From: Candidatus Aerophobetes bacterium Ae_b3b
GTDB lineage: Bacteria > Aerophobota > Aerophobia > Aerophobales > AE-B3A
Direction: 5' to 3'
Assembly (NCBI GenBank): GCA_005223085.1
Contig: NJBP01000002.1
Location: forward strand, 2,427-66,426
Length of the DNA: 64,000 bases
Shown: positions 1 to 64,000 of the stretch, in pieces
How positions within the stretch are numbered: the stretch's first letter is position 1
How the letters are laid out: every line of letters starts with the position of its first letter
Translations under genes and position numbers: made by a program
The notes under the pieces: model-generated
Told to the model about the DNA's origin: nothing
Seen by the model: only the letters and a program-made list of their open reading frames with translations
The model's database searches: none

Positions 1-606
1 GCTACTCTGGTGTGCTCAGGCACCAAATGACCCCCTTCTTTTTTGGTGAAGTATTTATCGTCCTTCCTTGCTGGGTGCTCATCCCGTCGAACAGCCATGA
101 ACAAGGCTTTTATATTATTTTCTTCCACGAACTGATTGAGAACAACTGTTTTCATGAGGTGATTGCCAGCATAAGACTCTGCCTCAAAGGTGAATGAGTC
201 TTCCTCAAATCCAATTCGCTTAAGCTCAGCCTGATTTTGCTCATTTAAATCCTCTACATTGACGAGGCAGCCTAGATGACTTTGACAGCATTTAAGAACA
301 TCAAAATTACAAAGCCACTTAAGATCGACGTTCCATCTTTTTAAGATCCTGATAAGAAAGTCGGTGATTTCAGTAAATGCGTCCCCTTCATCAATGGTGA
401 TAACGTGTGGAAGCTCAATATTATCTTCCAAGCACACCTGACGAATGATCCAGAGATTGGTAGTACTATCTTTTCCTCCGGTCCAAGTAATAGCCGCTTC
501 AGAGGGTCTAAACTTTTCAAATGCTTGCCGGACGATCTTTTTGGACTCGCCAATTTTTTTTTGAATCTCTCTGGTTCTTTCCTCACTAACCTGGTATCCT
601 TTCACC
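1..606 (-). CDS. PAPS reductase / CysD-family PP-loop ATP pyrophosphatase (3' partial, runs off window)
   Basis: Manual minus-strand translation is open from a GTG at 606 (RBS AGGAGG 7 nt upstream) to position 1: VKGYQVSEERTREIQKK...AITWTGGKDSTTNLWIIRQ...LPHVITIDEGDAFTEITDF. The TGGKDS PP-loop and the HVxxDxG block are typical of the PF01507 family. Missing from the ORF track because it is partial. Confidence 0.6.
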
Positions 607-639
607 GGTTTACCTCCTGCAACTTTTCTGTTTTAGTTA

Positions 640-1854
640 CTATTCCTTCCCTAACCATCTTCCTAGTCTTGGTCTCAATATCTCTTTCATCCTGTCTACC
701 TTGGGGGATATTTCAGCTATATTGTTAAGCTCCTGGGGGTCCCGCCGAAGATCATACATCTCCCAGCTATCCGTATTCTCTCTGTATATCACTTTGAACT
801 CTTTGTTCTGGTAGTAGTATATGGGTCTATCGGTCTCCTTCTCGTGGGCGCTTCTTTTATCAATAGCCTCGCCAAAACATCCCCTTTCAGGAAACTCTTC
901 CAGAGGAAGGAGAGAGTGACCTTCAAAACTTTCCTCGCGGTCTAGGCCAAAAAGATTAACGATCGTGGGGGGGACATCAATGCTACTCACCAAGGTATCA
1001 GAAACCCTACCCCTCGTTTGGGTATGATTATAGATTAAAAAAGGCACATTTATGAGTTCGGAGTACATCTTGCCATCATGAGAGAGACCCCCATGTTCAC
1101 CAAACTCATCGCCGTGATCTGAAGTTATAACAATGACTGAACCCTCTAAGAGGTCGATTTTTTTTAATAGCTCAAAGAACTCTTCCACGTAACTGTCTAC
1201 TTGCCGAATATGGACAGAGTAAAGTTTTTTTAGAAGTTCTACCTTTCCTTTGTCGGAGAGATCTCGTTTCAGTAGAGTTTCTTTAAATAAGTTAAACATT
1301 TCACCCCGACTGAGGTCAATGGAAGAATCAACCATATCAATATATTTTTTCTCAGGCATATAGGGCTCATGCAAATCCATATAGTGAAGCCACAAGAAAA
1401 AAGGCTTGTATTTTCCTCCTTTGATATAGGAGGAGAGCCACTCCTTTACCTTTCCGTTAATCTCATCTCCTTTTATATAGGGAACTTCCTCACTCACTTC
1501 ATCTTCTATTGAATCATAAAAAACATCCCAGCACCGGTTCCAGCCAAAATAATCGCTAAGATAGGGATTTGAGTGAAACCCGGCGGTGGTGATTCCAGAT
1601 TTTTGAAGTACTGTAGAAATCAAGGTTTTCTTTGGGGAAAGATACTTCTCTCTTCCGTATTCAAGATAATATGAAGAGGTGAGTATCGCTGGAAATGAGG
1701 CCTGAGTGTATGGTCCTGTAGCCTGCATATTAGTAAATCTAATGCAGCTTCCCTGAAGAGAGTCAATAAAGGGAGTTAAGTTACTTTTGCTGTCATAGCA
1801 TCCTAGCACATCTTTTCTAAGGGTATCTATGGTAAGTAGAATAACATTTTTCAT
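640..1854 (-). CDS. sulfatase-fold (AlkP superfamily) hydrolase, Thr variant lacking C/S-x-P-x-R
   Basis: N-terminal LLTIDTLRKDVLGCYDS and IRFTN...TGPYTQASFPAILTS align to the sulfatase signature block. The FGly position reads T-Q-A-S-F, so both Cys and the Pro/Arg are lost. Confidence 0.7.
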   Translation of the reverse strand: MKNVILLTIDTLRKDVLGCYDSKSNLTPFIDSLQGSCIRFTNMQATGPYTQASFPAILTSSYYLEYGREKYLSPKKTLISTVLQKSGITTAGFHSNPYLSDYFGWNRCWDVFYDSIEDEVSEEVPYIKGDEINGKVKEWLSSYIKGGKYKPFFLWLHYMDLHEPYMPEKKYIDMVDSSIDLSRGEMFNLFKETLLKRDLSDKGKVELLKKLYSVHIRQVDSYVEEFFELLKKIDLLEGSVIVITSDHGDEFGEHGGLSHDGKMYSELINVPFLIYNHTQTRGRVSDTLVSSIDVPPTIVNLFGLDREESFEGHSLLPLEEFPERGCFGEAIDKRSAHEKETDRPIYYYQNKEFKVIYRENTDSWEMYDLRRDPQELNNIAEISPKVDRMKEILRPRLGRWLGKE

Positions 1855-1931
1855 TTTGCGTTCCTATTTGCTCTTCTTTTTATACTTTAACCTCTAGGTC
1901 TATCTGCAAGGTATCAATTTTTGGCTAATTA

Positions 1932-3191
1932 TTACCACAATGCTGGGAGTTTAAAAACAGGTTTTCTTTCAGCCAGATATTTCTCGGTACAAAAAGGAGA
2001 GCCAAAACCGTACTTTTCAGCGCTCTCCATTAACTTATCATATATCTCCGGTCTGAAGATAAGCTTGGTGGGCTTCACCTTATCCTCTATCATACTTCTA
2101 ATTAATGTACCGCTGAATTTTTGTCTTTCCTGGCTATGACCACAGAGACCCGAGTAAGTGACTTCCCCACATATTGGGCAGTACCACCATTCAAGCACCC
2201 GTACTGGCTTAATTTTCAATTTATGTTGGGGGATCTGGTCGAATATGCGGTGAGCATCATAGGAGCCATAGTAGCTACCTACTCCAGCATGGTCTCGACC
2301 AAACATGTGATGAGTGCATCCTAAGTTCGTCCGCAGAATGGCGTGGAAAATAGCCTCTCTTGGCCCTGCGTAGCGCATATCCCACAGAGCAATGGTCACC
2401 ATATGAATATCATCTCTGAAGTACCTTGCCTCACAAAGTCGCTGATGACACAAAACAATGGCCTCATCTATATAATCACCGGTTCGCTTAGGTCCAATTA
2501 TACAGTTTACCAGGATCCCTGTCTTTAGCTTCTCTACGGGAAGTTCTCCATTTGCAGAAAACCAAGCTCCCTTCATTAACCATTCATGCCCACTATGCGG
2601 CACATTCCTGGTTTGATGGGCTACTACTCTTTCCCAACCGTTTTCAACTATTCTCTTTCGCAGTTGCCTTGGCGTATACCAGAATCTATCAAAAGGGGGC
2701 TGGAACTCGGGGGGGTTCACCAAAGCAATCTTCCCCCCTAAGAAAGTATTCTCCAATCCCCTAAGCATTCTTACTCCAGGGTGTCTCTCATCGGTTGTTC
2801 CCAGCACAGCCTCTGCTATTTTCGTTTTATTGAGTCTGAAAATATCTTCCACTTCCATCATCGCCAATGAAGAGGCAGTGTAAGTAAGGAGAATGGAATC
2901 TCCTTTCTTAATTTTCTTTGTTCTGATTTCCTCCTCTTTCACATCGAGAACAATGGGGATAGGCCAGAGCGTGCCGTCAGCCAAGGTCATCCTTTCGCAT
3001 ACCGCATCAACCTCTTCCTTACCCATAAAACCCTCTAGGGGGGTAAAAAAACCGTAGGCGATGTTGATGCATTCTCTCGCACATCGTCCACTGACGGGAA
3101 TTTGCTTCAACTTTCTAATCTTTTCTGTTACTTCAGACTCGGGTATCACCCTTTCTCTAATCTCGCGGTTACCATGCCCCTCATAGTTCAT
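1932..3191 (-). CDS. sat: sulfate adenylyltransferase (ATP sulfurylase), Zn-ribbon-containing type
   Basis: QTRN(VPHSGHE) and GRDHAG motifs, PUA-like N-terminus (FTPLEGFM, LADGTLWPIPI). C-terminal CPICGEV-x8-CGH resembles the Cys3His zinc site described for Thermus Sat. Confidence 0.9.
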   Translation of the reverse strand: MNYEGHGNREIRERVIPESEVTEKIRKLKQIPVSGRCARECINIAYGFFTPLEGFMGKEEVDAVCERMTLADGTLWPIPIVLDVKEEEIRTKKIKKGDSILLTYTASSLAMMEVEDIFRLNKTKIAEAVLGTTDERHPGVRMLRGLENTFLGGKIALVNPPEFQPPFDRFWYTPRQLRKRIVENGWERVVAHQTRNVPHSGHEWLMKGAWFSANGELPVEKLKTGILVNCIIGPKRTGDYIDEAIVLCHQRLCEARYFRDDIHMVTIALWDMRYAGPREAIFHAILRTNLGCTHHMFGRDHAGVGSYYGSYDAHRIFDQIPQHKLKIKPVRVLEWWYCPICGEVTYSGLCGHSQERQKFSGTLIRSMIEDKVKPTKLIFRPEIYDKLMESAEKYGFGSPFCTEKYLAERKPVFKLPALW

Positions 3192-3266
3192 AGTTTAATC
3201 CTTCCCTCAAAAGGGTGTCGTCTTCGTTCAGATCGACTACCCCCTGTTTTTCTCTACTCTTTATGT

Positions 3267-4355
3267 TTAAGTAAATTTGCCCTTCATATCCTGTAGGCCT
3301 TCATGTTCCGGACCATATCGGTATGCTCTGGGGATAATTCTGTTATGTCCATAAACCGGATCGGACGAGGCAGAGAAGGGATTAACGAATTCCCAAACGA
3401 TCCGTCCTGATTTCATTACCTCAAAGATTCGTCCTGTCGCTGCCTCGCATATCAAAGTATTATCATTGGGTAGCCTCTGACAACTAGACATGTAGGCACT
3501 ATAAAAAGCCATCCAAGGGTCATCCTTATATTCCCACACCATTTTATTGGTAGCGGGATTTACCTCCAAAACGCGAGAGTACCCTTCAGAAATATGGACA
3601 CAGTGCGTCCCATTATCAAATAACAGAATGTTCCCATTTTCGAGGATGGTAGCACTATTTTGATGACCTAGCTCTCCTCCCGAACCCCACCGCCATTTGA
3701 TATCTCCTGTAGATTTGCTGATGATACATATACTATTAAGTCGGGCGAAGCTAGCTAAGATATCCCCATTGGATAGGATGGCAAATGAATTAGCCTCGGT
3801 CCACTGGCTACGGGGACATAAGGAACAAATAATGTCCTTTTCTGGATCTAAGTGCTCGTATGCCAACCACTTCCAGACTATCTTACCACGCGGATTAACC
3901 TCTTGAAAAGAGTCACCCCACATAATTCCTTCCTTTTCAGTACCTAGTATACCGCCTTTGACTTTTGCAGCAATATCCTTGGGTACCTGAACCCATCTAA
4001 GTACCATAGTATTTCCATTGAACAGGCGGCAAAAACTATGGTGCAAATACCGGTCCTGGTAATTCCATACCACATTACCATTCCAATCTACTTCAAGTAA
4101 CTCTCCCCCGGCACCCTTAAAACTAGCCAACGGTCCGTTTTCTAGCTGCCCGGCATAAAGCAGATTGCCACTATTCAAAAGCACCCCGTACAACGCTGGT
4201 GGATATGGTACCTTCCATTGATGAACGACCCGTCCCTTCATATCAATTAACATCGTTTCCCTTATTCCCAAAGGAGTAAATAAGGTATACCCATTGTAAG
4301 CATTTGAATGAACATAGTGGGTAACCCCTTTCAAATTGGTTCGTGCAATGCCCAT
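3267..4355 (-). CDS. arylsulfotransferase (ASST)-like beta-propeller protein
   Basis: Repeated NGN/DNG blade motifs (ENGNILLFDNGTH, LSNGDIL, LPNDNTLICE) and an HH(S/D)F block. Start moved to MGIARTNLKG (RBS AGGAGG 7 nt upstream) by comparison with the paralog; the ORF-track N-terminus is an extension. Confidence 0.5.
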   Translation of the reverse strand: MGIARTNLKGVTHYVHSNAYNGYTLFTPLGIRETMLIDMKGRVVHQWKVPYPPALYGVLLNSGNLLYAGQLENGPLASFKGAGGELLEVDWNGNVVWNYQDRYLHHSFCRLFNGNTMVLRWVQVPKDIAAKVKGGILGTEKEGIMWGDSFQEVNPRGKIVWKWLAYEHLDPEKDIICSLCPRSQWTEANSFAILSNGDILASFARLNSICIISKSTGDIKWRWGSGGELGHQNSATILENGNILLFDNGTHCVHISEGYSRVLEVNPATNKMVWEYKDDPWMAFYSAYMSSCQRLPNDNTLICEAATGRIFEVMKSGRIVWEFVNPFSASSDPVYGHNRIIPRAYRYGPEHEGLQDMKGKFT

Positions 4356-4385
4356 TGGATCTCCTCCTTGCCCCATTAAAAATAT

Positions 4386-5558
4386 CTACGTAGCATCAGG
4401 TCCATATATTCCATTTAACCACTCAAATTTGTCAGGATCTAAGTTCTTTCCTATTAGCCCCTCATGTTCATGTCCGTAGCGGTAAGCTCGATAGATTAGG
4501 TTAGCCTGACCGTAAACCACAAAGGGGCCATAAAAGGGACTGATATACTCCCAAACTATCTCACAATCAGGAGTCGCCTCGAAAATACGACCTCCATGAG
4601 TCTCACATATCAAAGTATTCCCGTTTGACAGACGCTGGGCCCCCCCCATACCAAAGGCATAGAACTCCGACGGAGGGTCATCCTTATATTCCCACTCAAT
4701 TTTATTAGTAGCTGGATTAACCTCCAATACTCTAGAATAGTAATCCAGATCTTGGGTGAAAAAACGATGCGCTCCATTATCAAAGACTAAAATATTCCCA
4801 TTATCCAGCATAGTAGGCTCATGCTGGTGTCCCAATTCCTCGGGACCCCACCTCCAGGTGATCTTTCCCGTAGCTTTATCAATAATACAGATGGTATTAG
4901 TCTGGCGAAATGAGCCTAAGATATTTCCATCTGGTAGCACAGTACAACCATTCATATGAGTCCATTCTCCTCGATACTCCAGAGGGCAAATGACATCTAT
5001 CTCCGGATCTAGGTGTTCGTACGATAGCCACTCCCACACTACTTTACCCTCAGGAGTAACCTCATTAAGGGCATCAGCCCACATAACCCCCCCGCTCAAC
5101 TCTGTACCCGGGATACCACCTTTGACCTTACTTTTAATGTCATCAGGCACAGTTACGTATTTTATAAGCATAGTATTTCCATTTTCCATGCGGTAAAAGT
5201 CGTGATTAAATTGTGGTTCTTCGTACTTCAATACCAGATTATTATCCCAATCTACCTCTATTAAACACACGCCTCTATCTTGCTCATTTTGCTCGCAATC
5301 CTCACCAAAGAGGTAGGCAACCCCCGGTCCCATTATGCCCCCCGACTTAACACCTTGATAAACCAGATTACCATTAGTCAAAAACCGTGCAAAATTTGGT
5401 TTATACGGTTCTGTAGACCAATGGTGCACAATTCTACCCTGCATGTCGATCAGCCACGCATCATTGCCAAACATAGGCGTAAACAAAGTATACCCTTTAT
5501 ATGCCTTTGAAGGAACATAGTGGGTAACCCCCTTCAAACTGGTTCGTGCAATACCCAT
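4386..5558 (-). CDS. arylsulfotransferase (ASST)-like beta-propeller protein, tandem paralog
   Basis: Paralog of 3267-4355 (MGIARTSLKGVTHYV..., LDNGNILVFDNGAHR, NHDF). Start set at MGIART with RBS GGAGG upstream. Confidence 0.5.
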   Translation of the reverse strand: MGIARTSLKGVTHYVPSKAYKGYTLFTPMFGNDAWLIDMQGRIVHHWSTEPYKPNFARFLTNGNLVYQGVKSGGIMGPGVAYLFGEDCEQNEQDRGVCLIEVDWDNNLVLKYEEPQFNHDFYRMENGNTMLIKYVTVPDDIKSKVKGGIPGTELSGGVMWADALNEVTPEGKVVWEWLSYEHLDPEIDVICPLEYRGEWTHMNGCTVLPDGNILGSFRQTNTICIIDKATGKITWRWGPEELGHQHEPTMLDNGNILVFDNGAHRFFTQDLDYYSRVLEVNPATNKIEWEYKDDPPSEFYAFGMGGAQRLSNGNTLICETHGGRIFEATPDCEIVWEYISPFYGPFVVYGQANLIYRAYRYGHEHEGLIGKNLDPDKFEWLNGIYGPDAT

Positions 5559-5728
5559 TGGATTTCCTCCCTTCGTCAACCTGATTAAGAATCTTCTCGT
5601 ACCTCGTGTTACGACCAACACAAACTAGACACAGCCTTGACATAGGCTGTTGACATATCCTATCTCCTCCTTAAAAAGCCTCTTTTATGAGAAAGGGGAT
5701 TATTCTTGATTCCGCCTGATACTAAATT

Positions 5729-7204
5729 TCAATAACCTAAAAACTTGAGCCGAGAAGCTACTTTCTTGTCAGTCTCTTCGGGAGATGGCATTACCTCTTT
5801 TTTTACCATAGGTAGAATGGATGGCCTTTCCATATTTCTTGGGGTTGGTATGTCAAGAACATCCAGAACAGTCGGAGCAATGTTAAGTAATGATACTCCC
5901 TTAAGTTCCTTTCCCTCTGGGATACCTGGCCCAGTGATAACAAAGTAGCCACATAAACCATATGCCACGTCATGACAGTCTTTTGCAGTATCAAATGAAT
6001 ATATTCTCTCTTGGTCATGACCTACTAGCTCACTGGTACCTAATCGGCCTTCATCAAAGTCCACCAACAGGTCCGGACCGTAGCTTACGTAAGGACCAAA
6101 ACAAATATCACCGGGCTGCCACACCTGAGTGTTTAGAGGTTTTCCACCCTTATCGGGAATATCCTTTAGCTTAGCGGTCAATTCACCCAAGAATTTATCA
6201 TAGTCCTTGGGGTCAACAATTCCTTGCGGTTCCCTTCCCTTCATATTGAGGTATAACTTACCAGTATAACCCGTACTCCAGCATTTTGTCCTAGACCAGT
6301 CCACCTTAACATCCTTGAATGAGGTCGGCCTCTGTGGTTGCTCAAAGAGGCTCATATATCCCTCTTTCATTAGCCACTCATCAAGATTGATCCGTCCCTG
6401 AAGTTCTTTGGCACTATAGCCACTATAAATGAATAGTACGGTCTCTTTAGGTACGTTCTGATAGAGTTCTCCAATATTCTTATCAATCCAAAGGTAGTAA
6501 TCATGCAAAGCTCCTTCATAATGAGGATCAGGAGTGTACTGTCTATTTTGCGAATTAAAACCACCATAGAAAAGACTCAGCATCCGAGTACATCCCATTA
6601 CTGCCGTCATAACACAGTCACAATTTTTTTCATTAATAAAATACTTTGTCAATACGAAACGCTGCGAATCCATTTCGTAGATTTTTTGGAGCACCCGGCC
6701 CTTATCTACCTCCTTACCACCCACATCGGCCTCCGTCAGGTCAATAATATATTTCCCGACTAATTCATAAACCTCATCTTTAAGATTCTCGGGATAGGTA
6801 AAGCTAAGATCGAGGTTCGGAGTTATCAATCCAGAAATAACATAGCCTGCGGGAATTTTGGGAGAGGGCCAAGTAGCCGGGACATTAATCATCGCTACTC
6901 TCTGCATCTTTTTAGGAAGGATTGTGTATAGTAGATCAACCCTTCTTGTGACTTCGGAACTAACCACTTTTTTCTCACCATAAGAGAAATCATCCCTATA
7001 GGTAAAATCCCAGATTCCATAGGCTCCAGGGTTCCGACCAGATTGAGTGGATATCCACACTTGAGGGAGAGCCGGAGGAATTGCACTTTCTAAAACTCCC
7101 CAAATTCCCCTCTTCTGCATTTTCATCAAGTTAGGCAGCTCGTCCGCCCACTGCCTAAGAAACTCGGGACATAATCCATCTAAGCCCAGCAATACTACTC
7201 TTGC
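5729..7204 (-). CDS. AlkP-superfamily type I phosphodiesterase / nucleotide pyrophosphatase-like protein
   Basis: MARVVLLGLDGLCPEFL N-terminus (metal-ligand Asp block) and paralogy to 18279-20213. Start set at MARVV (RBS AGGAGG). The residue aligned to the NPP Thr nucleophile appears substituted (..PPALPQVW..). Confidence 0.55.
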   Translation of the reverse strand, partial: ARVVLLGLDGLCPEFLRQWADELPNLMKMQKRGIWGVLESAIPPALPQVWISTQSGRNPGAYGIWDFTYRDDFSYGEKKVVSSEVTRRVDLLYTILPKKMQRVAMINVPATWPSPKIPAGYVISGLITPNLDLSFTYPENLKDEVYELVGKYIIDLTEADVGGKEVDKGRVLQKIYEMDSQRFVLTKYFINEKNCDCVMTAVMGCTRMLSLFYGGFNSQNRQYTPDPHYEGALHDYYLWIDKNIGELYQNVPKETVLFIYSGYSAKELQGRINLDEWLMKEGYMSLFEQPQRPTSFKDVKVDWSRTKCWSTGYTGKLYLNMKGREPQGIVDPKDYDKFLGELTAKLKDIPDKGGKPLNTQVWQPGDICFGPYVSYGPDLLVDFDEGRLGTSELVGHDQERIYSFDTAKDCHDVAYGLCGYFVITGPGIPEGKELKGVSLLNIAPTVLDVLDIPTPRNMERPSILPMVKKEVMPSPEETDKKVASRLKFLGY

Positions 7205-7548
7205 CATAGACAGGCCTCCTAATTTCAGTAAGTCAGGAAGAGAAGTGCAACTTAAGGAAAAATTACTAAGCAGTCCTTCTCTCGTCTGAAGCATATTCGT
7301 AACTTTATTTTTACGAAAAAACCCTCGATCCCTGATTTCTCTAACAAAACTTTCACTCTCGCAGCATTGCCGAGCTTTTCCATATTCCTGTCGGTTATCA
7401 GTAAGGGCTTCTCACCAAATTCGATTGCTTCACTTCCCACTCTCCCAGTTCCAGTTGCTCTTCTTAATATTGATATTTGAAATATCTTTAAATTACTTCT
7501 GCTGTAGCCTTATCTTCGAGTTTACGAGTAAAGTGTCCATTACATCTT

Positions 7549-8373
7549 TTATATCTTTACGGCCCCCGCGGTAAGCCCTCTTACAAAATACTTCTGCAAT
7601 AAGAAAAAACCAATAATTAAGGGAAAACACACTATTACATCTATGGCCATAAGATCATTCCAAAATATATTATATTGACCTAACTTGGCACCTATAACTA
7701 CAGTTAGCATCCGTCGATTAGCAGAAGTAGTGAGTACAAGTGCAAATATATATTGGTTCCACGCAACCAAAAAGCCAAATAAAGCCGTAGCTATCATTCC
7801 AGGAAAAGATAATGGCAGAATTATTCGGAGAAAGGCTCCCAATCTTGAGCATCCGTCGATTAGCGCAGCATCATCCAGATCTACAGGTATATTGACAAAA
7901 AATCCTCTGAGTATAAGTGCACAAAAAGGTAAAGTAAATGTAAGATAGGTTAGCATGAGACCAGGATAGGTATCGTAAAGTCCAGTTCTCTTTAATATAA
8001 GATAATAGGGAAGGATTAAAAGAACAGGGGGTATCATCTGTGTGGAAAGCATATAGATAATAAATGTATTTTTACCCTTAAATTCGAATCGAGAAAGCCC
8101 GTATCCTGCCACTGCTGCTAAGAACACAGAAACTAATGCTACGGAAATGGAAACTATCACGCTATTAATAACAGCCTGCAGGAATGCCGGATCACTCAAT
8201 ACCCTTTCGAAAGCTCCGAAGGTTATCTTTTCTGGTACCCAACGAGGAGGAATGGTGAAGACTTCCTGCGCTTCCCTTACAGAAATTGTGCACATCCAAA
8301 ATATAGGAAATACTATAATTATAACTACTACAATACAACAGGTAAACCATACATATTTCTTAATATTCGTCAT
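7549..8373 (-). CDS. carbohydrate ABC transporter permease (MalG-like)
   Basis: Six TM segments and the EAA-loop region (DAALIDGCSRLGAFLRIILP). Confidence 0.85.
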   Translation of the reverse strand: MTNIKKYVWFTCCIVVVIIIVFPIFWMCTISVREAQEVFTIPPRWVPEKITFGAFERVLSDPAFLQAVINSVIVSISVALVSVFLAAVAGYGLSRFEFKGKNTFIIYMLSTQMIPPVLLILPYYLILKRTGLYDTYPGLMLTYLTFTLPFCALILRGFFVNIPVDLDDAALIDGCSRLGAFLRIILPLSFPGMIATALFGFLVAWNQYIFALVLTTSANRRMLTVVIGAKLGQYNIFWNDLMAIDVIVCFPLIIGFFLLQKYFVRGLTAGAVKI

Positions 8374-8403
8374 CTAGGCCACTTATCTTGCCAAATTTAA
8401 AAC

Positions 8404-9288
8404 TCATTTTATTTCCCTGGGAACAGAAAGCTTTATGTAAACAATAGCAAAAGCAAGAGTAAACAAAAATGTCAATATTCCTTGTGCTGCGGCTCTTCCG
8501 AATCTTAAATCCTCAAAGGCAGTATAATAAATAAGCAAAGGTAAGTTTCGGGTAGCACCCGCGGGACCTCCCCCTGTAGTGAGGAAAATCAAGTCGAATT
8601 GTTTGAAAGACCAGATTGTATCTACCATACCCAAGGTAAGCAGACTGGGAACAATATAAGGTAAGGTAATATAGAAAAATTGCGTAACTTTACCTGCCCC
8701 ATCTATACTAGCTGCTTCGTAAAGTCGCTGAGGTATACTTTCCATCGAGGCTAAAATAATAACTACAAAAAAAGGCAAGATTCTCCACACATACAATACT
8801 ATTACTGATGGAAGGGTTAATTTATTATCTCCTAACCATATCCAAGGGTTCTTTAACAAACCAAGAGTCATAAGAATGCTATTGACAGCTCCAAAAGGAT
8901 GAAAAATAACGAGCCAAATAGAAGCAGCTACTGCCCCGGCTAAAAGCCAAGGTACTATGATAACAGCGCGAAAAATTCTTCTTATTCTTTCGAATCCCGC
9001 AAACCGCTGATTAAGTAATAGTGCTATGCTTACTCCTAAAACTAAATGTAAAAATACTGCACTTCCACTAAATACAATAGTTATTAGAAAGGAATTCCAA
9101 AATTCAGGTGTTTGTAAGATTTGTAAATAATTGGAAAACCCAATGAAACTCTGTGTTTCCTCAGGTAGATAGTATCTGCGAAATCCCAATAAAAGAACAT
9201 AACCAAGAGGTATAGTAGTGATCGCCACGAGGCACGCACCTACAGGAAATACGCTTATCCAACCCGTTGTTTTAGAGCTTAGTTTCAT
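8404..9288 (-). CDS. carbohydrate ABC transporter permease (MalF-like)
   Basis: EAASIDGAGKVTQFFYITLP EAA motif and multi-TM profile. Confidence 0.85.
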   Translation of the reverse strand: MKLSSKTTGWISVFPVGACLVAITTIPLGYVLLLGFRRYYLPEETQSFIGFSNYLQILQTPEFWNSFLITIVFSGSAVFLHLVLGVSIALLLNQRFAGFERIRRIFRAVIIVPWLLAGAVAASIWLVIFHPFGAVNSILMTLGLLKNPWIWLGDNKLTLPSVIVLYVWRILPFFVVIILASMESIPQRLYEAASIDGAGKVTQFFYITLPYIVPSLLTLGMVDTIWSFKQFDLIFLTTGGGPAGATRNLPLLIYYTAFEDLRFGRAAAQGILTFLFTLAFAIVYIKLSVPREIK

Positions 9289-9540
9289 TTTTTAGCTCTT
9301 TTCCAAAAATAGTTTGCACTTAATTCGTCGATGGGAGCTATGATTTTCTCACCACTATATTCTATTGCATATCTAACAAGAAGAGGTATTTGCAGTACAT
9401 CGGGAGCAGTACCAGCATTTACAGCCACTAATATCTTCTCCTCGTATCTCGGGCCACTAACTCCTATAGTATTTAAAATCTTCTTATGTTGAGCGTTTCC
9501 CTCTACCGAGCAAAGAAAAACTCTTCCCCCGTTTGATTTT
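9283..9540 (-). pseudogene. remnant of an extracellular solute-binding protein gene (fragment, no proper start)
   Basis: Minus-strand frame reads ...KILVAVNAGTAPDVLQIPLLVRYAIEYSGEKIIAPIDELSANYFWKRAKK*. It resembles the AGxxPDV block of the neighbouring SBP (MWQAGRLPDVLAVNRNWLWEF...EPLDPY). It is bounded upstream by an in-frame TAA, and its stop overlaps the permease ATG (ATGA). Confidence 0.35.
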
Positions 9541-9631
9541 TAGCAAGCCTGATATCATCCACTTTATCCAGCGCCTCTCGAGCTATCGCTCAAAATGAAC
9601 CTGCTTCATTCCTCACTTATAGTACAGAGGC

Positions 9632-9676
9632 AAAGGAAAGCTGGAAGTTAAATAGCCCCAGCTTTCCTTTGCTGTT
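9632..9676. terminator. perfect 15-bp stem hairpin between SBP and permease genes
   Basis: GCAAAGGAAAGCTGG-13 nt-CCAGCTTTCCTTTGC located 25 nt downstream of the SBP stop. Probably an intra-operon attenuator/stabiliser hairpin; no clean U-run. Confidence 0.45.
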
Positions 9677-9699
9677 CTAATCGCTAGTAAATGATTTTT

Positions 9700-11016
9700 T
9701 TACTCCTCCCCGTAGGCCTTTTCAAGAACTTCATTATATTTAGCAGCTGCTGCATCCAGGGCTTCCTTCGCTGACTCTTCCCCCAGAAATACCTTATGAA
9801 TTGCAGATACCACTATTCGGTTCATTTGAATCTCCTGAGGAATAGACCCAGTCTGGAAAAAGTTATTCGTGGAGCCAAATGTTTCAAAAAATCCCTCGTA
9901 TTCACTCTTGAACTCAGGGAAATCTGCAATTTTCTTAGCCAGGGGCATGTATCCGCTTTTGTACCAGTAATAAATTGTATCGTCGCTTGTCATGTACTTA
10001 ATGAACTCCCATGCCTCGCTTTTATGCTTTGATTGTTTGGGGATACCCAAGTTTCCCCCATTATATACCGTTCCTATCGCTTCATCCATTGGCACAGGAG
10101 CATTTTTAATGTTCAACTCAGGAGCTTTTGCACCGTACACTGCCCAACACCAAGCTCCATCCAGAACCATAGCAGCCTTCTCGCCTGCAACCATATCACG
10201 CATATCTGCTGCTGTATAAGTTATAGAGCCAGGCATAGTGTATCCTTTTTTCTCCATATTCACCATAAAATCAACAGTCTTCACCCCCGGTTCTTCATTG
10301 AACACTGCCTTTTTATTTCTAACATATTGGCCACCCATCGAATACAATAAAGGTCCAATAGTACAAACGTTAGCTCCAGCTACATTCTTTTCGCTAAGGC
10401 AGAAAACAGTTGCGTAACGAAATCTAGCAGGTTCTGCAAGCTTCTTGCTCACTTCAACAAAGTCTTCCAAAGTTGCAGGAGGAAGTAGGCCTTTTTTCGC
10501 AAATATGTCTGCGTTATACACCAGGCCTGCAACTCCCCCCCATAAAGGAAATACGTATGTTTTTCCACGAAAGGTACCTCGAGCTGCTTCAAAGAATTTA
10601 TTTTGAAGCTCTTGTGCGTACTCCGGCGATTCCTGGTTTAGATAAGGGTCCAGCGGTTCAATTAACCCAAGTGAAACAAATTCCCATAGCCAATTTCTAT
10701 TCACTGCCAATACATCAGGTAATCTCCCTGCTTGCCACATAGTGATTATTTTGTCGTGAGTGACCGGCCATGGATCAGTGATTTGTTTTACGTTAATATC
10801 TGGATGTTTTTTTTCGAATCCTTTAATTATATGCTCCATTACCCCTGGTTTAGCTTCTTGACTAACCCATTCATACCAGGTGAGGGTTATTTTTTCAGCA
10901 GCTGCAGTGCCAAAAGAAATCAATACCAGACAGAAACTTAATAAAATCCCAAAGCTCAACATCCCCATACTTCTTTGCTTTCCTCCATACATCTTGTTCC
11001 TCCTTACATAGTTCAA
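9700..11016 (-). CDS. ABC transporter extracellular solute-binding protein (family 1)
   Basis: N-terminal signal peptide (LSFGILLSFCLVLISFGTAAA) and SBP_bac_1-like sequence. Confidence 0.85.
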   Translation of the reverse strand: MNYVRRNKMYGGKQRSMGMLSFGILLSFCLVLISFGTAAAEKITLTWYEWVSQEAKPGVMEHIIKGFEKKHPDINVKQITDPWPVTHDKIITMWQAGRLPDVLAVNRNWLWEFVSLGLIEPLDPYLNQESPEYAQELQNKFFEAARGTFRGKTYVFPLWGGVAGLVYNADIFAKKGLLPPATLEDFVEVSKKLAEPARFRYATVFCLSEKNVAGANVCTIGPLLYSMGGQYVRNKKAVFNEEPGVKTVDFMVNMEKKGYTMPGSITYTAADMRDMVAGEKAAMVLDGAWCWAVYGAKAPELNIKNAPVPMDEAIGTVYNGGNLGIPKQSKHKSEAWEFIKYMTSDDTIYYWYKSGYMPLAKKIADFPEFKSEYEGFFETFGSTNNFFQTGSIPQEIQMNRIVVSAIHKVFLGEESAKEALDAAAAKYNEVLEKAYGEE

Positions 11017-11170
11017 CCTTCGGCCAACGTTCCCCAGAGAAGCGGGCTTTCGACACTCCTCTCTTGACGACTTGGCTCACTTTTCCCTGAAAGCTTCTAA
11101 AAAGAAATTTAGTTATTTAACGCTTTTCTTCAGAAGCTTTCTCTTGTCCCAGCTACCGGCCTATGTACTT

Positions 11171-11198
11171 TCTCACCCCCCTCCCGCCTTATTTTTAG
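11171..11198 (-). promoter_or_regulatory. conserved upstream box, copy 1 (TAAAAAT + AGGCgGGAGGgGGGTGAGA on coding strand)
   Basis: One of four copies of a ~30-nt box, about 150 nt upstream of the SBP start. A -10-like hexamer is followed by a purine-rich conserved segment. Confidence 0.5.
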
Positions 11199-11574
11199 AC
11201 TTCCTTTCAAAAAAGACCTAACCTTGCTAACTAATTATGAGCACATTCATTCTTTGTCAGTAATCATAGTGTGAAGTACTGTGTCTCTAGTCATGTCTCT
11301 TTTCTCATATTTTCTACTACGGGTTTTAAAGCGTATCCTTTGTCATGCCCTTGACGAATTCCTCAAGTTGGAGAATAACCTCTCTAGACTGATTCATTTT
11401 GACCCTCCCTTCTTGTCCATAGTTTTTCCCTGGAAAGGAGAATAGCAATTTTTCTCCTCCTTAACAAGAAGCAATAATTACCGGACACAATATTTTTTAT
11501 CCTCCTTAGCCTTCGCAAATTTCAATATCAGTTATTTTTCCCAGCTTTCAAATACGCTACAACATCGTATTTTC

Positions 11575-12993
11575 CTACTCCACCAAAAGTGGGGTACAGC
11601 CGGGCTCACCCTTTAGCTTCCTTAAGAACTCTGGAACCTTGCCACCGGCATCGGCAATTGCCAGATCTTTCATCCGCTCACAGATGTGAGGATACTCTTG
11701 GGCAATATTTTTTTCCAGTTTGGGATCAGCCTCTAAATCATAAAGAAGGGGGCTTTCACCCCAAAGATAAGCGTTATACCAATAGTGTCTGTCACGAACC
11801 ATAACGAATGGTCCCCAGCCACAGGTAACATGATCGTATATCTCTTTTCCTTTGCCTAAGGCTAGAGGCCAAATATCTTTTCCATCCATGGGCTTTTCTG
11901 GCTCTATTCCTAATCTGGCAAGAATGGTGGCGGGTAAATCAAAGTTGTAAATTAGACTATCGCAGGTTGTACTTGCCCCTTCTGCTTCTGGATGGCGAAT
12001 TATCAAAACCAAATCACAAATCTCTCGGCTCATGGGATGGCCTTGCTTTCCGACTATGTTATACTCACCAATGCAATGCCCATGATCAGAGATGAGAGCA
12101 ATGAGAGTATTCTCCATTAATCCAAGATTTCTCATCTTCTCAATAAAATAACCTAGCCATCGGTCTACCAATGTTATCTCTCCGGCATAGTTTGCTCTAA
12201 GGCGTTTTAATACACGTGAGCTCAGTTGATCAACCGGACCATAAAGAGAGGATAAGAAGTCTATGGTATCATTATCAGCATCATAGAGTTTTCTATAAGA
12301 TTTAGGTGGATCCCAAGGCTCATGAGGATCAAAGGAATCAACCACGAGGAAGAACTTATCGGCATCTTGATTCCTCTCGAGCCAATTAGTAGCAGCTTTA
12401 AAAACCTGAGCAGGAAAATAATCCTCCTCACAATGTCTATCAGCCACATTAGTTAGATACTTGCCAACAAAATCTGTATAATTTCCAAATTTTTCTATTT
12501 TCCCAGATCCTCTTAACTTTGTTCTTAAATTTTCAGGTATGTGATTTTCAATCTCTTCCTCAGGTGGAGCAGGACCTGAGCGATAAGGATCATGTTCCTG
12601 TCCTCTTATCCAGACCCACTCATCAAAACCACGATGAAAGTTCATTGATGGCTTAAACTGATGGTAAGTGTCGGTTATGAATGCCGTGCGATATCCATGC
12701 TGCTGCAGAATCTCAGTGATAGTATCACGTTCTTCGGAGATAGGCCCCCAGCCAGGTGAACCAATAAAAAGGTTGCCCCTGGAAGCTTTATGACCTATGA
12801 AGGGAAAGATATGACAGCCGGTTTGTAGAACTCTTCGAACCTGTAAAGTAGGAAGTGATTCTGGATAAGCATGGGTGAAAAGTACCGACTCTTTAGTTAA
12901 GGAGTCAAGATAAGGTGTTTTAATCCACTTATTTCCATAACAGCCTACATGATCCTGTCTTAAGGTATCAATGATTATCAATACCACATTCAT
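11575..12993 (-). CDS. sulfatase-fold (AlkP superfamily) enzyme, Thr-x-x-x-R variant of FGly motif
   Basis: IIDTLRQDHVGCYG N-terminus. AYPESLPTLQVRRVLQTG aligns to AYxTSPVCSPSRAALLTG with Thr at the Cys position. No TM segment. Confidence 0.75.
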   Translation of the reverse strand: MNVVLIIIDTLRQDHVGCYGNKWIKTPYLDSLTKESVLFTHAYPESLPTLQVRRVLQTGCHIFPFIGHKASRGNLFIGSPGWGPISEERDTITEILQQHGYRTAFITDTYHQFKPSMNFHRGFDEWVWIRGQEHDPYRSGPAPPEEEIENHIPENLRTKLRGSGKIEKFGNYTDFVGKYLTNVADRHCEEDYFPAQVFKAATNWLERNQDADKFFLVVDSFDPHEPWDPPKSYRKLYDADNDTIDFLSSLYGPVDQLSSRVLKRLRANYAGEITLVDRWLGYFIEKMRNLGLMENTLIALISDHGHCIGEYNIVGKQGHPMSREICDLVLIIRHPEAEGASTTCDSLIYNFDLPATILARLGIEPEKPMDGKDIWPLALGKGKEIYDHVTCGWGPFVMVRDRHYWYNAYLWGESPLLYDLEADPKLEKNIAQEYPHICERMKDLAIADAGGKVPEFLRKLKGEPGCTPLLVE

Positions 12994-13366
12994 CCCATTT
13001 CCTCCTCGTAGAGCTTTTTTTAAAATTATCAGCCTGCCTACTTATCCTTTGTGTAACGAGCATTACTCTATTAAAACTGGCAATTCCCTTTTATGAATAT
13101 AAAACTTTGGGAGAAGTTATCCTGAAAATAAACTCAAATGCTTGCTAGTATAAACACACTATAGCTGATTACAAATTAGCAAGGACAAAAGTCAACGTGA
13201 CCCGTATCTTTCCTGTCTAATTGGGTGCAGAAAATTTCCGATTCGAGAAAAAATTACAAAGCTTCAAAGAAAATTGAATTACATTGAATTTTCCATCAAG
13301 GCCTTACAAAGAACGAGAAGTCAGGATAGGTGTTTAGCCCTGTCTTTCTATCGCTGTAACAGCACA

Positions 13367-14215
13367 TCATTGCTTAACAGCCCCCGCCGCAAGTCCCGCA
13401 ACTAAATGGCGCTGCAACAAAAGGAAGAAAATAACGGTAGGGACAGTAGCCACGACTGAGGCAGCCATCACTACTCCCCAATCCGTTGTATACTGCCCAA
13501 GAAAGTTTGCTACCCCCACCGGTACGGTCTTTTTCTCAGTCTGGGTCATCAAGGTTAGCGCAAACACAAACTCGTTCCATGTTACTGCAAATGTATATGC
13601 TGAAGTTGCCACCAGACCCGGCAGGGAAATGGGCAAAATTACTCGAAAAATGACGCCCAGTGGTGAGCACCCATCGACAACGGCTGCCTCATCCAAGACT
13701 TTGGGAATTGTCTCAAAGTAACCTAATAGCATATATATGGAGAAAGGTACCGTAATGGCGATATAGACAATGATCAAACCCAGATAGGAGTTCACCAGGC
13801 GAAGGGCCCAAAACATCATAAAAACGGGGGTAACTAAGATTACCCAGGGGAACATTTGGGTAAAACCGACCATGGCCAATATTGAATTTCTCCCCGGGAA
13901 ATGATAGCGGGAAATGGCATAAGCCGCTGGCGAAGAGATAAGCCAAACACAAACGATAGTAGCAGTCGTGCACATAAACACGCTATTTAGAACGAAGCGG
14001 AAAAATCCAGCTTCAAGGATTCCCCGGTAATTTTCCAAGGTTAACGAACGACCGATCAATTGGAGTTCCCTGGTTAATAAATCAGTGGAAGGTTTTAGAG
14101 AACTAATAATCATCCAGAAGAAAGGGAATAGTATCAATCCAATGATGGCAAAAGTTACTACTACCACCGGTAAATCGCGGATCCTTGAAGACATATTCTC
14201 TTCGCTCCATATCAT
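13367..14215 (-). CDS. carbohydrate ABC transporter permease (MalG-like)
   Basis: EAA loop (DEAAVVDGCSPLGVIFRVILP) and TM profile. Confidence 0.85.
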   Translation of the reverse strand: MIWSEENMSSRIRDLPVVVVTFAIIGLILFPFFWMIISSLKPSTDLLTRELQLIGRSLTLENYRGILEAGFFRFVLNSVFMCTTATIVCVWLISSPAAYAISRYHFPGRNSILAMVGFTQMFPWVILVTPVFMMFWALRLVNSYLGLIIVYIAITVPFSIYMLLGYFETIPKVLDEAAVVDGCSPLGVIFRVILPISLPGLVATSAYTFAVTWNEFVFALTLMTQTEKKTVPVGVANFLGQYTTDWGVVMAASVVATVPTVIFFLLLQRHLVAGLAAGAVKQ

Positions 14216-15201
14216 GCAGTTATATTTCGTTTAAAAAGAGTACTAAAATATACCAATGCGAATCCCATCATTATCACCGTCATTATGACCCCAAAGGTTG
14301 CCCCGTACCCTACCTTGTAATTGACAAAGCTCTCGAAATACACATTGGTCCCCAGTACATGAGTAAAATCACCTGGACCTCCTCGGGTAGAGAGCCACAC
14401 GTAAACAAAATTGTTAAATGTCCAGATTGTGATCATGAAACCCACGATGGTGATAATTGGTTTCAGAAGAGGAAGTGTGACATAACGAAGTTCATGAAAC
14501 CAGCCCGCTCCATCGATTCTGGCAACTTCGTATAACTCCTGCGGGATGGATTGAAGCCCAGCAAGAAAACTGACCACGGCGAACGGCAGCTCTCGCCATA
14601 CCACTATTAAAATAATTGATAGCCAGACGACAGAAATATCAGTTAAGAAAAAAATCGGCTGACGTATCAATCCGAGGTTCTGAAGAGTTAAATTGACCAC
14701 TCCGTATCTGCTATGAAGCATCCACTTCCAAATGGTTACCGCCACCACAGGAGGAACTCCCCAGGGTACAAAAATAAGTATGCGCCCCATTCCGGCTAGG
14801 TGCCACCGCTTTAAGGCCTTGGAATTTAAAAGCAGTGCCAGTCCAAGACCCAGTAAAATCCGAAAAACCACCGTGGCCCCTGTGAGCCACAATACTGTGT
14901 TCTTAAGGGCATTATAAAACGCAGGATCCTCCGTGACCTTGATGAAGTTTTCCAGACCGACGAATTCTCCTCTTCCCTTGGCAGTCTCAAAAAGGCTAAT
15001 CTTATGCAGACTGAGCTCTATATTATACAGGGAAGGTATGAAGAAAAAGAAGACCAGGAGGGCTACGGCGGGCAAAATCAACCCATAGGCGTGAAATCTA
15101 GGTCGATGAGACCTATGCAGCCTTCCCCAGAGATTATTACTCTTCCCCATTTCTAGCCCCCCTGTCTCCTTTTTATCCTCACCTACACCATTTTCTTGCA
15201 A
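14212..15201 (-). CDS. carbohydrate ABC transporter permease (MalF-like)
   Basis: EAA loop (YEVARIDGAGWFHELRYVTLP). Stop overlaps the downstream permease start. Confidence 0.85.
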   Translation of the reverse strand: MQENGVGEDKKETGGLEMGKSNNLWGRLHRSHRPRFHAYGLILPAVALLVFFFFIPSLYNIELSLHKISLFETAKGRGEFVGLENFIKVTEDPAFYNALKNTVLWLTGATVVFRILLGLGLALLLNSKALKRWHLAGMGRILIFVPWGVPPVVAVTIWKWMLHSRYGVVNLTLQNLGLIRQPIFFLTDISVVWLSIILIVVWRELPFAVVSFLAGLQSIPQELYEVARIDGAGWFHELRYVTLPLLKPIITIVGFMITIWTFNNFVYVWLSTRGGPGDFTHVLGTNVYFESFVNYKVGYGATFGVIMTVIMMGFALVYFSTLFKRNITA

Positions 15202-15204
15202 CTT

Positions 15205-16539
15205 CTAGGACTTCCCGGTTGCCTCTTGCAATGCCTCCTCAATAGCCTCCAGGAGATCCTTGCTTGCTCTTTCTACTGACTTCTGACCCGAATAAACCGC
15301 AGCGAATTCACGGTTCGTAAGGGACCACATCGTCTGTACTCGAACAGGTGAGACAATATACTCATAGAATGTCTGTGCTTGCGGTATGAGTTTTACATAT
15401 CCCTCGTATTCAGATGCATAGCTAACTTTTTCCAGAAGCGTTTTTTGGGCGGAGAACTGTTGTCGGTAATAGGTTTCAAATACATGCTCAGAGCACATCC
15501 ATTTTAGAAGTTCCCAGGATTCCTTTAGATGTTTGGTATTCTTGTTGATGGCCAGAGTGCGCCCTCCCAAGTGGGTTCGCCGAGTCACCCTGCCTGCCGG
15601 AACCTGGGCAGAGGCTAGGGGTGCCTGGGGATTAGCGTCCATTGCCGCACGAAATGATTGAGGGGGCATGAATCCCATAGCAAAGTCACCTTTGGCCAGT
15701 CCATGGAGTATCTCGGGGTCTCCCCAGGAGTCGACGGCGATTAAGGATCGTGGGGAAATACCTTCCTCAAAGAAACTATTGAAATACCGCATGGCTTCCG
15801 CAATTGCCTCGGCATCAACTCCAAGTTGCCAGGTACCATCGCCGTTTTGTTTCATAAAGGTATATCCGTGACTCCAAATAAAGTAGTTAACCAAGAACCA
15901 CATTCCCCCGGTAGGGCCGCTGCCGGCTGGAAAAGCAAAGCCGTATCGATCTATTATTCCATCTCCATCACGATCTTCGGTCAGTTTCTTTGCCACCTCT
16001 TTGAAATGAGACCAGGAATCGTCCGGAAAGCCAACAATACCCGCTTTGGCAAAGAAATCTTTTCGATATATCATCGCGAAGGTATCAGTGGTCCAAGGGA
16101 TTCCATAGACATCATCACCCATCTTTCCAAGCTCTAGCGCGACAAAATCATCAATTCCCCTCGGTAGTGGATATTTCTCGAACAAGGGATTGAGTTTAAC
16201 CAATGTACCAGCCTTGGCCAAGTCCATTGTCCATACAAAAGCAAGTTGGAGCACATCGGGGCCTCCACCAACTCCCGCTTCCCGGACAAATTGAGTAAGA
16301 GCATCTGACCAGGGTACTACCTCATATTGGACTTTGATGTTAGGATGCTTCCGGTCAAACTCTTGCACAGCTTCTGATAGGCCAGTAGCATCAGCCGGAG
16401 AATCGTTTTGCCGGAATATCAGACTAATCTTATCTTGGGCAAATCCGGCCATCCCGGTGACCAACGTTAAAGTCAAACTAAGACCTACTACTAAGACAAG
16501 CTCTATTAGTTTTCGTTTCTCAATTCTCATTAATTTCAT
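15205..16539 (-). CDS. ABC transporter extracellular solute-binding protein
   Basis: Signal peptide and family-1 SBP-like sequence. Confidence 0.8.
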   Translation of the reverse strand: MKLMRIEKRKLIELVLVVGLSLTLTLVTGMAGFAQDKISLIFRQNDSPADATGLSEAVQEFDRKHPNIKVQYEVVPWSDALTQFVREAGVGGGPDVLQLAFVWTMDLAKAGTLVKLNPLFEKYPLPRGIDDFVALELGKMGDDVYGIPWTTDTFAMIYRKDFFAKAGIVGFPDDSWSHFKEVAKKLTEDRDGDGIIDRYGFAFPAGSGPTGGMWFLVNYFIWSHGYTFMKQNGDGTWQLGVDAEAIAEAMRYFNSFFEEGISPRSLIAVDSWGDPEILHGLAKGDFAMGFMPPQSFRAAMDANPQAPLASAQVPAGRVTRRTHLGGRTLAINKNTKHLKESWELLKWMCSEHVFETYYRQQFSAQKTLLEKVSYASEYEGYVKLIPQAQTFYEYIVSPVRVQTMWSLTNREFAAVYSGQKSVERASKDLLEAIEEALQEATGKS

Positions 16540-16656
16540 TTACTTTACCTCCTATATACAGGCATGGTTCAATTTGCCGTCAAATTCTCCAAGGAAATCT
16601 TAATTACCAGAGATCCCTTGGAAAATTCTTTGCCTCAAGCTAGCCTGGCCCCTTAT

Positions 16657-16689
16657 CTCTCACCTCCCTCCTGGCCTTATTTTCTAGCT
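16657..16689 (-). promoter_or_regulatory. conserved upstream box, copy 2
   Basis: tctctcacctccctcctggccttattttctagct, about 120 nt upstream of the SBP start. Confidence 0.5.
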
Positions 16690-16974
16690 TTTGTTCCACC
16701 AAGCCAGATCGTGTTCTCCCAACCTCTCGGAAATTGCTTTATCACCTCGTCAGTTTATGGACCTCTTTTTAGATATCCCTTTCACCTCCCTTCAATTTCT
16801 ATTTCTACTCTCTGTCTTCTCGTGATAACAAAAACCTTAATTTTTTTAAACTTTGTTCTCTCAAAACTTTATCTTAGGATGCGGCTATTAGAAAACCAAC
16901 ACCAGAGAGGTGTAGTTGTTTATCTACTATACCCTGTGATCGGCAGAAAAGCTATATTAAGTCCTTGCCCGTAT

Positions 16975-18282
16975 TTAGAAAGACCGACGATAAATTTGCT
17001 CCACATCTTCCTCAGTTGCTGGGACAGGATTCTTTTCTACACCTCTCCTCATAGTTTTAAACGCACCTTGGGCCATATTCGAAATCTTATTTTGATCGAT
17101 CTTCAATTGACTAAGATTTACTCTCAAACCCACCTTCTCCAGTAGCTCCTTTACTGCCTGGATACTCTTTTTTGCCTTCTCCTTAGTGCATTCACGTATC
17201 GATTGACCCATAGTTTTAGCTATCTCACAGTACTTATGCACAGTTTTTTTATCCCCGTTATCGATGTTAAACTCCATCACGTTAGAGGAGATGGCAGCTA
17301 AGGCCACCCCATGATCAACATTAGGATAATGTCCGCTTATCGGATGAGCCATAGCGTGGGGAAGAGCTGCAGATGCGACGGCAATAGCCCAACCAGCGTA
17401 GGTATCAGCGAGGGCCATGTTGAATCTTGCCTCCATGTTATCTCCTTCCCGGTAGGCTGCAGGAAGATAACTGAAGACAAGTTCAATCGCCTTCAAGCAG
17501 TAGCTATCTACAATAGGATTACCCTCCCTGGATACAAAAGCCTCCAAAACATGGGCCAAGGTATCAAATCCTGTACGGGCAGTTAGTTCTGGAGACATAT
17601 TTTTTGCTATATTTAAATCTACAATGGATACCCGGGGATACATATACTCTGAACCGAACCCTGGCTTTTCACACGTCTCAGGGTTGCTAATCACAGCATA
17701 TCTGGTTACATGACTTCCAGTACCCGACGTGGAAGTCACAGCAATTACGGGTAATGTGGCCTCGGTTATAGATAGTGGTTCATCCTGTGTTACCGAGAAA
17801 TCCCAGATAGAACAGGGGCTACTTTTAGAGTGCCCTGCCACTACTGCTATTACTTTTGCCGAATCCATAGCCGAACCTCCACCCATGCCCACTATCACCT
17901 CACACTGGTTTTGTAAAGCCAATTTAGCCCCTTCATCCACTATATCTACGGTGGGATTGGGTTCTACCTTCCCATAATGGAATACCTTAAGCCCTTCTTG
18001 CTCCAGATATTTTCTTGCTTTGTCCAAGAATCCCAATCTCTGCATGCTTTTTCTACCTGTAACCAGTAGGACAGATTTACCCAGTTTTCTTGTCTCTTTA
18101 CCGAGACTTTCCAGCGCTCCCTCTCCAAATATGAGGTTAGTTCGAGGAAATAGGTACCGAAATGTCATTTTCTTCTCCATCTGTAGTTTATGACTACTTT
18201 TGCTTACCCTGTCTTCTATATTTTCCAGCACTCCTTTACCAGACATTAACTCTGTTCTGGGTAGCAGATATTCAAAATTCAT
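16975..18282 (-). CDS. iron-containing alcohol dehydrogenase family protein
   Basis: GGGSAMDSAKVIAV and Fe-ADH His block (ALPHAMAHPISGHY). ATG overlaps the stop of the upstream NPP-like gene (ATGA). An alternative start is at M39 (18168). Confidence 0.85.
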   Translation of the reverse strand: MNFEYLLPRTELMSGKGVLENIEDRVSKSSHKLQMEKKMTFRYLFPRTNLIFGEGALESLGKETRKLGKSVLLVTGRKSMQRLGFLDKARKYLEQEGLKVFHYGKVEPNPTVDIVDEGAKLALQNQCEVIVGMGGGSAMDSAKVIAVVAGHSKSSPCSIWDFSVTQDEPLSITEATLPVIAVTSTSGTGSHVTRYAVISNPETCEKPGFGSEYMYPRVSIVDLNIAKNMSPELTARTGFDTLAHVLEAFVSREGNPIVDSYCLKAIELVFSYLPAAYREGDNMEARFNMALADTYAGWAIAVASAALPHAMAHPISGHYPNVDHGVALAAISSNVMEFNIDNGDKKTVHKYCEIAKTMGQSIRECTKEKAKKSIQAVKELLEKVGLRVNLSQLKIDQNKISNMAQGAFKTMRRGVEKNPVPATEEDVEQIYRRSF

Positions 18283-20213
18283 TCTTCTTGCTCCACTACA
18301 TCGTAAAGTACTCGCCCCTCTGCATTTCCCGGTGGGTGTATGCCTACAAGATAAGCTACAGTTGGTGTCACATCTATAGTTCTCGCTGGAACCTTACGTC
18401 GATATCCCTTTTTAACACCTGGACCCTTTATGAAAAGAATTGCTTTCATCGTCCCCAAGTTCTGCCTAGAAGACGGAAGATAGGTATGGTGGACGCCAGC
18501 GAAGGGATAAATGCCTTCCTCAGACTCATAGGGAGGATCCTCAATAATAGGCAGTCCTTTAGTGAGTATCCAAGCTGTCTCATCGTTGTACTTTGGATTT
18601 AGAGTATATACGATATCTCCCACTCTATCTCCGTGCTGACCAAAAAACGCGGCCTCTTCCTTCTTCAAGATCATATTTACGACATTCTCTCTAGTTTCTG
18701 GATCTTTGAGATTTCGGAAAAGGTCGATAACCTTCTCTCTTATCTTCTCGTAATCTTTAGGGTCTACAACCCCTCCTTTTTCTCGTCCGGCGAGGTTAAC
18801 ATAAATATACGAACCAAAGGGAGAAAAGACTTTAGTTTTGGACCAGTCAACTTTCAGGTTACCATCCTCAGTCTCTTTGTAAGCTATAAGACCTTCTCTC
18901 GCCAAAAAGTTATTGCAGTGGAATACCTTCCTTGGAGCCATATGTCCATGGTCTGAGACAACTAAGATAAGGGCCTCTTCTCCAGCTGCTTTCATAAGTC
19001 TTCCTAAGTAGACATCCGCCATCTGATAGACTCTACGGATGACCTCTTCACATTCTGTTGCCCTTTGCTCCTTGTAGGCAGAACTTTCCGGGTCCATTCC
19101 TCCAAGATAGCAGTGATCAGTGTAATCTATTCCGTGCCACTGGGCAAAGAGCATATCCCAGTCCTTATTCTTCACAAGATACTCTCCTGCCTCTGCCAAC
19201 CAGCTCATTTGATTCTCCAGCTCCTCTAGATATGTTTTTGAATCTATCCATCCTCCCAATATAGGACTGTAAATATCACAGAGAAGCTGATACGGTCGGC
19301 CGATATGCTCTGTGAGCTCTCTGGCAAGACTATCTGGATAAGTCCACCCCGTGGAGGGAAAGATCTGGCTAAAGTAGAGACGAAACCTTTTCGCATCCTT
19401 GGAAAGCTCAATGAGTTTCATACGAAAGTTCCCTTCCTCTTTTCCTTTACTGGTGGTAAATTCTGCCTTCAAAAAGTTGCTCCACTCCCCTTCAGTTATG
19501 CTACATAAAGCTTTTTCTATATCTTTTTCCTCTGAGAGGAAAAATCTGTCGTAACCCTCACCTTTGCTATCTATAACCAGAGCATAAAATGCTTTCTCTT
19601 CTCCCCCCGGAGGACGGATCTTTAGTATGGTCTCTAGCGGAGGAGAGTTTGAAGAAGGCCTGTTTCCCCATCTCTGCGCCTCCTTAAACTCTACCTTATA
19701 GGCACAGCTTATCTCCTTAGGTCCTGCCCCATAGGCTTCCATGTTTCTTTCTCGCATCTTCTCTGTGGAAAACCCAAGTCTAGGAGCAATTTGGAAAGGG
19801 TTCCAATCTGGATTTCCCACTCCTTCAACCTGTAGACCTTCCTTTATAGTTGGAGGCCAGGAGGCTGGGTAACGCAAGAGAATTACCTTCTTTCCCTGTC
19901 TTTCTGCTGCGTTCCATAGGTACTCTGCCTGACATCTTTCGGTGGTGAAAGACTGAAACCTCTCAGAAAGGGAAGTTCCGGGAAGATGAAGAGTCATCTC
20001 CACAATACCGTGAGTACCTACGTTGGCTCCTGTGGCAATACAGGTCCAGTTCATAGCTGTACCTGTGGGAATAGCAGGAAAAGTTTCTGAGGTCACTCCC
20101 TCTTCCATAAGGCGCTTCATGTTGGGAAGATGACCTTCCTTCACAAATCTTTCCACTAAGTTCAAATTCGCAGAGTCGAGTCCTAGTAGTATACATTTTT
20201 TTACGCGTGCCAT
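18279..20213 (-). CDS. AlkP-superfamily type I phosphodiesterase / nucleotide pyrophosphatase (NPP)-like protein
   Basis: ILLGLDSANLNL and FPAIPTGTAMNWTCIATGANVGTHGI match the NPP PTxTFPNHYTxVTGxxPxxHGI nucleophile block (Thr). Confidence 0.7.
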   Translation of the reverse strand: MARVKKCILLGLDSANLNLVERFVKEGHLPNMKRLMEEGVTSETFPAIPTGTAMNWTCIATGANVGTHGIVEMTLHLPGTSLSERFQSFTTERCQAEYLWNAAERQGKKVILLRYPASWPPTIKEGLQVEGVGNPDWNPFQIAPRLGFSTEKMRERNMEAYGAGPKEISCAYKVEFKEAQRWGNRPSSNSPPLETILKIRPPGGEEKAFYALVIDSKGEGYDRFFLSEEKDIEKALCSITEGEWSNFLKAEFTTSKGKEEGNFRMKLIELSKDAKRFRLYFSQIFPSTGWTYPDSLARELTEHIGRPYQLLCDIYSPILGGWIDSKTYLEELENQMSWLAEAGEYLVKNKDWDMLFAQWHGIDYTDHCYLGGMDPESSAYKEQRATECEEVIRRVYQMADVYLGRLMKAAGEEALILVVSDHGHMAPRKVFHCNNFLAREGLIAYKETEDGNLKVDWSKTKVFSPFGSYIYVNLAGREKGGVVDPKDYEKIREKVIDLFRNLKDPETRENVVNMILKKEEAAFFGQHGDRVGDIVYTLNPKYNDETAWILTKGLPIIEDPPYESEEGIYPFAGVHHTYLPSSRQNLGTMKAILFIKGPGVKKGYRRKVPARTIDVTPTVAYLVGIHPPGNAEGRVLYDVVEQEE

Positions 20214-20471
20214 ACCATGCTTCTCCCTAGTTCGTTAATGTGCCCTTCGCAAAATTCGAAAATCAGCTACTGCTACTTTATCTCCTATCTGCTTGCGATA
20301 GAGTATCCATCAGTCCAGAGTTTTCTGCTGCAGCATCTTCCGCTTAGATGTAGGAACTCATACAAAATCTCATTCCTCGATATACTCTTTATTATATTCA
20401 CCAGCTTTGCTGGAGTGTGCCTTGGTGGAGCTGAAAGGAAAAGATGGACATGACCCCTCATATTGTAAGAA

Positions 20472-21845
20472 CTACCTCACTGAAGTGTGAGATAACTCAT
20501 ACTGAAGCTGCAACATCTTTGTTTTCTGGGAGAAGGTTCTGTTTATCTCTTTTACTTTAAGGGTGAAATACCTGCCAAGATGGGATAAAAACTCCTCTAC
20601 TTTTTCCGGATACTCGTCGATGAGGTTTTTTGTTTCTTTAGAATCCCCCTTTAAGTTATAAAGTTCATTTTTCTCCCCTTCAGGGTGAACAAGTAAGCTC
20701 CACTCTTTATCTCGGATGCACCGATGATATGATTCATGGTAACCGGTTATGATAAAATCTCTTATCTTCTCCTTTTTTCCCCTAACAACGGGCCAGAAGC
20801 TTTTCCCGGACATAGCCTGGGTCTCTTTTTTGAGATCCATTGCCTCCAGGATGGTAGGAAGAACATCAGGCATTTGAATGAGAGTATCAATCCTTTTCCC
20901 TGCATAAAGTCCCTCAGGAGGATGAATGAAAAGAGGTATTCTTATAAGCTCACCGTATAGATTATCCGGGGTCTTCATTATGGAGCCATGATCTCCATGA
21001 GGATGTCCATGATCGGAGAGGAGTGCTATAAGAGAGTTATCATAAAGACCACAATCTTTTATCTTCTCTAAAAGGTATCCCACCCACTTATCCACAAAGC
21101 TTACCTCTCCTGCATATAGAGCTTTCACATATTTTAGCTCCTCATCACTCATCCAGTCAACTTTTCCATATTGGGGATGGATGAGTTTGGGACCTTCATA
21201 ATTAGGATTGGTATACATCTTATCAAAAGGAGAAGGAGGGTCCCAGGGCTCATGGGGATCAAAGGAGTCCACCCAGAGAAAGATCTTTTCCTCACCTTTA
21301 TTGCGTTCCAGCCACCTTACCGCCTCCTGCATGACCTGGGCGGCAAAATAGTCTTCTTCTTTTTGCCAATGTTCGGTATTTTTCAAGTACTGCTCAAGCA
21401 TTCCCTCCACAGGATCGCCTTTCATGGCTGGCTTTATATAACCATTGATATTCTTATTTAAAGGGCCTGACACATAGGAGTCTGCCTCCTGTCCCCTTAT
21501 CCAACGAAAGCAGCTAAATCCTCGGTGAAAGTTCATGTCAGGTTTAAATAAATGGTAGGTGTCAGCAATCAAGGCTGAGGTGTAGCCGTACTCTCTCAAT
21601 ATCTCTGAGATAGTTACATCCTCTTTGGTTAAGGGTTGCCAGGGTCGGTAGGGAAGGCTACTACATCCTGTGAAAAGCTCAGTTCTAGCCGGAATGGTGG
21701 GAAGACCTTCGGTGTAAGCCTCTTCAAAGAGGATACTCTCCTTAGCAAATTTATCTATATTGGGCGTCTTTATCCATGTATTCCCATAGCATCCCAGATG
21801 ATCCTGCCTCAAACTATCCAGCATAATCACAATAAGGTTCATCAA
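20472..21845 (-). CDS. sulfatase-fold enzyme, T-x-P-x-R variant (paralog of 11575-12993)
   Basis: MLDSLRQDHLGCYG N-terminus. AYTEGLPTIPARTELFTG carries Thr-Ile-Pro-Ala-Arg where sulfatases carry Cys/Ser-x-Pro-x-Arg. Confidence 0.75.
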   Translation of the reverse strand: MMNLIVIMLDSLRQDHLGCYGNTWIKTPNIDKFAKESILFEEAYTEGLPTIPARTELFTGCSSLPYRPWQPLTKEDVTISEILREYGYTSALIADTYHLFKPDMNFHRGFSCFRWIRGQEADSYVSGPLNKNINGYIKPAMKGDPVEGMLEQYLKNTEHWQKEEDYFAAQVMQEAVRWLERNKGEEKIFLWVDSFDPHEPWDPPSPFDKMYTNPNYEGPKLIHPQYGKVDWMSDEELKYVKALYAGEVSFVDKWVGYLLEKIKDCGLYDNSLIALLSDHGHPHGDHGSIMKTPDNLYGELIRIPLFIHPPEGLYAGKRIDTLIQMPDVLPTILEAMDLKKETQAMSGKSFWPVVRGKKEKIRDFIITGYHESYHRCIRDKEWSLLVHPEGEKNELYNLKGDSKETKNLIDEYPEKVEEFLSHLGRYFTLKVKEINRTFSQKTKMLQLQYELSHTSVR

Positions 21846-22087
21846 CTTTCCTCCTGTTTTTTGATCTTATCTACTTTGCCTCTAGCCATAGTTTGGTTGG
21901 ATATTCTGGTATTATTCATTACGAAAGGTAACCGTCAAAAAAATTGCAGGATGATCATAAGAAAGAACTAATCTCCTCGAGAAGAAATTTGAACCACGTC
22001 ATACTCTCTACCTTTCTTTAAGAGCTCTACCGTAATCAAGTCACCGCTGAAGCCCTGGAAAATACTCATAATTCGGGATAGATTTCT

Positions 22088-23209
22088 TTATGAAGGTAAA
22101 CTTTTACCTGTAGTAGGATCGAACAAGTAGATATTTTTTTCTCTAAAAGCAAGGAAAATTTGATCTCCAACCCCAAGCTCTTCTACCTCCAGAGGAGGAA
22201 ACACTCCTCTCAATTTTATCCTGTCCCTTTCAAAATGTACCACTATCTCTCGACCAAATTTCTCTATTACCTCAACACTCATCTTCAAGCTGCCTATGTA
22301 TCCTCTCGGAGATCTTTGATTAGCTTTTACTATACAAATATCTTCTGGCCTCATTCCAATTACTACCTTGTCTATATTACTTTCTTTAATAACTTGGGTT
22401 AATCTAGGGGACAGCAGAATCTTAAAATCTTTGTTTAAAAGAACTAATCCTCTTCCCTCTTTAAGTTTAAATTCACAATCACCAAAGATGTTCATAGGAG
22501 GATTTCCAATGAATCTAGCAACAAATTTGTTTTTGGGTCTAAAATACACCTCCATAGGAGATCCTATTTGCTGGATCTTTCCTTCATTTATAACAACAAT
22601 TCGATCACTAATTGACATTGCCTCATTCTGATCATGGGTTACATGAATTATCGTTGCTCCAAGCTTTTGGTTTAACCTACGTAACTCTGTTTGGAGTTCT
22701 ATTCTCAATCGCGCATCTAGGTTAGCAAAGGGCTCATCCATCAGAAAAACTGAAGGATCTCGCACAATTGCTCTACCAATAGCTGCTCGCTGTTGCTGTC
22801 CTCCACTTAACTCATGAGGCATTCTTTCAAGCAAATGTTCGATTCTAAGCAGGCGTGCAGCATTTTTTACTTTTTCCAAAATCTGCTCCTTAGAAAACTT
22901 CCTCTGCATACGCAGCCCAAAAGCAATGTTGTTTTTGATTGAAAGATGAGGAAATAAGGCAATACTCTGGAAAACCATGGCTATATCTCGGTCCTTGGGA
23001 GGAAGATGGGTGACCTCTCTTTTCCCTATGAAAACTTTCCCCTGATCTGGCTGTTCGAGACCAGCTACACAATAAAGAGTTGTAGATTTACCACATCCAC
23101 TGGGCCCTAGTAAGGTCATCAATTCTCCATCGTTAACCTTCAAATTAAAATCTTTGACCGCTGTTATCTTGCCGTATTTTTTGGTCAAATTTTCGAGTCT
23201 AGCTTCCAT
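22088..23209 (-). CDS. ABC transporter ATP-binding protein (MalK/UgpC-like)
   Basis: Walker A GPSGCGKSTT, signature LSGGQQQR, Walker B FLMDEPFANLD. C-terminal regulatory domain. Confidence 0.9.
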   Translation of the reverse strand: MEARLENLTKKYGKITAVKDFNLKVNDGELMTLLGPSGCGKSTTLYCVAGLEQPDQGKVFIGKREVTHLPPKDRDIAMVFQSIALFPHLSIKNNIAFGLRMQRKFSKEQILEKVKNAARLLRIEHLLERMPHELSGGQQQRAAIGRAIVRDPSVFLMDEPFANLDARLRIELQTELRRLNQKLGATIIHVTHDQNEAMSISDRIVVINEGKIQQIGSPMEVYFRPKNKFVARFIGNPPMNIFGDCEFKLKEGRGLVLLNKDFKILLSPRLTQVIKESNIDKVVIGMRPEDICIVKANQRSPRGYIGSLKMSVEVIEKFGREIVVHFERDRIKLRGVFPPLEVEELGVGDQIFLAFREKNIYLFDPTTGKSLPS

Positions 23210-23212
23210 TCT

Positions 23213-24088
23213 TCATTCCCGTGATCTTGCAACTAATCCTCGTATTATCTGTTTTTGAGCTAATAAGATGACTAACAATATGGGGATCATGGACACAACC
23301 GAGGCAGCTGTCACTAAATCCCAAGGCTGATAATATCCAACCGCAAATCGAAATATACCAATTGGAGCAGGCTGAGACGCCTTGGTGTGACTGAACAAGT
23401 TAGAAAAGAAAAATTCATTGTAAGTCATTATGAATGTCATTAATCCTACTGAAATAAAGCCCGGTAGGGCTAAGGGAACAATTACTTTCCAAAGAGCCTC
23501 AATCCTTGTGCATCCTTCAACTCGGGCAGCTTTCTCCAGATCCTGGGGTATCTGTTTATAGAACGCCTGAAGGGCCCAAACTGCTATTGGTAGCAAGTAA
23601 GCCGAGTCTGGTAAAATCATGGCAAGATGGGTATCTAACAAACCCCATCTGGAAAACATCTCAAATAGAGGGAAGAGAAAAGATACTTGAGGAAACATGG
23701 AAAGTCCCAGAATTGTGAGCATTATGATCATCTTCCCTTTGAGGCGGGCTCTACCAAAAACATACCCGGCTAAACTTCCAGCAAATAAAATAATAATTGT
23801 TGTGGAGCCAGAAATAATGACACTATTTAAAAGGTACCTTTCAAAATCCATGAATTTCCATATCTTTATAATATATGGGCTAAGGTCAATACTCCTGGGT
23901 ATAAGGTGTTGGATACGACTGTACAGTTCAGAGGGAGGTTTAACAGAAGACATGAATAACCAGTAAACCGGAAATAAAGCCTGAAGAATAAAGATAGACA
24001 CAAGTATCCAAAATGCTACTTTATAAAGTTTTGATCCATCCCCCTGAAATACTAATTTACTTGCCTTCTTTATTCCTTTTAAGATCAT
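23213..24088 (-). CDS. carbohydrate ABC transporter permease (MalG-like)
   Basis: EAA loop (EKAARVEGCTRIEALWKVIVP). Confidence 0.85.
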   Translation of the reverse strand: MILKGIKKASKLVFQGDGSKLYKVAFWILVSIFILQALFPVYWLFMSSVKPPSELYSRIQHLIPRSIDLSPYIIKIWKFMDFERYLLNSVIISGSTTIIILFAGSLAGYVFGRARLKGKMIIMLTILGLSMFPQVSFLFPLFEMFSRWGLLDTHLAMILPDSAYLLPIAVWALQAFYKQIPQDLEKAARVEGCTRIEALWKVIVPLALPGFISVGLMTFIMTYNEFFFSNLFSHTKASQPAPIGIFRFAVGYYQPWDLVTAASVVSMIPILLVILLAQKQIIRGLVARSRE

Positions 24089-25101
24089 TTTCTTCTTTTC
24101 TCCATATATTGAATGAACACCAGGTAGGCCAATATAATAAGAAAAGTAAATATCATTGTCATCGTAGCTATTGCACTTCCTTTTCCGATGTTCTTCGCAG
24201 TGAAAAAAGTCCTTATCGTTAATAACTGCAAGGTCTCGGTAAGTCTCCCTGGCCCTCCGCCTGTCATAGTCTCAATAATGCCATATATCCTCATCGCTGT
24301 AATTGCCCGCCATAGCACCACTACTGTTATAGCTGGCATAATAAGGGGAAGGGTAATGTGCCGAAAGATCTGCCAGGTGTTCGCCCCATTTACCTTAGCT
24401 ACTTTATAATATTCCGAGGGTATCGACTCCAGAGCTGCAAGTAGTAATAATGTACTGATAGGAATATTTCGCCATACTGCTGCAACAATAACAGCATTCA
24501 TAGCTACAGCTGAGTACATCCAGTTAAATACATGGGAGTAAGATAGCAACCATGGAATGTATTCTTCTATGAATCCTGCTGACTTCAACAGATAGTTAAT
24601 AACTCCATATTCGCTACTATACATTAGTTTAAAGGTTATACCTGCAATAGCTATAGGAGTAGCCCAAGGTACCAGAAGTGCAGTTCTAATAATAGCCTTT
24701 CCTTTAGTTTGTTTGGAGGCAAGAAAAGCACCCATCATTGCAAACAGGAGCATAAAAACAATATTTAAAACAGTAAAATAAAAGGAATGGAGAAGAGCGG
24801 CAAAAAAGATTGGGTCCGTCAAAAGGGAGATGTAATTGGCAAGCCCGGTGAATTTATACTCCAGCCAGGGTTTGGTCGGTGCATATTGGTGAAAGCTCAC
24901 CCAAATTGTTCCAAGGAGAGGAACCCCGATTATTACGGTAAGTAATAGGATAAGGGGACTTAATAGGAGAAGACAAAAGTGCCCCTCCGATAGTCTTTCC
25001 ACCCATAGACTGAATTTACCGGGTATACCTCTTATCCCATTTATGAAAAGACCCAGGGAAACCGTTCTTAGTTTCCCTGGGCTGTTTCTCCCTTTTACCA
25101 T
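24085..25101 (-). CDS. carbohydrate ABC transporter permease (MalF-like)
   Basis: EAA loop (YKVAKVNGANTWQIFRHITLP). Overlaps the downstream permease start. Confidence 0.85.
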   Translation of the reverse strand: MVKGRNSPGKLRTVSLGLFINGIRGIPGKFSLWVERLSEGHFCLLLLSPLILLLTVIIGVPLLGTIWVSFHQYAPTKPWLEYKFTGLANYISLLTDPIFFAALLHSFYFTVLNIVFMLLFAMMGAFLASKQTKGKAIIRTALLVPWATPIAIAGITFKLMYSSEYGVINYLLKSAGFIEEYIPWLLSYSHVFNWMYSAVAMNAVIVAAVWRNIPISTLLLLAALESIPSEYYKVAKVNGANTWQIFRHITLPLIMPAITVVVLWRAITAMRIYGIIETMTGGGPGRLTETLQLLTIRTFFTAKNIGKGSAIATMTMIFTFLIILAYLVFIQYMEKRRK

Positions 25102-25109
25102 ATCACTGT

Positions 25110-26483
25110 TTACTTTTTCCTTCCATACTCTTCCTCGATCTTCCTCATACCGGCTTCAAGACGTTGAACAGCTTCCTTCACATCGTACTGGCCAATTAGC
25201 ATAGGCTTAAGTACATCTATCAGCAGTGCTCTCAGCTCCCCGTAGACCGGGCTGAACGGCCGCTCATTAGCGTATTGAACTGCTTGCCCAATGGTTCTCG
25301 CATAGGGGGCAAGCAAAGGGGAAACTTCTTTAATTTTCTCAGGAGTGAAAAGAGCCGAGTAGGGAGGTAGGGCTCCCATAGCGTTAATGAGGAAGAGCAA
25401 TGAATTGGGCTCTGCTGCTGCTTGAATTACCTTTACTGCTGCCCTCTTGTTCTTGGAGTTGGGATTCACTCCCCACCACCATCCCCCCATTGAACTGTTG
25501 CCATGAGGAGACATTGCCGAGTAAAGTGGTGTCGCTGCCCATTTCTCGGAAGAGAGTCCAGTTACCGGTTCCAATTGAGTAATTCCGAAGTTCCAGAGTC
25601 TCATAAAAACGGACTTACCGGCACCAAACATCCTCATCGCGTCACTGTTATTCCAACTGATAGCTTCTTTAGGCATAATCTTGTGCTTTAAATACAAGTC
25701 CTGCCAGGCCTTCAGAGTCATAATAACCTCGGGGGCATCAGCGGTTATGGGACGGTCTCCTACCGGTCCATAGAGATACTGTTTTCCTCCGTAGAGATAT
25801 CCGTCAAAAGCCCGCAAAAGCTCAAAGAAGAAGCCATCAAAACTTCCACCCTCATGGGGAGCGATCCAGCCGTAAGGAACACCTTCTTTTTCAGAGACCT
25901 TTTTAGCAGCATCAATGAGGTTGCCCAAGCTGGGGTTACTGTCAAACTGTAAGGGAGTAACCTTGTATCCATATTTTCCTAAGAGATCCTTCCGCACGTA
26001 GAGAACTCCTACCCCGAACCGCCAAGGAACAGCATAGTACTTGTTACCCCATGCCGCAGCATAAATACTTTGGTGTACTGGAAAAAGTCGGTTCCAAAAA
26101 TCTTTGGGCATGTGTTCCATCAGTGCTTCCGCATCTAGCCATCCTGCAGTAACATATTCTGCATAGTCCTCTACGGTAAGACTGGTGAGGTCCGGTAGTG
26201 ACTGTCCAGTTATCATAATTGTGGCAACTTCTTCCCTTTCCTTGGGGACACTGACATCAGAACGTCCAGGAACGAATTCGACTTTTATATCTTCTCCCAT
26301 TTTTATTACATTGTCTTGAACGATGGATTTCCACTTCTCCCAGTTCTCATCAGTCATTCCCTTATTAGCCCGGAACTGAACTTTAGTGGTAGCCCCAGCG
26401 GTACCGAGGCTAATCCCTGCTAGGATAAGGCAACTCAAAGCCAATATACAGAGACTTCTGCAAACATTTGCTTTTGCTCTCAT
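25110..26483 (-). CDS. ABC transporter extracellular solute-binding protein
   Basis: Signal peptide and SBP-like sequence; first gene of the SBP-perm-perm-ATPase operon. Confidence 0.8.
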   Translation of the reverse strand: MRAKANVCRSLCILALSCLILAGISLGTAGATTKVQFRANKGMTDENWEKWKSIVQDNVIKMGEDIKVEFVPGRSDVSVPKEREEVATIMITGQSLPDLTSLTVEDYAEYVTAGWLDAEALMEHMPKDFWNRLFPVHQSIYAAAWGNKYYAVPWRFGVGVLYVRKDLLGKYGYKVTPLQFDSNPSLGNLIDAAKKVSEKEGVPYGWIAPHEGGSFDGFFFELLRAFDGYLYGGKQYLYGPVGDRPITADAPEVIMTLKAWQDLYLKHKIMPKEAISWNNSDAMRMFGAGKSVFMRLWNFGITQLEPVTGLSSEKWAATPLYSAMSPHGNSSMGGWWWGVNPNSKNKRAAVKVIQAAAEPNSLLFLINAMGALPPYSALFTPEKIKEVSPLLAPYARTIGQAVQYANERPFSPVYGELRALLIDVLKPMLIGQYDVKEAVQRLEAGMRKIEEEYGRKK

Positions 26484-26598
26484 ATTTTCCCTCCCTGAAA
26501 TATGGTTCGAATTTCTAGGAAAGCTCTCATCAAGAAAAAACCATGAGTTAACAACCTACCTCGAGAACTTCCTTTTCCTGAGCTGACAGCCTACTCAT

Positions 26599-26629
26599 TC
26601 TCTCACCTCCTCCTGGCCTATTTTTAGCT
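26599..26629 (-). promoter_or_regulatory. conserved upstream box, copy 3
   Basis: tctctcacctcctcctggcctatttttagct, about 117 nt upstream of the SBP start. Confidence 0.5.
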
Positions 26630-26843
26630 CTTCTCTTACCGACAATCCAGCTTCACTACTACTTGTGAGGATTTTTCGAGCAGCATTTCTCTCAAAAACT
26701 TTCCTTAACAATGTTCACTCTCAAAAACATTGACAAAACATCCATCGAGATTATACCAAAAAAGAGCCGCTTTGGCAAGACCACCCTCGTTTTAGTTTCG
26801 CCTTCTAACCTGCATTCCTCATCGATCCAGAAAAGATTGCCCC

Positions 26844-27824
26844 TTACTCTCCCTTCAGCATCTCCCTTCGTTTGTTGAGCAGAGATTCAATAGCTTCTAT
26901 ATCTTCATTGGAGAGAGTCCACTTTGCTGCAACAACATTTTCCTCAATTTGAGATTGTCGTCGTGCCCCTACGATAGCTGCGGTTACCTCGGGACGTCGT
27001 AGCACCCAACCAATCGCCACGTGCGCCACAGTGATATCATTCTTTTTGGCAATAGACCGTAGGCCCTCAACCAACGCAAGATTAGCGCCTAACTCGGGTT
27101 CCTGAAAATGAGGATCTCTATCACGCCGATGGTCATCGTGGGGCAAGCTGTGTATCCACTCCTTGGTGAACTTCCCGGTCAAAATGCCCTTTTGCAGGGG
27201 ACTGTACACAATGACACCGATGTTGTTGGCTGCACAATAATCCAGCAGCCCTTCCTCCACACCCCGCTCGAGCATACTGTAGGGCGGCTCGAGTGAAGCC
27301 ACCGGATGAATGGGCTGGATACGTTGGAGTTGTTCTACGTTGAAATTAGAAACTCCAATGTAGCGGACCTTCCCCTCTTTTACCAGCTCGGCCATGGCAG
27401 CCCAGCCTTCCTCAATATCTTTGTCGGGATCTGGCCAGTGCATTAGATACAAATCAATAACCTCGACCTTTAGTCGCCGGAAGCTTGCCTCAATTTCGCG
27501 GCGGATACTGTCTTTGGTCAGTATGCCAGATATCTTCCCCTTTGAGTCCCACTTCCGACCGCACTTGGTAACAAGGATCACCCGCTCACGTATTCCTTTG
27601 ATAGCCCTGCCCACGACCTCCTCTGAGTGACCAAATCCGTATACTGGAGCGGTATCTATCCAATTTATCCCTAGTTCCACACCTCGCCGGATCACAGCAA
27701 TCGACTGTTCGTCATCCTGGGGACCCCAACTCCATGTCCACCCGCTTCCTCCAATTCCGGCCGTCCCTAGTCCAATGGTTGATAGGCTAAGCCCTGTGTA
27801 ACCCAGTCTTCTTGTCTTCACCAC
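26844..27824 (-). CDS. aldo/keto reductase
   Basis: AKR family sequence (GYTGLSLSTIGLGTAG..., IGVSNF). GTG start preferred after RBS GAGGAGG; the ORF track uses an upstream TTG. Confidence 0.8.
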   Translation of the reverse strand: MVKTRRLGYTGLSLSTIGLGTAGIGGSGWTWSWGPQDDEQSIAVIRRGVELGINWIDTAPVYGFGHSEEVVGRAIKGIRERVILVTKCGRKWDSKGKISGILTKDSIRREIEASFRRLKVEVIDLYLMHWPDPDKDIEEGWAAMAELVKEGKVRYIGVSNFNVEQLQRIQPIHPVASLEPPYSMLERGVEEGLLDYCAANNIGVIVYSPLQKGILTGKFTKEWIHSLPHDDHRRDRDPHFQEPELGANLALVEGLRSIAKKNDITVAHVAIGWVLRRPEVTAAIVGARRQSQIEENVVAAKWTLSNEDIEAIESLLNKRREMLKGE

Positions 27825-28406
27825 TACGCCTCCTCGCAAGTCTTATAAAGGGTCAATTTTCGATGAGTAAGCGCTACCACACCTGAGGTTCTCTTCCTCA
27901 GGCCAGAAGTATATCTAGCCCCCGAGCCTTGCTTTCTGACCACCAAAAGCATATCTCCTGCCTTACGTTTCTTCCAATTCTTCTTTTACCTGCTCGACAC
28001 AGCTGCGTCCATAATTCTACTCACGTAAGTAATTATCTCGCCTCCTTTTATTTCCATTTCTCCACGTATGGAGCCATCCCCGGCATATAAAATTTTGATC
28101 ACGCCTCTTACCTCCCATTCTTATTTTTGAGATCCAGCTTGCGATTCTGACAGAATAACAAAGTTCCTTTTATCCTAATTATGATTTGAACATGGTTGCA
28201 GGGTCAAGCAGGCGTGGTATCTTAAGTCTGACCAGTCTGTTTCCACCCTTTTCGTCTGGTGACGCCTCAGCAGCCATACCATAGATCTATCTCTTGTTCT
28301 CGCCTCTTCAAACTGGACTCGACCTTTTCGGTGACATGGCTTTCCTGGCTACTTCACATATCTCCAAGCTGGATCGGCCCTCCCTACCTGTCGGCGGACT
28401 ACCTAA

Positions 28407-28439
28407 CTCCTCACCTCCTGTCGGCCCTATTTTCCAGCT
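28407..28439 (-). promoter_or_regulatory. conserved upstream box, copy 4 (more diverged)
   Basis: ctcctcacctcctgtcggccctattttccagct in the 760-bp gap between the IclR and AKR genes. Confidence 0.4.
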
Positions 28440-28601
28440 TTGCCGCCTTCAAAAGATCTGAAGAACTGGTTTTGTAGCCAGTGCAAACCGCTTTCGACCT
28501 TTCTTTTGCTTAGGATGGAGATTGAGCCATGAAAGAACAATAAGGCAGACCCAGGATCTGCCTGCACCTTGGAATCTAAAAGGGCTGTCTTTCGACTCTG
28601 T

Positions 28602-29381
28602 TTATGTTTTATTCTCTAATCTTTCCCAGCCAAGCTTATTTGAAACCTCCCCCGCTGCTCGCTTAACTATCCTGCCTAGCTCTTCTTTTCGTCCTCGTCT
28701 CATACGGAAAGTCGGTCCAGCAATGCCAATAACACCTGCTATCTTTTTTGAATGATCGAATATGGGGGCGGCGATGCGTCGGACCCCGAGTCTTACCTCC
28801 TGATCATCAAAAGCGTATCCGTTGGCTCGGATTTCTTTTAACTCTTCTTTCAACTTCTCGGCATCGGTGATGGTATTTTGCGTAAACTGCTTTAACCCTC
28901 TTTCTCTTATAATATACTCAAAGTCTTCCTCAGACATATAGGCCAGAAAAACCTTTCCTACGGCGGTTGGATGCAAAGTTGAGTATCTGCTCCCAATATG
29001 GGCTACCAGTCTTATAGACTCGTAACTTTCGTGCTTGTCGATATAAACTATCTCTTTATCATCAAGAATAGCTAGTTCTACAGTTTCTTTCGATTTCTCC
29101 ATCAGCTTCTGCATTGAAGCTCTTGCCTTTTCCCGTAAATCCAGTCTATCTAGAAGTCTATCGCCAAGGGTCAAAAGCTTTAGAGTCAGTTGATATTTCC
29201 TGGTCACAGGATTGTGGCTAACATAGCCCCTTTGCTGCAAATTAGAGAGCAATCGTGAAAGTGAAGGCTTGGGGATGTTTAAAGAAGAGCTAAGCTGAGT
29301 AAAAGATAGCTCTCCTTGCTCACTCGCCAACAATTCGATAATCTTGAGAACCCTATCTACCGCTGGAATCAGTTTTTGCAT
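28602..29381 (-). CDS. IclR-family transcriptional regulator
   Basis: N-terminal wHTH (LKIIELLASEQGELSFTQLSSSLNIPKPSLSRLLSNL) plus C-terminal effector domain. Confidence 0.85.
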   Translation of the reverse strand: MQKLIPAVDRVLKIIELLASEQGELSFTQLSSSLNIPKPSLSRLLSNLQQRGYVSHNPVTRKYQLTLKLLTLGDRLLDRLDLREKARASMQKLMEKSKETVELAILDDKEIVYIDKHESYESIRLVAHIGSRYSTLHPTAVGKVFLAYMSEEDFEYIIRERGLKQFTQNTITDAEKLKEELKEIRANGYAFDDQEVRLGVRRIAAPIFDHSKKIAGVIGIAGPTFRMRRGRKEELGRIVKRAAGEVSNKLGWERLENKT

Positions 29382-29728
29382 CTTTATTAATCCATATATG
29401 AAACAAAGGTTCCTTTTTCTTAACTTAATAATAATATGAAAATCTCAAGTGTCAACCCCCCCCTTTTTATTTTTTGATAACCGGATGAGCCAAAAATATT
29501 GAGGGGATCGGCTATCTAAGCTACAATGAGTGCGGCGTAAATCAGCGAGTTTCATGGCAATAAAAGTGAAAGATACGGAAAGATATATTGTTAAGATTAT
29601 CCATTTTGGAAGTACCGCTAAAGGAGAAGGAAGCGAGGAGGGATGTATATTCAGTGAAAAAGGGAAATTTAAAGAAAGTTTTCGCTGACCTCCGTTAAAA
29701 GAAAAATAATCTAAAAATCTTTGGTCTT

Positions 29729-30463
29729 TTACCCGTTCTCTATCTCTCTGCTTAAGATTATGGCTTCGGCTACCTCACGCATGGATTTACGGGTATTCAT
29801 GCTCTGCCTCTGGATCCTTCGGTATGCTTCCTCTCCAGAAAGCCCTAGCCTTTGCATCAAAATATCCTTGGCCCGTTCTACCAGCTTACGGGCTTCAAGC
29901 TCTTCTTGAATCACCCTTGTCTTTACCATCAGTTCTGTATTCTCGATGGCAATGGCAGCCTCATTGGCAACAGTGGTGAGAACATCCACCTCCACTTTAG
30001 AGAATTTATGGAGACGCGAAGTATAGCAGTTGATTACTCCAATAGTCCGGCCCTTAACGCTCAAGGGAACACATAGAAGTGATTTTAGACCCTCTTTTTC
30101 AGCTATGTCCTTATACTTATACTCTGCCCTCTTCATAACATCAAATACAGCAATGGGCCTACTCTCTTTTATCACCTTACCAGCAATACCCTCTCCCACC
30201 TTCAAGGGAGGCTTCTTGTTGTACTCTTCACTGATACTCTGAGTAGCCCTGATAATTAACTTTTCGTCTTTCTCATCTAACAACATTAAAGAGCAGATTT
30301 TAGAATTCATTACCTGAGCTGTCACGGTAACAATTAGCCTTAAGATATCCTCAAGGTAAAGATCAGAGGATATGGCTTTGCTTATTTTGGAAAGAGCCTC
30401 TATCTTTTCCACATAAGAAGGAACTTCTTTATTTCCCGTAGGGGAATTTTTGGATTGTCGCAT
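29729..30463 (-). CDS. GAF-ANTAR RNA-binding antitermination regulator
   Basis: GAF-like N-terminal domain and C-terminal ANTAR block (LEARKLVERAKDILMQRLGLSGEEAYRRIQRQSMNTRKSMREVAEAII). Confidence 0.8.
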   Translation of the reverse strand: MRQSKNSPTGNKEVPSYVEKIEALSKISKAISSDLYLEDILRLIVTVTAQVMNSKICSLMLLDEKDEKLIIRATQSISEEYNKKPPLKVGEGIAGKVIKESRPIAVFDVMKRAEYKYKDIAEKEGLKSLLCVPLSVKGRTIGVINCYTSRLHKFSKVEVDVLTTVANEAAIAIENTELMVKTRVIQEELEARKLVERAKDILMQRLGLSGEEAYRRIQRQSMNTRKSMREVAEAIILSREIENG

Positions 30464-30540
30464 TTTACTTTCTTATAATATTCAACCGCAGAGCACGCCG
30501 AGAACGCTAAGAGTAAGACAGTTGCGGTGAACAGTTACAG

Positions 30541-31263
30541 TTAATCCAGTTTAAATACGGGAACCGGGGACCTTTTATGTTCGGATTTTTTCTTTAACTC
30601 CTTTACCCTGGCTACCATCCGGGGAGGAAGAGAATCGGTTTTACCCGATTCTATGGCCAAAATAATTCTATCTAGATCCGAGTAACTCAGGCCTATTTCT
30701 CCCTCATCGGTCTGTTCTTTCCACAACCCAGCACTTGGCTTTCTTTTTATTATCTCCTCGGGAATTCCCAAACTTACAGCCAGCTCCCTCACCTGGGTCT
30801 TCAAAAGATCTCCTAGAGGAAGGATATCACATCCTCCATCCCCATATTTGGTAAAGTAACCTATGAGGATTTCACTTTTATTTCCTGTCCCGGCCACTAA
30901 ATAATTCAAATCATTGGCAAAATAATATAGAGTGGTCATTCGCAGTCTCGGTTTCAAATTGGCCAAAGCTAGCTTCTCGGCGGAAGGGAGGATCTCGAGG
31001 AATCTGTCGTAAACAGGGTCAAGAACTATGTGTTCTGTCCTCATACTCAACTTTTTAGCCATCAAGCCAGCGTAGTGCTCATCCAAAGATTCGCTATAGC
31101 AGGGCATAATCAGCCCCAGCACTTTGTCTTTCATGGCCATCCTGGCCAAACAGGCAACTACCGAGGAATCTACCCCTCCACTCAGACCAACTACCACACC
31201 CTCAGCCCCTGCCTCCTGGACCTTTTCCCTAATCCAGTTAGATACCCGATCTTCTAGCCTCAT
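30541..31263 (-). CDS. nadE: NH3-dependent NAD+ synthetase
   Basis: PP-loop GLSGGVDSSVV and NadE-like length and sequence. Confidence 0.85.
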   Translation of the reverse strand: MRLEDRVSNWIREKVQEAGAEGVVVGLSGGVDSSVVACLARMAMKDKVLGLIMPCYSESLDEHYAGLMAKKLSMRTEHIVLDPVYDRFLEILPSAEKLALANLKPRLRMTTLYYFANDLNYLVAGTGNKSEILIGYFTKYGDGGCDILPLGDLLKTQVRELAVSLGIPEEIIKRKPSAGLWKEQTDEGEIGLSYSDLDRIILAIESGKTDSLPPRMVARVKELKKKSEHKRSPVPVFKLD

Positions 31264-31290
31264 TTTTATCCAGTGCTTAAACCATCAAAA

Positions 31291-31779
31291 TCACATATTC
31301 TCCTTTAATTTTTGATAGGTCTTGCGCAAAGACTCTGAGATTATCTTGGTATTTGAAATAACAGGCATAAAATTGGTGTCCCCTTTCCAACGGGGAACCA
31401 CGTGAAGATGTAAATGACCGACTATACCTGCCCCGGCTACACTTCCCAGATTCATCCCCACATTGAAACCCTCAGGGCGTAAAACCTTCTTAAGTAGAGT
31501 TATCATCCGGGAGAGAATCTCCATCATATCCCTTGCCTCATCACCCTCTAAATCCTCAACTGAGTCAATGTGCCGATATGGAGCTATCATGAGGTGACCA
31601 TTATTGTAAGGATAGGTATTAAGCATCACCAGGCACCTTTTTCCCCTGAGGAGAATGTAGTTATCCTCGTCCTTCTCTTGCTTGGGTTTTTCGCAAAATA
31701 TGCATTTACCCTCCTTCTCACCCAGGATATACTCAATTCGCCAGGGAGCCCATAGTCTCTTCATCTGATGACCCACCAA
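31291..31779 (-). CDS. HIT family hydrolase
   Basis: Histidine triad HLHLHVVPR and CIFC zinc motif. Confidence 0.85.
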   Translation of the reverse strand: MVGHQMKRLWAPWRIEYILGEKEGKCIFCEKPKQEKDEDNYILLRGKRCLVMLNTYPYNNGHLMIAPYRHIDSVEDLEGDEARDMMEILSRMITLLKKVLRPEGFNVGMNLGSVAGAGIVGHLHLHVVPRWKGDTNFMPVISNTKIISESLRKTYQKLKENM

Positions 31780-31976
31780 TTGCTTATTTTATGGCTAACC
31801 TAGTATAATTATTGAGTTTTGTCAACCTTGACATCTAAAATATCCCCTATAAAATAGAAAATAAATTGTGGGTTTTCTTTTGTGCATAACCCACAAGATG
31901 AGCCTGGAGCGTGAGTTTGGGTGAACAAGGGAAGTGCCTTGATAAGATCTTTTTCTTAATCCTGAAGGGTTTTTAG

Positions 31977-31996
31977 TTATCCACACCTGTGGATAA
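31977..31996. promoter_or_regulatory. pair of perfect inverted DnaA boxes (TTATCCACA cc TGTGGATAA) immediately upstream of dnaA
   Basis: Exact consensus 9-mers head-to-head, 21 nt before the dnaA start. A weaker ATAACCCACA sits near 31888. Confidence 0.8.
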
Positions 31997-32017
31997 CTCT
32001 GTGATTAACTTCTGACG

Positions 32018-33361
32018 GTGAAAAGAGTTTTTTTGATGACCGATCGAGAGAAAAGCGTCTGGGAAGAGCTTCTATCCAAGCTAGAGAAAAAACTCAAGCC
32101 ACAGAACTTTAAGACCTGGTTTAAACCCACCCAATTATATTCAGTTACCTCAGAAAAGCTGACCATTATGGTTCCCAATGATTTCTTTAAAAAATGGCTA
32201 GATAGGTACTATATGGGAATGATAAGAAGAGAGATTGCCAAGATTAGTGGGCATGAAATGGAGGTAGATTTTATTCTTCCTCCAAAGTACAACAATATCA
32301 AAAAGAGAAAAAATGTTGGCTTTAAGAAAAAACGTTCTGTTTCCCGGTTAAACCCTAGATTTCACTTCAATAGCTTTGTGGTAGGAAATAATAACCGATT
32401 AGCCCATGCGGCGGCTCTGGCAGTAGCTCAATCTCCTGCGCGTGCTTACAACCCTTTGTTTATCTATGGGAAGGTAGGGTTGGGAAAGACTCACCTCTTG
32501 CAAGCTATCGGTCACTATATTACGGAAAACAGTGAATTAACCTTTACCTATCTATCTTCTGAACAATTTACCAATGAATTAATAAATGCCATTAGGGATG
32601 ATAAAACAACTGCTTTTAGAAGAAGGTACAGAAATACCGATGTTCTGCTGGTGGATGATATTCACTTCCTGGCCGGGAAAGAGAGAACTCAGGAGGAGTT
32701 TTTTCATACTTTTAATGCCTTACATGAAGCCCACAAACAGATAGTTCTTTCAAGTGATAGACCCCCTATAGAGATTCCTACCTTAGAGAAAAGGCTTCAA
32801 TCACGTTTTGAATGGGGCCTTATTGCTGATATTCAGTCTCCAGACCTAGAAACGAGGATTGCTATTTTAAAAAAGAAAGCAGAAATCGAAAATATGGAGC
32901 TTCCTGATGAAGTGGCTACGTTTATTGCTGAGAGAATAAAAACTAATATTCGTAAGCTAGAGGGCTGTCTGGTAAGAATAACTGCTCATTCCTCTCTATT
33001 CAAAGAAAAAATAGACATGAATTCAGTTAAGGAAATCTTAAAAGGCATTCTTCCTGAAGAAAAACCCAGACCGATTACGGTAGAGTTGGTCCAAAAAACA
33101 GTTAGTAAATACTATAAGATTAAAGAATCAACAATTAAAGGGAAAAAGAGAAGTAGATCTATTGCTTTTCCCAGACAAATAGCTATGTACCTGTGCCGGG
33201 AGCTCACCGAGGATTCTTTTCCAGAAATTGGAGCAAAATTTGGCGGCAAAGATCACACAACGGTCATGTACGCCTACAGAAAGATAGTCGAACAGGCTAA
33301 GAAAGATGAGGTTTTAAGTAATGAACTAAAAGAACTAGAGAACATACTAAAAACCTCTTAA
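32018..33361 (+). CDS. dnaA: chromosomal replication initiator protein DnaA
   Basis: AAA+ Walker A GKVGLGKTHLL, DnaA box-binding C-terminus (AMYLCRELT, KFGGKDHTTV). Confidence 0.95.
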   Translation: MKRVFLMTDREKSVWEELLSKLEKKLKPQNFKTWFKPTQLYSVTSEKLTIMVPNDFFKKWLDRYYMGMIRREIAKISGHEMEVDFILPPKYNNIKKRKNVGFKKKRSVSRLNPRFHFNSFVVGNNNRLAHAAALAVAQSPARAYNPLFIYGKVGLGKTHLLQAIGHYITENSELTFTYLSSEQFTNELINAIRDDKTTAFRRRYRNTDVLLVDDIHFLAGKERTQEEFFHTFNALHEAHKQIVLSSDRPPIEIPTLEKRLQSRFEWGLIADIQSPDLETRIAILKKKAEIENMELPDEVATFIAERIKTNIRKLEGCLVRITAHSSLFKEKIDMNSVKEILKGILPEEKPRPITVELVQKTVSKYYKIKESTIKGKKRSRSIAFPRQIAMYLCRELTEDSFPEIGAKFGGKDHTTVMYAYRKIVEQAKKDEVLSNELKELENILKTS

Positions 33362-33444
33362 TATTCTGGGTAATATTTGGGAATAAAAGTTAATAAGAAC
33401 TTAAAAAGTTCCTTGATTGTGAATAAGATAGAAAAGTTTAGTTA

Positions 33445-33600
33445 TTATCCTCATACTTATCTTCTTATCCTGAATAGGTGGAAGCGTAGCTTTCGCATTT
33501 ATCCCCATAACTCACAAGTACTACTACTACTACTATTTGTTTATAAAATAATAGTATAAATAAGTAAGTCTTAATTAAAGGATATCTGGAGTGAGAGAAA
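33445..33600. promoter_or_regulatory. oriC-like region: three direct DnaA-box variants, (TAC)5 microsatellite and AT-rich unwinding stretch
   Basis: TTATCCTCA (33445-33453), TTATCCTGA (33465-33473) and TTATCCCCA (33499-33507), all in one orientation. Then TACTACTACTACTAC (33519-33533) and a >70% AT tract up to the trx RBS. Confidence 0.6.
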
Positions 33601-33622
33601 TAATACTTTTTAGGAGAATGAA

Positions 33623-33949
33623 ATGAGTCAGGTTAAAGAACTCAAGGAAGAAGATTTTCAAGAAAAAGTACTGGAAGCCGATAAACCCGTAGTAATAGAT
33701 TTCTGGGCTAAGTGGTGTAATCCCTGTTTAAAAATGGAACCCATAATTGAAGGGCTAAGTGAGGAATTCAAAGGTAAGGTCGAGATCTACAAATTAAATG
33801 TAGACGAAAATACCTCTAAAGCAGCTGAATATGGAGTACGTGGTATTCCTGCTTACTTTTTTTTCAAAAATGGAGAAGTAGTTGATCGAGTAGTCGGAAT
33901 AACATCAAAAAAGGAACTTACGCGACGCTTAATAAAGTTAATAAGATAA
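33623..33949 (+). CDS. trx: thioredoxin (active site WCNPC)
   Basis: FWAKWCNPCLKMEPIIEGL and thioredoxin fold length. Gly of the CGPC motif is replaced by Asn. Confidence 0.85.
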   Translation: MSQVKELKEEDFQEKVLEADKPVVIDFWAKWCNPCLKMEPIIEGLSEEFKGKVEIYKLNVDENTSKAAEYGVRGIPAYFFFKNGEVVDRVVGITSKKELTRRLIKLIR

Positions 33950-33955
33950 TGATTC

Positions 33956-35803
33956 ATGAAAAATAGGAAAATAAGGGTAATTTTCCGACCAGAAAAAAAG
34001 GAGATTCTCACCTCTATTAAAAGTTCTCTTAAGGAAGTGATAAAAAGAGCAGGAATTAAGATAAATTTTCCTTGCGGCGGAAAAGGTATATGTGGAAAGT
34101 GTAAAGTTAAAGTCAAAGGGAAACTTTCTCCCTTAACTTCGGCTGAAAAAAAACATCTCCAGCCAGTAGAGAAAGATGTTCGCCTGGCTTGCCAGGCAGT
34201 TGTTGAAGGCAACATCGAGGTTGAGGTTTACCCTCTTTCCTTAATTTCCTTTCCCAAAATTTTAACTAATAGAATAAACAGGGAAATAAAAATCAAGCCT
34301 TTAATTAAGAAAACATACCTTTCTCTTCCTCCTCCCAGCCTTAAAGATCAAATTGCTGATCTATCCCGCCTGGAAAAATATCTAAAGGAAAGAGGAATTA
34401 GGTATCCTTTTGCTGATCTTGATTTAGTTAAAAAGCTCCCGAGGGTTATGCGGGAGGCAGATTTCAAGCTTACGGCCGTATTAAAGAAGCAAAGATTATT
34501 GACAGTGGAAAAAGGGGACACCAGAGGAAAAAATTTCGGAGTGGCTTTCGATGTAGGAACTACGACAGTGGTGGGGACACTAATAGACCTGGACACAGGA
34601 GAAGAGCTAGCTACACGCGCTCTCTTAAACCCACAGGCCTCGTTCGGAGAAGATGTGGTAAGCCGAATAGATTTTCTTCAATCACACCTGGAGGGGCTCA
34701 AGATTCTGCAGAAAAGGATAATCGGGGCAATAAACCGGATAATCCAGATGTTGAGCCGAGTAGGTGAAGTAAAAAGAGAAAACATTTATTTAGCTACCTT
34801 TGTAGGAAATACAGTCATGCAGCATCTTCTTTTGGGAGTGAATCCTACAAATTTAGCTCTTTATCCTTATGTCCCTGTGCTCAAGAGATCTATGGAGTTA
34901 AAAGCTAGTGATTTAGGGATTAGAATAAATCCCCAGGGGAGCTTATATTTTTTTCCTAATATCGCTGCTTTTGTAGGAGGAGATACAGTTGCAGTCATTC
35001 TGGCCACCTCCTTATTCGATGATAATAGTCAGAAGGTAAGATTAGCCATAGACATTGGGACAAACGGTGAGATTGTCCTGGCCAAAGGAAAAAAGTTGGT
35101 TTGCGCCTCTACGGCTGCTGGACCGGCCTTTGAAGGAGCGAGGATCTCCCAGGGAATGAGAGCAGAAAGAGGGGCTATAGAGAAGGTAAAACTTGAAGAA
35201 GGGAAGGTAGAGATAGGGGTGATAGGAGGGGGTAGGGCCAGGGGAATTTGTGGCAGTGGATTGATAGATGCCTCCAGCCAGCTTCTAAAGGAAGAGATCA
35301 TTGACAGCTCGGGATGGCTCAAGCCTTCTTCCAAAGCAAAAGAAAAATGGTCGAGTAGGATAACAAAGAAAAATAACCACAATGGTTTTCTTTTGGTGGA
35401 AAGAGAAAAAGCTCAAGATAGAATTCCTATTGTCCTCACCCAGAAAGATATAAGGGAGCTTCAATTGGCCAAGGGAGCTATTTGCTCGGGGATAAAAATT
35501 CTCCTCACTCGTCTTGAAGTAGAAAAAGGCGAAGTAGATGAGGTTCTTCTGGCTGGAGCATTTGGAAGCTACATTAACCCTGAAAGTGCTCATCTAATTG
35601 GTCTAATTCCCAATTTTCCTAAAGCTAAAGTGAGGAGTGTGGGTAATGCGGCAAGTCTGGGTGCAATTATGGCTCTTGTTTCAGAAGAGGACTGTAAGCA
35701 AGCAGAGAAAATTTCTGAAGGGGTAGATTATGTTGAGCTGGCCTCTTTCCCCGAGTTTCCGGATATCCTCACCCAGGCCATGAGATTTGGGAAGCAGGAT
35801 TGA
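33956..35803 (+). CDS. 2Fe-2S ferredoxin-domain / ASKHA-fold ATPase protein (RACo-like, DUF4445-type)
   Basis: N-terminal Cys cluster (FPCGGKGICGKCKV) followed by sugar-kinase/Hsp70/actin-like motifs (FDVGTTTVVGT, AIDIGTNGEIVLA). Confidence 0.5.
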   Translation: MKNRKIRVIFRPEKKEILTSIKSSLKEVIKRAGIKINFPCGGKGICGKCKVKVKGKLSPLTSAEKKHLQPVEKDVRLACQAVVEGNIEVEVYPLSLISFPKILTNRINREIKIKPLIKKTYLSLPPPSLKDQIADLSRLEKYLKERGIRYPFADLDLVKKLPRVMREADFKLTAVLKKQRLLTVEKGDTRGKNFGVAFDVGTTTVVGTLIDLDTGEELATRALLNPQASFGEDVVSRIDFLQSHLEGLKILQKRIIGAINRIIQMLSRVGEVKRENIYLATFVGNTVMQHLLLGVNPTNLALYPYVPVLKRSMELKASDLGIRINPQGSLYFFPNIAAFVGGDTVAVILATSLFDDNSQKVRLAIDIGTNGEIVLAKGKKLVCASTAAGPAFEGARISQGMRAERGAIEKVKLEEGKVEIGVIGGGRARGICGSGLIDASSQLLKEEIIDSSGWLKPSSKAKEKWSSRITKKNNHNGFLLVEREKAQDRIPIVLTQKDIRELQLAKGAICSGIKILLTRLEVEKGEVDEVLLAGAFGSYINPESAHLIGLIPNFPKAKVRSVGNAASLGAIMALVSEEDCKQAEKISEGVDYVELASFPEFPDILTQAMRFGKQD

Positions 35804-35867
35804 AAAAAAGGGACGTGATTATTTTTTCTTTTATCAGGGAATTGCTGGATAGCTGAACGCTTACAGC

Positions 35868-36112
35868 TATTTTTCGGTGGAGGGGGGAGTTTCTTTCTCC
35901 TGGGACTCTTCCTCAAGACTCTCCGGCTTTAGTTTACCCTCCGCAATCTCCTTTAAAACCAAGATAGGCAGTTTCTCGTGAGTGTCCTCTAGGGCCCTTT
36001 TATCTTTCTCTTTAACAAGTTGTCTGATTCTTCGAATGGCCAAACGGGTAAGCTCGTATTTATCTTCTATCCCACTTTTACGTAATAAATCATCAGTAGA
36101 GAATTTAATCAG
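35868..36112 (-). CDS. rpoZ: DNA-directed RNA polymerase subunit omega, apparent non-AUG (CTG/ATT) start
   Basis: Manual translation: (L)IKFSTDDLLRKSGIEDKYELTRLAIRRIRQLVKEKDKRALEDTHEKLPILVLKEIAEGKLKPESLEEESQEKETPPSTEK*. Typical omega core, directly downstream of gmk, RBS AAAAGGAG. No ATG/GTG/TTG in frame after the upstream TAA, hence absent from the ORF track. Confidence 0.65.
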
Positions 36113-36135
36113 TTTAAGCTCCTTTTAGCTTGATA

Positions 36136-36765
36136 TCAGTGGTCAAAATCTCTCAATTCTCGCACGGGTACTCTATTCATGCGACAGCGTTCCGCTCTGA
36201 TTATGGCGGTCAAGTCATCCAAAGCTCTATTTATATCGTTGTTTATTATTAAATAATCATAATAAGGCGCATACTCAATCTCTTTTTTTGCCTGTGTTAT
36301 CCTTTCCTTAACCCTCTCGTAATCCTCGGTACGCCGGCTTTTTAACCGTTTTTCTAACTCCTGCCAAGAGGGAGGAAGGAGAAAGATTAGCACCGCCTGA
36401 GGATAGTTTTTCTTGATTTGGGTTCCGCCCTTGACATCAACCTCCAGCACCACATCTTTTTCCGCTTCTATGGCTTTATTTAAAAGATTAGCTGAGGTTC
36501 CGTAAAGTTGCTCATGCACCTTTGCCCATTCCACGAATTTTCGGTCCTCTATCATTTTTTGGAATTCTGTGGGTGAGACAAAGCAATAGTCTACCCCTTC
36601 TATCTCATTCTTACGAGGATGCCGAGTAGTGAAAGATACCGAACAAGTAAATGAGGGTGAGTTTTGGAGAAGTCTTTTGCAGAGGGTAGTTTTGCCCGCT
36701 CCTGAAGGAGCAGAAATAACCACGATTAAACTCTTCTTTTTAAACAAATTTCTCCTTTTATTCAT
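36136..36765 (-). CDS. gmk: guanylate kinase
   Basis: P-loop SAPSGAGKTTL and Gmk family sequence. Confidence 0.9.
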   Translation of the reverse strand: MNKRRNLFKKKSLIVVISAPSGAGKTTLCKRLLQNSPSFTCSVSFTTRHPRKNEIEGVDYCFVSPTEFQKMIEDRKFVEWAKVHEQLYGTSANLLNKAIEAEKDVVLEVDVKGGTQIKKNYPQAVLIFLLPPSWQELEKRLKSRRTEDYERVKERITQAKKEIEYAPYYDYLIINNDINRALDDLTAIIRAERCRMNRVPVRELRDFDH

Positions 36766-36860
36766 AGAAAATGATTTTTCAGGATTTAGAGTTAAGCACC
36801 AGAAACCTAACTAGATTAGCTAAGTTCTAAATTCTCTTTTACTCATAAGTGGTTGGTTAG

Positions 36861-37736
36861 TCATTCGATGTTCTGAACTTCCTCTCTGATTCTTTCTAGA
36901 TCCTCTTTAATTTGGACAACAAGGCGAGAGATAATAAAAGAATTAGCTTTTGCTCCCATGGTGTTAATTTCTCTATGGAGTTCCTGTAGTATAAATCTTA
37001 TTTTTTTCCCCACCGACTCTTTCTGCTGCAAAGTGGTTTGCAACTCGCGTAAATGAGATTGAAATCTTAGCTTTTCCTCGCTGATGTCACCGCGTGAGAT
37101 AAGGAAGGATAGCTCGCGGGCGACCTTTTCCCTATCTTCTCCTAATGCCAAAAGGTTCTTCAGGCTTTCCTTTACCTTCTCTTGATAGAGGTTTTGAGCC
37201 GTGGGGATCTCTTCTTCCAGGTCGGAAAGTCTTTTTTGGATTCTCTTCAGGTACCGAAGAATACTTTGAAGATGTTCTTTTCCCTCCTTTCCCCTCATCT
37301 TGAGAACGTTCTTTAAGGCCTTGGTTAAGGCTTTCTCCAACGTGGTCTCTAAACTCTTCTTGATCTGTGGTTTTCTAGGGGGTGAGATTACACCTCGAAG
37401 TGCTAAAAGATGAGAGAGGGTCACTCTGTCATCTAGCCCTAGGTTCTGGCAAAGCCCAGAAAGGGCATTTTTGTAGGAGGTGACAAGCTCCCGATTTATC
37501 ACTACTTCAGAGAGGAAGGGGGGTTTCCATTTAGCCTCAACATTAAGACTTACTTTTCCCCGCTTAATTTTTTCTCTAACCAAATGCCTAATTTTTTTCT
37601 CCCAGGCAAAAGGAATCGGTTCAGAAGATTTAACTTCTATTTCTAGGAACCGGTGGTTAACTGTGCTCATCTCCACATGGAGATCTACTTCCTTGTTGCT
37701 CTCTCTTCCTTCCCCATACCCGGTCATACTGTACAA
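36861..37736 (-). CDS. yicC: YicC family stress-induced protein
   Basis: MYSMTGYGEG N-terminus and conserved yicC-gmk-rpoZ synteny. Confidence 0.8.
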   Translation of the reverse strand: MYSMTGYGEGRESNKEVDLHVEMSTVNHRFLEIEVKSSEPIPFAWEKKIRHLVREKIKRGKVSLNVEAKWKPPFLSEVVINRELVTSYKNALSGLCQNLGLDDRVTLSHLLALRGVISPPRKPQIKKSLETTLEKALTKALKNVLKMRGKEGKEHLQSILRYLKRIQKRLSDLEEEIPTAQNLYQEKVKESLKNLLALGEDREKVARELSFLISRGDISEEKLRFQSHLRELQTTLQQKESVGKKIRFILQELHREINTMGAKANSFIISRLVVQIKEDLERIREEVQNIE

Positions 37737-37792
37737 TTAAAACGCTCCCCCCCCCGACTAATCATTATTATACCTTGCCCCTCTCCCCTGTC

Positions 37793-37996
37793 AAGAGAAT
37801 CTCGGGACTCTTCCCCTTCGTCGCTGTATATCGACTTTGGATTGTTTCTGCTCGTCTTCTCGTTTCGGGAAAGACGTGAAACTCGTCGCTCCGCTCCTCA
37901 GACATCACGTCTTTCTTCTTCCTCAACTCGAAGACTCGTTAAGGTGGCTGATATAAGGCTCCTTTGGGGAAAGTCCCTCGATACGCGTATAAATCT
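37793..37996. repeat. MITE-like repeat, family A, copy 1 (~205 bp, imperfect TIRs GGGACTCTTCCCC / GGGGAAAGTCCC)
   Basis: Near-identical to 49453-49814 apart from two indels. Intergenic between yicC and folK. Confidence 0.75.
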
Positions 37997-38091
37997 TCTG
38001 AACAGCTTCCCGCAAAAGTTTAAAAGCCCCCTGGCCGATAGATAACCATATAAACTGGGATCCTTGATAAATCTTTCTGATCCTTCTAGTC

Positions 38092-38589
38092 TTAATGACC
38101 TGCATACCCATTCTCCAGGATTTTGTCCACCTGGTGTGAGTCCTTAAGTCCTTTCAGAATCTCCTTCAAGGATTTTCCCAGCACCGGATGAACAAGGTGG
38201 GAATTGATTTCTACCAGCGGTATAAGGGCAAACCTTCTTTTATGTAGATGAGGGTGGGGAACTATGAGGTCGACCTTGTCAACTACTGCATCCTCGTAGA
38301 GCAAAAGATCGAGGTCTATCACCCGGGGGTTCTTCTTTTTTTCTCTGATTCTTCCCATCCTTTTCTCAATTTGGAGTAAGGTATCGAGCAGTTTTTCCGG
38401 GGACTGTTCTGTTTTCCCTTCCAGAACGCAGTTTACAAACCATCTTCCTTCCATTCCCACTGGCTCGGTAAGGTAGAAAGAGGATATTTTCTCTACGGCT
38501 ATCTTCTCTTTGAGGTGATCCAGGGCGACTTTTATATTCTTAAGTCTATCGCCCTTATTTGAACCTAACCCGATATAGACGACTGGCAT
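38092..38589 (-). CDS. folK: 2-amino-4-hydroxy-6-hydroxymethyldihydropteridine pyrophosphokinase
   Basis: VYIGLGSNKGDR N-terminus and HPPK family sequence. Confidence 0.85.
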   Translation of the reverse strand: MPVVYIGLGSNKGDRLKNIKVALDHLKEKIAVEKISSFYLTEPVGMEGRWFVNCVLEGKTEQSPEKLLDTLLQIEKRMGRIREKKKNPRVIDLDLLLYEDAVVDKVDLIVPHPHLHKRRFALIPLVEINSHLVHPVLGKSLKEILKGLKDSHQVDKILENGYAGH

Positions 38590-38652
38590 TTATTTCCTGG
38601 CCTCAAAATATCTCCCACCAAACTTCTCATAATCCCCTGTAGTAAGATACCT

Positions 38653-38985
38653 TCAGCAATCCCCGGGAGAAAGACAGAAAGCGAATTTTATGGCTTGATT
38701 AACTTGACTTATCTTTTCGGCACTTAAAAGACAAACTCTTTCCCTTAGCAGTTCCTTGCGGATAGTAATTATGGTATCTAAGTTTGCAACACACCTTTTA
38801 GGAAGACCATCCTTAGGACCAAGACATACCTCAACAGGTATGTCTCTGATGGTGGTAGTTACCTCTGCCACCGTAACTGCATTTCTTATCGGGTAGGCCT
38901 CATCCCGGGAAAGAAGCACTACGGGACGTTTCCTAATAGGTGAAGGCAGTTCAGCCCACCAGATCTCTCCTCTTTTCATCACCAT
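38653..38985 (-). CDS. type II toxin MazF/PemK-family endoribonuclease
   Basis: RGEIWWAELP...KRPVVLLS PemK signature and ~110 aa length. Confidence 0.75.
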   Translation of the reverse strand: MVMKRGEIWWAELPSPIRKRPVVLLSRDEAYPIRNAVTVAEVTTTIRDIPVEVCLGPKDGLPKRCVANLDTIITIRKELLRERVCLLSAEKISQVNQAIKFAFCLSPGDC

Positions 38986-39233
38986 TCCTCTTTGGTAAGT
39001 GCTGTTAAAGAAGCCTTTTCCCAGGCTATCGATTCACCTATGGTCTCCGGCATTTTTTTATATCCTTCCTCGTATTTTCTGATAAGCTTTTTCATACTTT
39101 TGGACTCTTCCCATAGTTTAACCGCCTGTAAAACAGCTTTACTACGAGTTAATCTCTCCTGCTGCCTGAGCGCCTCCAGTTTGTTGAAATCCTCTTCAGG
39201 AATGCTTATAGCAAATTTCACTACCTTAGTCAT
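38979..39233 (-). CDS. putative RHH/CopG-type antitoxin
   Basis: 84 aa, 7-nt overlap with the MazF-like gene, N-terminal beta-strand/helix pattern (KVVKFAISIPEEDFNKLEAL). Confidence 0.55.
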   Translation of the reverse strand: MTKVVKFAISIPEEDFNKLEALRQQERLTRSKAVLQAVKLWEESKSMKKLIRKYEEGYKKMPETIGESIAWEKASLTALTKEEW

Positions 39234-39402
39234 GAGGCTCTCCTTTGGAAAATATTTTCATACTCTAGTATAACGACATTTTCCCATATGTCAATCCTAT
39301 GTACACGCCTAAGTCAAATGATGACGATGACCTAACCCAAATCACACATTTTACAGCCCACCCTTTATCTGTTAGAATAGAGGTAAATACTTAGTGAACC
39401 AC

Positions 39403-39493
39403 GCCATTGCGAGCGCAAGCGAAGCAATCTCAACCTTCATCAGAGATTGCCACGTCGTCCCGAAGACTTTCGGGACTCCTCGCAATGACAGAA
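39403..39493. repeat. MITE-like repeat, family B (gccATTGCGAG...CTCGCAATgac terminal inverted repeats, internal hairpin)
   Basis: Shares terminal and internal segments with the TIRs flanking the GIY-YIG gene (60774-61183) and with 62441-62500. Confidence 0.6.
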
Positions 39494-39676
39494 GGGAACG
39501 TACTTCACTGAATTTTTACGAATAGAGGGAGGGTTTTTCGGAATGCGCAGAAAGGGGAGGGATGAATGGAAATAGTGTTGGGCGAAACCAAGGACTCAGG
39601 CATTTATGGAAAAAAGAGTGAAGTAACCAGACTCAATGGGATGAGAGCGGGTTGAACAAAACGAGGAGGAAGAGGG

Positions 39677-40876
39677 ATGAAAGTCAGTCCGACATATGAG
39701 CGCGATTTGGAAATTCATTTACACGGGCCGGGCCCGAGTGACGTGCCGGGAGAGGTTTTAAGAGCAATCTCGATGACTACCCTGGGCCACTTAGATTCAG
39801 AATTCATCAGAATAATGGACGAGACCCAGGCCATGTTAAGAATGCTGTATCAAACCGAAAATCGAATGACCATTCCCATTTCCGGCACCGGAAGCTCGGG
39901 CATGGAGACCCTGGTAGCTAATCTCATCGAGCCTCAAGATAGAGTAATGGTGGTGAAAAATGGAGTCTTTGGAGGAAGGATTGCCGATGAAGTATCTCGA
40001 TTTGGGGCGGAAGTGGTACCGATCGATCTAGAATGGGGAACTGTGGTTACCCCTGATGAGGTAAGAGAAGCTTTTTCTAGAAAAAGCTGTCAGGCGCTTT
40101 TCCTGGTACACGCAGAGACCTCTACTGGTGCCCATCAACAACATATGAAAGAAATTGGTGAGGTTGTTCACCAAAATGGCGCCCTATTTCTAGTTGATAC
40201 GGTAACATCTTTAGGAGGGACCGAAGTAAAGATAGATGAGTGGGGGATCGACGCTGCCTACAGTGGAACCCAAAAATGCCTTAGTGTGCCCCCAGGGCTT
40301 TCTCCCATTACGTTAAATGAGAGAGCCATGGAAAAGCTCCGGGGAAGAAAGGTAAGAAGCTGGTATTTTGATTTAGGGATGATCGAGAAGTACTGGAATG
40401 AGGGGCATCAAAGAAAATATCATCATACTGCCCCGGTGAATATGATTTATGCCCTCCATGAAGGGCTCAGGTTAGCCCTAGAAGAAGGGTTTGAGGCAAG
40501 ATTCCAACGCCACCGAAGAAACGCTGCCACCCTTCAGGCTGGTCTTGAAACCTTAGGTTTCACCTACATTGTGAGAAAACAGGACCAAAGACTTCCCATG
40601 CTTCATGCGGTCTACCTTCCCGAGGGAGCAGAAGAAGGCAAACTTTGGGGAGAAATAAGATCGAGTTACCATATTGAGATTGGTGGTGGTCTGGGGAAAT
40701 TCAGTGGAAGGGCCTGGAGAATTGGACTGATGGGTCACTCGTCAACAGAAGACAAAGTATATCGGCTTCTCAATGCTATTGGAGAGGTATTCGAAAAATA
40801 TGGTCTTGTAGGTGATCGAGCCGCCGGTGTTCAAGGTGCCAAAGCTATTTACAAGGACGCAAGAAGGCTGAGGTGA
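39677..40876 (+). CDS. class V aminotransferase (alanine-glyoxylate / serine-pyruvate aminotransferase family)
   Basis: SGTGSSGMET, LFLVDTVTSLGG, YSGTQKCLSVPPG (PLP-Lys region). Confidence 0.8.
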   Translation: MKVSPTYERDLEIHLHGPGPSDVPGEVLRAISMTTLGHLDSEFIRIMDETQAMLRMLYQTENRMTIPISGTGSSGMETLVANLIEPQDRVMVVKNGVFGGRIADEVSRFGAEVVPIDLEWGTVVTPDEVREAFSRKSCQALFLVHAETSTGAHQQHMKEIGEVVHQNGALFLVDTVTSLGGTEVKIDEWGIDAAYSGTQKCLSVPPGLSPITLNERAMEKLRGRKVRSWYFDLGMIEKYWNEGHQRKYHHTAPVNMIYALHEGLRLALEEGFEARFQRHRRNAATLQAGLETLGFTYIVRKQDQRLPMLHAVYLPEGAEEGKLWGEIRSSYHIEIGGGLGKFSGRAWRIGLMGHSSTEDKVYRLLNAIGEVFEKYGLVGDRAAGVQGAKAIYKDARRLR

Positions 40877-40906
40877 TATTTTTGTGGTAATATCCGGTTT
40901 CCATCT

Positions 40907-42337
40907 TCAGTCAGGAAGAATTTTTCCCGGATTGAGGATGTTGTTGGGGTCGAAAAGCTGTTTGATGCCCCGGAAGAGTTTCAGTATTTTCGGGCCCACT
41001 GCTTTTTCGAGGTATTTACTCCTCGTGGCACCAACTCCGTGCTCGCCGGTTATCTGCCCACCCAGGGCAAGAGCGATATCAAAAATCTCCCCACTGATTT
41101 TAGGAATGATTTCCTTCCATTTATCTTCAGGATAATCCTCTTTGAGGATATTAACATGAACATTCCCATCACCTGAATGGCCGAAACAGATGATTGGATA
41201 CTCGTATCTTTCCTGCAGTTTCTTTATCTCACGTAGAAAATCGTTTATCCGGGCTCGAGGAACGACGATGTCCTCCATGTGATTGACTGGGCTTCTCTCC
41301 TTCAGTGCCTCAATGATGGCCCGCCTGGCTTCCCATAATTTCTCCTGAGTGGGACGGTCATCGGCAACCAAAACATCAATGGCATCGTGCTCAAAACAGA
41401 CCTCGCCGACAGTCTCACAGAGTGCTTCCACATCTTCTTTCCGATTTCCATCCAGTTTTATGAGGAGAAAGGCGGCCGCTTCACGTAGAGGGAGTTCTTT
41501 CTTAAGGTATTTCTCACAGGCGAGGAGGGAGTCTTGTTCCATAAACTCAATGGAGGTAGGGAGTATCTGTCGTTTGATAATGGCTGAGACCGTGTCCGCT
41601 GCACCTTGAAATTCATTGAAGGCCACCAATAGGTCTATGGTTACCCTGGGAAGGGGAATGAGACGAAGGATTATCTTGGTTATGATGGCTAAGGTACCCT
41701 CGGAGCCGATGAGAAGCCCGATTAAATCATAACCGGTGACGTTTTTGACAAGTTTCCCGCCCAATTGAATTACTTGACCCGAGGGCAGAACCGCCTCCAG
41801 TCCGCAAACGTAGTCTTTGGTCACTCCGTACTTAACGGCCCGCGGTCCACCAGCGCATTCGGCGACGTTGCCGCCGATAGAGCAGGAGTCCAGGCTGGCC
41901 GGATCCGGCGGATAGAAAAGCCCTTCTCTCTCTACGGCTTCATGGATTTTGCTGGTTATAACACCTGGTTCAACCGTTATCATAAGATTCTTCTTATCAA
42001 TTTCCAGAATTCGGTCCATTTTTTCCAGGGAGAGAACTATCCCCCCGCAAACAGGGACTGCCCCACCGGAGAGACCATAGCCAGCGCCGCGCGGAGTTAC
42101 GGGAATTCTTTTCTCATTGGCGAATTTCATGACTTTTGAGATCTGCTGGACCGTTGTCGCCCTGACAACTACCTCCGGTCGGGCCTTCAGGCCAGGGACC
42201 TCATCGTGGGCATACATCTCCAGCAGATCTGGATCAAGCAAAACCCTATCTTTACCAAATAGACCGGTTAGGAATTCCAGGACCTCATGGTCGACTTTTG
42301 CATACATTTCTAAACCCTCCCCTTGTTGAGGGATCAA
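40907..42337 (-). CDS. FAD-linked oxidase (GlcD / D-lactate dehydrogenase family)
   Basis: FAD_binding_4 region (PRGAGYGLSGGAVP) and C-terminal oxidase domain. Confidence 0.8.
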   Translation of the reverse strand: MIPQQGEGLEMYAKVDHEVLEFLTGLFGKDRVLLDPDLLEMYAHDEVPGLKARPEVVVRATTVQQISKVMKFANEKRIPVTPRGAGYGLSGGAVPVCGGIVLSLEKMDRILEIDKKNLMITVEPGVITSKIHEAVEREGLFYPPDPASLDSCSIGGNVAECAGGPRAVKYGVTKDYVCGLEAVLPSGQVIQLGGKLVKNVTGYDLIGLLIGSEGTLAIITKIILRLIPLPRVTIDLLVAFNEFQGAADTVSAIIKRQILPTSIEFMEQDSLLACEKYLKKELPLREAAAFLLIKLDGNRKEDVEALCETVGEVCFEHDAIDVLVADDRPTQEKLWEARRAIIEALKERSPVNHMEDIVVPRARINDFLREIKKLQERYEYPIICFGHSGDGNVHVNILKEDYPEDKWKEIIPKISGEIFDIALALGGQITGEHGVGATRSKYLEKAVGPKILKLFRGIKQLFDPNNILNPGKILPD

Positions 42338-42501
42338 GTTTACCCACTAATGATGCTCAATGCAGAGTTACTTTGAGTCGTTTATCGATAGAAATCTGTT
42401 TTTTTCGATGGATAAGTGTGGCAGTAGAGAAAGCGAGTGTCAAAGAAGGTTAAAAAATTTCTTTTGGCTACAATGATACGGGACACATTCAGGCAAAAGG
42501 T

Positions 42502-42894
42502 CTACTCAATCTTCACTATTACCTGGCGGTGGCGGGGGCCATCGAACTCACAGAAGTAGATGGACTGCCAGGTGCCCAGGACTAATTGGCCTTTCTCCAC
42601 GAATATAGTTTCAGAAGAGCCAACTAAAGATGCCTTTATATGAGCGGGGGAGTTTCCTTCCCGGTGTTGATAATCACCGCTCCAGGGGATGATCTTATCC
42701 AGTTGATTCAGTATATCTCTTCTCACACTGGGGTCAGCTCCTTCATTGATAAGGATCCCGGCCGTGGTATGAGGAACAAATACCTGGCAGGTCCCCTCTT
42801 CTACCCGGGCCTCTTTTACAATATCCTCTACTTGAGAACTGATGTCGATTAACTCTGACCGGGAATGGGTAGAAAGGGAAAATTTTTTTATCAC
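42502..42894 (-). CDS. YjbQ/UPF0047 family protein
   Basis: Strong similarity in pattern to E. coli YjbQ (HTTAGILINE, PAHIKASL, GTWQSIY). Confidence 0.8.
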   Translation of the reverse strand: MIKKFSLSTHSRSELIDISSQVEDIVKEARVEEGTCQVFVPHTTAGILINEGADPSVRRDILNQLDKIIPWSGDYQHREGNSPAHIKASLVGSSETIFVEKGQLVLGTWQSIYFCEFDGPRHRQVIVKIE

Positions 42895-42895
42895 T

Positions 42896-43363
42896 TTAGC
42901 CTCCTTCTTGTTTCATGAGCTTCTCGGGGGTAGTAATCCTTATGCGGGGATAACCGCTAATCAGATTATAGGCATTTATTCTTCTTTCTACCTGGGTTTT
43001 GACCAGATGTGCAAAATCCCAGCTAACAAATATATCCACTTTGTTTATCACTGCCAGTGCTAGATGTAGAGCATCGTTGAAGGCATTTGGGGGGATGATC
43101 TTTTCCTCGACATACCTTCTAGCTAGTTTCTCGGCCAAGGGGGAGACCTCCAGGGGAGGAAAATCACTAATTAAGGAGAGGATGGCCTCTCTTTTATCTT
43201 TAGTCTCCAGGGCCTTTATTTCATCAATGGTTAACCTTGAGATTATCACCCGGCAATGAGGAATCCGAACCTTCCACCACTGACGAGTGATCCTTCGGCG
43301 CTGCGGCTGGGAGGTCTCGCAGCAAGCAGAAGGAATGGAGGGATCAAGATAAACACTCTTCAT
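42896..43363 (-). CDS. PIN-domain (VapC-like) protein, no cognate antitoxin seen
   Basis: YLDPS N-terminal Asp plus the NDALHLALAVINKVDIFVSWDFAHL C-terminal block typical of PIN nucleases. Confidence 0.5.
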   Translation of the reverse strand: MKSVYLDPSIPSACCETSQPQRRRITRQWWKVRIPHCRVIISRLTIDEIKALETKDKREAILSLISDFPPLEVSPLAEKLARRYVEEKIIPPNAFNDALHLALAVINKVDIFVSWDFAHLVKTQVERRINAYNLISGYPRIRITTPEKLMKQEGG

Positions 43364-43366
43364 AGA

Positions 43367-44236
43367 TTAAAGTAGTCCATAGTCAGCCAGAGCCTTCTCC
43401 AGCCTTTCCTCATTCTCCTTTTTCATCCCATCCAGAGGAAGTCTCCACTCTGGCTCGATCATCCCCAGACGGGCCATGGCTGTCTTTACTGGAAGAGGAT
43501 TGGTCTCTATGAACATAGCCCGGGACAGGGGATATGTCTTGTAGTGAAGCTCCTTTGCTTTGCTGATATTTCTCTTTAAGTAAGCTTCCACCATTTGAGA
43601 CATCTCTCCGGGTAAGATATTCGCTAGCACTGATATTACTCCCACTCCACCAAGAGATAGGATGGGCAAAGTATGAGAATCATTTCCGGAAAGGACAGAA
43701 AAGTTAGGGTCGGATAAAGACATAATAGTTGATACCTGGTCCATATTACCACTCGCTTCTTTAATGCCTGCTATGTGGGTGAGCTTGCTTAATTTAGCCA
43801 CCAATGCTGCATCAATATTGACTCCAGTGCGTGAAGGGACATTATAGATAATAATAGGAAGGCCAATGGCCTCTAATTTCCGGTAATGAGCTTCCAGACC
43901 CTTAGGGGTGGGTTTATTGTAATAGGGAGTGATTACCAGGGCAGCATCTGCACCGGCTTCTTTGGCAAATTGAGTTAACTCTTCGGCCTCATGGGTGCTG
44001 TTGGAACCAGTCCCGGCGATTACCGGAACTCGATGATTGACCTCTTTCACAGTTATCTCTACCACTCGTTCGTGTTCATCAAAGGACAAAGTAGGTGACT
44101 CCCCTGTGGTTCCACAAGGAACTATTCCATCCACTCCTTTTTCCAGACAAAACCCGATGAGCTTGCGGAAGCTATCCTCATCTACCTCCCCCCCTTTGAA
44201 AGGGGTAACTATGGCTACATGACATCCTTTGAACAT
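43367..44236 (-). CDS. dapA: 4-hydroxy-tetrahydrodipicolinate synthase
   Basis: GTTGESPTLS motif, Lys region (IAGIKEASGN). Confidence 0.9.
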   Translation of the reverse strand: MFKGCHVAIVTPFKGGEVDEDSFRKLIGFCLEKGVDGIVPCGTTGESPTLSFDEHERVVEITVKEVNHRVPVIAGTGSNSTHEAEELTQFAKEAGADAALVITPYYNKPTPKGLEAHYRKLEAIGLPIIIYNVPSRTGVNIDAALVAKLSKLTHIAGIKEASGNMDQVSTIMSLSDPNFSVLSGNDSHTLPILSLGGVGVISVLANILPGEMSQMVEAYLKRNISKAKELHYKTYPLSRAMFIETNPLPVKTAMARLGMIEPEWRLPLDGMKKENEERLEKALADYGLL

Positions 44237-46398
44237 TGGCTAACCTCCCCTTCCCATTTTCCCTCATATACCACTTCTGCTTTACCTTCCAGGGAAACTT
44301 GAGTAAAATTATGGGTGCCTGATTTTTGAAAATAGACTTTCAGATCTCCCCCGCCGGTTTTTATCTTCACCGGAGAATTAAGGGCGTAGACTAGATTTGC
44401 TGCTAAAGCTGTAGCTACTGCTCCGGTACCACAACTTAGAGTCTCTGCCTCTACCCCTCTTTCGTAGGTTCTCATCCTCACGGTATCATCCTTTATTTCT
44501 GCAAAGTCAACATTGGTGCCCTCTGGCTGAAACTTTCCATGGTATCTTATTCGGGATCCCATTTTGGGAAGATCAATCTTTTCTACCTCCGGGACAAAGA
44601 GAACAAAGTGAGGTACTCCCGTATCCAGAAAATGGCCTGTGTAGGAGCCATCCCCCAGGTTTATCTCTAGGTTTAACTGAGAAATGGAAGGATCTTTCAT
44701 TCTTATGCGGACCCGATTCTTTTTTACCTGGGAGAAAATCTTTCCCGATAAGGTCTCAAAAGAACATTTTTCCCCCACAATTTTCTTAAGGTGGGCAAAT
44801 CTAGCTATGCATCGGGCTCCATTTCCACACATTGCCGGTTCGCTCCCGTCAGGATTGAAAATGCGCATTTTAAAATCAGCTACCCGAGATTTTTCCAGAA
44901 GTAGAACTCCATCTGCTCCAATGCCGATCTTTCTGGGACATATGGTTCTGGAAAATTCGGGTCCATTCTTGATAAACTGGGAGCGGTTATCAATGACGAT
45001 AAAGTCATTGCCACTTCCCTGTAACTTGGTGAAAGGGATGGGACCAGAAAGAGCTTTCTTTTCCCCCAGTGGGCGAGCTGAGCAAGATTTAGAACTCGAG
45101 GGAGAACCTCTAAAGGAGGAGAATAATTCCTCAGGGATGGACTCCTCCTTAATCAGATCTTTATAAGTTTCCCTCTCTCGAATTATCCACCACTGATCCT
45201 TCTTTACCAACACTTCTGCTGGTCTGGGTCGAGCATTGTAAGTAAAGCTCATGCTAAAGCAATAGGCTCCGGTATCCATGATAGCCAGATACTCTCCTTC
45301 CGTGATTTGAGGAAGAGGTCTTTCCCGAGCAAAGAAATCTCCCGACTCACAGACCGGACCTACTACATCTACCACTTCAGGGGAACCCGCCCCATGAGGT
45401 TCTTTTAGTTTTTTTATCTGGTGATAGGCTCCGTAAAGGGATGGTCTAATGAGATCGTTCATCCCCGCATCTACAATGATAAATCTCTTTTTCCCTCTAT
45501 TCTTTTTATAAAGTACCTGAGTGATTAAGACCCCGGCCGGTCCCACCAGGAATCTTCCTGGCTCAAGGATTAATTTTGCCCCGGTTTTCTTGATCAATGG
45601 ATAGATTTTTTCTGCTAGATCCATGATGTTTAAAGGGAGCTTTCCTTCCTCATAGCTAATGCCAAATCCCCCTCCCATATCCACATATTTTAGGTTCAGT
45701 CCCTTTTCTTTAAGCAGTTCAAGAAAATCCAGGATCTTTTCCAGAGCCCTAAGATAAGGCTGAAGGCTGGTTATCTGGGAGCCGAGATGAAAATGAATCC
45801 CTACTGGCTCCAAGAGGGGTGATTTTTTAACCTGGGAGTATAGTTTCTCTGCCTCATCAAAGTCAAGACCGAACTTATTTTCCCTCTTGCCGGTGGTGAT
45901 GTAGCGGTGAGTTTTCGGATCCACGTCGGGATTTATGCGTAAGGATATTTTGGCACTCTGGTTCAATTGGCGGCTGAGCTTTTCTATTAATCTTAACTCT
46001 CCTGGTGACTCCACGTTAAAGATAAAGATGTTCTCTCTTAGGGCGTATTCTATCTCCTCTTTATTTTTTCCGGGTCCCGCAAAAACTATTTTTTGAGGAG
46101 GGAATCCAGCCTGAAGCGCTTTGTATAGCTCTCCTCCCGAGAGAATGTCTGCTCCCGCACCTTCAGTAGCCAGAATTCGGCAAAGGGTAAGATTGGCATT
46201 GGCCTTTACTGAGTAGCAAATTAAGGGGGAGAGTTTGCTGAAGGCGTGGCAGACTTCCCGGTAACCATCGATTAGGCTATTATAGCTGTAAAGATAAAGA
46301 GGGGTCCCTACCTCCTCAGCCACCTGGCCAACTGGTACCTCTTCGCAGAAAAGCTGCCTGGCCTTATAGTGAAAATGGCTTTTTCTATTAGCTGGCAA
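44215..46398 (-). CDS. lysA-dapF: fusion protein: diaminopimelate decarboxylase (N) + diaminopimelate epimerase (C)
   Basis: N-terminal 430 aa has the Orn/DAP decarboxylase fold-III PLP signature (YSVKANANL, GGGFGISY, EPGRF, CESGD). C-terminal 290 aa has DapF motifs (MQGSGNDFIVID, FNPDGSEPAMCGNGARC, GTGAVA). Confidence 0.8.
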   Translation of the reverse strand: MPANRKSHFHYKARQLFCEEVPVGQVAEEVGTPLYLYSYNSLIDGYREVCHAFSKLSPLICYSVKANANLTLCRILATEGAGADILSGGELYKALQAGFPPQKIVFAGPGKNKEEIEYALRENIFIFNVESPGELRLIEKLSRQLNQSAKISLRINPDVDPKTHRYITTGKRENKFGLDFDEAEKLYSQVKKSPLLEPVGIHFHLGSQITSLQPYLRALEKILDFLELLKEKGLNLKYVDMGGGFGISYEEGKLPLNIMDLAEKIYPLIKKTGAKLILEPGRFLVGPAGVLITQVLYKKNRGKKRFIIVDAGMNDLIRPSLYGAYHQIKKLKEPHGAGSPEVVDVVGPVCESGDFFARERPLPQITEGEYLAIMDTGAYCFSMSFTYNARPRPAEVLVKKDQWWIIRERETYKDLIKEESIPEELFSSFRGSPSSSKSCSARPLGEKKALSGPIPFTKLQGSGNDFIVIDNRSQFIKNGPEFSRTICPRKIGIGADGVLLLEKSRVADFKMRIFNPDGSEPAMCGNGARCIARFAHLKKIVGEKCSFETLSGKIFSQVKKNRVRIRMKDPSISQLNLEINLGDGSYTGHFLDTGVPHFVLFVPEVEKIDLPKMGSRIRYHGKFQPEGTNVDFAEIKDDTVRMRTYERGVEAETLSCGTGAVATALAANLVYALNSPVKIKTGGGDLKVYFQKSGTHNFTQVSLEGKAEVVYEGKWEGEVSQCSKDVM

Positions 46399-47779
46399 TG
46401 GGATTTTCTCCTTCCTCCAGTTTCTCCCTGGCCAGTTTTATCTGTCTGGCCAGAGACTTTTTTCCGGTACCCCCGGTTGATTCCTTATTAAAAACAGATT
46501 CTTCCAGCTTTATCCTTTGGAAAACATCGGCCTCAAAAAGAGAAGAAATCTTTTGATAGTCCTTCAAGGCTAGATCCTCAAAACACTTATTTTCCTTTAA
46601 ACAGTGTTTAACCAATTTTCCCACCATTCCGTGAGCTTCTCTGAAAGGAACGCCTTTCTCTACCAGATAATCAGCCAGGTCCGTAGCCGCGAAAAAGCCC
46701 TGTTGGGCCTGTTTTCTCATATTCTCATGGTTTAGCTTTATCTTACCTATCATCCTGGGGTACAGTTTTAAACATCGCTTGATAATCTTCACCGCTTCAA
46801 ACAAAGAAGATTTGTCTTCCTGTAGATCTCGATTATAAGAGAGGGGAAGAGCCTTCATGGTGGTGAGAAGAGAAAAAAGATCCCCATAAACTCTGGCCGT
46901 TTTTGCCCGAGTGAGTTCGGCCACATCAGGATTCTTTTTCTGCGGCATGAGACTGGAGCCGGTGGTAAAGGCATCACTTATTTCAACAAAGGAGAAGGCA
47001 GGAGATGACCAGAGGATGAGATCCTCTGAGAGACGGGAAAGATGCATCATTAAAAGAGCCACACAACATAGAAATTCAATAATATAATCACGGTCACTCA
47101 CGGTGTCCATACTGTTCTTGGTAATGAGGGGAAAATTTAAAAGCCTGGCCACATAGGCTCTATCAATGGGCAAAGACGTTCCCGCCAGAGCCCCTACCCC
47201 CAGGGGAAGGACATTGACTCGGACATAGCAGTCTTTTAGCCGTAGTTTATCCCTTTGTAGCATCCAAAAATATGCCAGAAGGTGGTGAGAGAAAAAAACT
47301 GGCTGGGCATATTGTAGGTGCGTATAGCCGGGTAGGATAACCTGCCTGTTTTTTTCGGCAAATTCAAGGATCACCCTTTGGAAATTAGATATAAGATGGA
47401 GGATTTCACTTATTTCCTCTCTCAAGAAAAGTCTTTCATCCAGGGCTATCTGGTCATTTCTGGATCTTGCCGTGTGAAGTTTTTTGCCAGCCTCCCCGGC
47501 TCTTCTTATTACCTCCTCCTCTATAGCCATATGAATGTCTTCTTTTCCAGTGAAGTCAAGCTTTCCCTTATCTAAGTCTTTTTTTATCTCTTCCAGGGCC
47601 AGGATGATCTTTTGAGCCTCCTTTTCCTCGATGATTCCCACCTTGGAGAGCATTTTGACATGAGCAATGCTCCCGATTATATCGTGGGGGTAGAGTTTTC
47701 TATCTACGTCAATAGAGGAGGTGAAGTCCTTCACTAACTCATCGGTCTCCTCACTGAATCTTTCGGCCCAGAGGCTCAT
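46388..47779 (-). CDS. argH: argininosuccinate lyase
   Basis: Fumarate-lyase signature GSSLMPQKKNPD and ArgH-like N-terminus. Confidence 0.9.
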   Translation of the reverse strand: MSLWAERFSEETDELVKDFTSSIDVDRKLYPHDIIGSIAHVKMLSKVGIIEEKEAQKIILALEEIKKDLDKGKLDFTGKEDIHMAIEEEVIRRAGEAGKKLHTARSRNDQIALDERLFLREEISEILHLISNFQRVILEFAEKNRQVILPGYTHLQYAQPVFFSHHLLAYFWMLQRDKLRLKDCYVRVNVLPLGVGALAGTSLPIDRAYVARLLNFPLITKNSMDTVSDRDYIIEFLCCVALLMMHLSRLSEDLILWSSPAFSFVEISDAFTTGSSLMPQKKNPDVAELTRAKTARVYGDLFSLLTTMKALPLSYNRDLQEDKSSLFEAVKIIKRCLKLYPRMIGKIKLNHENMRKQAQQGFFAATDLADYLVEKGVPFREAHGMVGKLVKHCLKENKCFEDLALKDYQKISSLFEADVFQRIKLEESVFNKESTGGTGKKSLARQIKLAREKLEEGENPIAS

Positions 47780-47795
47780 AAAAATATTCCCTTAT

Positions 47796-48017
47796 TTATC
47801 TATGGCAAGGTGCACAGCTTGGTGCTCGGCAGGTAGAACAGCTACTCGTTCCACCTAGTGTGCCTTCTTTGGTTCTCCCGCTGATGAATCGAGGAAGAAG
47901 TTTTTTCAGTTGGGAGCTACCGCATTTTGCGCATTTAAGTTCATTTTCCTTACCCAGATTTACCAAGCGGGTAAACTCTTCCCCGCAACTGCCACATTTG
48001 TATCGATATAAAGGCAT
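47796..48017 (-). CDS. FmdB-family zinc-ribbon protein
   Basis: YRYKCGSCGEEF...CAKCGS CxxC-x-CxxC, 73 aa. Confidence 0.7.
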   Translation of the reverse strand: MPLYRYKCGSCGEEFTRLVNLGKENELKCAKCGSSQLKKLLPRFISGRTKEGTLGGTSSCSTCRAPSCAPCHR

Positions 48018-48167
48018 CTTAACCTACCTCTTCGGGCTTTCCCTCTCTATTAGCGCAATCTGGTGCTTAAGTTTAGTATAATTCGGTGGAGCTGTCAAAT
48101 TGACTCTCTTAGAAAAATTGCTTATTATGGTTTAGTGAGCTTATTGGAAACCAAAGTTTTTGAATGA

Positions 48168-49451
48168 TTGAAAAAAATGAGGAAAAGATTAACTTTAAGG
48201 TATAAAGACAAGGAGATTGAGGTAAAAATTCCCCTGGGGAATCTTATGTATGTTATAAAGCCAGAGGATCTTCCTGGACTAGAGAATGAGCAAAAATCTA
48301 TTAAGCACTCGCTAGAGAATCCCATAGGCTCAGCTCCTCTATCTCAACAAGTGAAAAAAGGAATGAAGGTGGTTATCATGGCAGATGATATTACTCGACC
48401 CACACCCCGAGAGAGGATTCTTCCGGCCCTCCTGGATGGATTAAATGAATCTGGCATACTTGATAGAGATATCACGGTGTTGATTGCTCTGGGAACTCAT
48501 CGTTATATGAGCAAAGAGGAGATAGAGCACTGTTTTGGGAAAAGGCTTACGGAAAGAGTAACCATCTTAAACCATGAGTGGAAGGCTAAAGCTAATCTTG
48601 TCTACCTGGGCTCAACTCCCAGGGGGATACCCGTCTCCATTAATAAGATCGCCCATGAGGCTGATTATTTAATTGGGGTAGGCAGTATTGTTCCTCATTC
48701 TCTTGCTGGTTATGGAGGAGGCGCTAAGATAGTCCAGCCTGGAATTTGTTCTTGGGAGACCACTGGGAAAACGCATCTTCTGGCGGTAGAAAGGAATGAC
48801 TTTCTTGAAGTTGCAGGAAATCCGGAAAATGAGGCCAGGTTGGAGATGGAGGAGGTGGCAAGAATTGCTGGATTAAATTTCATTGTTAATGTGGTACTCA
48901 ATGGCAAAGGAAGAATAGTCAAGGTAGTTTCCGGTGACCCAGTGAAGGCCCACAGAGAGGGAGTAAAAGTAGCCAGGAAAGTTTATGAGCAAAAAATACC
49001 CGAGTTAGCTGATGTGATTATAGCAAGTGCCTATCCAGCCAATATAGACTATTGGCAGGGTGCCAAGGCCCTCTCTTATGCCCAACACGGCCTTAGAGAA
49101 AAGGGCACGGTTATCCTTCTAGCTTCCTTCCCTGATGGCATCTCTCCCACGCACTCTGAGTTTGAAAAATACGGAGATAGGCCATATGAGGAGATAAAGC
49201 GGCTAATTAAAGAAAATAAGATTCAGGATCTCGTCTGTGCCTCTATTTTAGTTTGTCATGCGCTGGTTAGAGATCGCTGTGAAGTTATCTGCGTTTCGGA
49301 GGGACTGTCTATAGAACAAAAGGAAAGGCTTGGCTTCAGGCACGCCGATAGCCTGGATGAGGCATGGGAAATGGTCTTATCAAAGTATGGAAAAGGGGTG
49401 AAGATAGGGCTTATAGACCATGGAGGTGATATGCTGCCCAGACCTGGTTAA
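48168..49451 (+). CDS. lactate racemase (LarA)-like nickel-pincer enzyme family protein
   Basis: LarA_N hallmark DITRPTP, ALGTHR, GVGSIVPHSLAGYGGGAK. Confidence 0.65.
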   Translation: MKKMRKRLTLRYKDKEIEVKIPLGNLMYVIKPEDLPGLENEQKSIKHSLENPIGSAPLSQQVKKGMKVVIMADDITRPTPRERILPALLDGLNESGILDRDITVLIALGTHRYMSKEEIEHCFGKRLTERVTILNHEWKAKANLVYLGSTPRGIPVSINKIAHEADYLIGVGSIVPHSLAGYGGGAKIVQPGICSWETTGKTHLLAVERNDFLEVAGNPENEARLEMEEVARIAGLNFIVNVVLNGKGRIVKVVSGDPVKAHREGVKVARKVYEQKIPELADVIIASAYPANIDYWQGAKALSYAQHGLREKGTVILLASFPDGISPTHSEFEKYGDRPYEEIKRLIKENKIQDLVCASILVCHALVRDRCEVICVSEGLSIEQKERLGFRHADSLDEAWEMVLSKYGKGVKIGLIDHGGDMLPRPG

Positions 49452-49452
49452 G

Positions 49453-49814
49453 AATATCTCGGGACTCTTCCCCTTCGTCGCTGTATATCGACTTTGGATT
49501 GTTTCTGCTCGTCTTCTCGTTGCCTGCGGCACCTTAACGGCCGGGAAAGACGTGAGGATCTCGAGGGGGGAAACATCCCCCCTCGACGCTACGCTGCTCC
49601 CCCCAATCCAAAAACAGGCAGAGCACGTCGCTCCGCTCCTCAGACAACACGTCTTTCTTTTCCTCAACTATTCTTGAGGGGGAAAATATTCCCCCTCAAC
49701 GCTCGCTTCGCTCACTGCTCCCCCTAAATTCGAAGCCTGCAGAGCTGACTCGTTAAGGTGGCTGATATAAGGCTCCTTCGGGGAAAGTCCCTCGATACGC
49801 GTATAAATATCTTC
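49453..49814. repeat. MITE-like repeat, family A, copy 2 (~360 bp, with two internal palindromic insertions)
   Basis: Same termini as 37793-37996. The extra segments contain near-perfect hairpins (CTCGAGGGGGGAAACATCCCCCCTCGA; CTTGAGGGGGAAAATATTCCCCCTCAA). Confidence 0.75.
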
Positions 49815-49873
49815 CTGGTACTGGTAGTTTAGCCCGTTTTTGAAAAAGCTAAAGAGCGAAAGGAGAAAATGGT

Positions 49874-50905
49874 TTGAAGGCGATTTTAAAAAATAAGGAG
49901 GCCGTAGGTTTTGATCTTGAGGAGATACCTGTACCTGAGCCCAAGTCCAAAGAGGTTCTGGTTAAAGTGAAAGCTGCTGCTATATGCGGCTCGGATTTGA
50001 AAATTTTTAAGTGGATACCCTGGTGTAAAAATGTGGTTAAGTCTTTGCCCTTTATTCCAGGGCATGAATGTGCCGGTGAGGTGGTGGAGGTTGGAAAGGA
50101 GGTTAAAAGGATAAAAGTAGGGGATAAAGTAGCAGCGGAAACCCATATTACCTGTGGAAAATGCTGGCAATGTCGGCATGACCGCTCTCACACCTGCCAG
50201 AATATGGAACTTTTTGGTCACACTGTAAACGGCTGTTTTGCTGAATACTGTATAATACCCCTGGTCTCTACCAGGAGGGTGCCTGAGGATCTACCTTTTG
50301 AGAAGGGATGTCTTCTCGAACCAATGGGAATCCCCTTGAGGGCTGTATACGAAGGAGAAGTAGAGGGAGATTCAGTAGTGGTTATAGGATGTGGGCCTAT
50401 CGGGCAATTTGCGGTAGGGATTTCGAGGATAAAAGGAGCCGAAAAAATTATCGCTACCGATATTAACGAGAAAAGGCTAAACCTAGCCAGGAGAATGGGA
50501 GCGACTCATCTGGTTAATGCTCAAAAAGAATCTCTCGTAGATAGAGTTTTATCCCTGACCAACGGAAATGGAGCAGGAGTGATAATCGAGGCTTCGGGTG
50601 ATGCTCAAGCCTTAGAGAAAGCATTTAATTACTTAAGGACTGGGGGAAAGTTATTTATGATAGGTCATCCTGAGGAGCTTTTAAAGATTGATGGATCTCC
50701 TCAGATTATTCTCAAGGAAGCCAGAATCAGAGGACTGTTCGGAAGGGAAATATGGAGAACCTGGGAGATAGCCGAGAATCTACTTTCCGCGGGAAAACTC
50801 AATATAGATCCTATAATTACTCATAAATTTTCCTTAGAAGATTTCGAGAAGGCCTTCGATATAGCAATTTCGGGCCAAGGATGCAAGATACTTCTCATTC
50901 CTTGA
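49874..50905 (+). CDS. zinc-dependent medium-chain alcohol/polyol dehydrogenase
   Basis: GHECAGEVVEVG zinc signature and a structural-zinc Cys cluster (CGKCWQCRHDRSHTC). Confidence 0.85.
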   Translation: MKAILKNKEAVGFDLEEIPVPEPKSKEVLVKVKAAAICGSDLKIFKWIPWCKNVVKSLPFIPGHECAGEVVEVGKEVKRIKVGDKVAAETHITCGKCWQCRHDRSHTCQNMELFGHTVNGCFAEYCIIPLVSTRRVPEDLPFEKGCLLEPMGIPLRAVYEGEVEGDSVVVIGCGPIGQFAVGISRIKGAEKIIATDINEKRLNLARRMGATHLVNAQKESLVDRVLSLTNGNGAGVIIEASGDAQALEKAFNYLRTGGKLFMIGHPEELLKIDGSPQIILKEARIRGLFGREIWRTWEIAENLLSAGKLNIDPIITHKFSLEDFEKAFDIAISGQGCKILLIP

Positions 50906-50926
50906 TAGCTTTAAAGGAGTAATTCA

Positions 50927-51874
50927 ATGGCTGTTCTTATTACGGGAGGTTACGGACAATTAGGGTCCTGGCTTACCTACCAGTTTGCTGGGGTGGGAAA
51001 AGAGGTTATAGTTCTCGATGTGGTAGGTAAAGACCTTGATTATCTTAAGGAAATAAAAGATAAGATTAGATTTGTTCGGGCAAGTGTGCTCGATTTCCCA
51101 AAACTGGTGGAAGTATTTATCCGGTACAAGGATAAAATTGAGGGAATTATACATACAGTAGCGATAACTGCCGACCCCTCTCTTGAGGGAAACCCTCACC
51201 AGGCTCTTATGATAAATCTCACCGGGACAGTCAATATGCTCGAGCTGGCTAGACTCTTTAAAATTAAGAAATTTCTCTTTGCTAGCTCAGGAGCAGTATA
51301 TGGAGAGGTAAAAGACAACCCTTCTGAACTTACTCATCCTCTTCATCCTAGTGACTTATATGGCGCCAGCAAGGTGGCCGGGGAGCTCATTGGTCAGCAA
51401 TATGAGCATCACTATGGTCTTGATTTTCGGAGTGCTCGTCTTTACTTTTTCTTTGGTCCGGGAAGGCTTCCTTCCCAGCAAACTGAGCTGTTTAAAAATC
51501 TTCTAGGGCCTCTTGAGGGTCTTCCTGGTCTAAAACTGGAGAAGGGTGCCGATCAGAAACTGGGATTTACTTACGTTAAAGATATCGCCTATGGAACTTA
51601 TCTTCTCTACCAGGCTGAAAATCTCAAGCACAAATCGGTAAATATCTCTTCCGAACAACCGATTTCTTTCCTCCAGATGGTGAGCTTAGCTCAAAAGTAT
51701 AGTGATAAACCTACTCAGGTGGAGATAGGCCCGGGCAAGCTCTTTCCTCGAGGAGAGACTTTGGATATCTCTCTTGCCAAAGAGGAGCTTGGATTTTATC
51801 CCCAATATACTGTGGAGGAAGGTATGCGCGAATACGCCCGGTGGGTAAAGAAAAATGCGATGAGGAAGGATTAG
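50927..51874 (+). CDS. NAD-dependent epimerase/dehydratase (extended SDR)
   Basis: ITGGYGQLGSWL Rossmann motif and YGASK catalytic motif. Confidence 0.8.
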   Translation: MAVLITGGYGQLGSWLTYQFAGVGKEVIVLDVVGKDLDYLKEIKDKIRFVRASVLDFPKLVEVFIRYKDKIEGIIHTVAITADPSLEGNPHQALMINLTGTVNMLELARLFKIKKFLFASSGAVYGEVKDNPSELTHPLHPSDLYGASKVAGELIGQQYEHHYGLDFRSARLYFFFGPGRLPSQQTELFKNLLGPLEGLPGLKLEKGADQKLGFTYVKDIAYGTYLLYQAENLKHKSVNISSEQPISFLQMVSLAQKYSDKPTQVEIGPGKLFPRGETLDISLAKEELGFYPQYTVEEGMREYARWVKKNAMRKD

Positions 51875-51887
51875 AGAGGACGATAAG

Positions 51888-53441
51888 ATGGCTAGATATG
51901 TCATTGGCGGTGATGTGGGCTCATCCGGGTACAAAGCAGTCCTTCTGGATATGGAAACCGGTGAGGTTAAGGCAACTGCTAGTGTGGTTTATGAAGTGAA
52001 CTGGGTTAAGCCAAGCTGGGCTCAACAAGATCCTATTCTCTGGAAAAGAGCATTTATAAAGGCAACTAAAAGGCTATTAAAAAATGCAGGAATTGCAAGT
52101 AAAGAAGTTGAGGGGATTGCTTTTTCCGGTCAGCAGCACGGAGCAGTGGTAGTGGATAAGGATAATCAACCTTTGTATGAAGCCATTTTATGGTGTTGTC
52201 AAAGGAGTGCTCAGGAATGTAAGGATATAGAAGAAAGTGTAGCTAAAGAGACTGCCAGAACAGATGCTTATGTTGAAGAGATTGGTATGCATGCTATGCC
52301 TGGTTTTCAAGGACCAAAGGTGCTCTGGATCTACAGGCACCTACCTCAGGTTTATAAAAGGACAGAACAACTTTTATTTCCCAAGGACTGGCTAAAGACA
52401 GAGATCAGCCGAGAAAAAAGGTGGGCAACAGAACTTTCTGATCTTTCTGGCTCGGGCTATCTAAGGCTAGATGGCACATTGTCGGAATTAGTAATGAAGG
52501 TTATGAAATTAAATTCTCGCTGGGTACCGGAGATTCTTCCTTCTACTTCTCAAGTAGGTACTGTTTCAGAGGGAATAGCTAAAAAGACAGGCTTAGATGT
52601 AGATACCAGAATCTTCGGTGGAGGAGGAGATAATCCGTGTAGTATGCTAGGCAATAATGCCTATCTTCTAGAGAGTGTAGGTACCTCAGGTACCTTTTCC
52701 GTCAGGGTTAAACAGCCCATCGTGGATGGAACCCTACATCCTTTCATTCTTCCTGACGATAGATTTAATCATCCCCGGGGACCAAGACAGCCCTTGCACT
52801 GTATTATTGATGCGGCCAGTGCCATAGATTATATCGCCGAGAAGGTTTATGGAAAAGGTAGGTTTACTTACGAGATGCTTAACAGAGTTGCCAGAAATAC
52901 GCCGGCAGGCTCCAATGGCAAAATCATTATTCCTTTTATCCATGGACAAAGGGTTCCCTATGCGCCTCAGGGTAAACTCTACATCAAGGGATATGATCCG
53001 ACTAAGGATAAAAAGGAAGATTTGATTCGTGCGGTAATGGAGGGAGTAGCCTATGCTATGAAGTATGGCTTTGAGCTCTTACAAAGAGGTATGCAAAAGC
53101 AGAAAATAGCTGAGCCGAAAAGAATTACCATTACCGGGGGCGGTTCTAAAGGCGAAGAAGCTAGCCAGATAAGATCGGATGTTTACGGCAAGGAGCTTAT
53201 CAATCCTCATACTGAGGGTGCCGCGGTTGGTGCTGCCTACATTGCTGCAGCAGGAGTGCTTGATGAGCCAGTAGAAGAGGTATCAGCCAGGTTATTTGAA
53301 AGAGGGATTCAACTCAGCCTGCAAAAACCCACTTTTGTAATTCCCCGGGATGAAAACATCAGGCTGTATGAAGAGGGCTATCAAAGATATTTAGAAATTC
53401 TTGAAGAGGCTATTGAAAATAACTTTGAGCAAAAATGGTAG
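51888..53441 (+). CDS. FGGY-family carbohydrate kinase (xylulokinase-like)
   Basis: VIGGDVGSSGYKAV N-terminus, FGGY_N/C pattern, ITGGGSKG. Confidence 0.8.
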   Translation: MARYVIGGDVGSSGYKAVLLDMETGEVKATASVVYEVNWVKPSWAQQDPILWKRAFIKATKRLLKNAGIASKEVEGIAFSGQQHGAVVVDKDNQPLYEAILWCCQRSAQECKDIEESVAKETARTDAYVEEIGMHAMPGFQGPKVLWIYRHLPQVYKRTEQLLFPKDWLKTEISREKRWATELSDLSGSGYLRLDGTLSELVMKVMKLNSRWVPEILPSTSQVGTVSEGIAKKTGLDVDTRIFGGGGDNPCSMLGNNAYLLESVGTSGTFSVRVKQPIVDGTLHPFILPDDRFNHPRGPRQPLHCIIDAASAIDYIAEKVYGKGRFTYEMLNRVARNTPAGSNGKIIIPFIHGQRVPYAPQGKLYIKGYDPTKDKKEDLIRAVMEGVAYAMKYGFELLQRGMQKQKIAEPKRITITGGGSKGEEASQIRSDVYGKELINPHTEGAAVGAAYIAAAGVLDEPVEEVSARLFERGIQLSLQKPTFVIPRDENIRLYEEGYQRYLEILEEAIENNFEQKW

Positions 53442-53454
53442 AATTCAGGAAAAC

Positions 53455-54678
53455 TTATTCTGGAGGTTGAGAACCCTGAGATTTTAGCTGGGCGGCTTTT
53501 TCATGGTGATCCGCTGCCTGTAAATACATTCCTTTCTCTGCGTACAGGTCCCCTAGTAGCTCATGGGCCTGAGCATCCTGCGGGTTAATCTGTATTACCT
53601 TCCTCAAGTTTTGTTCAGCAAGATCGTACTTTTTCTCTTCAAAATAAATAAGGCCTAAATTGAAATAGGCATCTGGATTGTCGGGATGATGCTGGGTCTC
53701 TTTCTCATAACACTCAATGGCTTGCTCGTTTTTACCTTGCTTGTAGTAAATACTACCCAGATGAAAGTAGGTGTCCTGAAAAACAGGTTTCAGTTTTAGG
53801 ACCTCTTGAAACTCCTCAATTGCTTGTGCGTACTTTTGTAGCTGGACGTAGGTGTGAGCTAAATTATAATGGAAGAAAGGCTCATCTGGTTTTATTTTTA
53901 CTGCTTTTTCCAGCTCGGCTTCTGCTTTAGGATACTCTCCTTGTTCCATATAAATGTTAGCCAGATAGGCATGGGCATAACTATTTTTGGGTTCCAGCTC
54001 TATCACTATCTGCAACTCCTTCTCTGCTTTTTCATAGTTTTTCTGTTCAAGATGGACCCTTCCTAAATAAAGATGAGAATCTACGTGTTTAGGGTTCTGA
54101 GTGACCGCTTTCTGGAGTGATTCCAAAGCCTTGTCCCAACGATGGAGCTTAAAATAACTCATTCCTAAACTCGTATACGCTCTCTTTAAATCAGGGTTAA
54201 GATCAATAGCTTTTTCAAAGTTCTCCATCGCTTTTTCGTATTCCCCCTGCCAGTAAAGGATTTGGCCTAAATTGTACCAGGCTAGAGCATCGGAAGGATT
54301 AATGGTTATTTCTTTCTCATATTCAGTTATAGCTTTTTCAGGCAGTTGCTGATAGGAAAATAGGTTTCCCAATAGCAAGTGAATCCCTGGATAGGCTGGT
54401 TTAAGTTTTACGCAGACCATAAGCTCCTCAGTAGCTTCCTCGTATTCTTTGAGTTCGAGGTCGGTGAGAGCTAAGTTATAGTGGGCTTCAAAGTTGTCCG
54501 GCTCCAGTTTAACAGCCTGCTCGAAGGCTTGCCTAGCTTTGGTGTACTCCTTCAAGTGATAATAATCCAGTCCGAGCTTAATATATGGTGCCGAGTTTTG
54601 TTCTGGATATGCCAATCCTGAAGAAAATAAGATTATCCCCAGGCCTATCAGAAATGAAAACACTACTATTTTCTTCAA
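53455..54678 (-). CDS. tetratricopeptide-repeat protein with signal peptide
   Basis: About 10 consecutive 34-aa TPR units (AxxYxNLGxxYxxxGxYxxA). Confidence 0.8.
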   Translation of the reverse strand: MKKIVVFSFLIGLGIILFSSGLAYPEQNSAPYIKLGLDYYHLKEYTKARQAFEQAVKLEPDNFEAHYNLALTDLELKEYEEATEELMVCVKLKPAYPGIHLLLGNLFSYQQLPEKAITEYEKEITINPSDALAWYNLGQILYWQGEYEKAMENFEKAIDLNPDLKRAYTSLGMSYFKLHRWDKALESLQKAVTQNPKHVDSHLYLGRVHLEQKNYEKAEKELQIVIELEPKNSYAHAYLANIYMEQGEYPKAEAELEKAVKIKPDEPFFHYNLAHTYVQLQKYAQAIEEFQEVLKLKPVFQDTYFHLGSIYYKQGKNEQAIECYEKETQHHPDNPDAYFNLGLIYFEEKKYDLAEQNLRKVIQINPQDAQAHELLGDLYAEKGMYLQAADHHEKAAQLKSQGSQPPE

Positions 54679-56147
54679 TCTCTATCCTCCTTGATCAAAG
54701 TAGATTCCTCTAGCTGATAAACAATTTGTAGTTCTACAGTGAGAGAATTTTTCTGCCAGGAAGAGGGAAAAGGAGGAAAAGGTGAGGTATCTTTTATCAG
54801 TTTTTCTGCGGCGCGATTGAGCACTTCGTAACTACAGGGAGACGAAACTTCAGTCTTTATGACTCTGCCACTGGAATTAATCGTGAATCTGACCTTTATT
54901 CTTCCTTTCCATCCGTGTTGCCTGGCAACCGATGGATATTTTTTGTTGGCGTTGATTAACTTTCGAGTCTTTTGTGCATATTCTCTTAGCCAAAGGCTCT
55001 CGGTAAGGCGCTCTGTATCTTCCTTCAGGATCCTGATTTCTTCTCGGTGAAAATCTGGCTCAGTGGTCAGAGGTGAGAATTTCTTTTTTTCTACGATGGG
55101 GGAATAACCACGAGTCCTTGGCTGCACAATCGGATCTAAGGAAGTGGACAAAATTTCGCGCCTAACCTTTTCCTTAGCTTTACCGAGGGATATTCTCGGG
55201 AGCGGATTTGGTTCCCTCAAAGCGGCTTTTTTATAAGGGAAAACTCGTGAAGCTCTTGAGATTATGATTTCGGGTCGTATACCTTCTTCTGTGATTCTTA
55301 CCTGGTGAGGATAGTAGTTCTTTTCACTTTTCCTCATAGGGAAAGCGTTAAGGTTCCTTTCCGTGGGTAAATAAGAAGCTGACATAGGTTCCGATTTCTT
55401 TTCCTCGAAAAGAAGACCCAGGAAAGCCAGGCTTCCCTCCCTTTGTCTTAGCGGTAGAGTCTGGTTTAAACCTACAGGCTCAGTAGCTAAACTCGGGGTA
55501 TGATCGGCCAACCTTTTTTGGCTCAAGTTTTCCTCCCTCGCAAGGTAAACGCTTGCTTCAATTTTCCTGAGGAGAGGAGATTTTTCCACTTGGGTTAAGG
55601 GTGAGAAAGACGAGGAGATGGCGGCTTTGTCAACTGAAAGATTCACTCCCGGGATCTTACTCACCATCTTGGATGTTCCTTCTCTGAGAGGGTTAGATTC
55701 CATGGTCGATTCACGTACCTTTGTTGGTGGGGAAAAAAGGGATAGAGATTTTCTTTTCCTGTGGTTAGATGTCTCTTCGGGAGAAAGGATTCTCTCCTGA
55801 GATCTCAGATTGGAAGAAATAGAGGGCTTTATCGTGCGAATCGAAGATGGCTTGAGTAGCTCCCTATTCTTTCTTTTGAATGCAATGGTTAAGGGAGAGA
55901 TTATGGATTTTCCCGATGATTCCCTCAGGTGATGATTTATTTTAGGCAAAGAGATAATGTAGTCTACTTTTATACTTTTGACATATTTGACAGACTTCGG
56001 GGGAGAAAGGAAAATGGGGGCTGCAAGAAGTCCCAAATGAATGAGTATGGAAATGAGAAGAGAAAATGTCTCTACTTTCAATTTACCCACTCTATTTTTC
56101 TTACCAGTCCCTAATTTCCCCCTTTTTACTTTCTTTCTAGAGGCCAA
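54675..56147 (-). CDS. TonB-family energy transducer (N-terminal TM anchor, Pro/Ser-rich linker, TonB_C domain)
   Basis: TM helix LLISILIHLGLLAAPIFL, low-complexity linker, C-terminal TonB fold (GRIKVRFTINSSGRVIKTEV). Confidence 0.65.
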   Translation of the reverse strand: MASRKKVKRGKLGTGKKNRVGKLKVETFSLLISILIHLGLLAAPIFLSPPKSVKYVKSIKVDYIISLPKINHHLRESSGKSIISPLTIAFKRKNRELLKPSSIRTIKPSISSNLRSQERILSPEETSNHRKRKSLSLFSPPTKVRESTMESNPLREGTSKMVSKIPGVNLSVDKAAISSSFSPLTQVEKSPLLRKIEASVYLAREENLSQKRLADHTPSLATEPVGLNQTLPLRQREGSLAFLGLLFEEKKSEPMSASYLPTERNLNAFPMRKSEKNYYPHQVRITEEGIRPEIIISRASRVFPYKKAALREPNPLPRISLGKAKEKVRREILSTSLDPIVQPRTRGYSPIVEKKKFSPLTTEPDFHREEIRILKEDTERLTESLWLREYAQKTRKLINANKKYPSVARQHGWKGRIKVRFTINSSGRVIKTEVSSPCSYEVLNRAAEKLIKDTSPFPPFPSSWQKNSLTVELQIVYQLEESTLIKEDRD

Positions 56148-58023
56148 TTTTCATCCCCAGATTGATTCTTCTACCCGGCATGGGGTAATCCCTGAACACC
56201 TGGTATGACTCATCCAGTAAATTCTCCCCCGTGGCAAAAACCTCAACTTTCTTGGTTAACCTTTGAGAAAGCCTGGCGTTAAGGAGATTATAGCCCTTTA
56301 ATTTCTGGGTGTTTTCTCTATTGGTATATTGCTCACTTACCTTCTCTGTCTCTATGCGGATGCCTAATCCAAAATCTGTTTCATATTCCAGACTCAAGCC
56401 CATTTTGTATTCAGGTGTATATGCCAGATAATTTCCTTTATACTCCTCACCCTCATCCTTAGCTTGTTGATAGAGATAATTTAATCCGAGAGATAACCTC
56501 GAGGTCAACTGTAATCTGAGCTCCGATTCTATACCCTGGTTATGGGCCTTGTCTACATTGGTAGCCTGCCAGTGCCAGGGTGAAATCTCCACCCAGCTAA
56601 TTAGCTGCTCAGTTTTTCTATCAAACCAACTTATTCTGGCTAGTAGAGGCAGGCTAAACTGATGCTCCAATCCCAACTCATAGCCTCTAGATTTTTCTGG
56701 TTTAAGGTCTTCATTTCCAAATAGACCCATTCCCCATCCCCAATCCTCATACCAGTAAAGTTCATTTACCGTAGGGGGCCTGAAAGCCTGACCATAGGAA
56801 GCACGAAGGCGGGTATTGTGTCCTAAAAGGTAAAGGAGACTCACTCGAGGACTGCATTGGGAAGCGTAGGCGGAGGGATTGTCGTACCTCAGTCCCGGGA
56901 GGAGGACTAAGCGGGAAGAAGGATTTATCTCGTCCTGAAGATAAAGAGAAATCGTATCTAACTTCCGGGGGTCACCAATTCTGGAAGCTCCATCAATGGT
57001 TGTGACTTTGACCCGATCCTGTCTTAGCTCCAAACCTATCGTGGGGAAATGTCTTCCCCAGGGGAGGCTATACTGCATTTGCACACCACTGGCAAGATTT
57101 TCTGTTGTATCTTTCATCGGACCGCCCCAGGCCTCAGGGTCTTGGTAACATATTTCATATTGTTCGATAAAAGTTTTAGTAAGAAGACGAGCTCCTCCTT
57201 TTAAATCCTTGTGGTAGGAAAGATCCAAGAAGTTCCTTTTGTCCTCTTCCCGGGCACCAGGAGTGGGATAAGTGGTGGAGCCGGGAACCCCGCTGTCTCG
57301 ATGAGAGTAACCAGCCAATAAAGAGAACCCCGATGAATCATTGACTTCATAAGTGAGCTTGGCTGTCGCATGTGTCTCGTTACAGCCACTATTTTCTCTG
57401 TCTCCGGCTGAGTCTCCCAGCTTAGCGGTGAGAAAGTATCCAGTCTTGTCTAGCTTTCCACCATGGGTAAGAGTGTATCCACTGGTTTCATAGGTGCCAT
57501 AGGAAGCTCTGATCTCGGTCTGCCTCTTTTCAGGAGCAGGTTTGGTAATGATATTGATAACGCCGCTCAGGGCGTTAGCTCCGTAGAGAGAGGAGAAGGG
57601 ACCTCTAACTACCTCGATCCTTTCGATGTTTTGTACCGGAAGGAAACCCAGATCTATGGTTCCGGAAGCGGCAGGATTTAATTCTCGTCCATCCATTAAA
57701 ACTAAGACTTGATCTGCGGCAGAACCGCGAATATGTGCTGTAGTCAGTGAACCCGGACCCCCGTAAGCGGTCACTCTCATTCCCGCTACATTCTCTAATG
57801 CCTGAGCCACCGTGGAAGCACCGGTTTGTTCGATCTCTTTTTCAGTGATGACCGTGGTGCTCACCGGAACATCCTTTAATAAATGGGGAGTACGGGTAGC
57901 GGTAATAACTATTTTTTCTAGCTCTAGGATGCTTTCTTCTTTATTTTCCTCAGCCTCTGTCCAACCGGAAAAGATAAGCACTAGACCCAAGGTTACCATA
58001 AGTAATCTGCTAAATGAAGACAT
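56137..58023 (-). CDS. TonB-dependent outer-membrane receptor (probable corrinoid transporter BtuB-like)
   Basis: Signal peptide, plug domain with TonB box region, C-terminal beta-barrel ending with aromatic residue. Preceded by a cobalamin riboswitch. Confidence 0.8.
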   Translation of the reverse strand: MSSFSRLLMVTLGLVLIFSGWTEAEENKEESILELEKIVITATRTPHLLKDVPVSTTVITEKEIEQTGASTVAQALENVAGMRVTAYGGPGSLTTAHIRGSAADQVLVLMDGRELNPAASGTIDLGFLPVQNIERIEVVRGPFSSLYGANALSGVINIITKPAPEKRQTEIRASYGTYETSGYTLTHGGKLDKTGYFLTAKLGDSAGDRENSGCNETHATAKLTYEVNDSSGFSLLAGYSHRDSGVPGSTTYPTPGAREEDKRNFLDLSYHKDLKGGARLLTKTFIEQYEICYQDPEAWGGPMKDTTENLASGVQMQYSLPWGRHFPTIGLELRQDRVKVTTIDGASRIGDPRKLDTISLYLQDEINPSSRLVLLPGLRYDNPSAYASQCSPRVSLLYLLGHNTRLRASYGQAFRPPTVNELYWYEDWGWGMGLFGNEDLKPEKSRGYELGLEHQFSLPLLARISWFDRKTEQLISWVEISPWHWQATNVDKAHNQGIESELRLQLTSRLSLGLNYLYQQAKDEGEEYKGNYLAYTPEYKMGLSLEYETDFGLGIRIETEKVSEQYTNRENTQKLKGYNLLNARLSQRLTKKVEVFATGENLLDESYQVFRDYPMPGRRINLGMKIGL

Positions 58024-58224
58024 TGCCTTCTCCCTTCCTTTTATTCTCTGTATCTAACGGTGCTAACCTACATGCCTCATCCTTCTGAGGGTACTCCTCA
58101 GTTATTCAAAAAGCTACTTCCTATAAAAAACCCCAGCCTTCCCGATAAAGAAAGCTGGGGTTCTATTGTTCGACAAAAACCCTCATTACCTTTTATGCGA
58201 AGAAGGAGGGTACACACACATAGG

Positions 58225-58425
58225 CAGGTCTTCTGGCTCCCGGTGACCTCAATCTTGAGTTTTTCTACTCTCCGCGCCTTCCCATCTCACTGGCTCATCA
58301 AAATTACTACATCAAGAGACAGTGGCCTAGTGCGGATTTCGCTACCGGTTACAGCGGCGCAACCGCGAGGGTTTCTCACCCTCTTCCCTTTTAAGCCCAC
58401 ATAGGGCACCTATATACTTCAACCA
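58225..58425 (-). promoter_or_regulatory. cobalamin (B12) riboswitch
   Basis: Minus-strand RNA: GGUGCC...AAAAGGGAA...GGUGAGAAACCC...GCUGUAACCGGUAGCG...GCCACUG (B12 box)...GGGAAGGCG. Lies in the leader of the TonB-dependent receptor. Confidence 0.8.
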
Positions 58426-58509
58426 GGACATTAAAGAGCAGATATTTTATAATACTGTATCAAGAATTTTTGTCAAATTGAACGTTCCAAGATTCCCTCA
58501 TTTAGTGAA

Positions 58510-59871
58510 CTATTTTTTTTCCTTTCCGTTAAAGATCCTTCTATAGCTTAGGTTTAAAATGAGGGCAGGAAGTGAATATTTCCACCTTCTTCCTCCGGAT
58601 AAACTGGTCAGTCTCTTAAAAATAGAAGAAAGACGATAGATTCTCTGATAGGCCCAGTCAAATCCTTGTTTTAGCTCCTGAGGAGTCATTGATTTTGGTT
58701 TAAAGACCGCATGGGCCAGGTCATAATTTGACCAATTTCTATCTATGATTCTATCTTCTTTTTCTAATTTTTCATATAATTTTGTCCCCGGCAAAGGGGT
58801 GAGAATGCTGAATTGAACGACATCTAACTTCACTCTCTCTATGAATTCTACTGTTTTTTTGAAGATACTCTTATCATCATGATCAAAGCCAAAGATAAAG
58901 GCCCCTTCAATTGATATCCCAAACCGGTGGATTTTTTCAATAGCCTTCTCGTAGAATTTTATCTTATTTTGAGATTTATCAGCTTCCGCCAGGGAGGCTT
59001 CAGAAATTGATTCAAAACCAATGAATAGTCCTTTGCATCCGCTGGCTGCTGCCAGTTGCAGAACGTCTTCGTGCCGGGCTATGTTGATAGAAGATTGCCC
59101 TATCCATAAAAGCTTATAGGGTACCAAAGCCTTAAACAGCTCCCGGGCATAGGCAATATTCCCGACAATGTTATCATCGAGAAATCCCAGGAAGCGCGTT
59201 TTTAGGGGTTTACTTACCATACCTTTGATTTCTTCTATGACTTTTTTTACCGGACGAAAGCGATATTTCTTGCCGAAAAATTTAGAGACCGAACAGAAAC
59301 TACAATCAAAGGGACAGCCCCTGGTCAATTGCAAGAAACGACTGAGAAGATAGCCTTTATCCTTAACGAGCTCTCTTCTGGGAATAGGTATCTTCACCGG
59401 ATCCGGCCTCTGGGAATTTCGGTAGAACTTGGCCAGTGCTTGCTTTCCTCCCCTTTTAAAATCCTCAATTAGCCTCTCCCATAATCCTTCTGCCTCTCCT
59501 ATTACTACTGCATCTGCATGTTTAGCTGTTTCCTCGGGCAAAACTGTCGCATGTATCCCCCCAAAGACCACCAGAACCCCTCTTTCTCTAAATGTATCCG
59601 CTATTTCGTAAGCACGGGGACTGGAGGCGGTCATAGTAGTTATCCCTACCAGGTCAACCTTCTTATCAAAATCTATCTCTTCAATATTCTCATCAATTAT
59701 CTCCACTTTTACATCCTTAGGAGTTAAGGCAGATACAATAAGAAGATTATGGGGGGGAACTTTAAAGATTCTACCTCTGCCCATTCTCTTAATTTTTGTC
59801 TCTTTTTTCCAGGTAGGTGAAATCAACAGTATTTTCATATTTCCTCTTCCTTTTTTTGAATGATTTTCCAT
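58510..59871 (-). CDS. B12-binding domain radical SAM protein
   Basis: N-terminal cobalamin-binding Rossmann (KILLISP..., VVFGGIHATV) and radical SAM CxxxCxxC (RGCPFDCSFCS). Confidence 0.8.
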   Translation of the reverse strand: MENHSKKGRGNMKILLISPTWKKETKIKRMGRGRIFKVPPHNLLIVSALTPKDVKVEIIDENIEEIDFDKKVDLVGITTMTASSPRAYEIADTFRERGVLVVFGGIHATVLPEETAKHADAVVIGEAEGLWERLIEDFKRGGKQALAKFYRNSQRPDPVKIPIPRRELVKDKGYLLSRFLQLTRGCPFDCSFCSVSKFFGKKYRFRPVKKVIEEIKGMVSKPLKTRFLGFLDDNIVGNIAYARELFKALVPYKLLWIGQSSINIARHEDVLQLAAASGCKGLFIGFESISEASLAEADKSQNKIKFYEKAIEKIHRFGISIEGAFIFGFDHDDKSIFKKTVEFIERVKLDVVQFSILTPLPGTKLYEKLEKEDRIIDRNWSNYDLAHAVFKPKSMTPQELKQGFDWAYQRIYRLSSIFKRLTSLSGGRRWKYSLPALILNLSYRRIFNGKEKK

Positions 59872-59911
59872 TTTATGCCTGTCTTTTCAAAGTATAGCTA
59901 GCTTCGTCATC

Positions 59912-60712
59912 TCACCTCAACCTCCCTTGGCGATAGGCAGAAATATAATCCATACAGTATTCATCCAATCCAAGAGCTGCTTGAGCTGAGAGTAGAATAT
60001 TCATCATCCCGCGCTCACAGGGGTCAATAATTATCCCATCACATCCGGCTGCCATAAGCATAGCCAGAAAAACTTTATTTAAGTTATTCCGTAAGGGAAG
60101 CCCGAAGGAAATATTTGATAATCCAAGAGCAATGTGAGCTTCAGGGAATTCTCTTTTGGTAGCAATAATAGCATCTAAGATAAATCTTGCCTGTCCCGGA
60201 TTGGTTGAGGCGGGACGGACAAGATGATCAAAATAAACTTTATCCAGAGGAATCCCTTCTTCTTCAATTATCTTTGCTAAGTTCCTGGTGATCTTCATCC
60301 TTCCCTCATAATCTTCAGGCATACCGTTATCATCCATGGTTAATGCAATTACACCTGTTCTATATTTCTTTACCAAAGGTAGGATATCTTCAATGCGCTT
60401 TTTTTCTCCGGTAATAGAATTTATTATAGTTCCCGGTCTATTGCACAGCTTCAGCCCTTCTTCCAGTGCTAGGGAGTTAGCTGAATCAAATACAAGGGGA
60501 AGCTTTGTTGCCTTAGATACTACCTCTGTTAACCATCTCATATCATCTACTTCCTTTGCTGGATCACCGCCGGCATTAACATCTATATGAGTGGCACCTG
60601 CTTCAGTCTGTTTACGTGCTTCCAACATAATAAAATCAGCATCTCTTTCCCATACCTTTTCTTTAATTTTCTTTCGCGTCATATTAATGCGTTCTCCAAT
60701 GATTGTGAACAT
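59912..60712 (-). CDS. pterin-binding (methyltetrahydrofolate) methyltransferase domain protein, MetH/AcsE-like
   Basis: MFTIIGERIN start and Pterin_bind/DHPS-like TIM barrel sequence. Confidence 0.7.
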   Translation of the reverse strand: MFTIIGERINMTRKKIKEKVWERDADFIMLEARKQTEAGATHIDVNAGGDPAKEVDDMRWLTEVVSKATKLPLVFDSANSLALEEGLKLCNRPGTIINSITGEKKRIEDILPLVKKYRTGVIALTMDDNGMPEDYEGRMKITRNLAKIIEEEGIPLDKVYFDHLVRPASTNPGQARFILDAIIATKREFPEAHIALGLSNISFGLPLRNNLNKVFLAMLMAAGCDGIIIDPCERGMMNILLSAQAALGLDEYCMDYISAYRQGRLR

Positions 60713-60773
60713 AGCTTTTTCTCCTCCTAGTTAGTTCCCAGTTCATAATTTACAAAATAATATTGTATTTAGC

Positions 60774-61183
60774 CTGTCATTGCGAGGGACAAGGTCCCGA
60801 AGCAATCTCAAGACAGACTCGGAACAGGCTCCGTAATCTCTTATAGTTCCCCATACAAATCCCGCCATTCCTTATTCATACTATTGATTAACTCAATCTT
60901 CCTCTGCCTTGAGCCAGCTTTGATCTGTTTCTCTTTCAAAATGGCACTCTCTATATCCTCAAATACCTCATAATACACAAGTTTAGTAATGTTATATTTT
61001 TTTGTGAATCCATCGACAAGTTTTTCTTTGTGCTCATAAACCCTTCTTTTTAAATTGTTGGTAACACCTGTATAAAGTACAGTGTTCCTTTGGTTGGTCA
61101 TTATGTAAATATAGTACTGTTTATTCATTTATTTATAGATGCCATTGGATTGCTTCGTCGCTTCGCTCCTCGCAATGACAGTA
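60774..61183. mobile_element. small TIR-bounded element carrying a GIY-YIG nuclease gene
   Basis: Left end gtcATTGCGAGggacaaggtcccgaagcaatc, right end (reverse complement) gtcATTGCGAGgagcgaagcgacgaagcaatc. Gives ~35-bp imperfect TIRs enclosing the 95-aa ORF. TIR-only derivatives at 39403-39493 and 62441-62500. Confidence 0.6.
60841..61128 (-). CDS. GIY-YIG nuclease family protein (UPF0213-like)
   Basis: YYIYIMTNQRNTVLYTGVTNNLKRRVYEH: GIY...YIG, Arg, Glu catalytic pattern. Confidence 0.85.
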   Translation of the reverse strand: MNKQYYIYIMTNQRNTVLYTGVTNNLKRRVYEHKEKLVDGFTKKYNITKLVYYEVFEDIESAILKEKQIKAGSRQRKIELINSMNKEWRDLYGEL

Positions 61184-61217
61184 AATCACACAAGTTAATC
61201 CGGAGACGAATAATAGG

Positions 61218-62147
61218 TTAACCAGAAAATTTAATCACTGTTTCCAGATATTTTTTAGCTATATCAATGTAACTGGGGACTTCTTTAGCAATTAAACGAA
61301 TATGCTCAGGGGTAGTTCCGCAACATCCTCCAATCATACTTATTCCTGCTTTTATCAAATCAGGAATCAACCTTGCCATCTCTTCTGGAGTTTCCCGATA
61401 AACAGTTTTTCCCTCTTCCAGTTGAGGAGATCCTGCATTTGGTTTTATCCACAAAGGCAGGGTAGTAGCAGAACGTATAATACAGGCTATTTCAACCATA
61501 TTTTCTATTCCAGAGCCACAATTTGCTCCTACTATGTCTGCTCCAGTTTTTTCTAATTCGACCACTGCTTTTCTTGGAGTTACGCCCATCATTGTAGCGT
61601 ATCCCCTTTCTCCTTTGTTAAAAGTCATTGATACCGCTACCGAAAGATTAGAATTCTCTCTAACAGCTTTTAGAGCACACTTGGCCTCATTAAGATCTGT
61701 CATTGTCTCAACGATTACACCATCGGCACCTCCTTCTACAAAAGCCTTAACTTGCTCTGAAAAACAAGAAATCATCTCATCCTCTGCAGTCATGCCTAAA
61801 GGCTTCAGAAATTCACCAGTAGGGCCGATAGAGGCAAATACTAAGGAATCTTCCGCGATCTCCTTAGATAACTCCACACCTTTCCTGTTTATCTCTCTTA
61901 CTTTCGATGAAACACCGGCTTTTTTCAATTTAAAATAATTGCCGCCAAATGTATTGGTCAATATAATATCAGCTCCAGCTTCTCGATAAGCTCTGGCAAT
62001 GGCCCGGATATCATCAGGGCGGTCTAGATTCCACAGCTCTGGACATTCGCCAGGCACAAGTCCTCGCTTTATCATTTCTGTTCCCCAGGCTCCATCCAGA
62101 ACTAGGATTCCCCTGGAAAACAGCCTTTTCTTCCAGTCTCTTGTCAT
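61218..62147 (-). CDS. homocysteine S-methyltransferase domain protein (MetH N-terminal module-like)
   Basis: LDGAWGTEM start of the Hcy-binding barrel, Zn-ligand Cys pair (GANCGSG; GGCCGTTPEHI). Confidence 0.8.
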   Translation of the reverse strand: MTRDWKKRLFSRGILVLDGAWGTEMIKRGLVPGECPELWNLDRPDDIRAIARAYREAGADIILTNTFGGNYFKLKKAGVSSKVREINRKGVELSKEIAEDSLVFASIGPTGEFLKPLGMTAEDEMISCFSEQVKAFVEGGADGVIVETMTDLNEAKCALKAVRENSNLSVAVSMTFNKGERGYATMMGVTPRKAVVELEKTGADIVGANCGSGIENMVEIACIIRSATTLPLWIKPNAGSPQLEEGKTVYRETPEEMARLIPDLIKAGISMIGGCCGTTPEHIRLIAKEVPSYIDIAKKYLETVIKFSG

Positions 62148-62440
62148 CTTTCTTTCCTTTTTATTTTATCTGATTTTCTTCTAACGAGCCTTTAATGTCA
62201 AGACCCATTTTTTGCTGGGCTTTCCCCAAAATTTTTAAAAGGAGAAAGTCCAGGGAAGTATTGGAGCTGATAATATCTTTGTCAAAAAAATCCCAAACCA
62301 CAAATTGGTTTGGGGATTCCTCTAACTTAAAGACCATTCTGCAGATATTATTAACACATTGTTACTTTTTGTCAACCCAATTGTGACGTTAAGGCTTATA
62401 TTCCCTGCAGTCCTTGCATTTCCTGGAAGACAGGCTCGGA

Positions 62441-62528
62441 ACAAGCTCCACAATCCCATAAGATTGCCACGGTTGTTTTCAACAACCTCGCAATGACAGC
62501 GACGGAGGGGAAGAGTCCCGAGATATCC
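62441..62528. repeat. adjacent repeat fragments: family B right end (..CCTCGCAATGACAG) followed by a solo family A terminal repeat (GGGGAAGAGTCCCGAGAT)
   Basis: Sequence identity to the ends of the elements at 60774-61183 / 39403-39493 and to the left TIR of 37793 / 49453 (inverted). Confidence 0.6.
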
Positions 62529-62557
62529 TTGACAAATCTGTCTTGATAACGTAAATT
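62529..62557 (+). promoter_or_regulatory. sigma70-type promoter (TTGACA-17-TAAATT) driving riboswitch-cobU-cobT
   Basis: Consensus -35 and good -10 with 17-bp spacer, about 15 nt before the riboswitch. Confidence 0.55.
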
Positions 62558-62569
62558 GGAGACGATTTG

Positions 62570-62730
62570 AAAATTAGGTTACGTATGAGATGAGCAGATG
62601 AAGGGAATTGGGTGAAAATCCCAAGCAGTGGCGCTGCTGTAATGGGAAACGAAACCTCACAAACCACTGGAACGTGAAGTTCTGGGAAGGGAGGGAGTAG
62701 GCTGTCCCTAAGCCAGAAGACCTATCTGCT
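62570..62730 (+). promoter_or_regulatory. cobalamin (B12) riboswitch
   Basis: GAAGGGAAUUGGGUGAAAAUCCCAAGCAGUGGCGCUGCUGUAAUGGGAAACGAAACCUCACAAACCACUGGAAC...GGGAAGGGAGG: GGUGAAAAUCC, GCUGUAA, B12-box-like CCACUGG. Confidence 0.8.
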
Positions 62731-62776
62731 TTTCTAGCCATTCTTCCTTTGCGCATCACAAAGGAGGTGTTTTTTT

Positions 62777-63340
62777 ATGAAAGTTGAATTAGGAGGAGAA
62801 TCTCTCCACAAAATGGCTAAACTTATCTTTATTACTGGAGGGGCCAGGAGCGGGAAAAGCAGATTTGCCGTAAAACTGGCTAAACAGTTGGCCAGTAAGG
62901 TGACCTTTGTAGCTACAGCTATGGCAAAGGACGAAGAAATGCGGGAGCGCATCCGACGGCATCAAAAGGATCGTCCTAGCCATTGGAGATTGGTGGAGGA
63001 AGGAAAAAACCTCTCTCTCGTTCTCTCCCAGCTTGATGCTTCCTGCGAGCTGGTGATAATAGACTGCTTGAGTTTTCTCATCTCCAACCTTCTTCTCGAT
63101 AATACCGAGGAAGATACTATCATCAAACAGGTGAGGGAGATAGCTGACGAGGTAATTCATCTTCGGCCTACTTTCATCGTGGTCTCTAATGAGGTAGGTT
63201 ATGGAGTGGTACCTCCTACCAGATTAGGCCGGAGGTTCAGAGATATCTGTGGTCAAGCTAATCAAATAATGGCTGAGCAAGCCCAGGAAGTCTATTTTAT
63301 GATATCAGGAATTCCCATGAGGATAAAGAGGAACCTATAA
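62777..63340 (+). CDS. cobU: adenosylcobinamide kinase / adenosylcobinamide-phosphate guanylyltransferase
   Basis: P-loop ITGGARSGKSRFA and CobU/CobP family length. Confidence 0.85.
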   Translation: MKVELGGESLHKMAKLIFITGGARSGKSRFAVKLAKQLASKVTFVATAMAKDEEMRERIRRHQKDRPSHWRLVEEGKNLSLVLSQLDASCELVIIDCLSFLISNLLLDNTEEDTIIKQVREIADEVIHLRPTFIVVSNEVGYGVVPPTRLGRRFRDICGQANQIMAEQAQEVYFMISGIPMRIKRNL

Positions 63341-63363
63341 GAAAATAAACAAAGGAGAGCTTT

Positions 63364-64000
63364 GTGAGAAAGATCACCGAGACTATAGGGAAGATAAAAC
63401 CGATTGACGCTAGAATTCTCAAAGAGGCTCAGCGTCGACTGGATAACCTCACTAAACCTGAGAGAAGTCTGGGGAGATTGGAGGAATTAGCCAAAAAGGT
63501 GGTAGCCATCACCGGCAGAGAAAACCCCACCCTGGATAGAAAAGTTATCTTTACCATGGTGGGAGATCATGGGGTAGCCAGGCAAGGAGTGAGTGCTTTT
63601 CCTCAAGGAGTTACGGTTCAGATGGTTCATAACTTTCTTCAGGGAGGAGCAGCCATAAATGTTCTAGCCAGGGGAGTGGGAGCAAAAGTTCTAGTTGTAG
63701 ATATGGGAGTAGCTCACAAGATAAAGTCCAGCAAGAATCTGATTAACAAAAAGGTGGCCTCTGGAACACAGGATATGATGAAGGGTTCAGCTATGAGCCG
63801 GAAACAGGCTCTTGAGTCCATCAGAGGGGGAATAGAGATTTTTGAGGAGGAATGGGCTATGAGTGGCGTTGATATAGCCGGTACCGGAGATATGGGGATC
63901 GCTAATACCACCTCTAGCAGTGCCATTGTAGCCTGCATAACCGGGTGTAAAGTTCAAGATGTTACTGGTAGAGGAACGGGGATAGATGATGAGAGGCTTA
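63364..64000 (+). CDS. cobT: nicotinate-nucleotide--dimethylbenzimidazole phosphoribosyltransferase (5' partial view, continues past window)
   Basis: GTG start after RBS AAGGAGAG. Sequence KPIDARILKEAQRRLDNLTKPERSLGRLEELA..., GDMGIANTT. Partial, so absent from the ORF track. Confidence 0.8.
   Translation, partial: MRKITETIGKIKPIDARILKEAQRRLDNLTKPERSLGRLEELAKKVVAITGRENPTLDRKVIFTMVGDHGVARQGVSAFPQGVTVQMVHNFLQGGAAINVLARGVGAKVLVVDMGVAHKIKSSKNLINKKVASGTQDMMKGSAMSRKQALESIRGGIEIFEEEWAMSGVDIAGTGDMGIANTTSSSAIVACITGCKVQDVTGRGTGIDDERL

Follow-up and report, generated by a model that had tools for sequence, protein, structure and literature searches.

A structured 5' leader RNA with a Shine-Dalgarno-like hairpin loop precedes solute-binding-protein genes in Candidatus Aerophobota

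Results

Four co-oriented boxes in one carbohydrate island

The window, by which we mean the whole 64-kb stretch of DNA analysed, contains an 18-kb carbohydrate island with three operons for solute-binding proteins (SBP1, SBP2 and SBP3). A conserved box had been predicted upstream of each operon and at a fourth site (c4), which is adjoined by genes for an IclR regulator and a GAF-ANTAR antiterminator. The minus strand carries all four boxes where predicted, and their occurrence is non-random and co-oriented (Table 1). The gapped pattern AAAATN{1,3}GGCN{3,6}GGNGGTGAG matched exactly these four sites in the whole 64 kb, with 0 matches expected from 100 shuffles. When the window was searched by nhmmer with a profile derived from homologues outside it, the same four sites were found and none besides. 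Covariance model R1 scored 59.9 bits at 26576-26633, 59.7 bits at 11146-11204, 48.9 bits at 16633-16693 and 41.4 bits at 28381-28442, with E-values of 1e-7 to 1e-11, and all other sites in the window stayed at or below 25 bits. The prediction of a cis element common to the three SBP operon leaders is supported. A fifth look-alike at 47258-47322 on the plus strand (24.9 bits with R1) was rejected; it lies antisense within argininosuccinate lyase.

Table 1. Leader copies, their parts and the associated genes in the window
Feature	Position	Strand	Evidence or remark
Leader copy c1, before SBP1	11067..11205	-	CM R2 109.4 bits, E 1.7e-21; column-to-coordinate map
c1 P1	11195-11200/11151-11156	-	J1/2 is AAAUAA
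c1 P2	11185-11188/11158-11161	-	23-nt loop 11162-11184
c1 invariant SD-like core GGGGGUGAGAA	11170..11180	-	
c1 hairpin P3, GAAAGCUUCUGAAGAAAAG ... AUUUCUUUUUAGAAGCUUUC	11089..11141	-	MFE -17.9 kcal/mol, z = -3.0; family covariation
c1 3' tail	11067-11088	-	
c1 upstream conserved segment GUUAGGUCUUUUUUGAAAGG, boxA-like	11203..11222	-	read from sequence and family consensus
c1 promoter-like CTGACA-N15-CATAAT	11234-11260	-	putative promoter
SBP1 gene	9700..11005	-	Pfam SBP_bac_1 2e-39; span includes SD
SBP1 true SD AAGGAGG	10999-11005	-	ATG 10990-10992
Second tail-like box GGUUGAACUAUGU near SBP1 SD	11006-11018	-	
Leader copy c2, before SBP2	16559..16694	-	CM R2 76 bits, E 5.6e-14
c2 P1	16684-16689/16638-16643	-	
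c2 P2	16673-16676/16647-16650	-	loop 16651-16672
c2 invariant core	16657-16667	-	
c2 P3	16581-16628	-	z = -3.75
c2 tail	16559-16580	-	
SBP2 gene	15205..16539	-	Pfam SBP_bac_1 5e-39; ATG 16537-16539
Leader copy c3, before SBP3	26497..26634	-	CM R2 86 bits, E 3.1e-16; map
c3 P1	26624-26629/26581-26586	-	
c3 P2	26615-26618/26588-26591	-	loop 26592-26614
c3 invariant core	26600-26610	-	
c3 P3	26519-26572	-	
c3 tail	26497-26518	-	
c3 promoter-like TTGCCA-17-TGgTATAAT	26750..26778	-	extended-10 TG; 11/12 consensus match only
SBP3 gene	25110..26483	-	Pfam SBP_bac_1 2e-17; ATG 26481-26483
Copy c4, 5' hairpin module only	28366..28440	-	CM R1 41.4 bits; manual pairing; orthologue L025
c4 P1 AAGCUGGA/UCCAGCUU			8 bp; compensatory relative to AGCUAA/UUAGCU
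c4 P2 GGCC	28423-28426/28376-28379	-	enlarged 43-nt loop
c4 invariant core	28408-28418	-	
IclR terminator-like hairpin	28543-28563		c4 lies downstream

The 5' modules of the three SBP leaders are 69-85% identical, while the SBPs of the window share only 22-25% identity, which indicates that the leader is selected for itself and was not inherited along with the gene. The predicted distance of 115-150 nt to the start codon holds for SBP2 and SBP3 (~116-118 nt) and not for SBP1 (~180 nt), whose start is likely the ATG at 10992, preceded by the Shine-Dalgarno (SD) sequence AAGGAGG, rather than the TTG at 11016. The flanks of the box had been described as unconserved. By eye and within the window this is so (45-53% identity over the rest of the leader), but across ~100 homologues a unit of ~140 nt, from P1 to the 3' tail, is conserved together with an upstream segment. 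Copy c4 is without P3, and the full-leader model R2 misses it at E<1e-6; none of its adjoining ORFs is conserved with the orthologous locus L025.

The box belongs to a structured leader RNA

In a modular, transcribed 5' leader RNA of roughly 140-190 nt, the box supplies the conserved loop and the junction of hairpin 1. After the transcription start comes, in about one third of the copies, a boxA-like segment. Hairpin 1 follows, consisting of P1 (AGCUAA/UUAGCU), the junction AAAUAA and P2 (GGCC/GGCC), and its purine loop of 22-35 nt carries the invariant GGnGGUGAGA (SD-like core letters GGAGGUGA). A short linker, GGGAAA, leads to the long hairpin P3 (~20 bp, with an apical loop of ~14 nt), then come a single-stranded tail ACAGAAAAAUGAACCAUGUC and the gene's own SD and AUG. 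Three of the four window copies have P3 and the conserved tail, AAAUGAACCAUGUC, right before the true SD. The perfect 10-bp inverted repeat reported in the SBP1 leader (11089-11098 / 11132-11141) is real and is the base of P3.

P1, P2 and P3 were all predicted by RNAalifold on a structure-blind MAFFT alignment. In the covariance-model alignment 86.5% of the cells were paired, 26 of the 30 pairs showed compensatory change, and we counted 170 double-change cells versus 70.7 in shuffles (0/500), with slid controls far lower. Covariation in the structure-blind alignment was modest (57 double-change cells versus 44.5, 8/500; 83.0% paired versus 81.8%). The variation in P2 is almost entirely G-C to G-U (GC:79, GU:22), as fits an RNA made on the leader strand. 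The 5' module alone is thermodynamically ordinary (z between -0.4 and +1.0), and the single-sequence MFE fold of c2 reproduces P1, P2 and P3.

The original prediction had left undecided whether the box was a promoter or a transcribed leader, with TAAAAAT as its -10. The 5' strand of P1 takes in the bases immediately 5' of TAAAAAT and overlaps with it. Since this strand pairs as RNA, with compensatory changes and G-U pairs, the TAAAAAT region is transcribed, and the leader reading stands. No -35 is conserved at 16-18 bp upstream of TAAAAAT, and in many homologues a canonical TTGACA-17-TAAnAAT promoter lies 55-75 nt further upstream; the promoter-like sequence of c3 sits ~120 nt upstream of its box. 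The adjacency of both regulator genes to c4, and the confinement of all window copies to one island, would suit a DNA promoter and operator (-10 TAAAAAT) for IclR, or a target by which the ANTAR antiterminator coordinates the island. We regard this as very improbable. The P1 arms lie 37-62 nt apart at variable spacing with G-U pairs, which would be mismatches in a DNA operator, and the real promoters are upstream.

The ANTAR version has in its favour a two-hairpin 5' leader with an ANTAR gene nearby in the window. However, dual hexaloop hairpins were absent from the leaders scanned, and the four window leaders showed isolated, non-conserved single hairpins only. The conserved loops, at 22-35 nt and ~14 nt, are no hexaloops with A1/G4. 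Also unlike in ANTAR leaders, P3 is overlapped by no terminator: it is followed by ACAGAAAAAUG with no U-run, and none of the three SBP leaders of the window has a terminator-like site between its box and the start codon.

Highly conserved unpaired nucleotides, framed by covarying stems in a 5' UTR, would also be expected if hairpin 1 were a riboswitch aptamer for a general metabolite or second messenger. We consider such a role quite unlikely. An expression platform was not found: there is no terminator, no alternative fold was supported, and the only plausible alternative helix was without covariation (69.5% versus 70.1% in shuffles). A search for a pseudoknot or long-range pairing partner found none, the substrates of the downstream genes are many and unrelated, and the core is simply an SD. 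Rfam 15 gave no match at gathering thresholds or at E<=10, and the leader family is previously uncatalogued.

The leader accompanies one gene class

We found ~140 homologous leaders in Aerophobota MAGs and marine-sediment metagenomes (nhmmer, 143 matches in 132 loci; covariance models R1 and R2, 108 and 103 matches). In this uncultured sediment lineage, Candidatus Aerophobota and relatives, the leader stands before well over 100 genes. Of 101 downstream genes, ~81 encode SBPs of ABC transporters from five Pfam families (SBP_bac_1/8, SBP_bac_5, Peripla_BP_4, Peripla_BP_6 and SBP_bac_3); the others include groES (Cpn10), cstA, transketolase and other cytoplasmic genes. A co-oriented ORF lies downstream within the search range for 121 of the 140 copies. 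Between box and start codon lie a median of 136 nt (interquartile range 125-157), and the distances cluster at 125-175 nt. The motif is a gene-class-specific leader and no generic promoter.

The regulon had been thought specific to the island, yet the leader precedes >100 genes on other contigs. A motif search returning many unrelated sites had been named in the original prediction as what would refute it; such sites were found, and the island operator fails. The two neighbouring regulators proposed as trans-factors do not travel with the leader either. When the 131 leader-bearing loci (840 kb in total) were searched by tblastn, IclR homologues were present in 6, among them the window's own orthologue L025, and GAF-ANTAR in L025 alone.

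Several contigs carry more than one copy (L165 and L193 three each, the window four), two identical copies lie 1.7 kb apart in L012, and L203 is rearranged between leader-bearing regions. A non-functional or selfish repeat, such as a promoter-leader cassette that recombination or gene conversion had spread, could leave such traces, but there is little chance that this accounts for the family. The copies are strict in orientation and start-codon distance, which also led us to reject a dispersed repeat or MITE. They are tied to one gene class, their helices are kept by compensatory changes, their core is invariant over many species, and no terminal repeats were seen.

The loop core has the sequence of a Shine-Dalgarno element

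Of 119 copies, 91 have the core GGAGGUGAGA, 15 have GGGGG and 3 have GGUGG. At the one variable position most copies show A or G, either of which can pair with the U of CCUCC. As a whole, GGnGGUGAGA is a perfect SD complement, in which GGUGA is invariant and GGA is not. Since the loci searched contain no rRNA, and with it no 16S 3' tail of the lineage, duplexes were computed with the generic tail GAUCACCUCCUUU, which is perhaps not that of the host. With this tail the box pairs at -17.1 +/- 0.8 kcal/mol and the true SDs at -9.6 +/- 2.5, and the box was the stronger in 108 of 108 leaders. In partition-function folds the box is 61% unpaired. No conserved start codon follows it: ATG, GTG or TTG occurs 5-12 nt downstream in only 16 of 119 copies, and the ORFs opened there are unconserved and 1-33 codons long.

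A boxA-like segment upstream of hairpin 1

Elements that combine boxA with a hairpin act in antitermination at lambda nut, in rrn leaders, at HK022 put and in Bacillus EAR. The leader might likewise be a processive-antitermination or Nus-factor element, by which RNA polymerase would be modified against Rho or hairpin termination in the long leader and operon. The segment UUAGAUCUUUGGCAAG keeps a fixed distance of 24-28 nt to the box (AAAAU) that follows it, and was matched at at least 11/16 positions in 41 of 119 leaders versus 4 of 119 shuffles. Its pattern is (G/A)(A/C/G)UCUUU(G/A)(G/A)CAA(G), and individual copies such as GGUCUUUAACAAG and GCUCUUUAACAG come close to the gamma-proteobacterial boxA GYTCTTTAANA (PMC5725501), which may not be the boxA of the host; the consensus GAUCUUUGGCA agrees with it at 8/10 specified positions, and single loci reach at most 10/11. 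Like a boxA, the segment is close to the 5' end of an RNA with a long untranslated part; boxA elements also occur ahead of mRNAs and CRISPR arrays and diverge between phyla (PMC7665894). We nevertheless think antitermination improbable. The segment occurs in only about a third of the copies, is weak in c2 and c3 and lies outside the box itself, and the likeness is that of a short U-rich motif. Antitermination leaves the perfect SD of the invariant core unexplained, and the leader is C-poor and hence a poor Rho substrate anyway.

Discussion

By analogy with known systems, we tentatively propose that the leader is a STAB-SD-like or standby 30S docking hairpin which boosts or stabilises the mRNAs of binding proteins. 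We infer both the pairing with 16S rRNA and the stabilising or standby effect. The loop of hairpin 1 would act as an SD mimic: by pairing with the 16S rRNA 3' tail it would keep a 30S subunit docked in the untranslated leader, ~135 nt ahead of the start codon, with no initiation there. The docked subunit could shield the 5' region of the mRNA against 5'-end-dependent decay, or it could serve as a standby ribosome. P3 would fold away the intervening 70 nt and so place the docking site beside the real SD. In both cases, expression of the binding-protein cistron would greatly exceed that of the remainder of the operon. The lineage attaches this leader to presumably highly used genes, above all to the SBP cistrons of ABC transporters.

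The closest precedent is the STAB-SD of Bacillus thuringiensis cry3A, located at -125 and protecting against 5'-end-dependent decay according to PMC12970973, which refers to Agaisse & Lereclus 1996. The B. subtilis hbs mRNA likewise has a strong SD and ribosome-mediated protection from decay (PMC5737220). As in cry3A, an SD-like sequence with complementarity to the 3' end of 16S rRNA lies in an untranslated leader, far ahead of the start codon (median -136 here), is unused for initiation and precedes very highly expressed genes, putatively so in our case. Unlike STAB-SD, the SD mimic sits in a conserved hairpin loop. The surrounding leader of ~140 nt includes another long hairpin and a conserved tail, and its family, from an uncultured candidate phylum, has >100 members that are tied to one gene class. 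Moreover, STAB-SD acts near the mature 5' end, whereas we estimate that at least 45-60 nt separate our box from the predicted start.

Standby sites described so far are unstructured stretches, none being known to consist of a perfect SD within a hairpin loop, and we know of no conserved family of them. The likeness to standby loading on a long 5' UTR (PMC5924895) is that of an accessible upstream 30S site from which the subunit could move to the true start.

The genes behind the leader form a physiologically coherent set (uptake SBPs of five families and CstA). They could share a docking platform for a global trans-acting regulator of nutrient uptake, a possibility to which we give less weight than to 30S docking. 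The regulator might be an sRNA whose seed resembles an anti-SD (UCUCACCUCC), like AbcR1/2 or GcvB in proteobacteria. It might also be a CsrA-, Hfq- or Crc-like RNA-binding protein reaching from the loop to the true SD across P3, which would bring the two together. AbcR1/2 act on SBP mRNAs through anti-SD motifs, and most targets of AbcR and GcvB are binding-protein mRNAs recognised by short shared sequences in the 5' UTR or near the SD. Several ABC transporters are reported to be regulated by AbcR1/2 (PMC3712013, PMC8844928). Many ABC-transporter mRNAs would here, too, be controlled post-transcriptionally as a class, as is reported for the AbcR1/AbcR2 and GcvB regulons. Unlike those targets, with their short motifs only, ours have a 140-nt structured leader, and no candidate sRNA or protein was identified. 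CsrA requires a GGA, and it is GGUGA that is invariant. In addition, groES, transketolase and other cytoplasmic genes carry the leader. The invariance of the core leaves no covariation between cis and trans partners to test.

Conservation of the leader nevertheless exceeds the anti-SD complement, which argues for a trans-acting partner. Besides the core, the near-invariant GA after GGUGA (GAGA), the junction AAAUAA (an ARN-type A-rich tract), the 3' part of the loop, (G)UAAAUA, the apical loop of P3 and the 3' tail are conserved. 16S pairing does not explain these elements, which suggests that they have additional partners.

Four boxes mark a family of leader RNAs

The box on the minus strand of the window belongs to a large family of structured leader RNAs, with more than 100 members, which Rfam 15 lacks and which is, to the extent of our searches, undescribed. 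The searches on Aerophobetes with riboswitches or transporters found nothing relevant. The leader is a 5' RNA of about 140-190 nt, composed of hairpin 1 (stems P1 and P2 and a loop with the box core) and a second, long hairpin, P3. We call the copies before the three solute-binding protein (SBP) genes SBP1-3 c1, c2 and c3, and the fourth copy c4.

Read from the sequence, the four sites have in common AAAAUA(A/G)GGCC, 4-6 purines and GGnGGUGAG(A/G)(A/G). The gapped pattern AAAATN{1,3}GGCN{3,6}GGNGGTGAG matched exactly four times in the 64 kb, at the four boxes, with 0 matches expected from 100 dinucleotide shuffles. A profile HMM built from homologues outside the window (nhmmer) returned exactly these sites, and R1, our covariance model of hairpin 1, scored them at 41-60 bits (E 1e-7 to 1e-11), with the next best window match at 25 bits. 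The searches agree on the four sites of the original prediction, whose gene neighbours are also correct (three SBP_bac_1 proteins, an aldo-keto reductase, IclR and GAF-ANTAR). The 10-bp inverted repeat that it described is present, forming the base of the P3 hairpin of c1. The observation is real, and it is more interesting than an island operator. A candidate fifth copy was rejected (see the table of coordinates).

The window also contains two cobalamin riboswitch aptamers (RF00174) in opposite directions. Sulfatases and type I phosphodiesterase/AlkP-like enzymes are abundant between the SBP operons, so the enzyme content of the island suggests that sulfated glycans are taken up and desulfated.

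Coordinates of features in the window
Feature	Coordinates	Strand	Details
Hairpin right after SBP1 stop codon	~9630-9672	-	perfect 15-bp stem GCAAAGGAAAGCUGG/CCAGCUUUCCUUUGC, no U-run
Hairpin right after SBP3 stop codon	25051-25082	-	13-bp stem + CUUUUC
boxA-like segment, c1	11203-11222
boxA-like segment, c4	28445-28462
Promoter-like sequence before c3	26750-26778		TTGCCA-17-TGgTATAAT
Loop of c4	28380-28422		tandem duplication GGCCGACAGGAGGUGAGGAG / GUCCGCCGACAGGUAGGGAG
Promoter-like sequence downstream of c4	28178-28207		TTGACC-18-CATAAT
Degenerate box downstream of c4	region 28077-28207		AAAAAUAAGAAUGGGAGGUAAGAGG, 9.9 bits
38-aa ORF	27986-28102		just after the degenerate box
Rejected fifth copy	47258-47322	+	R1 24.9 bits, E=0.0016; missed by nhmmer; antisense in Lyase_1 domain of argininosuccinate lyase
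Sulfatases, type I phosphodiesterase/AlkP-like enzymes	5729-7294; 11575-12993; 18279-21845
Cobalamin riboswitch aptamer	58206-58428	-	105.9 bits
Cobalamin riboswitch aptamer	62559-62743	+	89.5 bits

Distribution of the leader

In 185,579 species genomes the pattern matched at 103 loci, about 36 of them true homologues. They come from Candidatus Aerophobetes MAGs (AUK148, AUK284, MAG210, CSMAG_2520, Ae_b3a, E44_bin3, B47_G16), from MAGs labelled only 'bacterium' (K_2_bin.77, K_2_bin.52, b3.sp2_bin.56) and, in a few cases, from MAGs labelled Clostridia. At one or more of the Clostridia-labelled loci (L010) both the leader and the downstream protein are near-identical to those of Aerophobetes-labelled contigs. 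The same pattern found at least 119 loci in metagenome contigs, mostly from marine or sediment samples, and about 95 were true among the matches listed. With nhmmer we counted at least 143 leader copies in 132 of the genome and metagenome loci listed, and several contigs carry 2-3 copies each. Contig JBHIAL010000003.1 of K_2_bin.77 shares 93-94% identity with the window, and two metagenome contigs match it at ~99%.

By NCBI classification, the named MAGs belong to the candidate phylum Aerophobota. Their sources include Baltic, Guaymas and cold-seep sediments. The leader is specific to Aerophobota-like sediment bacteria, where it tags SBP genes of many families. Such bacteria live at near-zero growth (PMC6469976). 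Aerophobota, a candidate phylum without cultured members, thereby gains a large, well-defined leader RNA family. In MAGs of this phylum, R1 together with R2, the covariance model of the full leader, can be used to mark where transcription units start and which uptake genes are highly expressed.

Several rearrangements and neighbouring elements were seen. In a 99%-identical metagenome contig (L203), window region 25488-28005 (SBP3/AKR) is joined to 11569-12868 (sulfatase region, downstream of c1) across 1.7 kb of unaligned DNA, and the ends of this structural variant lie near leader copies. Locus L012 carries two identical leaders 1.7 kb apart on one contig (360-590 and 2043-2270), the first directly preceded by the 3' half (P3 3' strand and tail) of another leader; this may reflect recombination between leaders. 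A second conserved element, ~90 nt long and with complementary ends, GGAGCYUAWGGGAAUAUCAGGGAC...CCUGA..GGUCCGCAGGCUCC, stands ~40-130 nt upstream of the box, directly before some leaders (L010, L011, L022, L026, L059); at gathering thresholds Rfam gave no match to it. Also among the pattern matches is an intergenic element conserved in Sphingomonas/Sphingomonadales and unrelated to the leader, AAAAUAUGGCAUUGC(C/G)GGGGGUGAGGGCAAGGGGG with a GC-rich terminator-like hairpin after it (L004, L006, L030, L044, L052, L056, L067, L089).

Structure and covariation of the leader

Complementary arms on either side of the box can be recognised by eye and vary from copy to copy: AG(U)CUA/UAGCU in c1, AGCUAG/CUAGCU in c2, GAGCU/AGCUC in c3 and AAGCUGGA/UCCAGCUU in c4, with a GGCC/GGCC pair inside them. 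Each SBP leader of the window has, 3' of the box, a long hairpin whose sequence differs between copies, and a second conserved box, (A)AAUUGAACCAUG, directly before the true Shine-Dalgarno (SD) sequence. The columns AAAAU, G.C and GG.GGUGAGA are invariant in 119 leaders.

Consensus of the leader, 5' to 3', from 119 leaders with <93% mutual identity
Part	Consensus
5' start	boxA-like UUAGAUCUUUGGCAAG (optional), then rrAA
P1	AGCUAA
Junction P1-P2	AAAUAA
P2	GGCC
Hairpin-1 loop	(A/G)G(A/G)(A/G)GGAGGUGAGA(A/G)(A/G)(G)UAA(A/G)UA
P2'	GGCC
P1'	(A/G)UUAGCU
Linker after P1'	GGGAAA
P3	GGAAAGCUUUCCAAAGAGAGAAG [UGUUGAAAGAUUAA] UUCUCUUUUUGGGAGCUUUCC
Tail	ACAGAAAAAUGAACCAUGUC; then 5-25 nt, SD, AUG

RNAalifold predicted P1, P2 and P3 on a structure-blind MAFFT alignment. 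In the 108 hairpin-1 copies of a covariance-model alignment, which is fitted to the model, 89.6% of cells pair, five of the six P1 pairs change on both sides, and there are 28 double-change cells vs 5.1 in shuffles (0/500), while P2 varies almost solely from G-C to G-U. The full-leader alignment (103 copies, likewise fitted) showed compensatory change in 26/30 pairs, 170 double-change cells vs 70.7 in shuffles (0/500) and a covariation score of 0.259 vs at most 0.116 for slid partners; pairs of P3 vary, for example, as GC:37/AU:22, AU:57/GC:12 and CG:42/UG:17/UA:7/GC:6. The signal in a MAFFT-only alignment of 59 sequences was weaker and had the same direction (double-change cells 57 vs 44.5, 8/500; score 0.256 vs 0.236, 2/500; slid partners <=0.184). 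Naive pair-type and MI scans were swamped by purine/pyrimidine composition and subfamily signal. The thermodynamic z of P3 is unusual in c1 (-3.0) and c2 (-3.75) and less so in c3 (-1.6), and hairpin 1 alone has no unusual stability. Since many pairs are G-U, which would be A-C mismatches on the opposite strand, the structure belongs to the sense transcript. P1 and P3 are well supported as RNA helices and P2 is plausible.

We rejected a switch-like alternative helix in which the 5' flank GAAAAGCU would pair with the 5' strand of P3, AGCUUUUC, as it was 69.5% paired vs 70.1% in shuffles and did not covary; the palindromic AGCU produces it as a by-product. Duplexes between the 5' segment, P3 loop, tail and box had the same energies whether cognate or not (best p=0.049, uncorrected). 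Rfam 15 gave no match for the leader at gathering thresholds or at E<=10, and no terminator was found within the leaders of SBP1-3; with the alternative fold rejected as well, this makes a riboswitch very unlikely.

At some loci hairpin 1 stands directly before the SD, with the rest of the leader missing (L011, L022, L054, L072, L079), and it is thus a separable module. Copy c4 is of this kind. Its loop carries a tandem duplication that is missing from the orthologue of the window (L025), and a promoter-like sequence, a degenerate box and a 38-aa ORF, for which a Pfam match was not found, lie downstream.

Genes behind the leader

Among the matches listed, 121/140 copies have a co-oriented downstream ORF, and the distance to its start codon clusters at 125-175 nt (median 151 from AAAAU, 136 from GGAGG). 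A Pfam scan of 101 non-redundant downstream proteins identified about 81 binding proteins of five structurally distinct families: SBP_bac_1/8 (50), SBP_bac_5 (17), Peripla_BP_4 (9), Peripla_BP_6 (4) and SBP_bac_3 (1). The others include two URO-D proteins and one each of CstA, Cpn10 (GroES), transketolase, PrpD, S-Me-THD and pyroglutamyl peptidase. One cis element common to SBP genes of five unrelated protein families is unusual. SBP1-3 are only 22-25% identical to one another, whereas their hairpin-1 modules are 69-85% identical, so the leader is kept for its own sake and attached to unrelated genes. We regard a selfish repeat as highly improbable.

Promoters and candidate regulators

The TAAAAAT of the box had been described as -10-like. 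Many homologues have a canonical TTGACA-17-TAAnAAT promoter 55-75 nt upstream of AAAAU, a perfect TTGACA stands at a consistent distance in 19 leaders, and c3 is preceded by a promoter-like sequence. The TAAAAAT therefore lies inside the transcript. A generic sigma-70 scan upstream of all leaders showed no overall enrichment (40 vs 32 in shuffles at >=9/12).

An operator bound by the adjacent IclR or GAF-ANTAR protein, as originally proposed, is extremely unlikely: IclR homologues occur at 6/131 leader-bearing loci (including L025), GAF-ANTAR occurs only at L025, and ANTAR hexaloop hairpin pairs are absent from the four leaders of the window. Between the P1 arms lie 37-62 nt, a variable spacing that is also a poor fit to a dimeric DNA-binding protein.

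The loop core as a proposed Shine-Dalgarno mimic

The SD-like core GGAGGUGA complements the canonical 16S tail UCACCUCC exactly. Its variants among 119 copies are GGAGGUGAGA (91), GGGGG (15) and GGUGG (3), so the one variable position holds A or G, both of which pair with U, in nearly all copies. With a generic tail assumed for the lineage (GAUCACCUCCUUU), the predicted core duplex has -17.1 +/- 0.8 kcal/mol, compared with -9.6 +/- 2.5 for the genes' own SD regions and -3.3 for other leader windows; with this assumed tail the box duplex is stronger than the gene's own SD in 108/108 leaders. Partition-function folds leave the core 61% unpaired. It is very unlikely that an 8-nt invariant would be an ideal SD by coincidence, and the core probably binds either the ribosomal anti-SD or something imitating it.

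The imitator could be a class-wide trans regulator, an sRNA with the anti-SD seed UCUCACCUCC or a CsrA/Hfq-like protein. AbcR1/2 sRNAs act through anti-SD motifs on SBP mRNAs. The sRNA variant would resemble the AbcR1/2 regulons, which are reported to cover several ABC transporters (PMC3712013, PMC8844928). We consider such a regulator somewhat unlikely.

Our tentative reading, which may be right, is that the hairpin loop presents an SD mimic that docks the 30S subunit on the untranslated leader, with P3 acting as a rigid spacer that would bring the docking site beside the true SD. Binding proteins are needed in large excess over membrane components, malE being an example, and 30S docking fits this need. 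It also fits the strong hairpins found right after the SBP1 and SBP3 stop codons, which together with the 5' leader bracket these cistrons. The consequences would be those of the STAB-SD of cry3A, an SD at -125 that protects a processed mRNA with a long lifetime (PMC12970973, citing Agaisse & Lereclus 1996); the hbs mRNA (PMC5737220) and standby loading from a long 5' UTR (PMC5924895) are related examples. Like the STAB-SD class, the leader has a remote SD-like core, complementary to the canonical 16S tail, and no conserved start codon after it. A leader peptide or uORF after the box was rejected, as a start codon occurs there in only 16/119 leaders and opens ORFs of 1-33 codons (16 codons from the AUG of c3), and so was the AUG in the 3' tail, where other copies have AUU, AUA, AUC or UCG. 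Functionally, the leader looks like an elaborated new variant of the STAB-SD/standby idea. It offers a handle on how bacteria over-express the SBP cistron relative to the rest of the ABC operon, and on whether ribosome-docking SD mimics are a general reused device rather than isolated cases. Pairing with 16S does not explain the conserved GAGA, AAAUAA, UAAAUA, P3 loop and tail.

A boxA-like segment upstream of hairpin 1

The segment UUAGAUCUUUGGCAAG (>=11/16 match) occurs in 41/119 leaders vs 4/119 shuffles, at a fixed 24-28 nt upstream of AAAAU; single loci have GGUCUUUAACAAG or GCUCUUUAACAG. The GGUCUUUAACAAG of single leaders is close to the gamma-proteobacterial Nus-factor boxA consensus GYTCTTTAANA (PMC5725501). 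From phylum to phylum, boxA is known to diverge (PMC7665894). No rRNA genes, which would give the anti-SD and rrn boxA of the lineage, were found in the leader-bearing loci. The segment may be a putative NusB/S10 site near the transcript 5' end. An antitermination leader of the Nus/boxA type, for which its enrichment and fixed position speak, is in our view improbable. A phylum-specific 'uptake-gene tag' is speculative and rather unlikely: the boxA-like element, SD-mimic hairpin, P3 and tail would load the 30S subunit, and possibly Nus factors, on the nascent leader, coupling and setting transcription, mRNA survival and translation of SBP cistrons as a class. If true, it would be a dedicated post-transcriptional layer suited to ultra-slow-growing, energy-starved sediment bacteria, which a single trans factor might tune. 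The hairpin after SBP1 reuses the P3 motif GGAAAGCU, through which an interaction between the 5' and 3' UTRs is conceivable.

Follow-up and report, generated by a model that had tools for sequence, protein, structure and literature searches.

Correia elements (CREE/NEMIS) of Neisseria are short, non-coding, multi-copy intergenic hairpins of inverted repeats, which encode no transposase. They occur as full-length and internally deleted forms, their ends adjoin promoter hexamers or supply them, and neighbours can be influenced in both transcription and termination. ERIC/IRU repeats of enterobacteria and BOX/RUP-type repeats of streptococci are imperfect palindromes, whose longer variants carry segments inserted at fixed internal sites and whose shorter variants result from deletion. 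Elements of the IS91/ISCR type have no terminal inverted repeats; one end is fixed beside CAAG/GAAC (CTTG/GTTC) and the other is variable in one-ended events. Small repeats of such kind have rarely been described outside cultured model bacteria.

Here we describe a small non-coding element of a group of uncultured sediment bacteria, labelled Aerophobetes, where it occurs in dozens of copies. The analysed window is a stretch of 64,000 nt from Candidatus Aerophobetes bacterium Ae_b3b (GTDB lineage Bacteria; Aerophobota; Aerophobia; Aerophobales; AE-B3A), comprising positions 2,427 to 66,426 of the forward strand of contig NJBP01000002.1 (assembly GCA_005223085.1). We assign a probability of roughly 0.6 to the reading that the element represents a new, previously undescribed family of non-autonomous, structured intergenic repeats, which is MITE/REP-like in the broad sense. 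A targeted full-text literature search yielded no description of such a family for the lineage labelled Aerophobetes. As the element shows, intergenic DNA is restructured very rapidly between genomes of 98–99% identity. Its copies also break MAG assemblies, many matches to the 19-mer of the conserved left end (LE) being located at contig ends. Its tight link to a −35-like motif may furthermore provide a natural case of promoter targeting without destruction, and possibly of a hairpin insulating neighbouring transcription units.

Architecture and copies of the repeat unit

The unit is 90–420 nt long, contains no ORF conserved across copies and is asymmetric. A conserved LE (ATCTCGGGACTCTTCCCC-TYCGTCGCTGTAT), preceded by a TCAAGAAT-like motif, is followed by a variable hairpin interior of 0–318 nt and by a conserved right end (RE) of ~65 nt ending in ...CCTGGTACTA; interior and LE fold as a single long imperfect hairpin. 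Compared with the repeat quoted in the earlier note, the family extends ~9 nt leftward (the TCAAGAAT-like motif) and 45–50 nt rightward. The imperfect inverted repeats which that note placed at the ends are real (17–18 nt, 76–78% complementarity) and form the outermost of three nested inverted repeats, but they do not bound the element: the LE arm pairs with a segment located 45–50 nt inside the right end, and at the true right terminus there is no inverted repeat, ...CCTGGTACTA being unlike LE. In most complete copies the RE is precise, ending in GGTACTA, and a short direct repeat comes next. At 25 bp, the minimal form is an imperfect palindrome (TATCTCGGGAC-TCTT-CCCCTCGATA) located directly upstream of the −35 box.

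A profile search of the window returned three family copies only, corroborating the two copies and one isolated repeat reported earlier. Copy 1 (37799–~38026, plus strand) comprises the LE (37799–37816), an interior of the basic type A (161 nt), the right arm of the inverted repeat (37966–37982), the right core TCGATACGCGTATAAATCT (37978–37996) and a diverged right frame that extends to ~38026; copy 1 additionally carries ~35 nt of filler. Copy 2 (49456–49822, plus strand) is a long type-A form with an interior of 318 nt; an internal deletion has shortened its right frame, in which the terminal A-TCAAG is missing. Both copies align in three collinear blocks, which are 75, 34 and 62 nt long and 96, 97 and 98% identical, respectively. 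The third copy, a solo left end on the minus strand (62492–62533), had been recognized as an isolated repeat of 18–26 nt; it is in fact a truncated copy which retains ~42 nt of LE and flank motif. The 17-mer TCTCGGGACTCTTCCCC occurs exactly three times in the window, at 37800(+), 49457(+) and 62507(−), and allowing up to 3 mismatches gives 4 matches against 0.23 expected, none of 100 shuffles reaching 4. In one MAG contig, copy 1 is joined to a different flank.

As outlined by the census, the LE 19-mer is present at 65 loci, of which ~59–60 lie in six related MAGs. Since the census was seeded with the exact LE 19-mer, RE-only remnants and diverged subfamilies are under-sampled in these counts. 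In all, 36 complete copies were dissected. The elements are dispersed at tens of copies per genome, with an identity of ~93% within and ~89% between genomes; for the syntenic L031, the nucleotide identity to the window is 81–89%. The difference of ~7% among copies of the same genome argues against a very recent burst.

Insertion sites, target motif and promoters

The element has been gained at sites where near-identical relatives have none, and near-identical genomes lack it at two of the three window sites. The segment 49454–49821 (copy 2) is missing from all ~10 orthologous larA-adh spacers examined: at this position, L146 (99.35% nt identity), L147–L153 and L155–L156 have GATTCAAACTT or a variant differing by one base, and L154 has GACCAAACTT. 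In L066, 34 unrelated nt replace window positions 37797–38061 (copy 1), the flanks being 99.3% and 98.1% identical. Among relatives with 85–99% YicC amino-acid identity, the same folK-yicC site was found empty or occupied by basic, long, truncated or solo forms, the solo belonging to a relative with 85% YicC amino-acid identity (~87% nucleotide identity). A third site carries the element in L031 and is empty in the window, and one type-A copy is nested inside an L027-type copy. The earlier note had named a restriction to its own copies at fixed positions as the outcome that would speak against mobility; many copies and polymorphic sites were found instead. The presence/absence polymorphism contradicts the alternative which it had put forward, if taken as a regulatory RNA family fixed in position.

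At both datable insertions in the window, target sequence (11 and 34 nt) was lost to replacement and not duplicated. Across three independent events at known empty sites the LE junction was precise and the RE side variable, with target losses of 11, 28 and 34 nt for element lengths of 368, ~45 and ~230 nt, respectively. For the target-site duplications which the earlier note proposed to look for, the signal is weak: flanking direct repeats are slightly more alike within a copy than between copies (5.68 vs 5.29 matches, permutation p = 0.005). These repeats lie at fixed positions and span 6–9 nt in eight copies; a single copy shows a duplication of 26–28 nt.

LE is always directly adjoined by a motif of the type T(C/T)AAG(A)(A), nearly always in the form TCAAGAA, (T)CAAG lying 2–4 nt from LE in most copies with the 2–4 intervening nt being variable. 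The empty sites of copies 1 and 2 already have T(C/T)AAGA at the left junction, and all three empty sites show T(C/T)AA(G/A) where LE joins. For copy 1, the flank motif GTCAAGAGA (37790–37798, plus strand) belongs to the target, because the element-free L066 already has GTCAAGAA there. In copy 2 the corresponding motif GTTAAGAAT (49447–49455, plus strand) overlaps the stop codon TAA (49449–49451) of the larA-like gene upstream. The window shows no enrichment of the exact motif TTCTTGAC.

Read on the opposite strand, the flank motif gives TTCTTGA(C), which constitutes a sigma-70-type −35 box in ~40% of the copies. TTGAC is present in 28 of 54 non-redundant left flanks, and 21 of these 28 carry a −10 box (TAnnnT) at a spacer of 16–18 nt (shuffle control: mean 2.5, maximum 8), the signal being specific to this spacing. 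For copy 1, the reverse complement of the flank motif provides the −35 box TTGACA (37794 to 37789, minus strand) of a promoter with 12/12 consensus positions (TTGACA-16 nt-TATAAT, 37767–37794, minus strand), which abuts the copy, reads into yicC (36861–37736, minus strand; identity supported by Pfam domains) and is intact in element-free relatives. Directly adjoining the LE of the solo, a plus-strand promoter (TTGACA-17 nt-TAAATT, 62529–62557, 10/12 consensus) reads into a cobalamin riboswitch (62559–62743) and cobU (62777–63340). The left-neighbour ORF is directed away from LE in 42 of 55 cases.

With respect to this arrangement, the repeat could be regarded as a non-mobile regulatory module, in which the palindrome of the minimal form binds a protein next to the −35 box of many genes and is homogenised by gene conversion. 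That the minimal form lies directly upstream of the −35 box and that solos keep LE beside promoters would agree with such a module, as would the different interior types at orthologous loci, which point to recombination between copies. The conserved unit, however, is far larger than an operator, and about half of the copies lack TTGAC or a −10 partner. Copy 2 was gained beside a stop codon without a promoter, one copy is nested in another, the flanking genes are functionally unrelated among copies, and in near-identical strains the promoters, whose sequence is intact, would work without the element. We consider this reading highly improbable.

For a mobile element, we infer that integration takes place at the TCAAGAAT-like motif and that the junction at LE is precise. 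Since the inserted DNA comes to lie just upstream of the −35 hexamer, a promoter would survive, and this survival would explain both the position and the 3:1 orientation bias with no function assumed. Integration would usually leave a direct repeat of 6–9 nt and sometimes entail loss of target sequence on the RE side, and copies would later swap interiors by recombination through their conserved ends.

As to the enzyme, the cognate transposase which the earlier note proposed to look for did not emerge: Pfam searches of ~48 ORFs revealed no transposase or recombinase with matching ends in the window, none follows LE at the LE-only loci, and ~350 kb of flanks contain no repeated ORFs near copies. 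Insertion might alternatively proceed via a single-stranded intermediate anchored at LE, either by a rolling-circle HUH mechanism (IS91/ISCR type or IS200/IS605-like) or by RNA-mediated target-primed insertion, with one end precise beside the short target CAAG/CTTG and the other variable. Such a mechanism would be in line with true termini that are not inverted repeats, with (T)CAAG beside LE in nearly all copies and all three empty sites, with the precise LE and variable RE side of the three empty-site events, with the retention of LE in truncated copies and with the strand asymmetry of the hairpin. Against it, no HUH or reverse-transcriptase gene was seen in window ORFs, LE-only loci or copy flanks, and the precise RE (GGTACTA) with its short direct repeat fits staggered-cut integration better. 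Because the search was seeded with LE, the seeming excess of LE-only remnants is biased, and solos may survive simply because LE adjoins an essential −35 box. Altogether we hold a single-stranded intermediate to be unlikely. The same low confidence applies to its extension to a promoter-seeking mobile hairpin, in which a strand-specific single-stranded intermediate (rolling-circle HUH-type or even RNA-templated) would join LE precisely to CTTGA(C), i.e. the −35 box; a portable read-through barrier would thereby be placed immediately upstream of promoters with the −35 box regenerated, and the 20-nt twin GNRA mini-hairpin described below would be a separate micro-module inserting at several internal sites.

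Interior modules and hairpin fold

The nested insertions noticed earlier in copy 2 proved to be recurrent modules, although the extra segments number four and not two: 20 nt (49522–49541), 70 nt (49556–49625), 60 nt (49670–49729) and 12 nt (49736–49747). The first is a twin mini-hairpin, which reads CCGTTAAGG + GCCGCAGGC on the minus strand and ACC-GNAA-GGT GCC-GNAA-GGC in relatives; it recurs at four different sites within type-A copies and nowhere else. The 70- and 60-nt segments represent two G5/C5 hairpin modules. Module 1 coincides with the 70-nt segment (hairpin 49561–49586) and is present or absent at that site among copies, and module 2 (hairpin 49674–49699) spans 49670–49747 together with the 12-nt segment. 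Both G/C-run hairpins have perfect 11-bp stems and 4-nt loops, corroborating their earlier description. L015 and L020 have the appearance of recombinants of module 1 with module 2. Interior turnover is fast: we found microhomology deletions down to hairpin-less minimal forms, the gain and loss of nested modules, the exchange of interior types within a locus, and the loss of all but LE, with remnants resembling the window solo in L040, L044, L060, L061, L074 and L075.

The folding energy of copy 1 is lower for the minus strand (−63.5 kcal/mol, z −3.2) than for the plus strand (−58.6 kcal/mol); the minus strand of copy 2 reaches −156.9 kcal/mol (z −4.1). Alternatively, the family would primarily be a functional RNA element of the strand that runs in the direction of the downstream gene. 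It would serve as a portable 3′-UTR hairpin or transcription barrier immediately ahead of the next promoter, or as a multi-copy small RNA, with selection acting on RNA structure and mobility being secondary. Several observations accord with it. In 24 of 27 copies the minus-sense strand gives the more stable fold, the gain amounting to 5–18 kcal/mol for type A, and the hairpin fold is common to very different interior sequences. Stem variants favour G-U over A-C by 12:1 on this strand compared to 1:9 on the complement, two compensatory pairs occur, and only on this strand are the loops of the 20-nt module of the GNRA type (GCAA, GUAA or GAAA). Furthermore, 18 of 28 upstream neighbours run in the same direction, and the conservation of the elements between genomes is at least that of syntenic coding DNA.

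Other observations speak against it. Unpaired columns share the transition bias (11 vs 4), so that mutation or composition may account for the G-U excess; by a rough estimate (about p = 0.3), 12:1 would not differ significantly from 11:4. The fold asymmetry is essentially limited to type A, which is one lineage, and both compensatory pairs come from one related pair of MAGs. On neither strand was an intrinsic terminator (G+C-rich stem with a direct U-run) found where the main hairpin has its base; the only site matched by the terminator search is a weak internal one inside G-module 1. The Rfam 15 covariance models gave no family match to the element (best on copy 2, E = 0.56), and their matches were confined to two cobalamin riboswitches and a tRNA. 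Minimal forms devoid of the hairpin persist, as do solos, copy 2 is oriented opposite to both neighbours, and near-identical strains lack the element at the same loci. A functional RNA as the primary identity seems possible but rather doubtful, and an RNA-level role for the mobile element is only suggestive. If active at all, the hairpin would probably act on the strand that has the direction of the downstream gene, as a 3′-UTR hairpin or as a read-through barrier ahead of the next promoter.

Comparison with described repeat families

Coming back to the MITE/REP-like reading, the element shares with MITEs, the non-autonomous derivatives of DDE insertion sequences, that it is short, non-coding, dispersed and multi-copy, and that its presence is polymorphic at orthologous sites. 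These parts of the earlier MITE-like assignment, together with structure and recent gain, stand; terminal inverted repeats at both true ends are absent, and no autonomous parent with the same ends was found in the window, the LE-only loci or the ~350 kb of flanks.

Like REP/BIME/REPIN sequences, which are mobilised by RAYT (HUH Y1), the repeat is extragenic, palindromic, mosaic and of high copy number with strand-specific hairpins, often lies between convergent or co-directional genes, and lacks classical terminal inverted repeats; REP sequences also lack classical target duplications, for which the repeat shows the weak signal given above. A limited search found no RAYT gene. REP units measure 20–40 nt and have a conserved GTAG-type foot, whereas the unit described here has 90–420 nt and a 65-nt non-palindromic right end; unit size and this asymmetric right end speak against membership in REP/BIME/REPIN.

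That LE abuts (T)CAAG and that the RE side is irregular at datable insertions is reminiscent of IS91. IS91, however, encodes a Y2 transposase, of which none was seen in window ORFs, LE-only loci or copy flanks, and it neither duplicates nor deletes its target, whereas 2–4 variable nt separate CAAG from LE in the Aerophobetes repeat, and the short direct repeats around many of its copies argue against an IS91-type absence of duplication.

With ERIC/IRU and BOX/RUP the repeat has in common the modular build and the site-specific gain and loss of modules. Unlike them, it carries the 20-nt twin mini-hairpin at four sites and G5/C5 modules of 60–70 nt, and is strongly tied to one flank motif and to −35 boxes; in sequence they are unrelated.

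In Correia elements, inverted repeats of 26 bp form both true termini and a TA target is duplicated, whereas the right arm of the Aerophobetes repeat lies 45–50 nt inside and its target is TCAAGAAT-like; the sequences are dissimilar, and the hosts differ (Neisseria vs an uncultured lineage). Shared with the Aerophobetes repeat are the short, non-coding, multi-copy intergenic hairpins, the full-length and internally deleted forms and the promoter hexamers at the ends.

Copies, anatomy and census of the family

The earlier note had described two copies and one solo terminal repeat of a MITE-like, TIR-bounded element, alternatively a structured regulatory RNA. All three were recovered at the places it gave: copy 1 (37799-~38026) and copy 2 (49456-49822) share collinear blocks of 75, 34 and 62 nt with 96-98% identity, and the solo is a truncated, inverted left end at 62492-62533. 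The left-end 17-mer occurs exactly three times in the window, against an expectation of 0.23 even allowing three mismatches, and profile searches for further copies in the window, diverged ones included, returned none. The unit contains three nested inverted repeats, of which its end repeats (17-18 nt, 76-78% complementary) are the outermost; it therefore folds into a single long, imperfect hairpin.

For the census, the 19-mer ATCTCGGGACTCTTCCCCT was scanned across 185,579 species-representative genomes. Among the resulting 65 loci, about 59 are located in six related MAGs (labels: four Candidatus Aerophobetes or "bacterium", one "uncultured Clostridia"); the other five or six loci, from unrelated phyla, are chance matches. 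Many matches lie at contig ends, as expected because the repeat is dispersed. After orienting all matches and dissecting 36 complete copies, the following architecture was obtained: the flank motif (G)TCAAGAAT; the conserved left end, ATCTCGGGACTCTTCCCC then TYCGTCGCTGTAT; a variable interior of 0-318 nt; the arm GGGGAAAGTCCC, which pairs with the left end; a conserved right end beyond this arm, TCGATACGCGTATAAATCTTCTAAATACTAATACTTTCCTGGTACTA; and TCAAG again. Owing to this conserved right end the earlier note, which had placed the copies correctly, drew the right boundary 45-50 nt too short. Furthermore, the element is not TIR-bounded, since its true right terminus does not resemble the left end.

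The interiors comprise several sequence types, unrelated to each other, every one a hairpin; type A, the one in the window, has a length of 161 nt (copy 1) or 318 nt (copy 2). Short direct repeats account for the shorter interiors through deletions between them, namely CTTTGG for the 34-nt form and CCCTC or TCG at the hairpin foot for the hairpin-less "minimal" form. A family member at L027:316-681 has a 275-nt interior which is not a simple hairpin, folds with ~-114 kcal/mol on either strand and gave no Rfam match at gathering thresholds.

Two extra segments with G/C-run stems had been assigned to copy 2. Two with perfect 11-bp stems are indeed present, but the extra segments total four. Alignment of 17 type-A copies unveiled them as recurrent modules. 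A 60-90-nt module around a G5-6/C5-6 hairpin occupies two sites, both filled in copy 2, and two loci (L015 and L020) look like recombinants between the two G/C-hairpin modules. A 20-nt module was found at four different sites, only inside type-A copies; on the minus-sense strand, which is co-directional with the gene downstream of the left end, it reads as a pair of 3-bp hairpins with GCAA, GUAA or GAAA caps. The 27-nt hairpin CCCCGTTAAATAGATTACTTAACGGGG, with CGAG repeated on both sides (L067:~1400-1520 and L070:~690-806), may be another tiny nested module.

A subfamily with the variant left end ATCTCGGGGACTAGGCCCCC (L045:~6250-6490 and L056:1084-1125) escapes the exact 19-mer scan, and the family is therefore larger than counted. 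The notion that only left-end solos exist, as evidence for 5'-truncation, was discarded: apparent right-end-only matches are complete copies with the variant left end GGGACTAGGCCCCC or lie at contig ends. As the search is left-end-biased, the apparent excess of left-end solos supports no conclusion.

Gain and loss at orthologous sites

At the site of copy 2, the larA-like and Zn-ADH genes lie ~62-70 nt apart in about ten orthologous loci; in this spacer the window carries 368 extra nt (49454-49821) instead of GATTCAAACTT. The locus L146, which matches the window with 99.35% identity along 2.8 kb, has the short spacer and no element. A partial exception is L154, in which the ADH gene is degraded and the spacer extends to 321 nt, still without an element. 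An exact-protein look-up of the window's ADH yielded no record.

At folK-yicC, the site of copy 1, L066 is 99.3% and 98.1% identical to the window on the two sides and lacks window 37797-38061, carrying 34 other nt instead. Further relatives, given with their YicC amino-acid identity, exhibit an empty site (L071 to L073, 93-96%), the basic copy also found in the window (L076, 99%), a long copy with both G-modules (L069, 98%), a truncated copy with the new 27-nt hairpin (L067 and L070, 98%) or a 45-nt solo left end (L074 and L075, 85%, about 87% nucleotide identity). At a third site L031 is filled and the window is empty (about 54690-54700). In L010 and L056 a type-A copy is nested inside the tail of an L027-type copy. 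The earlier note had held that a family limited to the window's copies and conserved in position would be regulatory rather than mobile; empty and filled orthologous sites together with nested copies show that this is not the situation. Copies differ by ~7% within and ~11% between genomes, and syntenic L031 DNA differs by 11-19% from the window. Such divergence levels fit ongoing turnover or constraint, rather than one ancient burst.

Several observations concern the surroundings of the copies. Compared with window 47790-53450, the syntenic contig L031 lacks the entire larA-like gene along with copy 2 (the two spanning about 48216-49846) as well as the FGGY kinase gene (51888-53441), thus gene content differs between these relatives. 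L051 (JAUWXE010000106.1, coverage 722) is 99.2% identical to window 34727-38002 and then, past the right core of copy 1, continues into a different flank common to L001; the contig was either joined through the repeat during assembly or truly rearranged. Directly beside folK, the neighbour of copy 1, lies a minus-strand pair (38653-39233) of a MazF/PemK toxin gene (38653-38985) and an overlapping upstream 84-aa ORF (38979-39233), the probable antitoxin. Between the two copies, at 44215-46398 (minus strand), one 727-aa ORF carries both a PLP domain of the diaminopimelate-decarboxylase type and two DAP-epimerase domains and looks like a LysA-DapF fusion. The chromosomal replication origin probably lies within the window: dnaA occupies 32018-33361 (plus strand, within 31779-33361), the genes left of it are almost all encoded on the minus strand, and GC skew rises from about -0.15 and turns positive near 31-34 kb. 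A large minus-strand cluster (640-26483) encodes sulfatases, ATP sulfurylase, phosphodiesterases and three ABC sugar-type transporters; it also holds two arylsulfotransferase paralogues in tandem (3267-4376 and 4386-5621), from which repeats D1 and D3 derive.

Target motif, promoters and integration

All three empty sites have a pre-existing T(C/T)AA(G/A) immediately before the left-end junction (GTCAAGAA, GGTTAAGA and GATCAAAG), and on the opposite strand the target motif reads TTCTTGA(C). TTGAC was found within 14 nt of the left end in 28 of 54 non-redundant left flanks, 21 of which carry TAnnnT at a 16-18-nt spacer (shuffles: mean 2.5, maximum 8; other spacings: 0-6). The neighbouring ORF on this side points away from the left end in 42 of 55 cases. 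Copy 1 adjoins a predicted yicC promoter (12/12 match). The solo adjoins a predicted 10/12 promoter, whose predicted start lies just upstream of a cobalamin riboswitch (62559-62743, plus strand) and cobU; a second cobalamin riboswitch (58206-58428, minus strand) precedes a TonB-dependent receptor/TonB-C/TPR gene string (53455-58023, minus strand). Copy 2 adjoins a stop codon, with no promoter there. Donation of a -35 box by the element was considered and rejected: the empty yicC site already holds TTCTTGACA-N17-TATAAT, a full promoter, and therefore the element lands beside -35 boxes rather than supplying them. Target choice together with survival of promoter-sparing insertions would produce the bias in position and orientation. 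A candidate inward promoter in the right frame failed as well, as in TTGATA followed by TAGTAT or TATTTA either the spacing or the last base is wrong, and the scan gave no call. TTCTTGAC is not enriched in the window.

With respect to integration, the two flank repeats of a copy resemble each other more than those of different copies do (5.68 versus 5.29 matches, p = 0.005). Direct repeats of 6-9 nt occur at fixed positions in eight copies and one of 26 nt in a further copy; several share non-consensus bases (e.g. TCAAGAAGT, TCAAGTA, TAAGGT). These repeats favour a putative short target duplication. In both of the window's datable insertions and in the L074 solo, the left-end junction is precise and 11-34 nt of target were lost on the right-end side, and the termini are not inverted repeats, which makes a left-end-anchored, single-strand mechanism a live alternative. 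The right-left junction of a circularised element, if any, would read GGTACTA-TCAAGAAT-ATCTCGGG. The cognate transposase with matching ends considered in the earlier note was encountered neither in the window (no transposase, recombinase or reverse transcriptase by Pfam on about 48 ORFs), nor inside left-end-only loci, whose ORFs after the left end are all housekeeping gene ends with no mobilising gene, nor as a repeated ORF near the copies (all-against-all search).

RNA level and relation to known repeats

The minus-sense strand folds better in 24 of 27 copies, and stem variants on it are G-U rather than A-C in a ratio of 12:1, which is reversed on the complement. As proof of RNA selection this asymmetry is weakened by unpaired columns, which display a transition bias in the same direction (11 versus 4); the fold asymmetry is also largely confined to a single type-A lineage. 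Consequently, selection at the RNA (or single-strand-DNA) level is suggestive only. The main hairpin is not supported as an intrinsic terminator, since the scan detected no canonical terminator at it, and no relevant Rfam match emerged, under gathering or permissive thresholds, from the window, copy 2 or ten loci.

The element represents a new family of small non-autonomous structured intergenic repeats, which as such are a known kind; in the full-text literature searched, this family is not described. By the terminal-inverted-repeat criterion the element does not qualify as a classical MITE. It comes closest to Correia elements, ERIC/BOX-type modular repeats and REP/BIME, and in mechanism it recalls IS91-type one-ended insertion at CAAG; the element has no sequence similarity to any of these.

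Follow-up and report, generated by a model that had tools for sequence, protein, structure and literature searches.

LysA (diaminopimelate decarboxylase) and DapF (diaminopimelate epimerase) are both textbook targets for antibacterials, and where enzymes of successive pathway steps occur fused, this is classically read as a sign that their functions are linked. The closest characterized counterparts of the protein described here are stand-alone enzymes, namely LysA of the TIGR01048 family (Aquifex aeolicus 2p3e, M. jannaschii 1twi) and DapF of the TIGR00652 family (H. influenzae 1gqz/2gke, P. aeruginosa 8qzy), with which the respective parts share the predicted chemistry, the catalytic residues and the fold. 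A lysA-dapF operon has been described (PMC1480536) and features the same gene order, but in the window, i.e., the whole stretch of 64 kb analysed here, no stop codon separates both parts, and a linker of 35 aa joins them into one chain of 727 aa. Natural fusions of lysine-pathway enzymes are known from the bifunctional aspartate kinase/LysA of the Xanthomonas/Legionella type (NF006515; PMC2705460), where, however, the partner of LysA is an aspartate kinase located at the N-terminus, and from the DapB–DapL protein of oomycetes (PMC2705460), which also joins two consecutive enzymes of the DAP pathway but concerns other steps, occurs in eukaryotes and is of independent origin. In the Chlamydia bifunctional DapF/glutamate racemase (NF038284), a DapF scaffold likewise serves two functions, but within one domain and without any fusion. 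The window protein scored 224.8 bits with the NF006515 model (cut-off 802), of which only the LysA part (model positions 500–859) matched, and 169.7 bits with NF038284 (cut-off 350). Our literature search revealed only the lysA-dapF operon, the aspartate kinase-LysA fusions and the DapB–DapL fusion, and no description of a LysA–DapF fusion was found.

The fusion is, though unstudied, already present in databases. Two homologues from Aerophobetes bacterium (UniRef100_A0A523S143 and UniRef100_A0A662DI34, about 70% and 52% identical to the window protein) carry the automatic UniProt name “Multifunctional fusion protein”; they are orthologous members of the same clade with the same LysA–DapF architecture, from which the sub-clade of the window protein differs by its longer linker (35 aa, compared to about 10–20 aa in most of the clade). 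At NCBI, fused homologues from Aerophobetes are labelled ‘diaminopimelate decarboxylase’ only. LysA–DapF is an ordinary fusion of pathway enzymes, representing neither new chemistry nor a new kind of system.

The fused gene (Table 1) forms a single frame in the program-made list of open reading frames. Pfam assigned Orn_Arg_deC_N (aa 57–285) and Orn_DAP_Arg_deC (up to aa 377) to its first part and DAP_epimerase, in two stretches beginning at aa 456, to its second. Moreover, the equivalog models TIGR01048 (511.3 bits, cut-off 297.9; aa 12–419 covering model positions 5–416 of 417) and TIGR00652 (254.2 bits, cut-off 114.65; aa 455–715 covering positions 2–268 of 270) matched above cut-off and nearly over their full length, and LysA and DapF are therefore both complete, as the preliminary description of this DNA had proposed for the single 727-aa frame. 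Its reading of the linker SSFRGSPSSSKSCSARPLGEKK (approximately nt 45061–45126) and of the DapF motif NPDGSEPAMCGNGARC was confirmed in the sequence as well. Matches of the fused frame to the PDB (9e-123 to LysA 2p3e and 5e-36 to DapF 9mro) lie far beyond chance, and none of the chains among the structure matches covers both domains. The short C-terminal tail is missing from some near homologues, which end as 720-aa or 717-aa forms.

Table 1. Features of the lysA::dapF locus (positions refer to the window).
Feature	Position	Strand	Description
lysA::dapF fused ORF	44215..46398	(-)	727 aa, TTG start, TAG stop; architecture kept in >50 clusters
LysA domain, aa 1-419	45142..46398	(-)	fold-type III PLP-dependent meso-diaminopimelate decarboxylase (predicted)
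Inter-domain linker, aa 420-454	45037..45141	(-)	Ser/Pro-rich, fast-evolving, predicted disordered, without in-frame ATG/GTG/TTG
DapF domain, aa 455-715	44254..45036	(-)	PLP-independent diaminopimelate epimerase (predicted); catalytic Cys524 (MCGNG) and Cys656 (CGTG)
C-terminal tail, aa 716-727 plus stop	44215..44253	(-)	spans dapA ribosome-binding site and start
argH (argininosuccinate lyase), upstream gene	46388..47779	(-)	Pfam Lyase_1 and ASL_C2
dapA (4-hydroxy-tetrahydrodipicolinate synthase), downstream gene	43367..44236	(-)	Pfam DHDPS, 311 bits; synteny in relatives
Small zinc-ribbon protein gene, first of the conserved block	47796..48017	(-)	homologue is Zn_ribbon_8 in L088 and L089
YjbQ-family gene, conserved neighbour downstream of dapA	42502..42894	(-)	homologues PF01894 YjbQ in L088 and L089
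Shine-Dalgarno-like GGAGGAAGGAG	46408..46418	(-)	9 nt upstream of lysA::dapF TTG, within argH 3' end
Shine-Dalgarno-like GGGAAGGGGAGG	44244..44255	(-)	7 nt upstream of dapA ATG (44236), within 3' end of the DapF-domain sequence
Promoter-like TTGACA-17-TAAACT	48098..48070	(-)	by the zinc-ribbon gene; consensus match only

Within the LysA domain, alignment showed K65, H204, GGG242–244, EPGR279–282, CESGD350–354 and Y379 to be invariant, the columns of K65, G242–G244, E279–R282, C350/E351/D354 and Y379 being scored over 49 fused homologues. By the roles established for the family, K65 is the Schiff-base lysine binding PLP, G242–G244 the Gly-rich phosphate loop, residues 279–282 the EPGR motif and Y379 the tyrosine of the GAY motif, while C350 and E351 of CESGD are supplied by the partner subunit. 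Enzymes of the LysA family are obligate homodimers. The LysA part of the AlphaFold model (pLDDT mostly >90 over aa 10–410) adopts the TIM-barrel plus beta-sandwich fold of the family, and Foldseek superimposed it on LysA of Aquifex (2p3e) with a target-normalised TM-score of 0.93–0.94 and an rmsd of 1.7–1.8 Å. Judging from these features, the domain most likely decarboxylates meso-DAP to L-lysine and CO2.

The fused gene overlaps argH by 11 nt and dapA by 22 nt, and the argH/lysA-dapF/dapA block and the 22-nt overlap, both noted before, were recovered from ORF coordinates and Pfam assignments. The order Zn-ribbon–argH–lysA::dapF–dapA–YjbQ is kept in relatives from 87% down to 53% identity, with argH at the same position in four of the genomic contexts compared (L088, L089, L083 and L001). 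Based on its location inside the argH 3' end, GGAGGAAGGAG is a candidate signal for translational coupling. Neither a second lysA or dapF nor a dapF–aminotransferase–guaA context was found within the 64-kb window, and in the surroundings of the block Rfam at the gathering threshold revealed no RNA elements, lysine riboswitches included. The only Rfam matches in the window are two cobalamin riboswitches, both away from the lysine block. A TonB protein and a TonB-dependent receptor are also encoded, and the organism is diderm-like.

The LysA–DapF fusion is real and rare. The preliminary description had suggested a database search for such proteins, and this search yielded more than 50 fused clusters down to 44% identity: the architecture was found in 52 clusters of the best 120 homologues (44–98% identity), drawn from four independent sources (JGI, NCBI, ENA and Logan assemblies). 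The best 150 matches of 1.84 billion representatives included 10 full-length fused clusters, and among several thousand LysA/DapF clusters at 50% identity, about 10 carry the fusion. An identical frame of the 35-codon linker is shared by about 10 clusters of 84–98% identity, one of which (98%) comprises 68 member sequences, and the genomic contexts of three homologues (L086, L088 and L089) confirm the uninterrupted fused frame.

Candidatus Aerophobota, an uncultivated phylum across which the fusion is inherited, forms the main clade of fused proteins. Neighbour-joining trees of LysA and DapF are congruent, with unfused relatives nested within the fused clade; bootstrap support for a 29-member and a 16-member clade is 100% each in the LysA tree and 81% and 82%, respectively, for the corresponding clades of the DapF tree. 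This agreement suggests that the fusion is ancestral in the Aerophobota clade and that close relatives have secondarily lost it by gene splitting on two or more occasions. In one of the splits dapF was moved into another operon. Further LysA–DapF fusions appear to have arisen independently in Thermodesulfobacteriota and archaea. Since several deep nodes of these bootstrapped trees are weakly supported, how often genes were fused or split, and in which direction, is uncertain outside the well-supported clades.

How such a fusion could arise is suggested by the arrangement of the separate genes. When the fused alignment was used to scan the species genomes of GTDB, the matches listed contained at least 40 genomes of many phyla with separate lysA→dapF genes 9–100 nt apart, and in 10 of these approximately 40 pairs both genes share the same frame with one stop codon in between. 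A check for stop codons identified all 40 matches containing both domains as separate adjacent genes, and neither a true fusion nor a close relative of the window was present among the matches listed. As lysA→dapF pairs are often in frame, the loss of one stop codon would be enough for fusion. The ancestral state would accordingly be an operon in which lysA and dapF lay next to each other and were coupled in translation, until the loss of the intervening stop codon joined them. The domain order is indeed reversed relative to the pathway, as remarked earlier, but this is no oddity, because it reproduces the usual lysA→dapF operon order in which the stop codon would have been lost.

In our view, the locus very probably represents a genuine, vertically inherited bifunctional gene encoding a complete LysA, a flexible, unconstrained linker and a complete DapF, which would have originated by stop loss and would serve co-expression rather than forming a channel. 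Each domain would work independently, DapF converting LL-DAP to meso-DAP and LysA meso-DAP to L-lysine and CO2, and dimerization of the LysA part would draw two DapF domains together. The chief effect would be to fix co-expression at 1:1 and to keep both enzymes co-localised, within the translationally coupled argH–lysA::dapF–dapA block.

The alternative surviving best, although it appears unlikely, is a dedicated channelling enzyme, in which DapF docks on the LysA dimer and hands meso-DAP directly to the decarboxylase, so that flux would be committed to lysine and kept apart from the peptidoglycan pool. The two enzymes do catalyse consecutive steps, the fusion is kept throughout a phylum-level clade, and some homologues have linkers of 2–7 aa, so short that the domains would have to touch. 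In the window protein, however, the 35-aa linker is predicted to be disordered (AlphaFold pLDDT <50 for aa 421–450) and nearly unconstrained, and the model of the full fused protein (pTM 0.58) has no confident inter-domain geometry. Comparison with the 87%-identical homologue (L088) revealed a dN/dS of 0.21 for LysA and 0.19 for DapF, but of 0.66 for the linker; both domains are thus under purifying selection, whereas the linker is relaxed. Consistently, linker identity is only 51–69% where the flanking domains are 86–95% identical, and linkers of homologues range from 2 to 42 aa. Peptidoglycan synthesis draws on free meso-DAP via MurE, and the organism, being diderm-like, probably needs this free pool, too, a further point against the channel. 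Given the flexible linker and the repeated fissions, one of them with relocation of dapF, channelling of LL-DAP via meso-DAP to lysine, as put forward in the preliminary description, is unsupported, and the fused protein probably does not act as a sealed channel for its substrate. A nearly neutral fusion of the co-expression type accounts for this pattern better than a machine with obligate channelling does.

Far less probable is a loss of DapF function, i.e., that the DapF-like domain serves as a regulatory DAP-binding module or as another PLP-independent racemase, with the true DapF encoded elsewhere. Such a role could be suspected because the DapF fold has been reused by other racemases, e.g., the O-ureido-serine racemase 7vdy, and because the domain reads GVPH where all solved DapFs read GNPH. 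The Asn of GNPH is, in fact, a secondary rather than a defining feature of DapF, and 177 of the 186 nearest homologues also read GVPH, among them stand-alone enzymes from many phyla that are annotated as DapF; as a trait of the whole subfamily that is not confined to the fusion, the variant was rejected as a sign of neofunctionalisation. The domain was aligned to the H. influenzae DapF structures 1gqz/2gke, in which the catalytic cysteines are Cys73 and Cys217. C524 (NPDGSEPAMCGNGAR) and C656 (CGTG) align with the cysteines of 1gqz and are invariant in the fused homologues, as is the signature N-x-D-G-S-x4-C-G-N-G-x-R, so that both catalytic residue sets are intact in the fusion, in line with the earlier reading. 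Foldseek gave a target-normalised TM-score of 0.85 to 8qzy. Further points against a lost DapF function are the TIGR00652 score of more than twice the cut-off together with the sub-threshold score for the DapF/glutamate racemase exception model, the low dN/dS of the domain, and the result that no stand-alone DapF above 63% identity was found among 5.8 billion proteins. Most likely, the domain epimerises LL-DAP to meso-DAP.

An artefact, in which an indel from sequencing or assembly, or a miscalled stop codon, merged adjacent lysA and dapF genes, is effectively refuted and carries hardly any probability: separate neighbouring lysA→dapF genes, frequently with one stop codon in between, are common, and two genes that overlap are indeed present in a close relative (L083), but the uninterrupted frame is conserved across dozens of independent assemblies (the clusters sharing the 35-codon linker frame plus 40 or more further fused clusters), and the linker accumulates substitutions, yet neither stops nor frameshifts. 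The exclusion of a frameshift-derived fusion, which the preliminary description had considered necessary, is thereby achieved. A separate internal start of DapF within the linker was rejected as well, as the window sequence from the end of LysA to the conserved GSGNDF motif lacks any in-frame ATG, GTG or TTG, leaving DapF without a start codon of its own.

For genome-based work on Aerophobota, the fusion has a practical consequence: as NCBI names only the decarboxylase, metabolic reconstructions of these and other MAGs can easily count dapF as absent. A domain order opposite to the pathway, moreover, can merely mirror operon order and should be interpreted with caution. We consider it a long shot that the fused protein of Aerophobota is the cell's only DapF and only LysA, with DapF docked over the decarboxylase sites of a LysA-dimer core. 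If true, the docked complex would decide how much meso-DAP goes to lysine and how much to peptidoglycan, and it would serve as a natural and evolvable model of metabolite channelling, for which sister lineages offer fused, re-split and relocated versions to compare directly. In the wider context of pathway fusions, this one clade provides a natural series of adjacent genes, fused genes, re-split genes and a relocated dapF, which is usable for tests of a kinetic benefit.

The preliminary description of a single reading frame joining diaminopimelate decarboxylase (LysA) to diaminopimelate epimerase (DapF) was confirmed in all its features (see table). Pfam detected two fold-type III decarboxylase domains and two DAP_epimerase repeats, and both NCBIfam equivalog models are matched end to end, LysA with 511 bits (cut-off 298; model 5–416 of 417 on aa 12–419) and DapF with 254 bits (cut-off 115; model 2–268 of 270 on aa 455–715). 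Alignments of 25 and of 49 fused proteins both show an invariant PLP lysine K65, H204, GGG loop, EPGR, CESGD (C350/E351) and Y379 in LysA, and invariant cysteines C524 and C656 in DapF. Judged by these residues and by substitution rates, the catalytic machineries of both enzymes are intact and under selection.

An artefactual fusion, the concern raised initially, is excluded. In a search of 5.8 billion proteins, 52 of the best 120 matches share the two-enzyme architecture, with identities falling from 98% to 44% and assemblies originating from JGI, NCBI, ENA and Logan; one 98% cluster of fused homologues alone has 68 member sequences. Within the window's own sub-clade (84–98% identity), a linker frame of 35 (or 32) codons is kept despite many substitutions, linker identity being 51–69% vs. 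86–95% for the domains, and the linker offers no in-frame ATG, GTG or TTG as a separate DapF start. Compared with the homologue of locus L088 (87% identical), dN/dS is 0.21 for LysA, 0.19 for DapF and 0.66 for the linker; both domains are therefore kept by selection, while the linker serves as a tether under almost no constraint. These fused homologues in independent assemblies, together with the invariant catalytic residues, the kept linker frame, the dN/dS values and the start-less linker, rule out an assembly or sequencing error: the bifunctional gene is real and conserved.

An AlphaFold2 prediction built on the 49-sequence alignment gave two confident domains (mean pLDDT 83.7) joined by a segment with pLDDT <50 (aa 421–450); with a pTM of 0.58, the inter-domain geometry is undefined in the model. 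Foldseek placed the N-terminal part next to Aquifex LysA (2p3e; target-normalised TM-score 0.93–0.94, rmsd 1.7–1.8 Å) and the C-terminal part next to P. aeruginosa DapF (8qzy; TM-score 0.85), and none of the structure matches was a solved chain covering both domains. All solved DapFs in the alignment carry GNPH (Asn157 of H. influenzae), whereas the window's DapF has GVPH. The same motif occurs in 177 of the 186 nearest homologues, among them free-standing DapFs from Omnitrophota, Syntrophales and NC10, and thus marks a large subfamily without the GNPH Asn rather than a loss of function.

Transcription runs from argH through the fusion to dapA. GGAGGAAGGAG lies 9 nt upstream of the fusion's TTG start, within the end of argH, and GGGAAGGGGAGG 7 nt upstream of the dapA ATG, within the end of the DapF domain, an arrangement that suggests translational coupling of the three genes. 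The block Zn-ribbon–argH–lysA::dapF–dapA–(small ORF)–YjbQ is kept in L088 (87% protein identity) and L089 (53%); positional counterparts of the small ORF downstream of dapA in the homologous loci L001 and L086 show weak or faint PIN-domain matches only. Neither a second lysA or dapF nor a lysine riboswitch was found within the 64-kb window. The presence of dnaA indicates core chromosome near the replication origin, and two homologous contigs, L083 and L089, share the neighbourhood dnaA–RACo–gmk–yicC–folK–…–dapA. Elsewhere in the window, two cobalamin riboswitches with a receptor/TonB pair and CobU suggest a region for uptake and salvage of B12, and the three minus-strand genes between them could encode split modules of a methionine-synthase-like or corrinoid methyltransferase kind. 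TonB and its receptor imply a diderm envelope.

Features of the window and of related loci
Feature	Position	Strand	Remarks
dnaA	32018..33361	+	
RACo-type reductive activator of corrinoid proteins	33956-35803	+	after dnaA
155-aa ORF	42896-43363	-	directly 3' of dapA; no Pfam match at E<1e-5
dapA	43367..44236	-	22-nt overlap with fusion
lysA::dapF	44215..46398	-	single 727-codon ORF, TTG start
GVPH active-site motif of DapF	44605-44616		aa 594-597; alignment to solved DapFs
Inter-domain linker, as quoted initially	45037-45141	-	aa 420-454
argH	46388..47779	-	11-nt overlap with fusion
LarA-like (Lar_N / DUF2088)	48168-49451	+	divergent from Zn-ribbon–argH–lysA::dapF block
Zn-dependent dehydrogenase, NAD-epimerase, FGGY kinase	49874-53441		after LarA-like gene
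TonB-dependent receptor/TonB pair	56137-58023 and 54675-56147	-	
Cobalamin riboswitch RF00174	58206-58428	-	Rfam, 106 bits; upstream of receptor/TonB pair
B12-binding radical SAM protein	58510-59871	-	between the riboswitches
Pterin-binding protein	59912-60712	-	between the riboswitches
Homocysteine S-methyltransferase domain protein	61218-62147	-	between the riboswitches
Cobalamin riboswitch RF00174	62559-62743	+	Rfam, 90 bits; upstream of CobU gene
CobU	62777-63340	+	
Split lysA + dapF, L083	5913-8173		GCA_030610745.1, JAUWRC010000007.1; close relative of fused P0012
dapF overlapping class I/II aminotransferase gene, L084	5001-6957		stand-alone dapF; upstream of guaA
dapF overlapping class I/II aminotransferase gene, L087	2031-4050		stand-alone dapF; upstream of guaA

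The domain order, described before as reversed relative to the pathway, is indeed so, but it reflects operon order rather than pathway logic. Among the matches listed in a scan of GTDB species genomes, at least about 40 loci from Thermodesulfobacteriota, Omnitrophota, Nitrospirota, Pseudomonadales and archaea carry separate lysA and dapF genes in this order, 9–100 nt apart, and a lysA-dapF operon has been described (PMC1480536). In ten of these roughly 40 loci both genes share a frame with a single stop codon between them; loss of one stop codon would therefore yield exactly this architecture.

In a neighbor-joining tree of 57 LysA domains (200 bootstraps), all main fused proteins fall into a 29-sequence clade (100% support), within which the closest unfused LysAs (426 aa, 73–75% identical) join the window's group in a sub-clade that again has 100% support. 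Their genes show the synteny argH–lysA–dapA–PIN-like of the fused locus, without dapF (L001). The proteins end with ...ELFSS*, precisely at the start of the window's linker, and some retain a few linker-like residues (ELFSSSKSKLR* vs. ELFSSSKDSS... in fused P0012). The DapF tree is congruent: a stand-alone DapF clade (100% support; 59–63% identical to the window's domain) sits at the matching place inside the fused clade (81% and 82% support), from which we infer that unfused LysA and relocated DapF occur in the same genomes. These dapF genes lie in another operon, dapF–aminotransferase–guaA, where the overlapping aminotransferase gene (L084, L087) is probably dapL, suggesting that, in the lineage whose LysA is unfused, fission was followed by a move of dapF into a pair with dapL. 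A natural re-split is found in L083, ordered argH–lysA(461 aa)–dapF(292 aa)–dapA: lysA carries a linker-like tail and overlaps dapF by ATGA, and compared with the fused sister P0012 the former linker DNA is rearranged and carries indels. The most parsimonious scenario has a single ancient fusion at the root of the clade and at least two later fissions, one of them accompanied by relocation of dapF. Fused proteins outside the main clade (including P0072 of Dissulfurimicrobium, P0077, P0079, P0081, P0082, P0335 of Ca. Bilamarchaeum and P0370 of Lokiarchaeota/Promethearchaeota) are surrounded by unfused relatives, and independent fusion events explain them best.

From family knowledge, the C-terminal domain would epimerise LL-DAP to meso-DAP and the N-terminal domain would decarboxylate the latter to lysine. 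Dimerisation of the LysA part, with active sites shared between subunits, would gather two DapF domains in one assembly. As parts of a single chain, the two enzymes have a guaranteed 1:1 stoichiometry and proximity. True channelling of LL-DAP via meso-DAP to lysine, as proposed in the preliminary description, is in contrast improbable: the linker is long, predicted to be disordered and apparently unconstrained, no inter-domain interface is predicted and the fusion was repeatedly undone. Moreover, a diderm cell normally needs free meso-DAP for peptidoglycan.

The fusion is rare but recurrent, with 10 full-length fused clusters among the top 150 matches in a representative library of 1.84 billion proteins, where the family has 6128 members at E<1e-30. 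All named members of the main fused clade belong to Candidatus Aerophobetes/Aerophobota, and by this evidence the window very probably belongs there too. Our full-text literature search found no published description or test of a LysA–DapF fusion; the fusions described for the DAP pathway are aspartate kinase–LysA and oomycete DapB–DapL (PMC2705460). NCBI and JGI label the fused proteins “diaminopimelate decarboxylase” only, while the automatic UniProt name “Multifunctional fusion protein” (A0A523S143, A0A662DI34) makes the architecture visible in databases. The protein combines two well-known enzymes in a new architectural variant, which is uncharacterised and which databases already contain, though under-annotated. 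Its main value lies in correcting MAG metabolic reconstructions that show dapF “gaps” and in providing a natural series of fused, split and relocated genes with which the use of such fusions can be tested.
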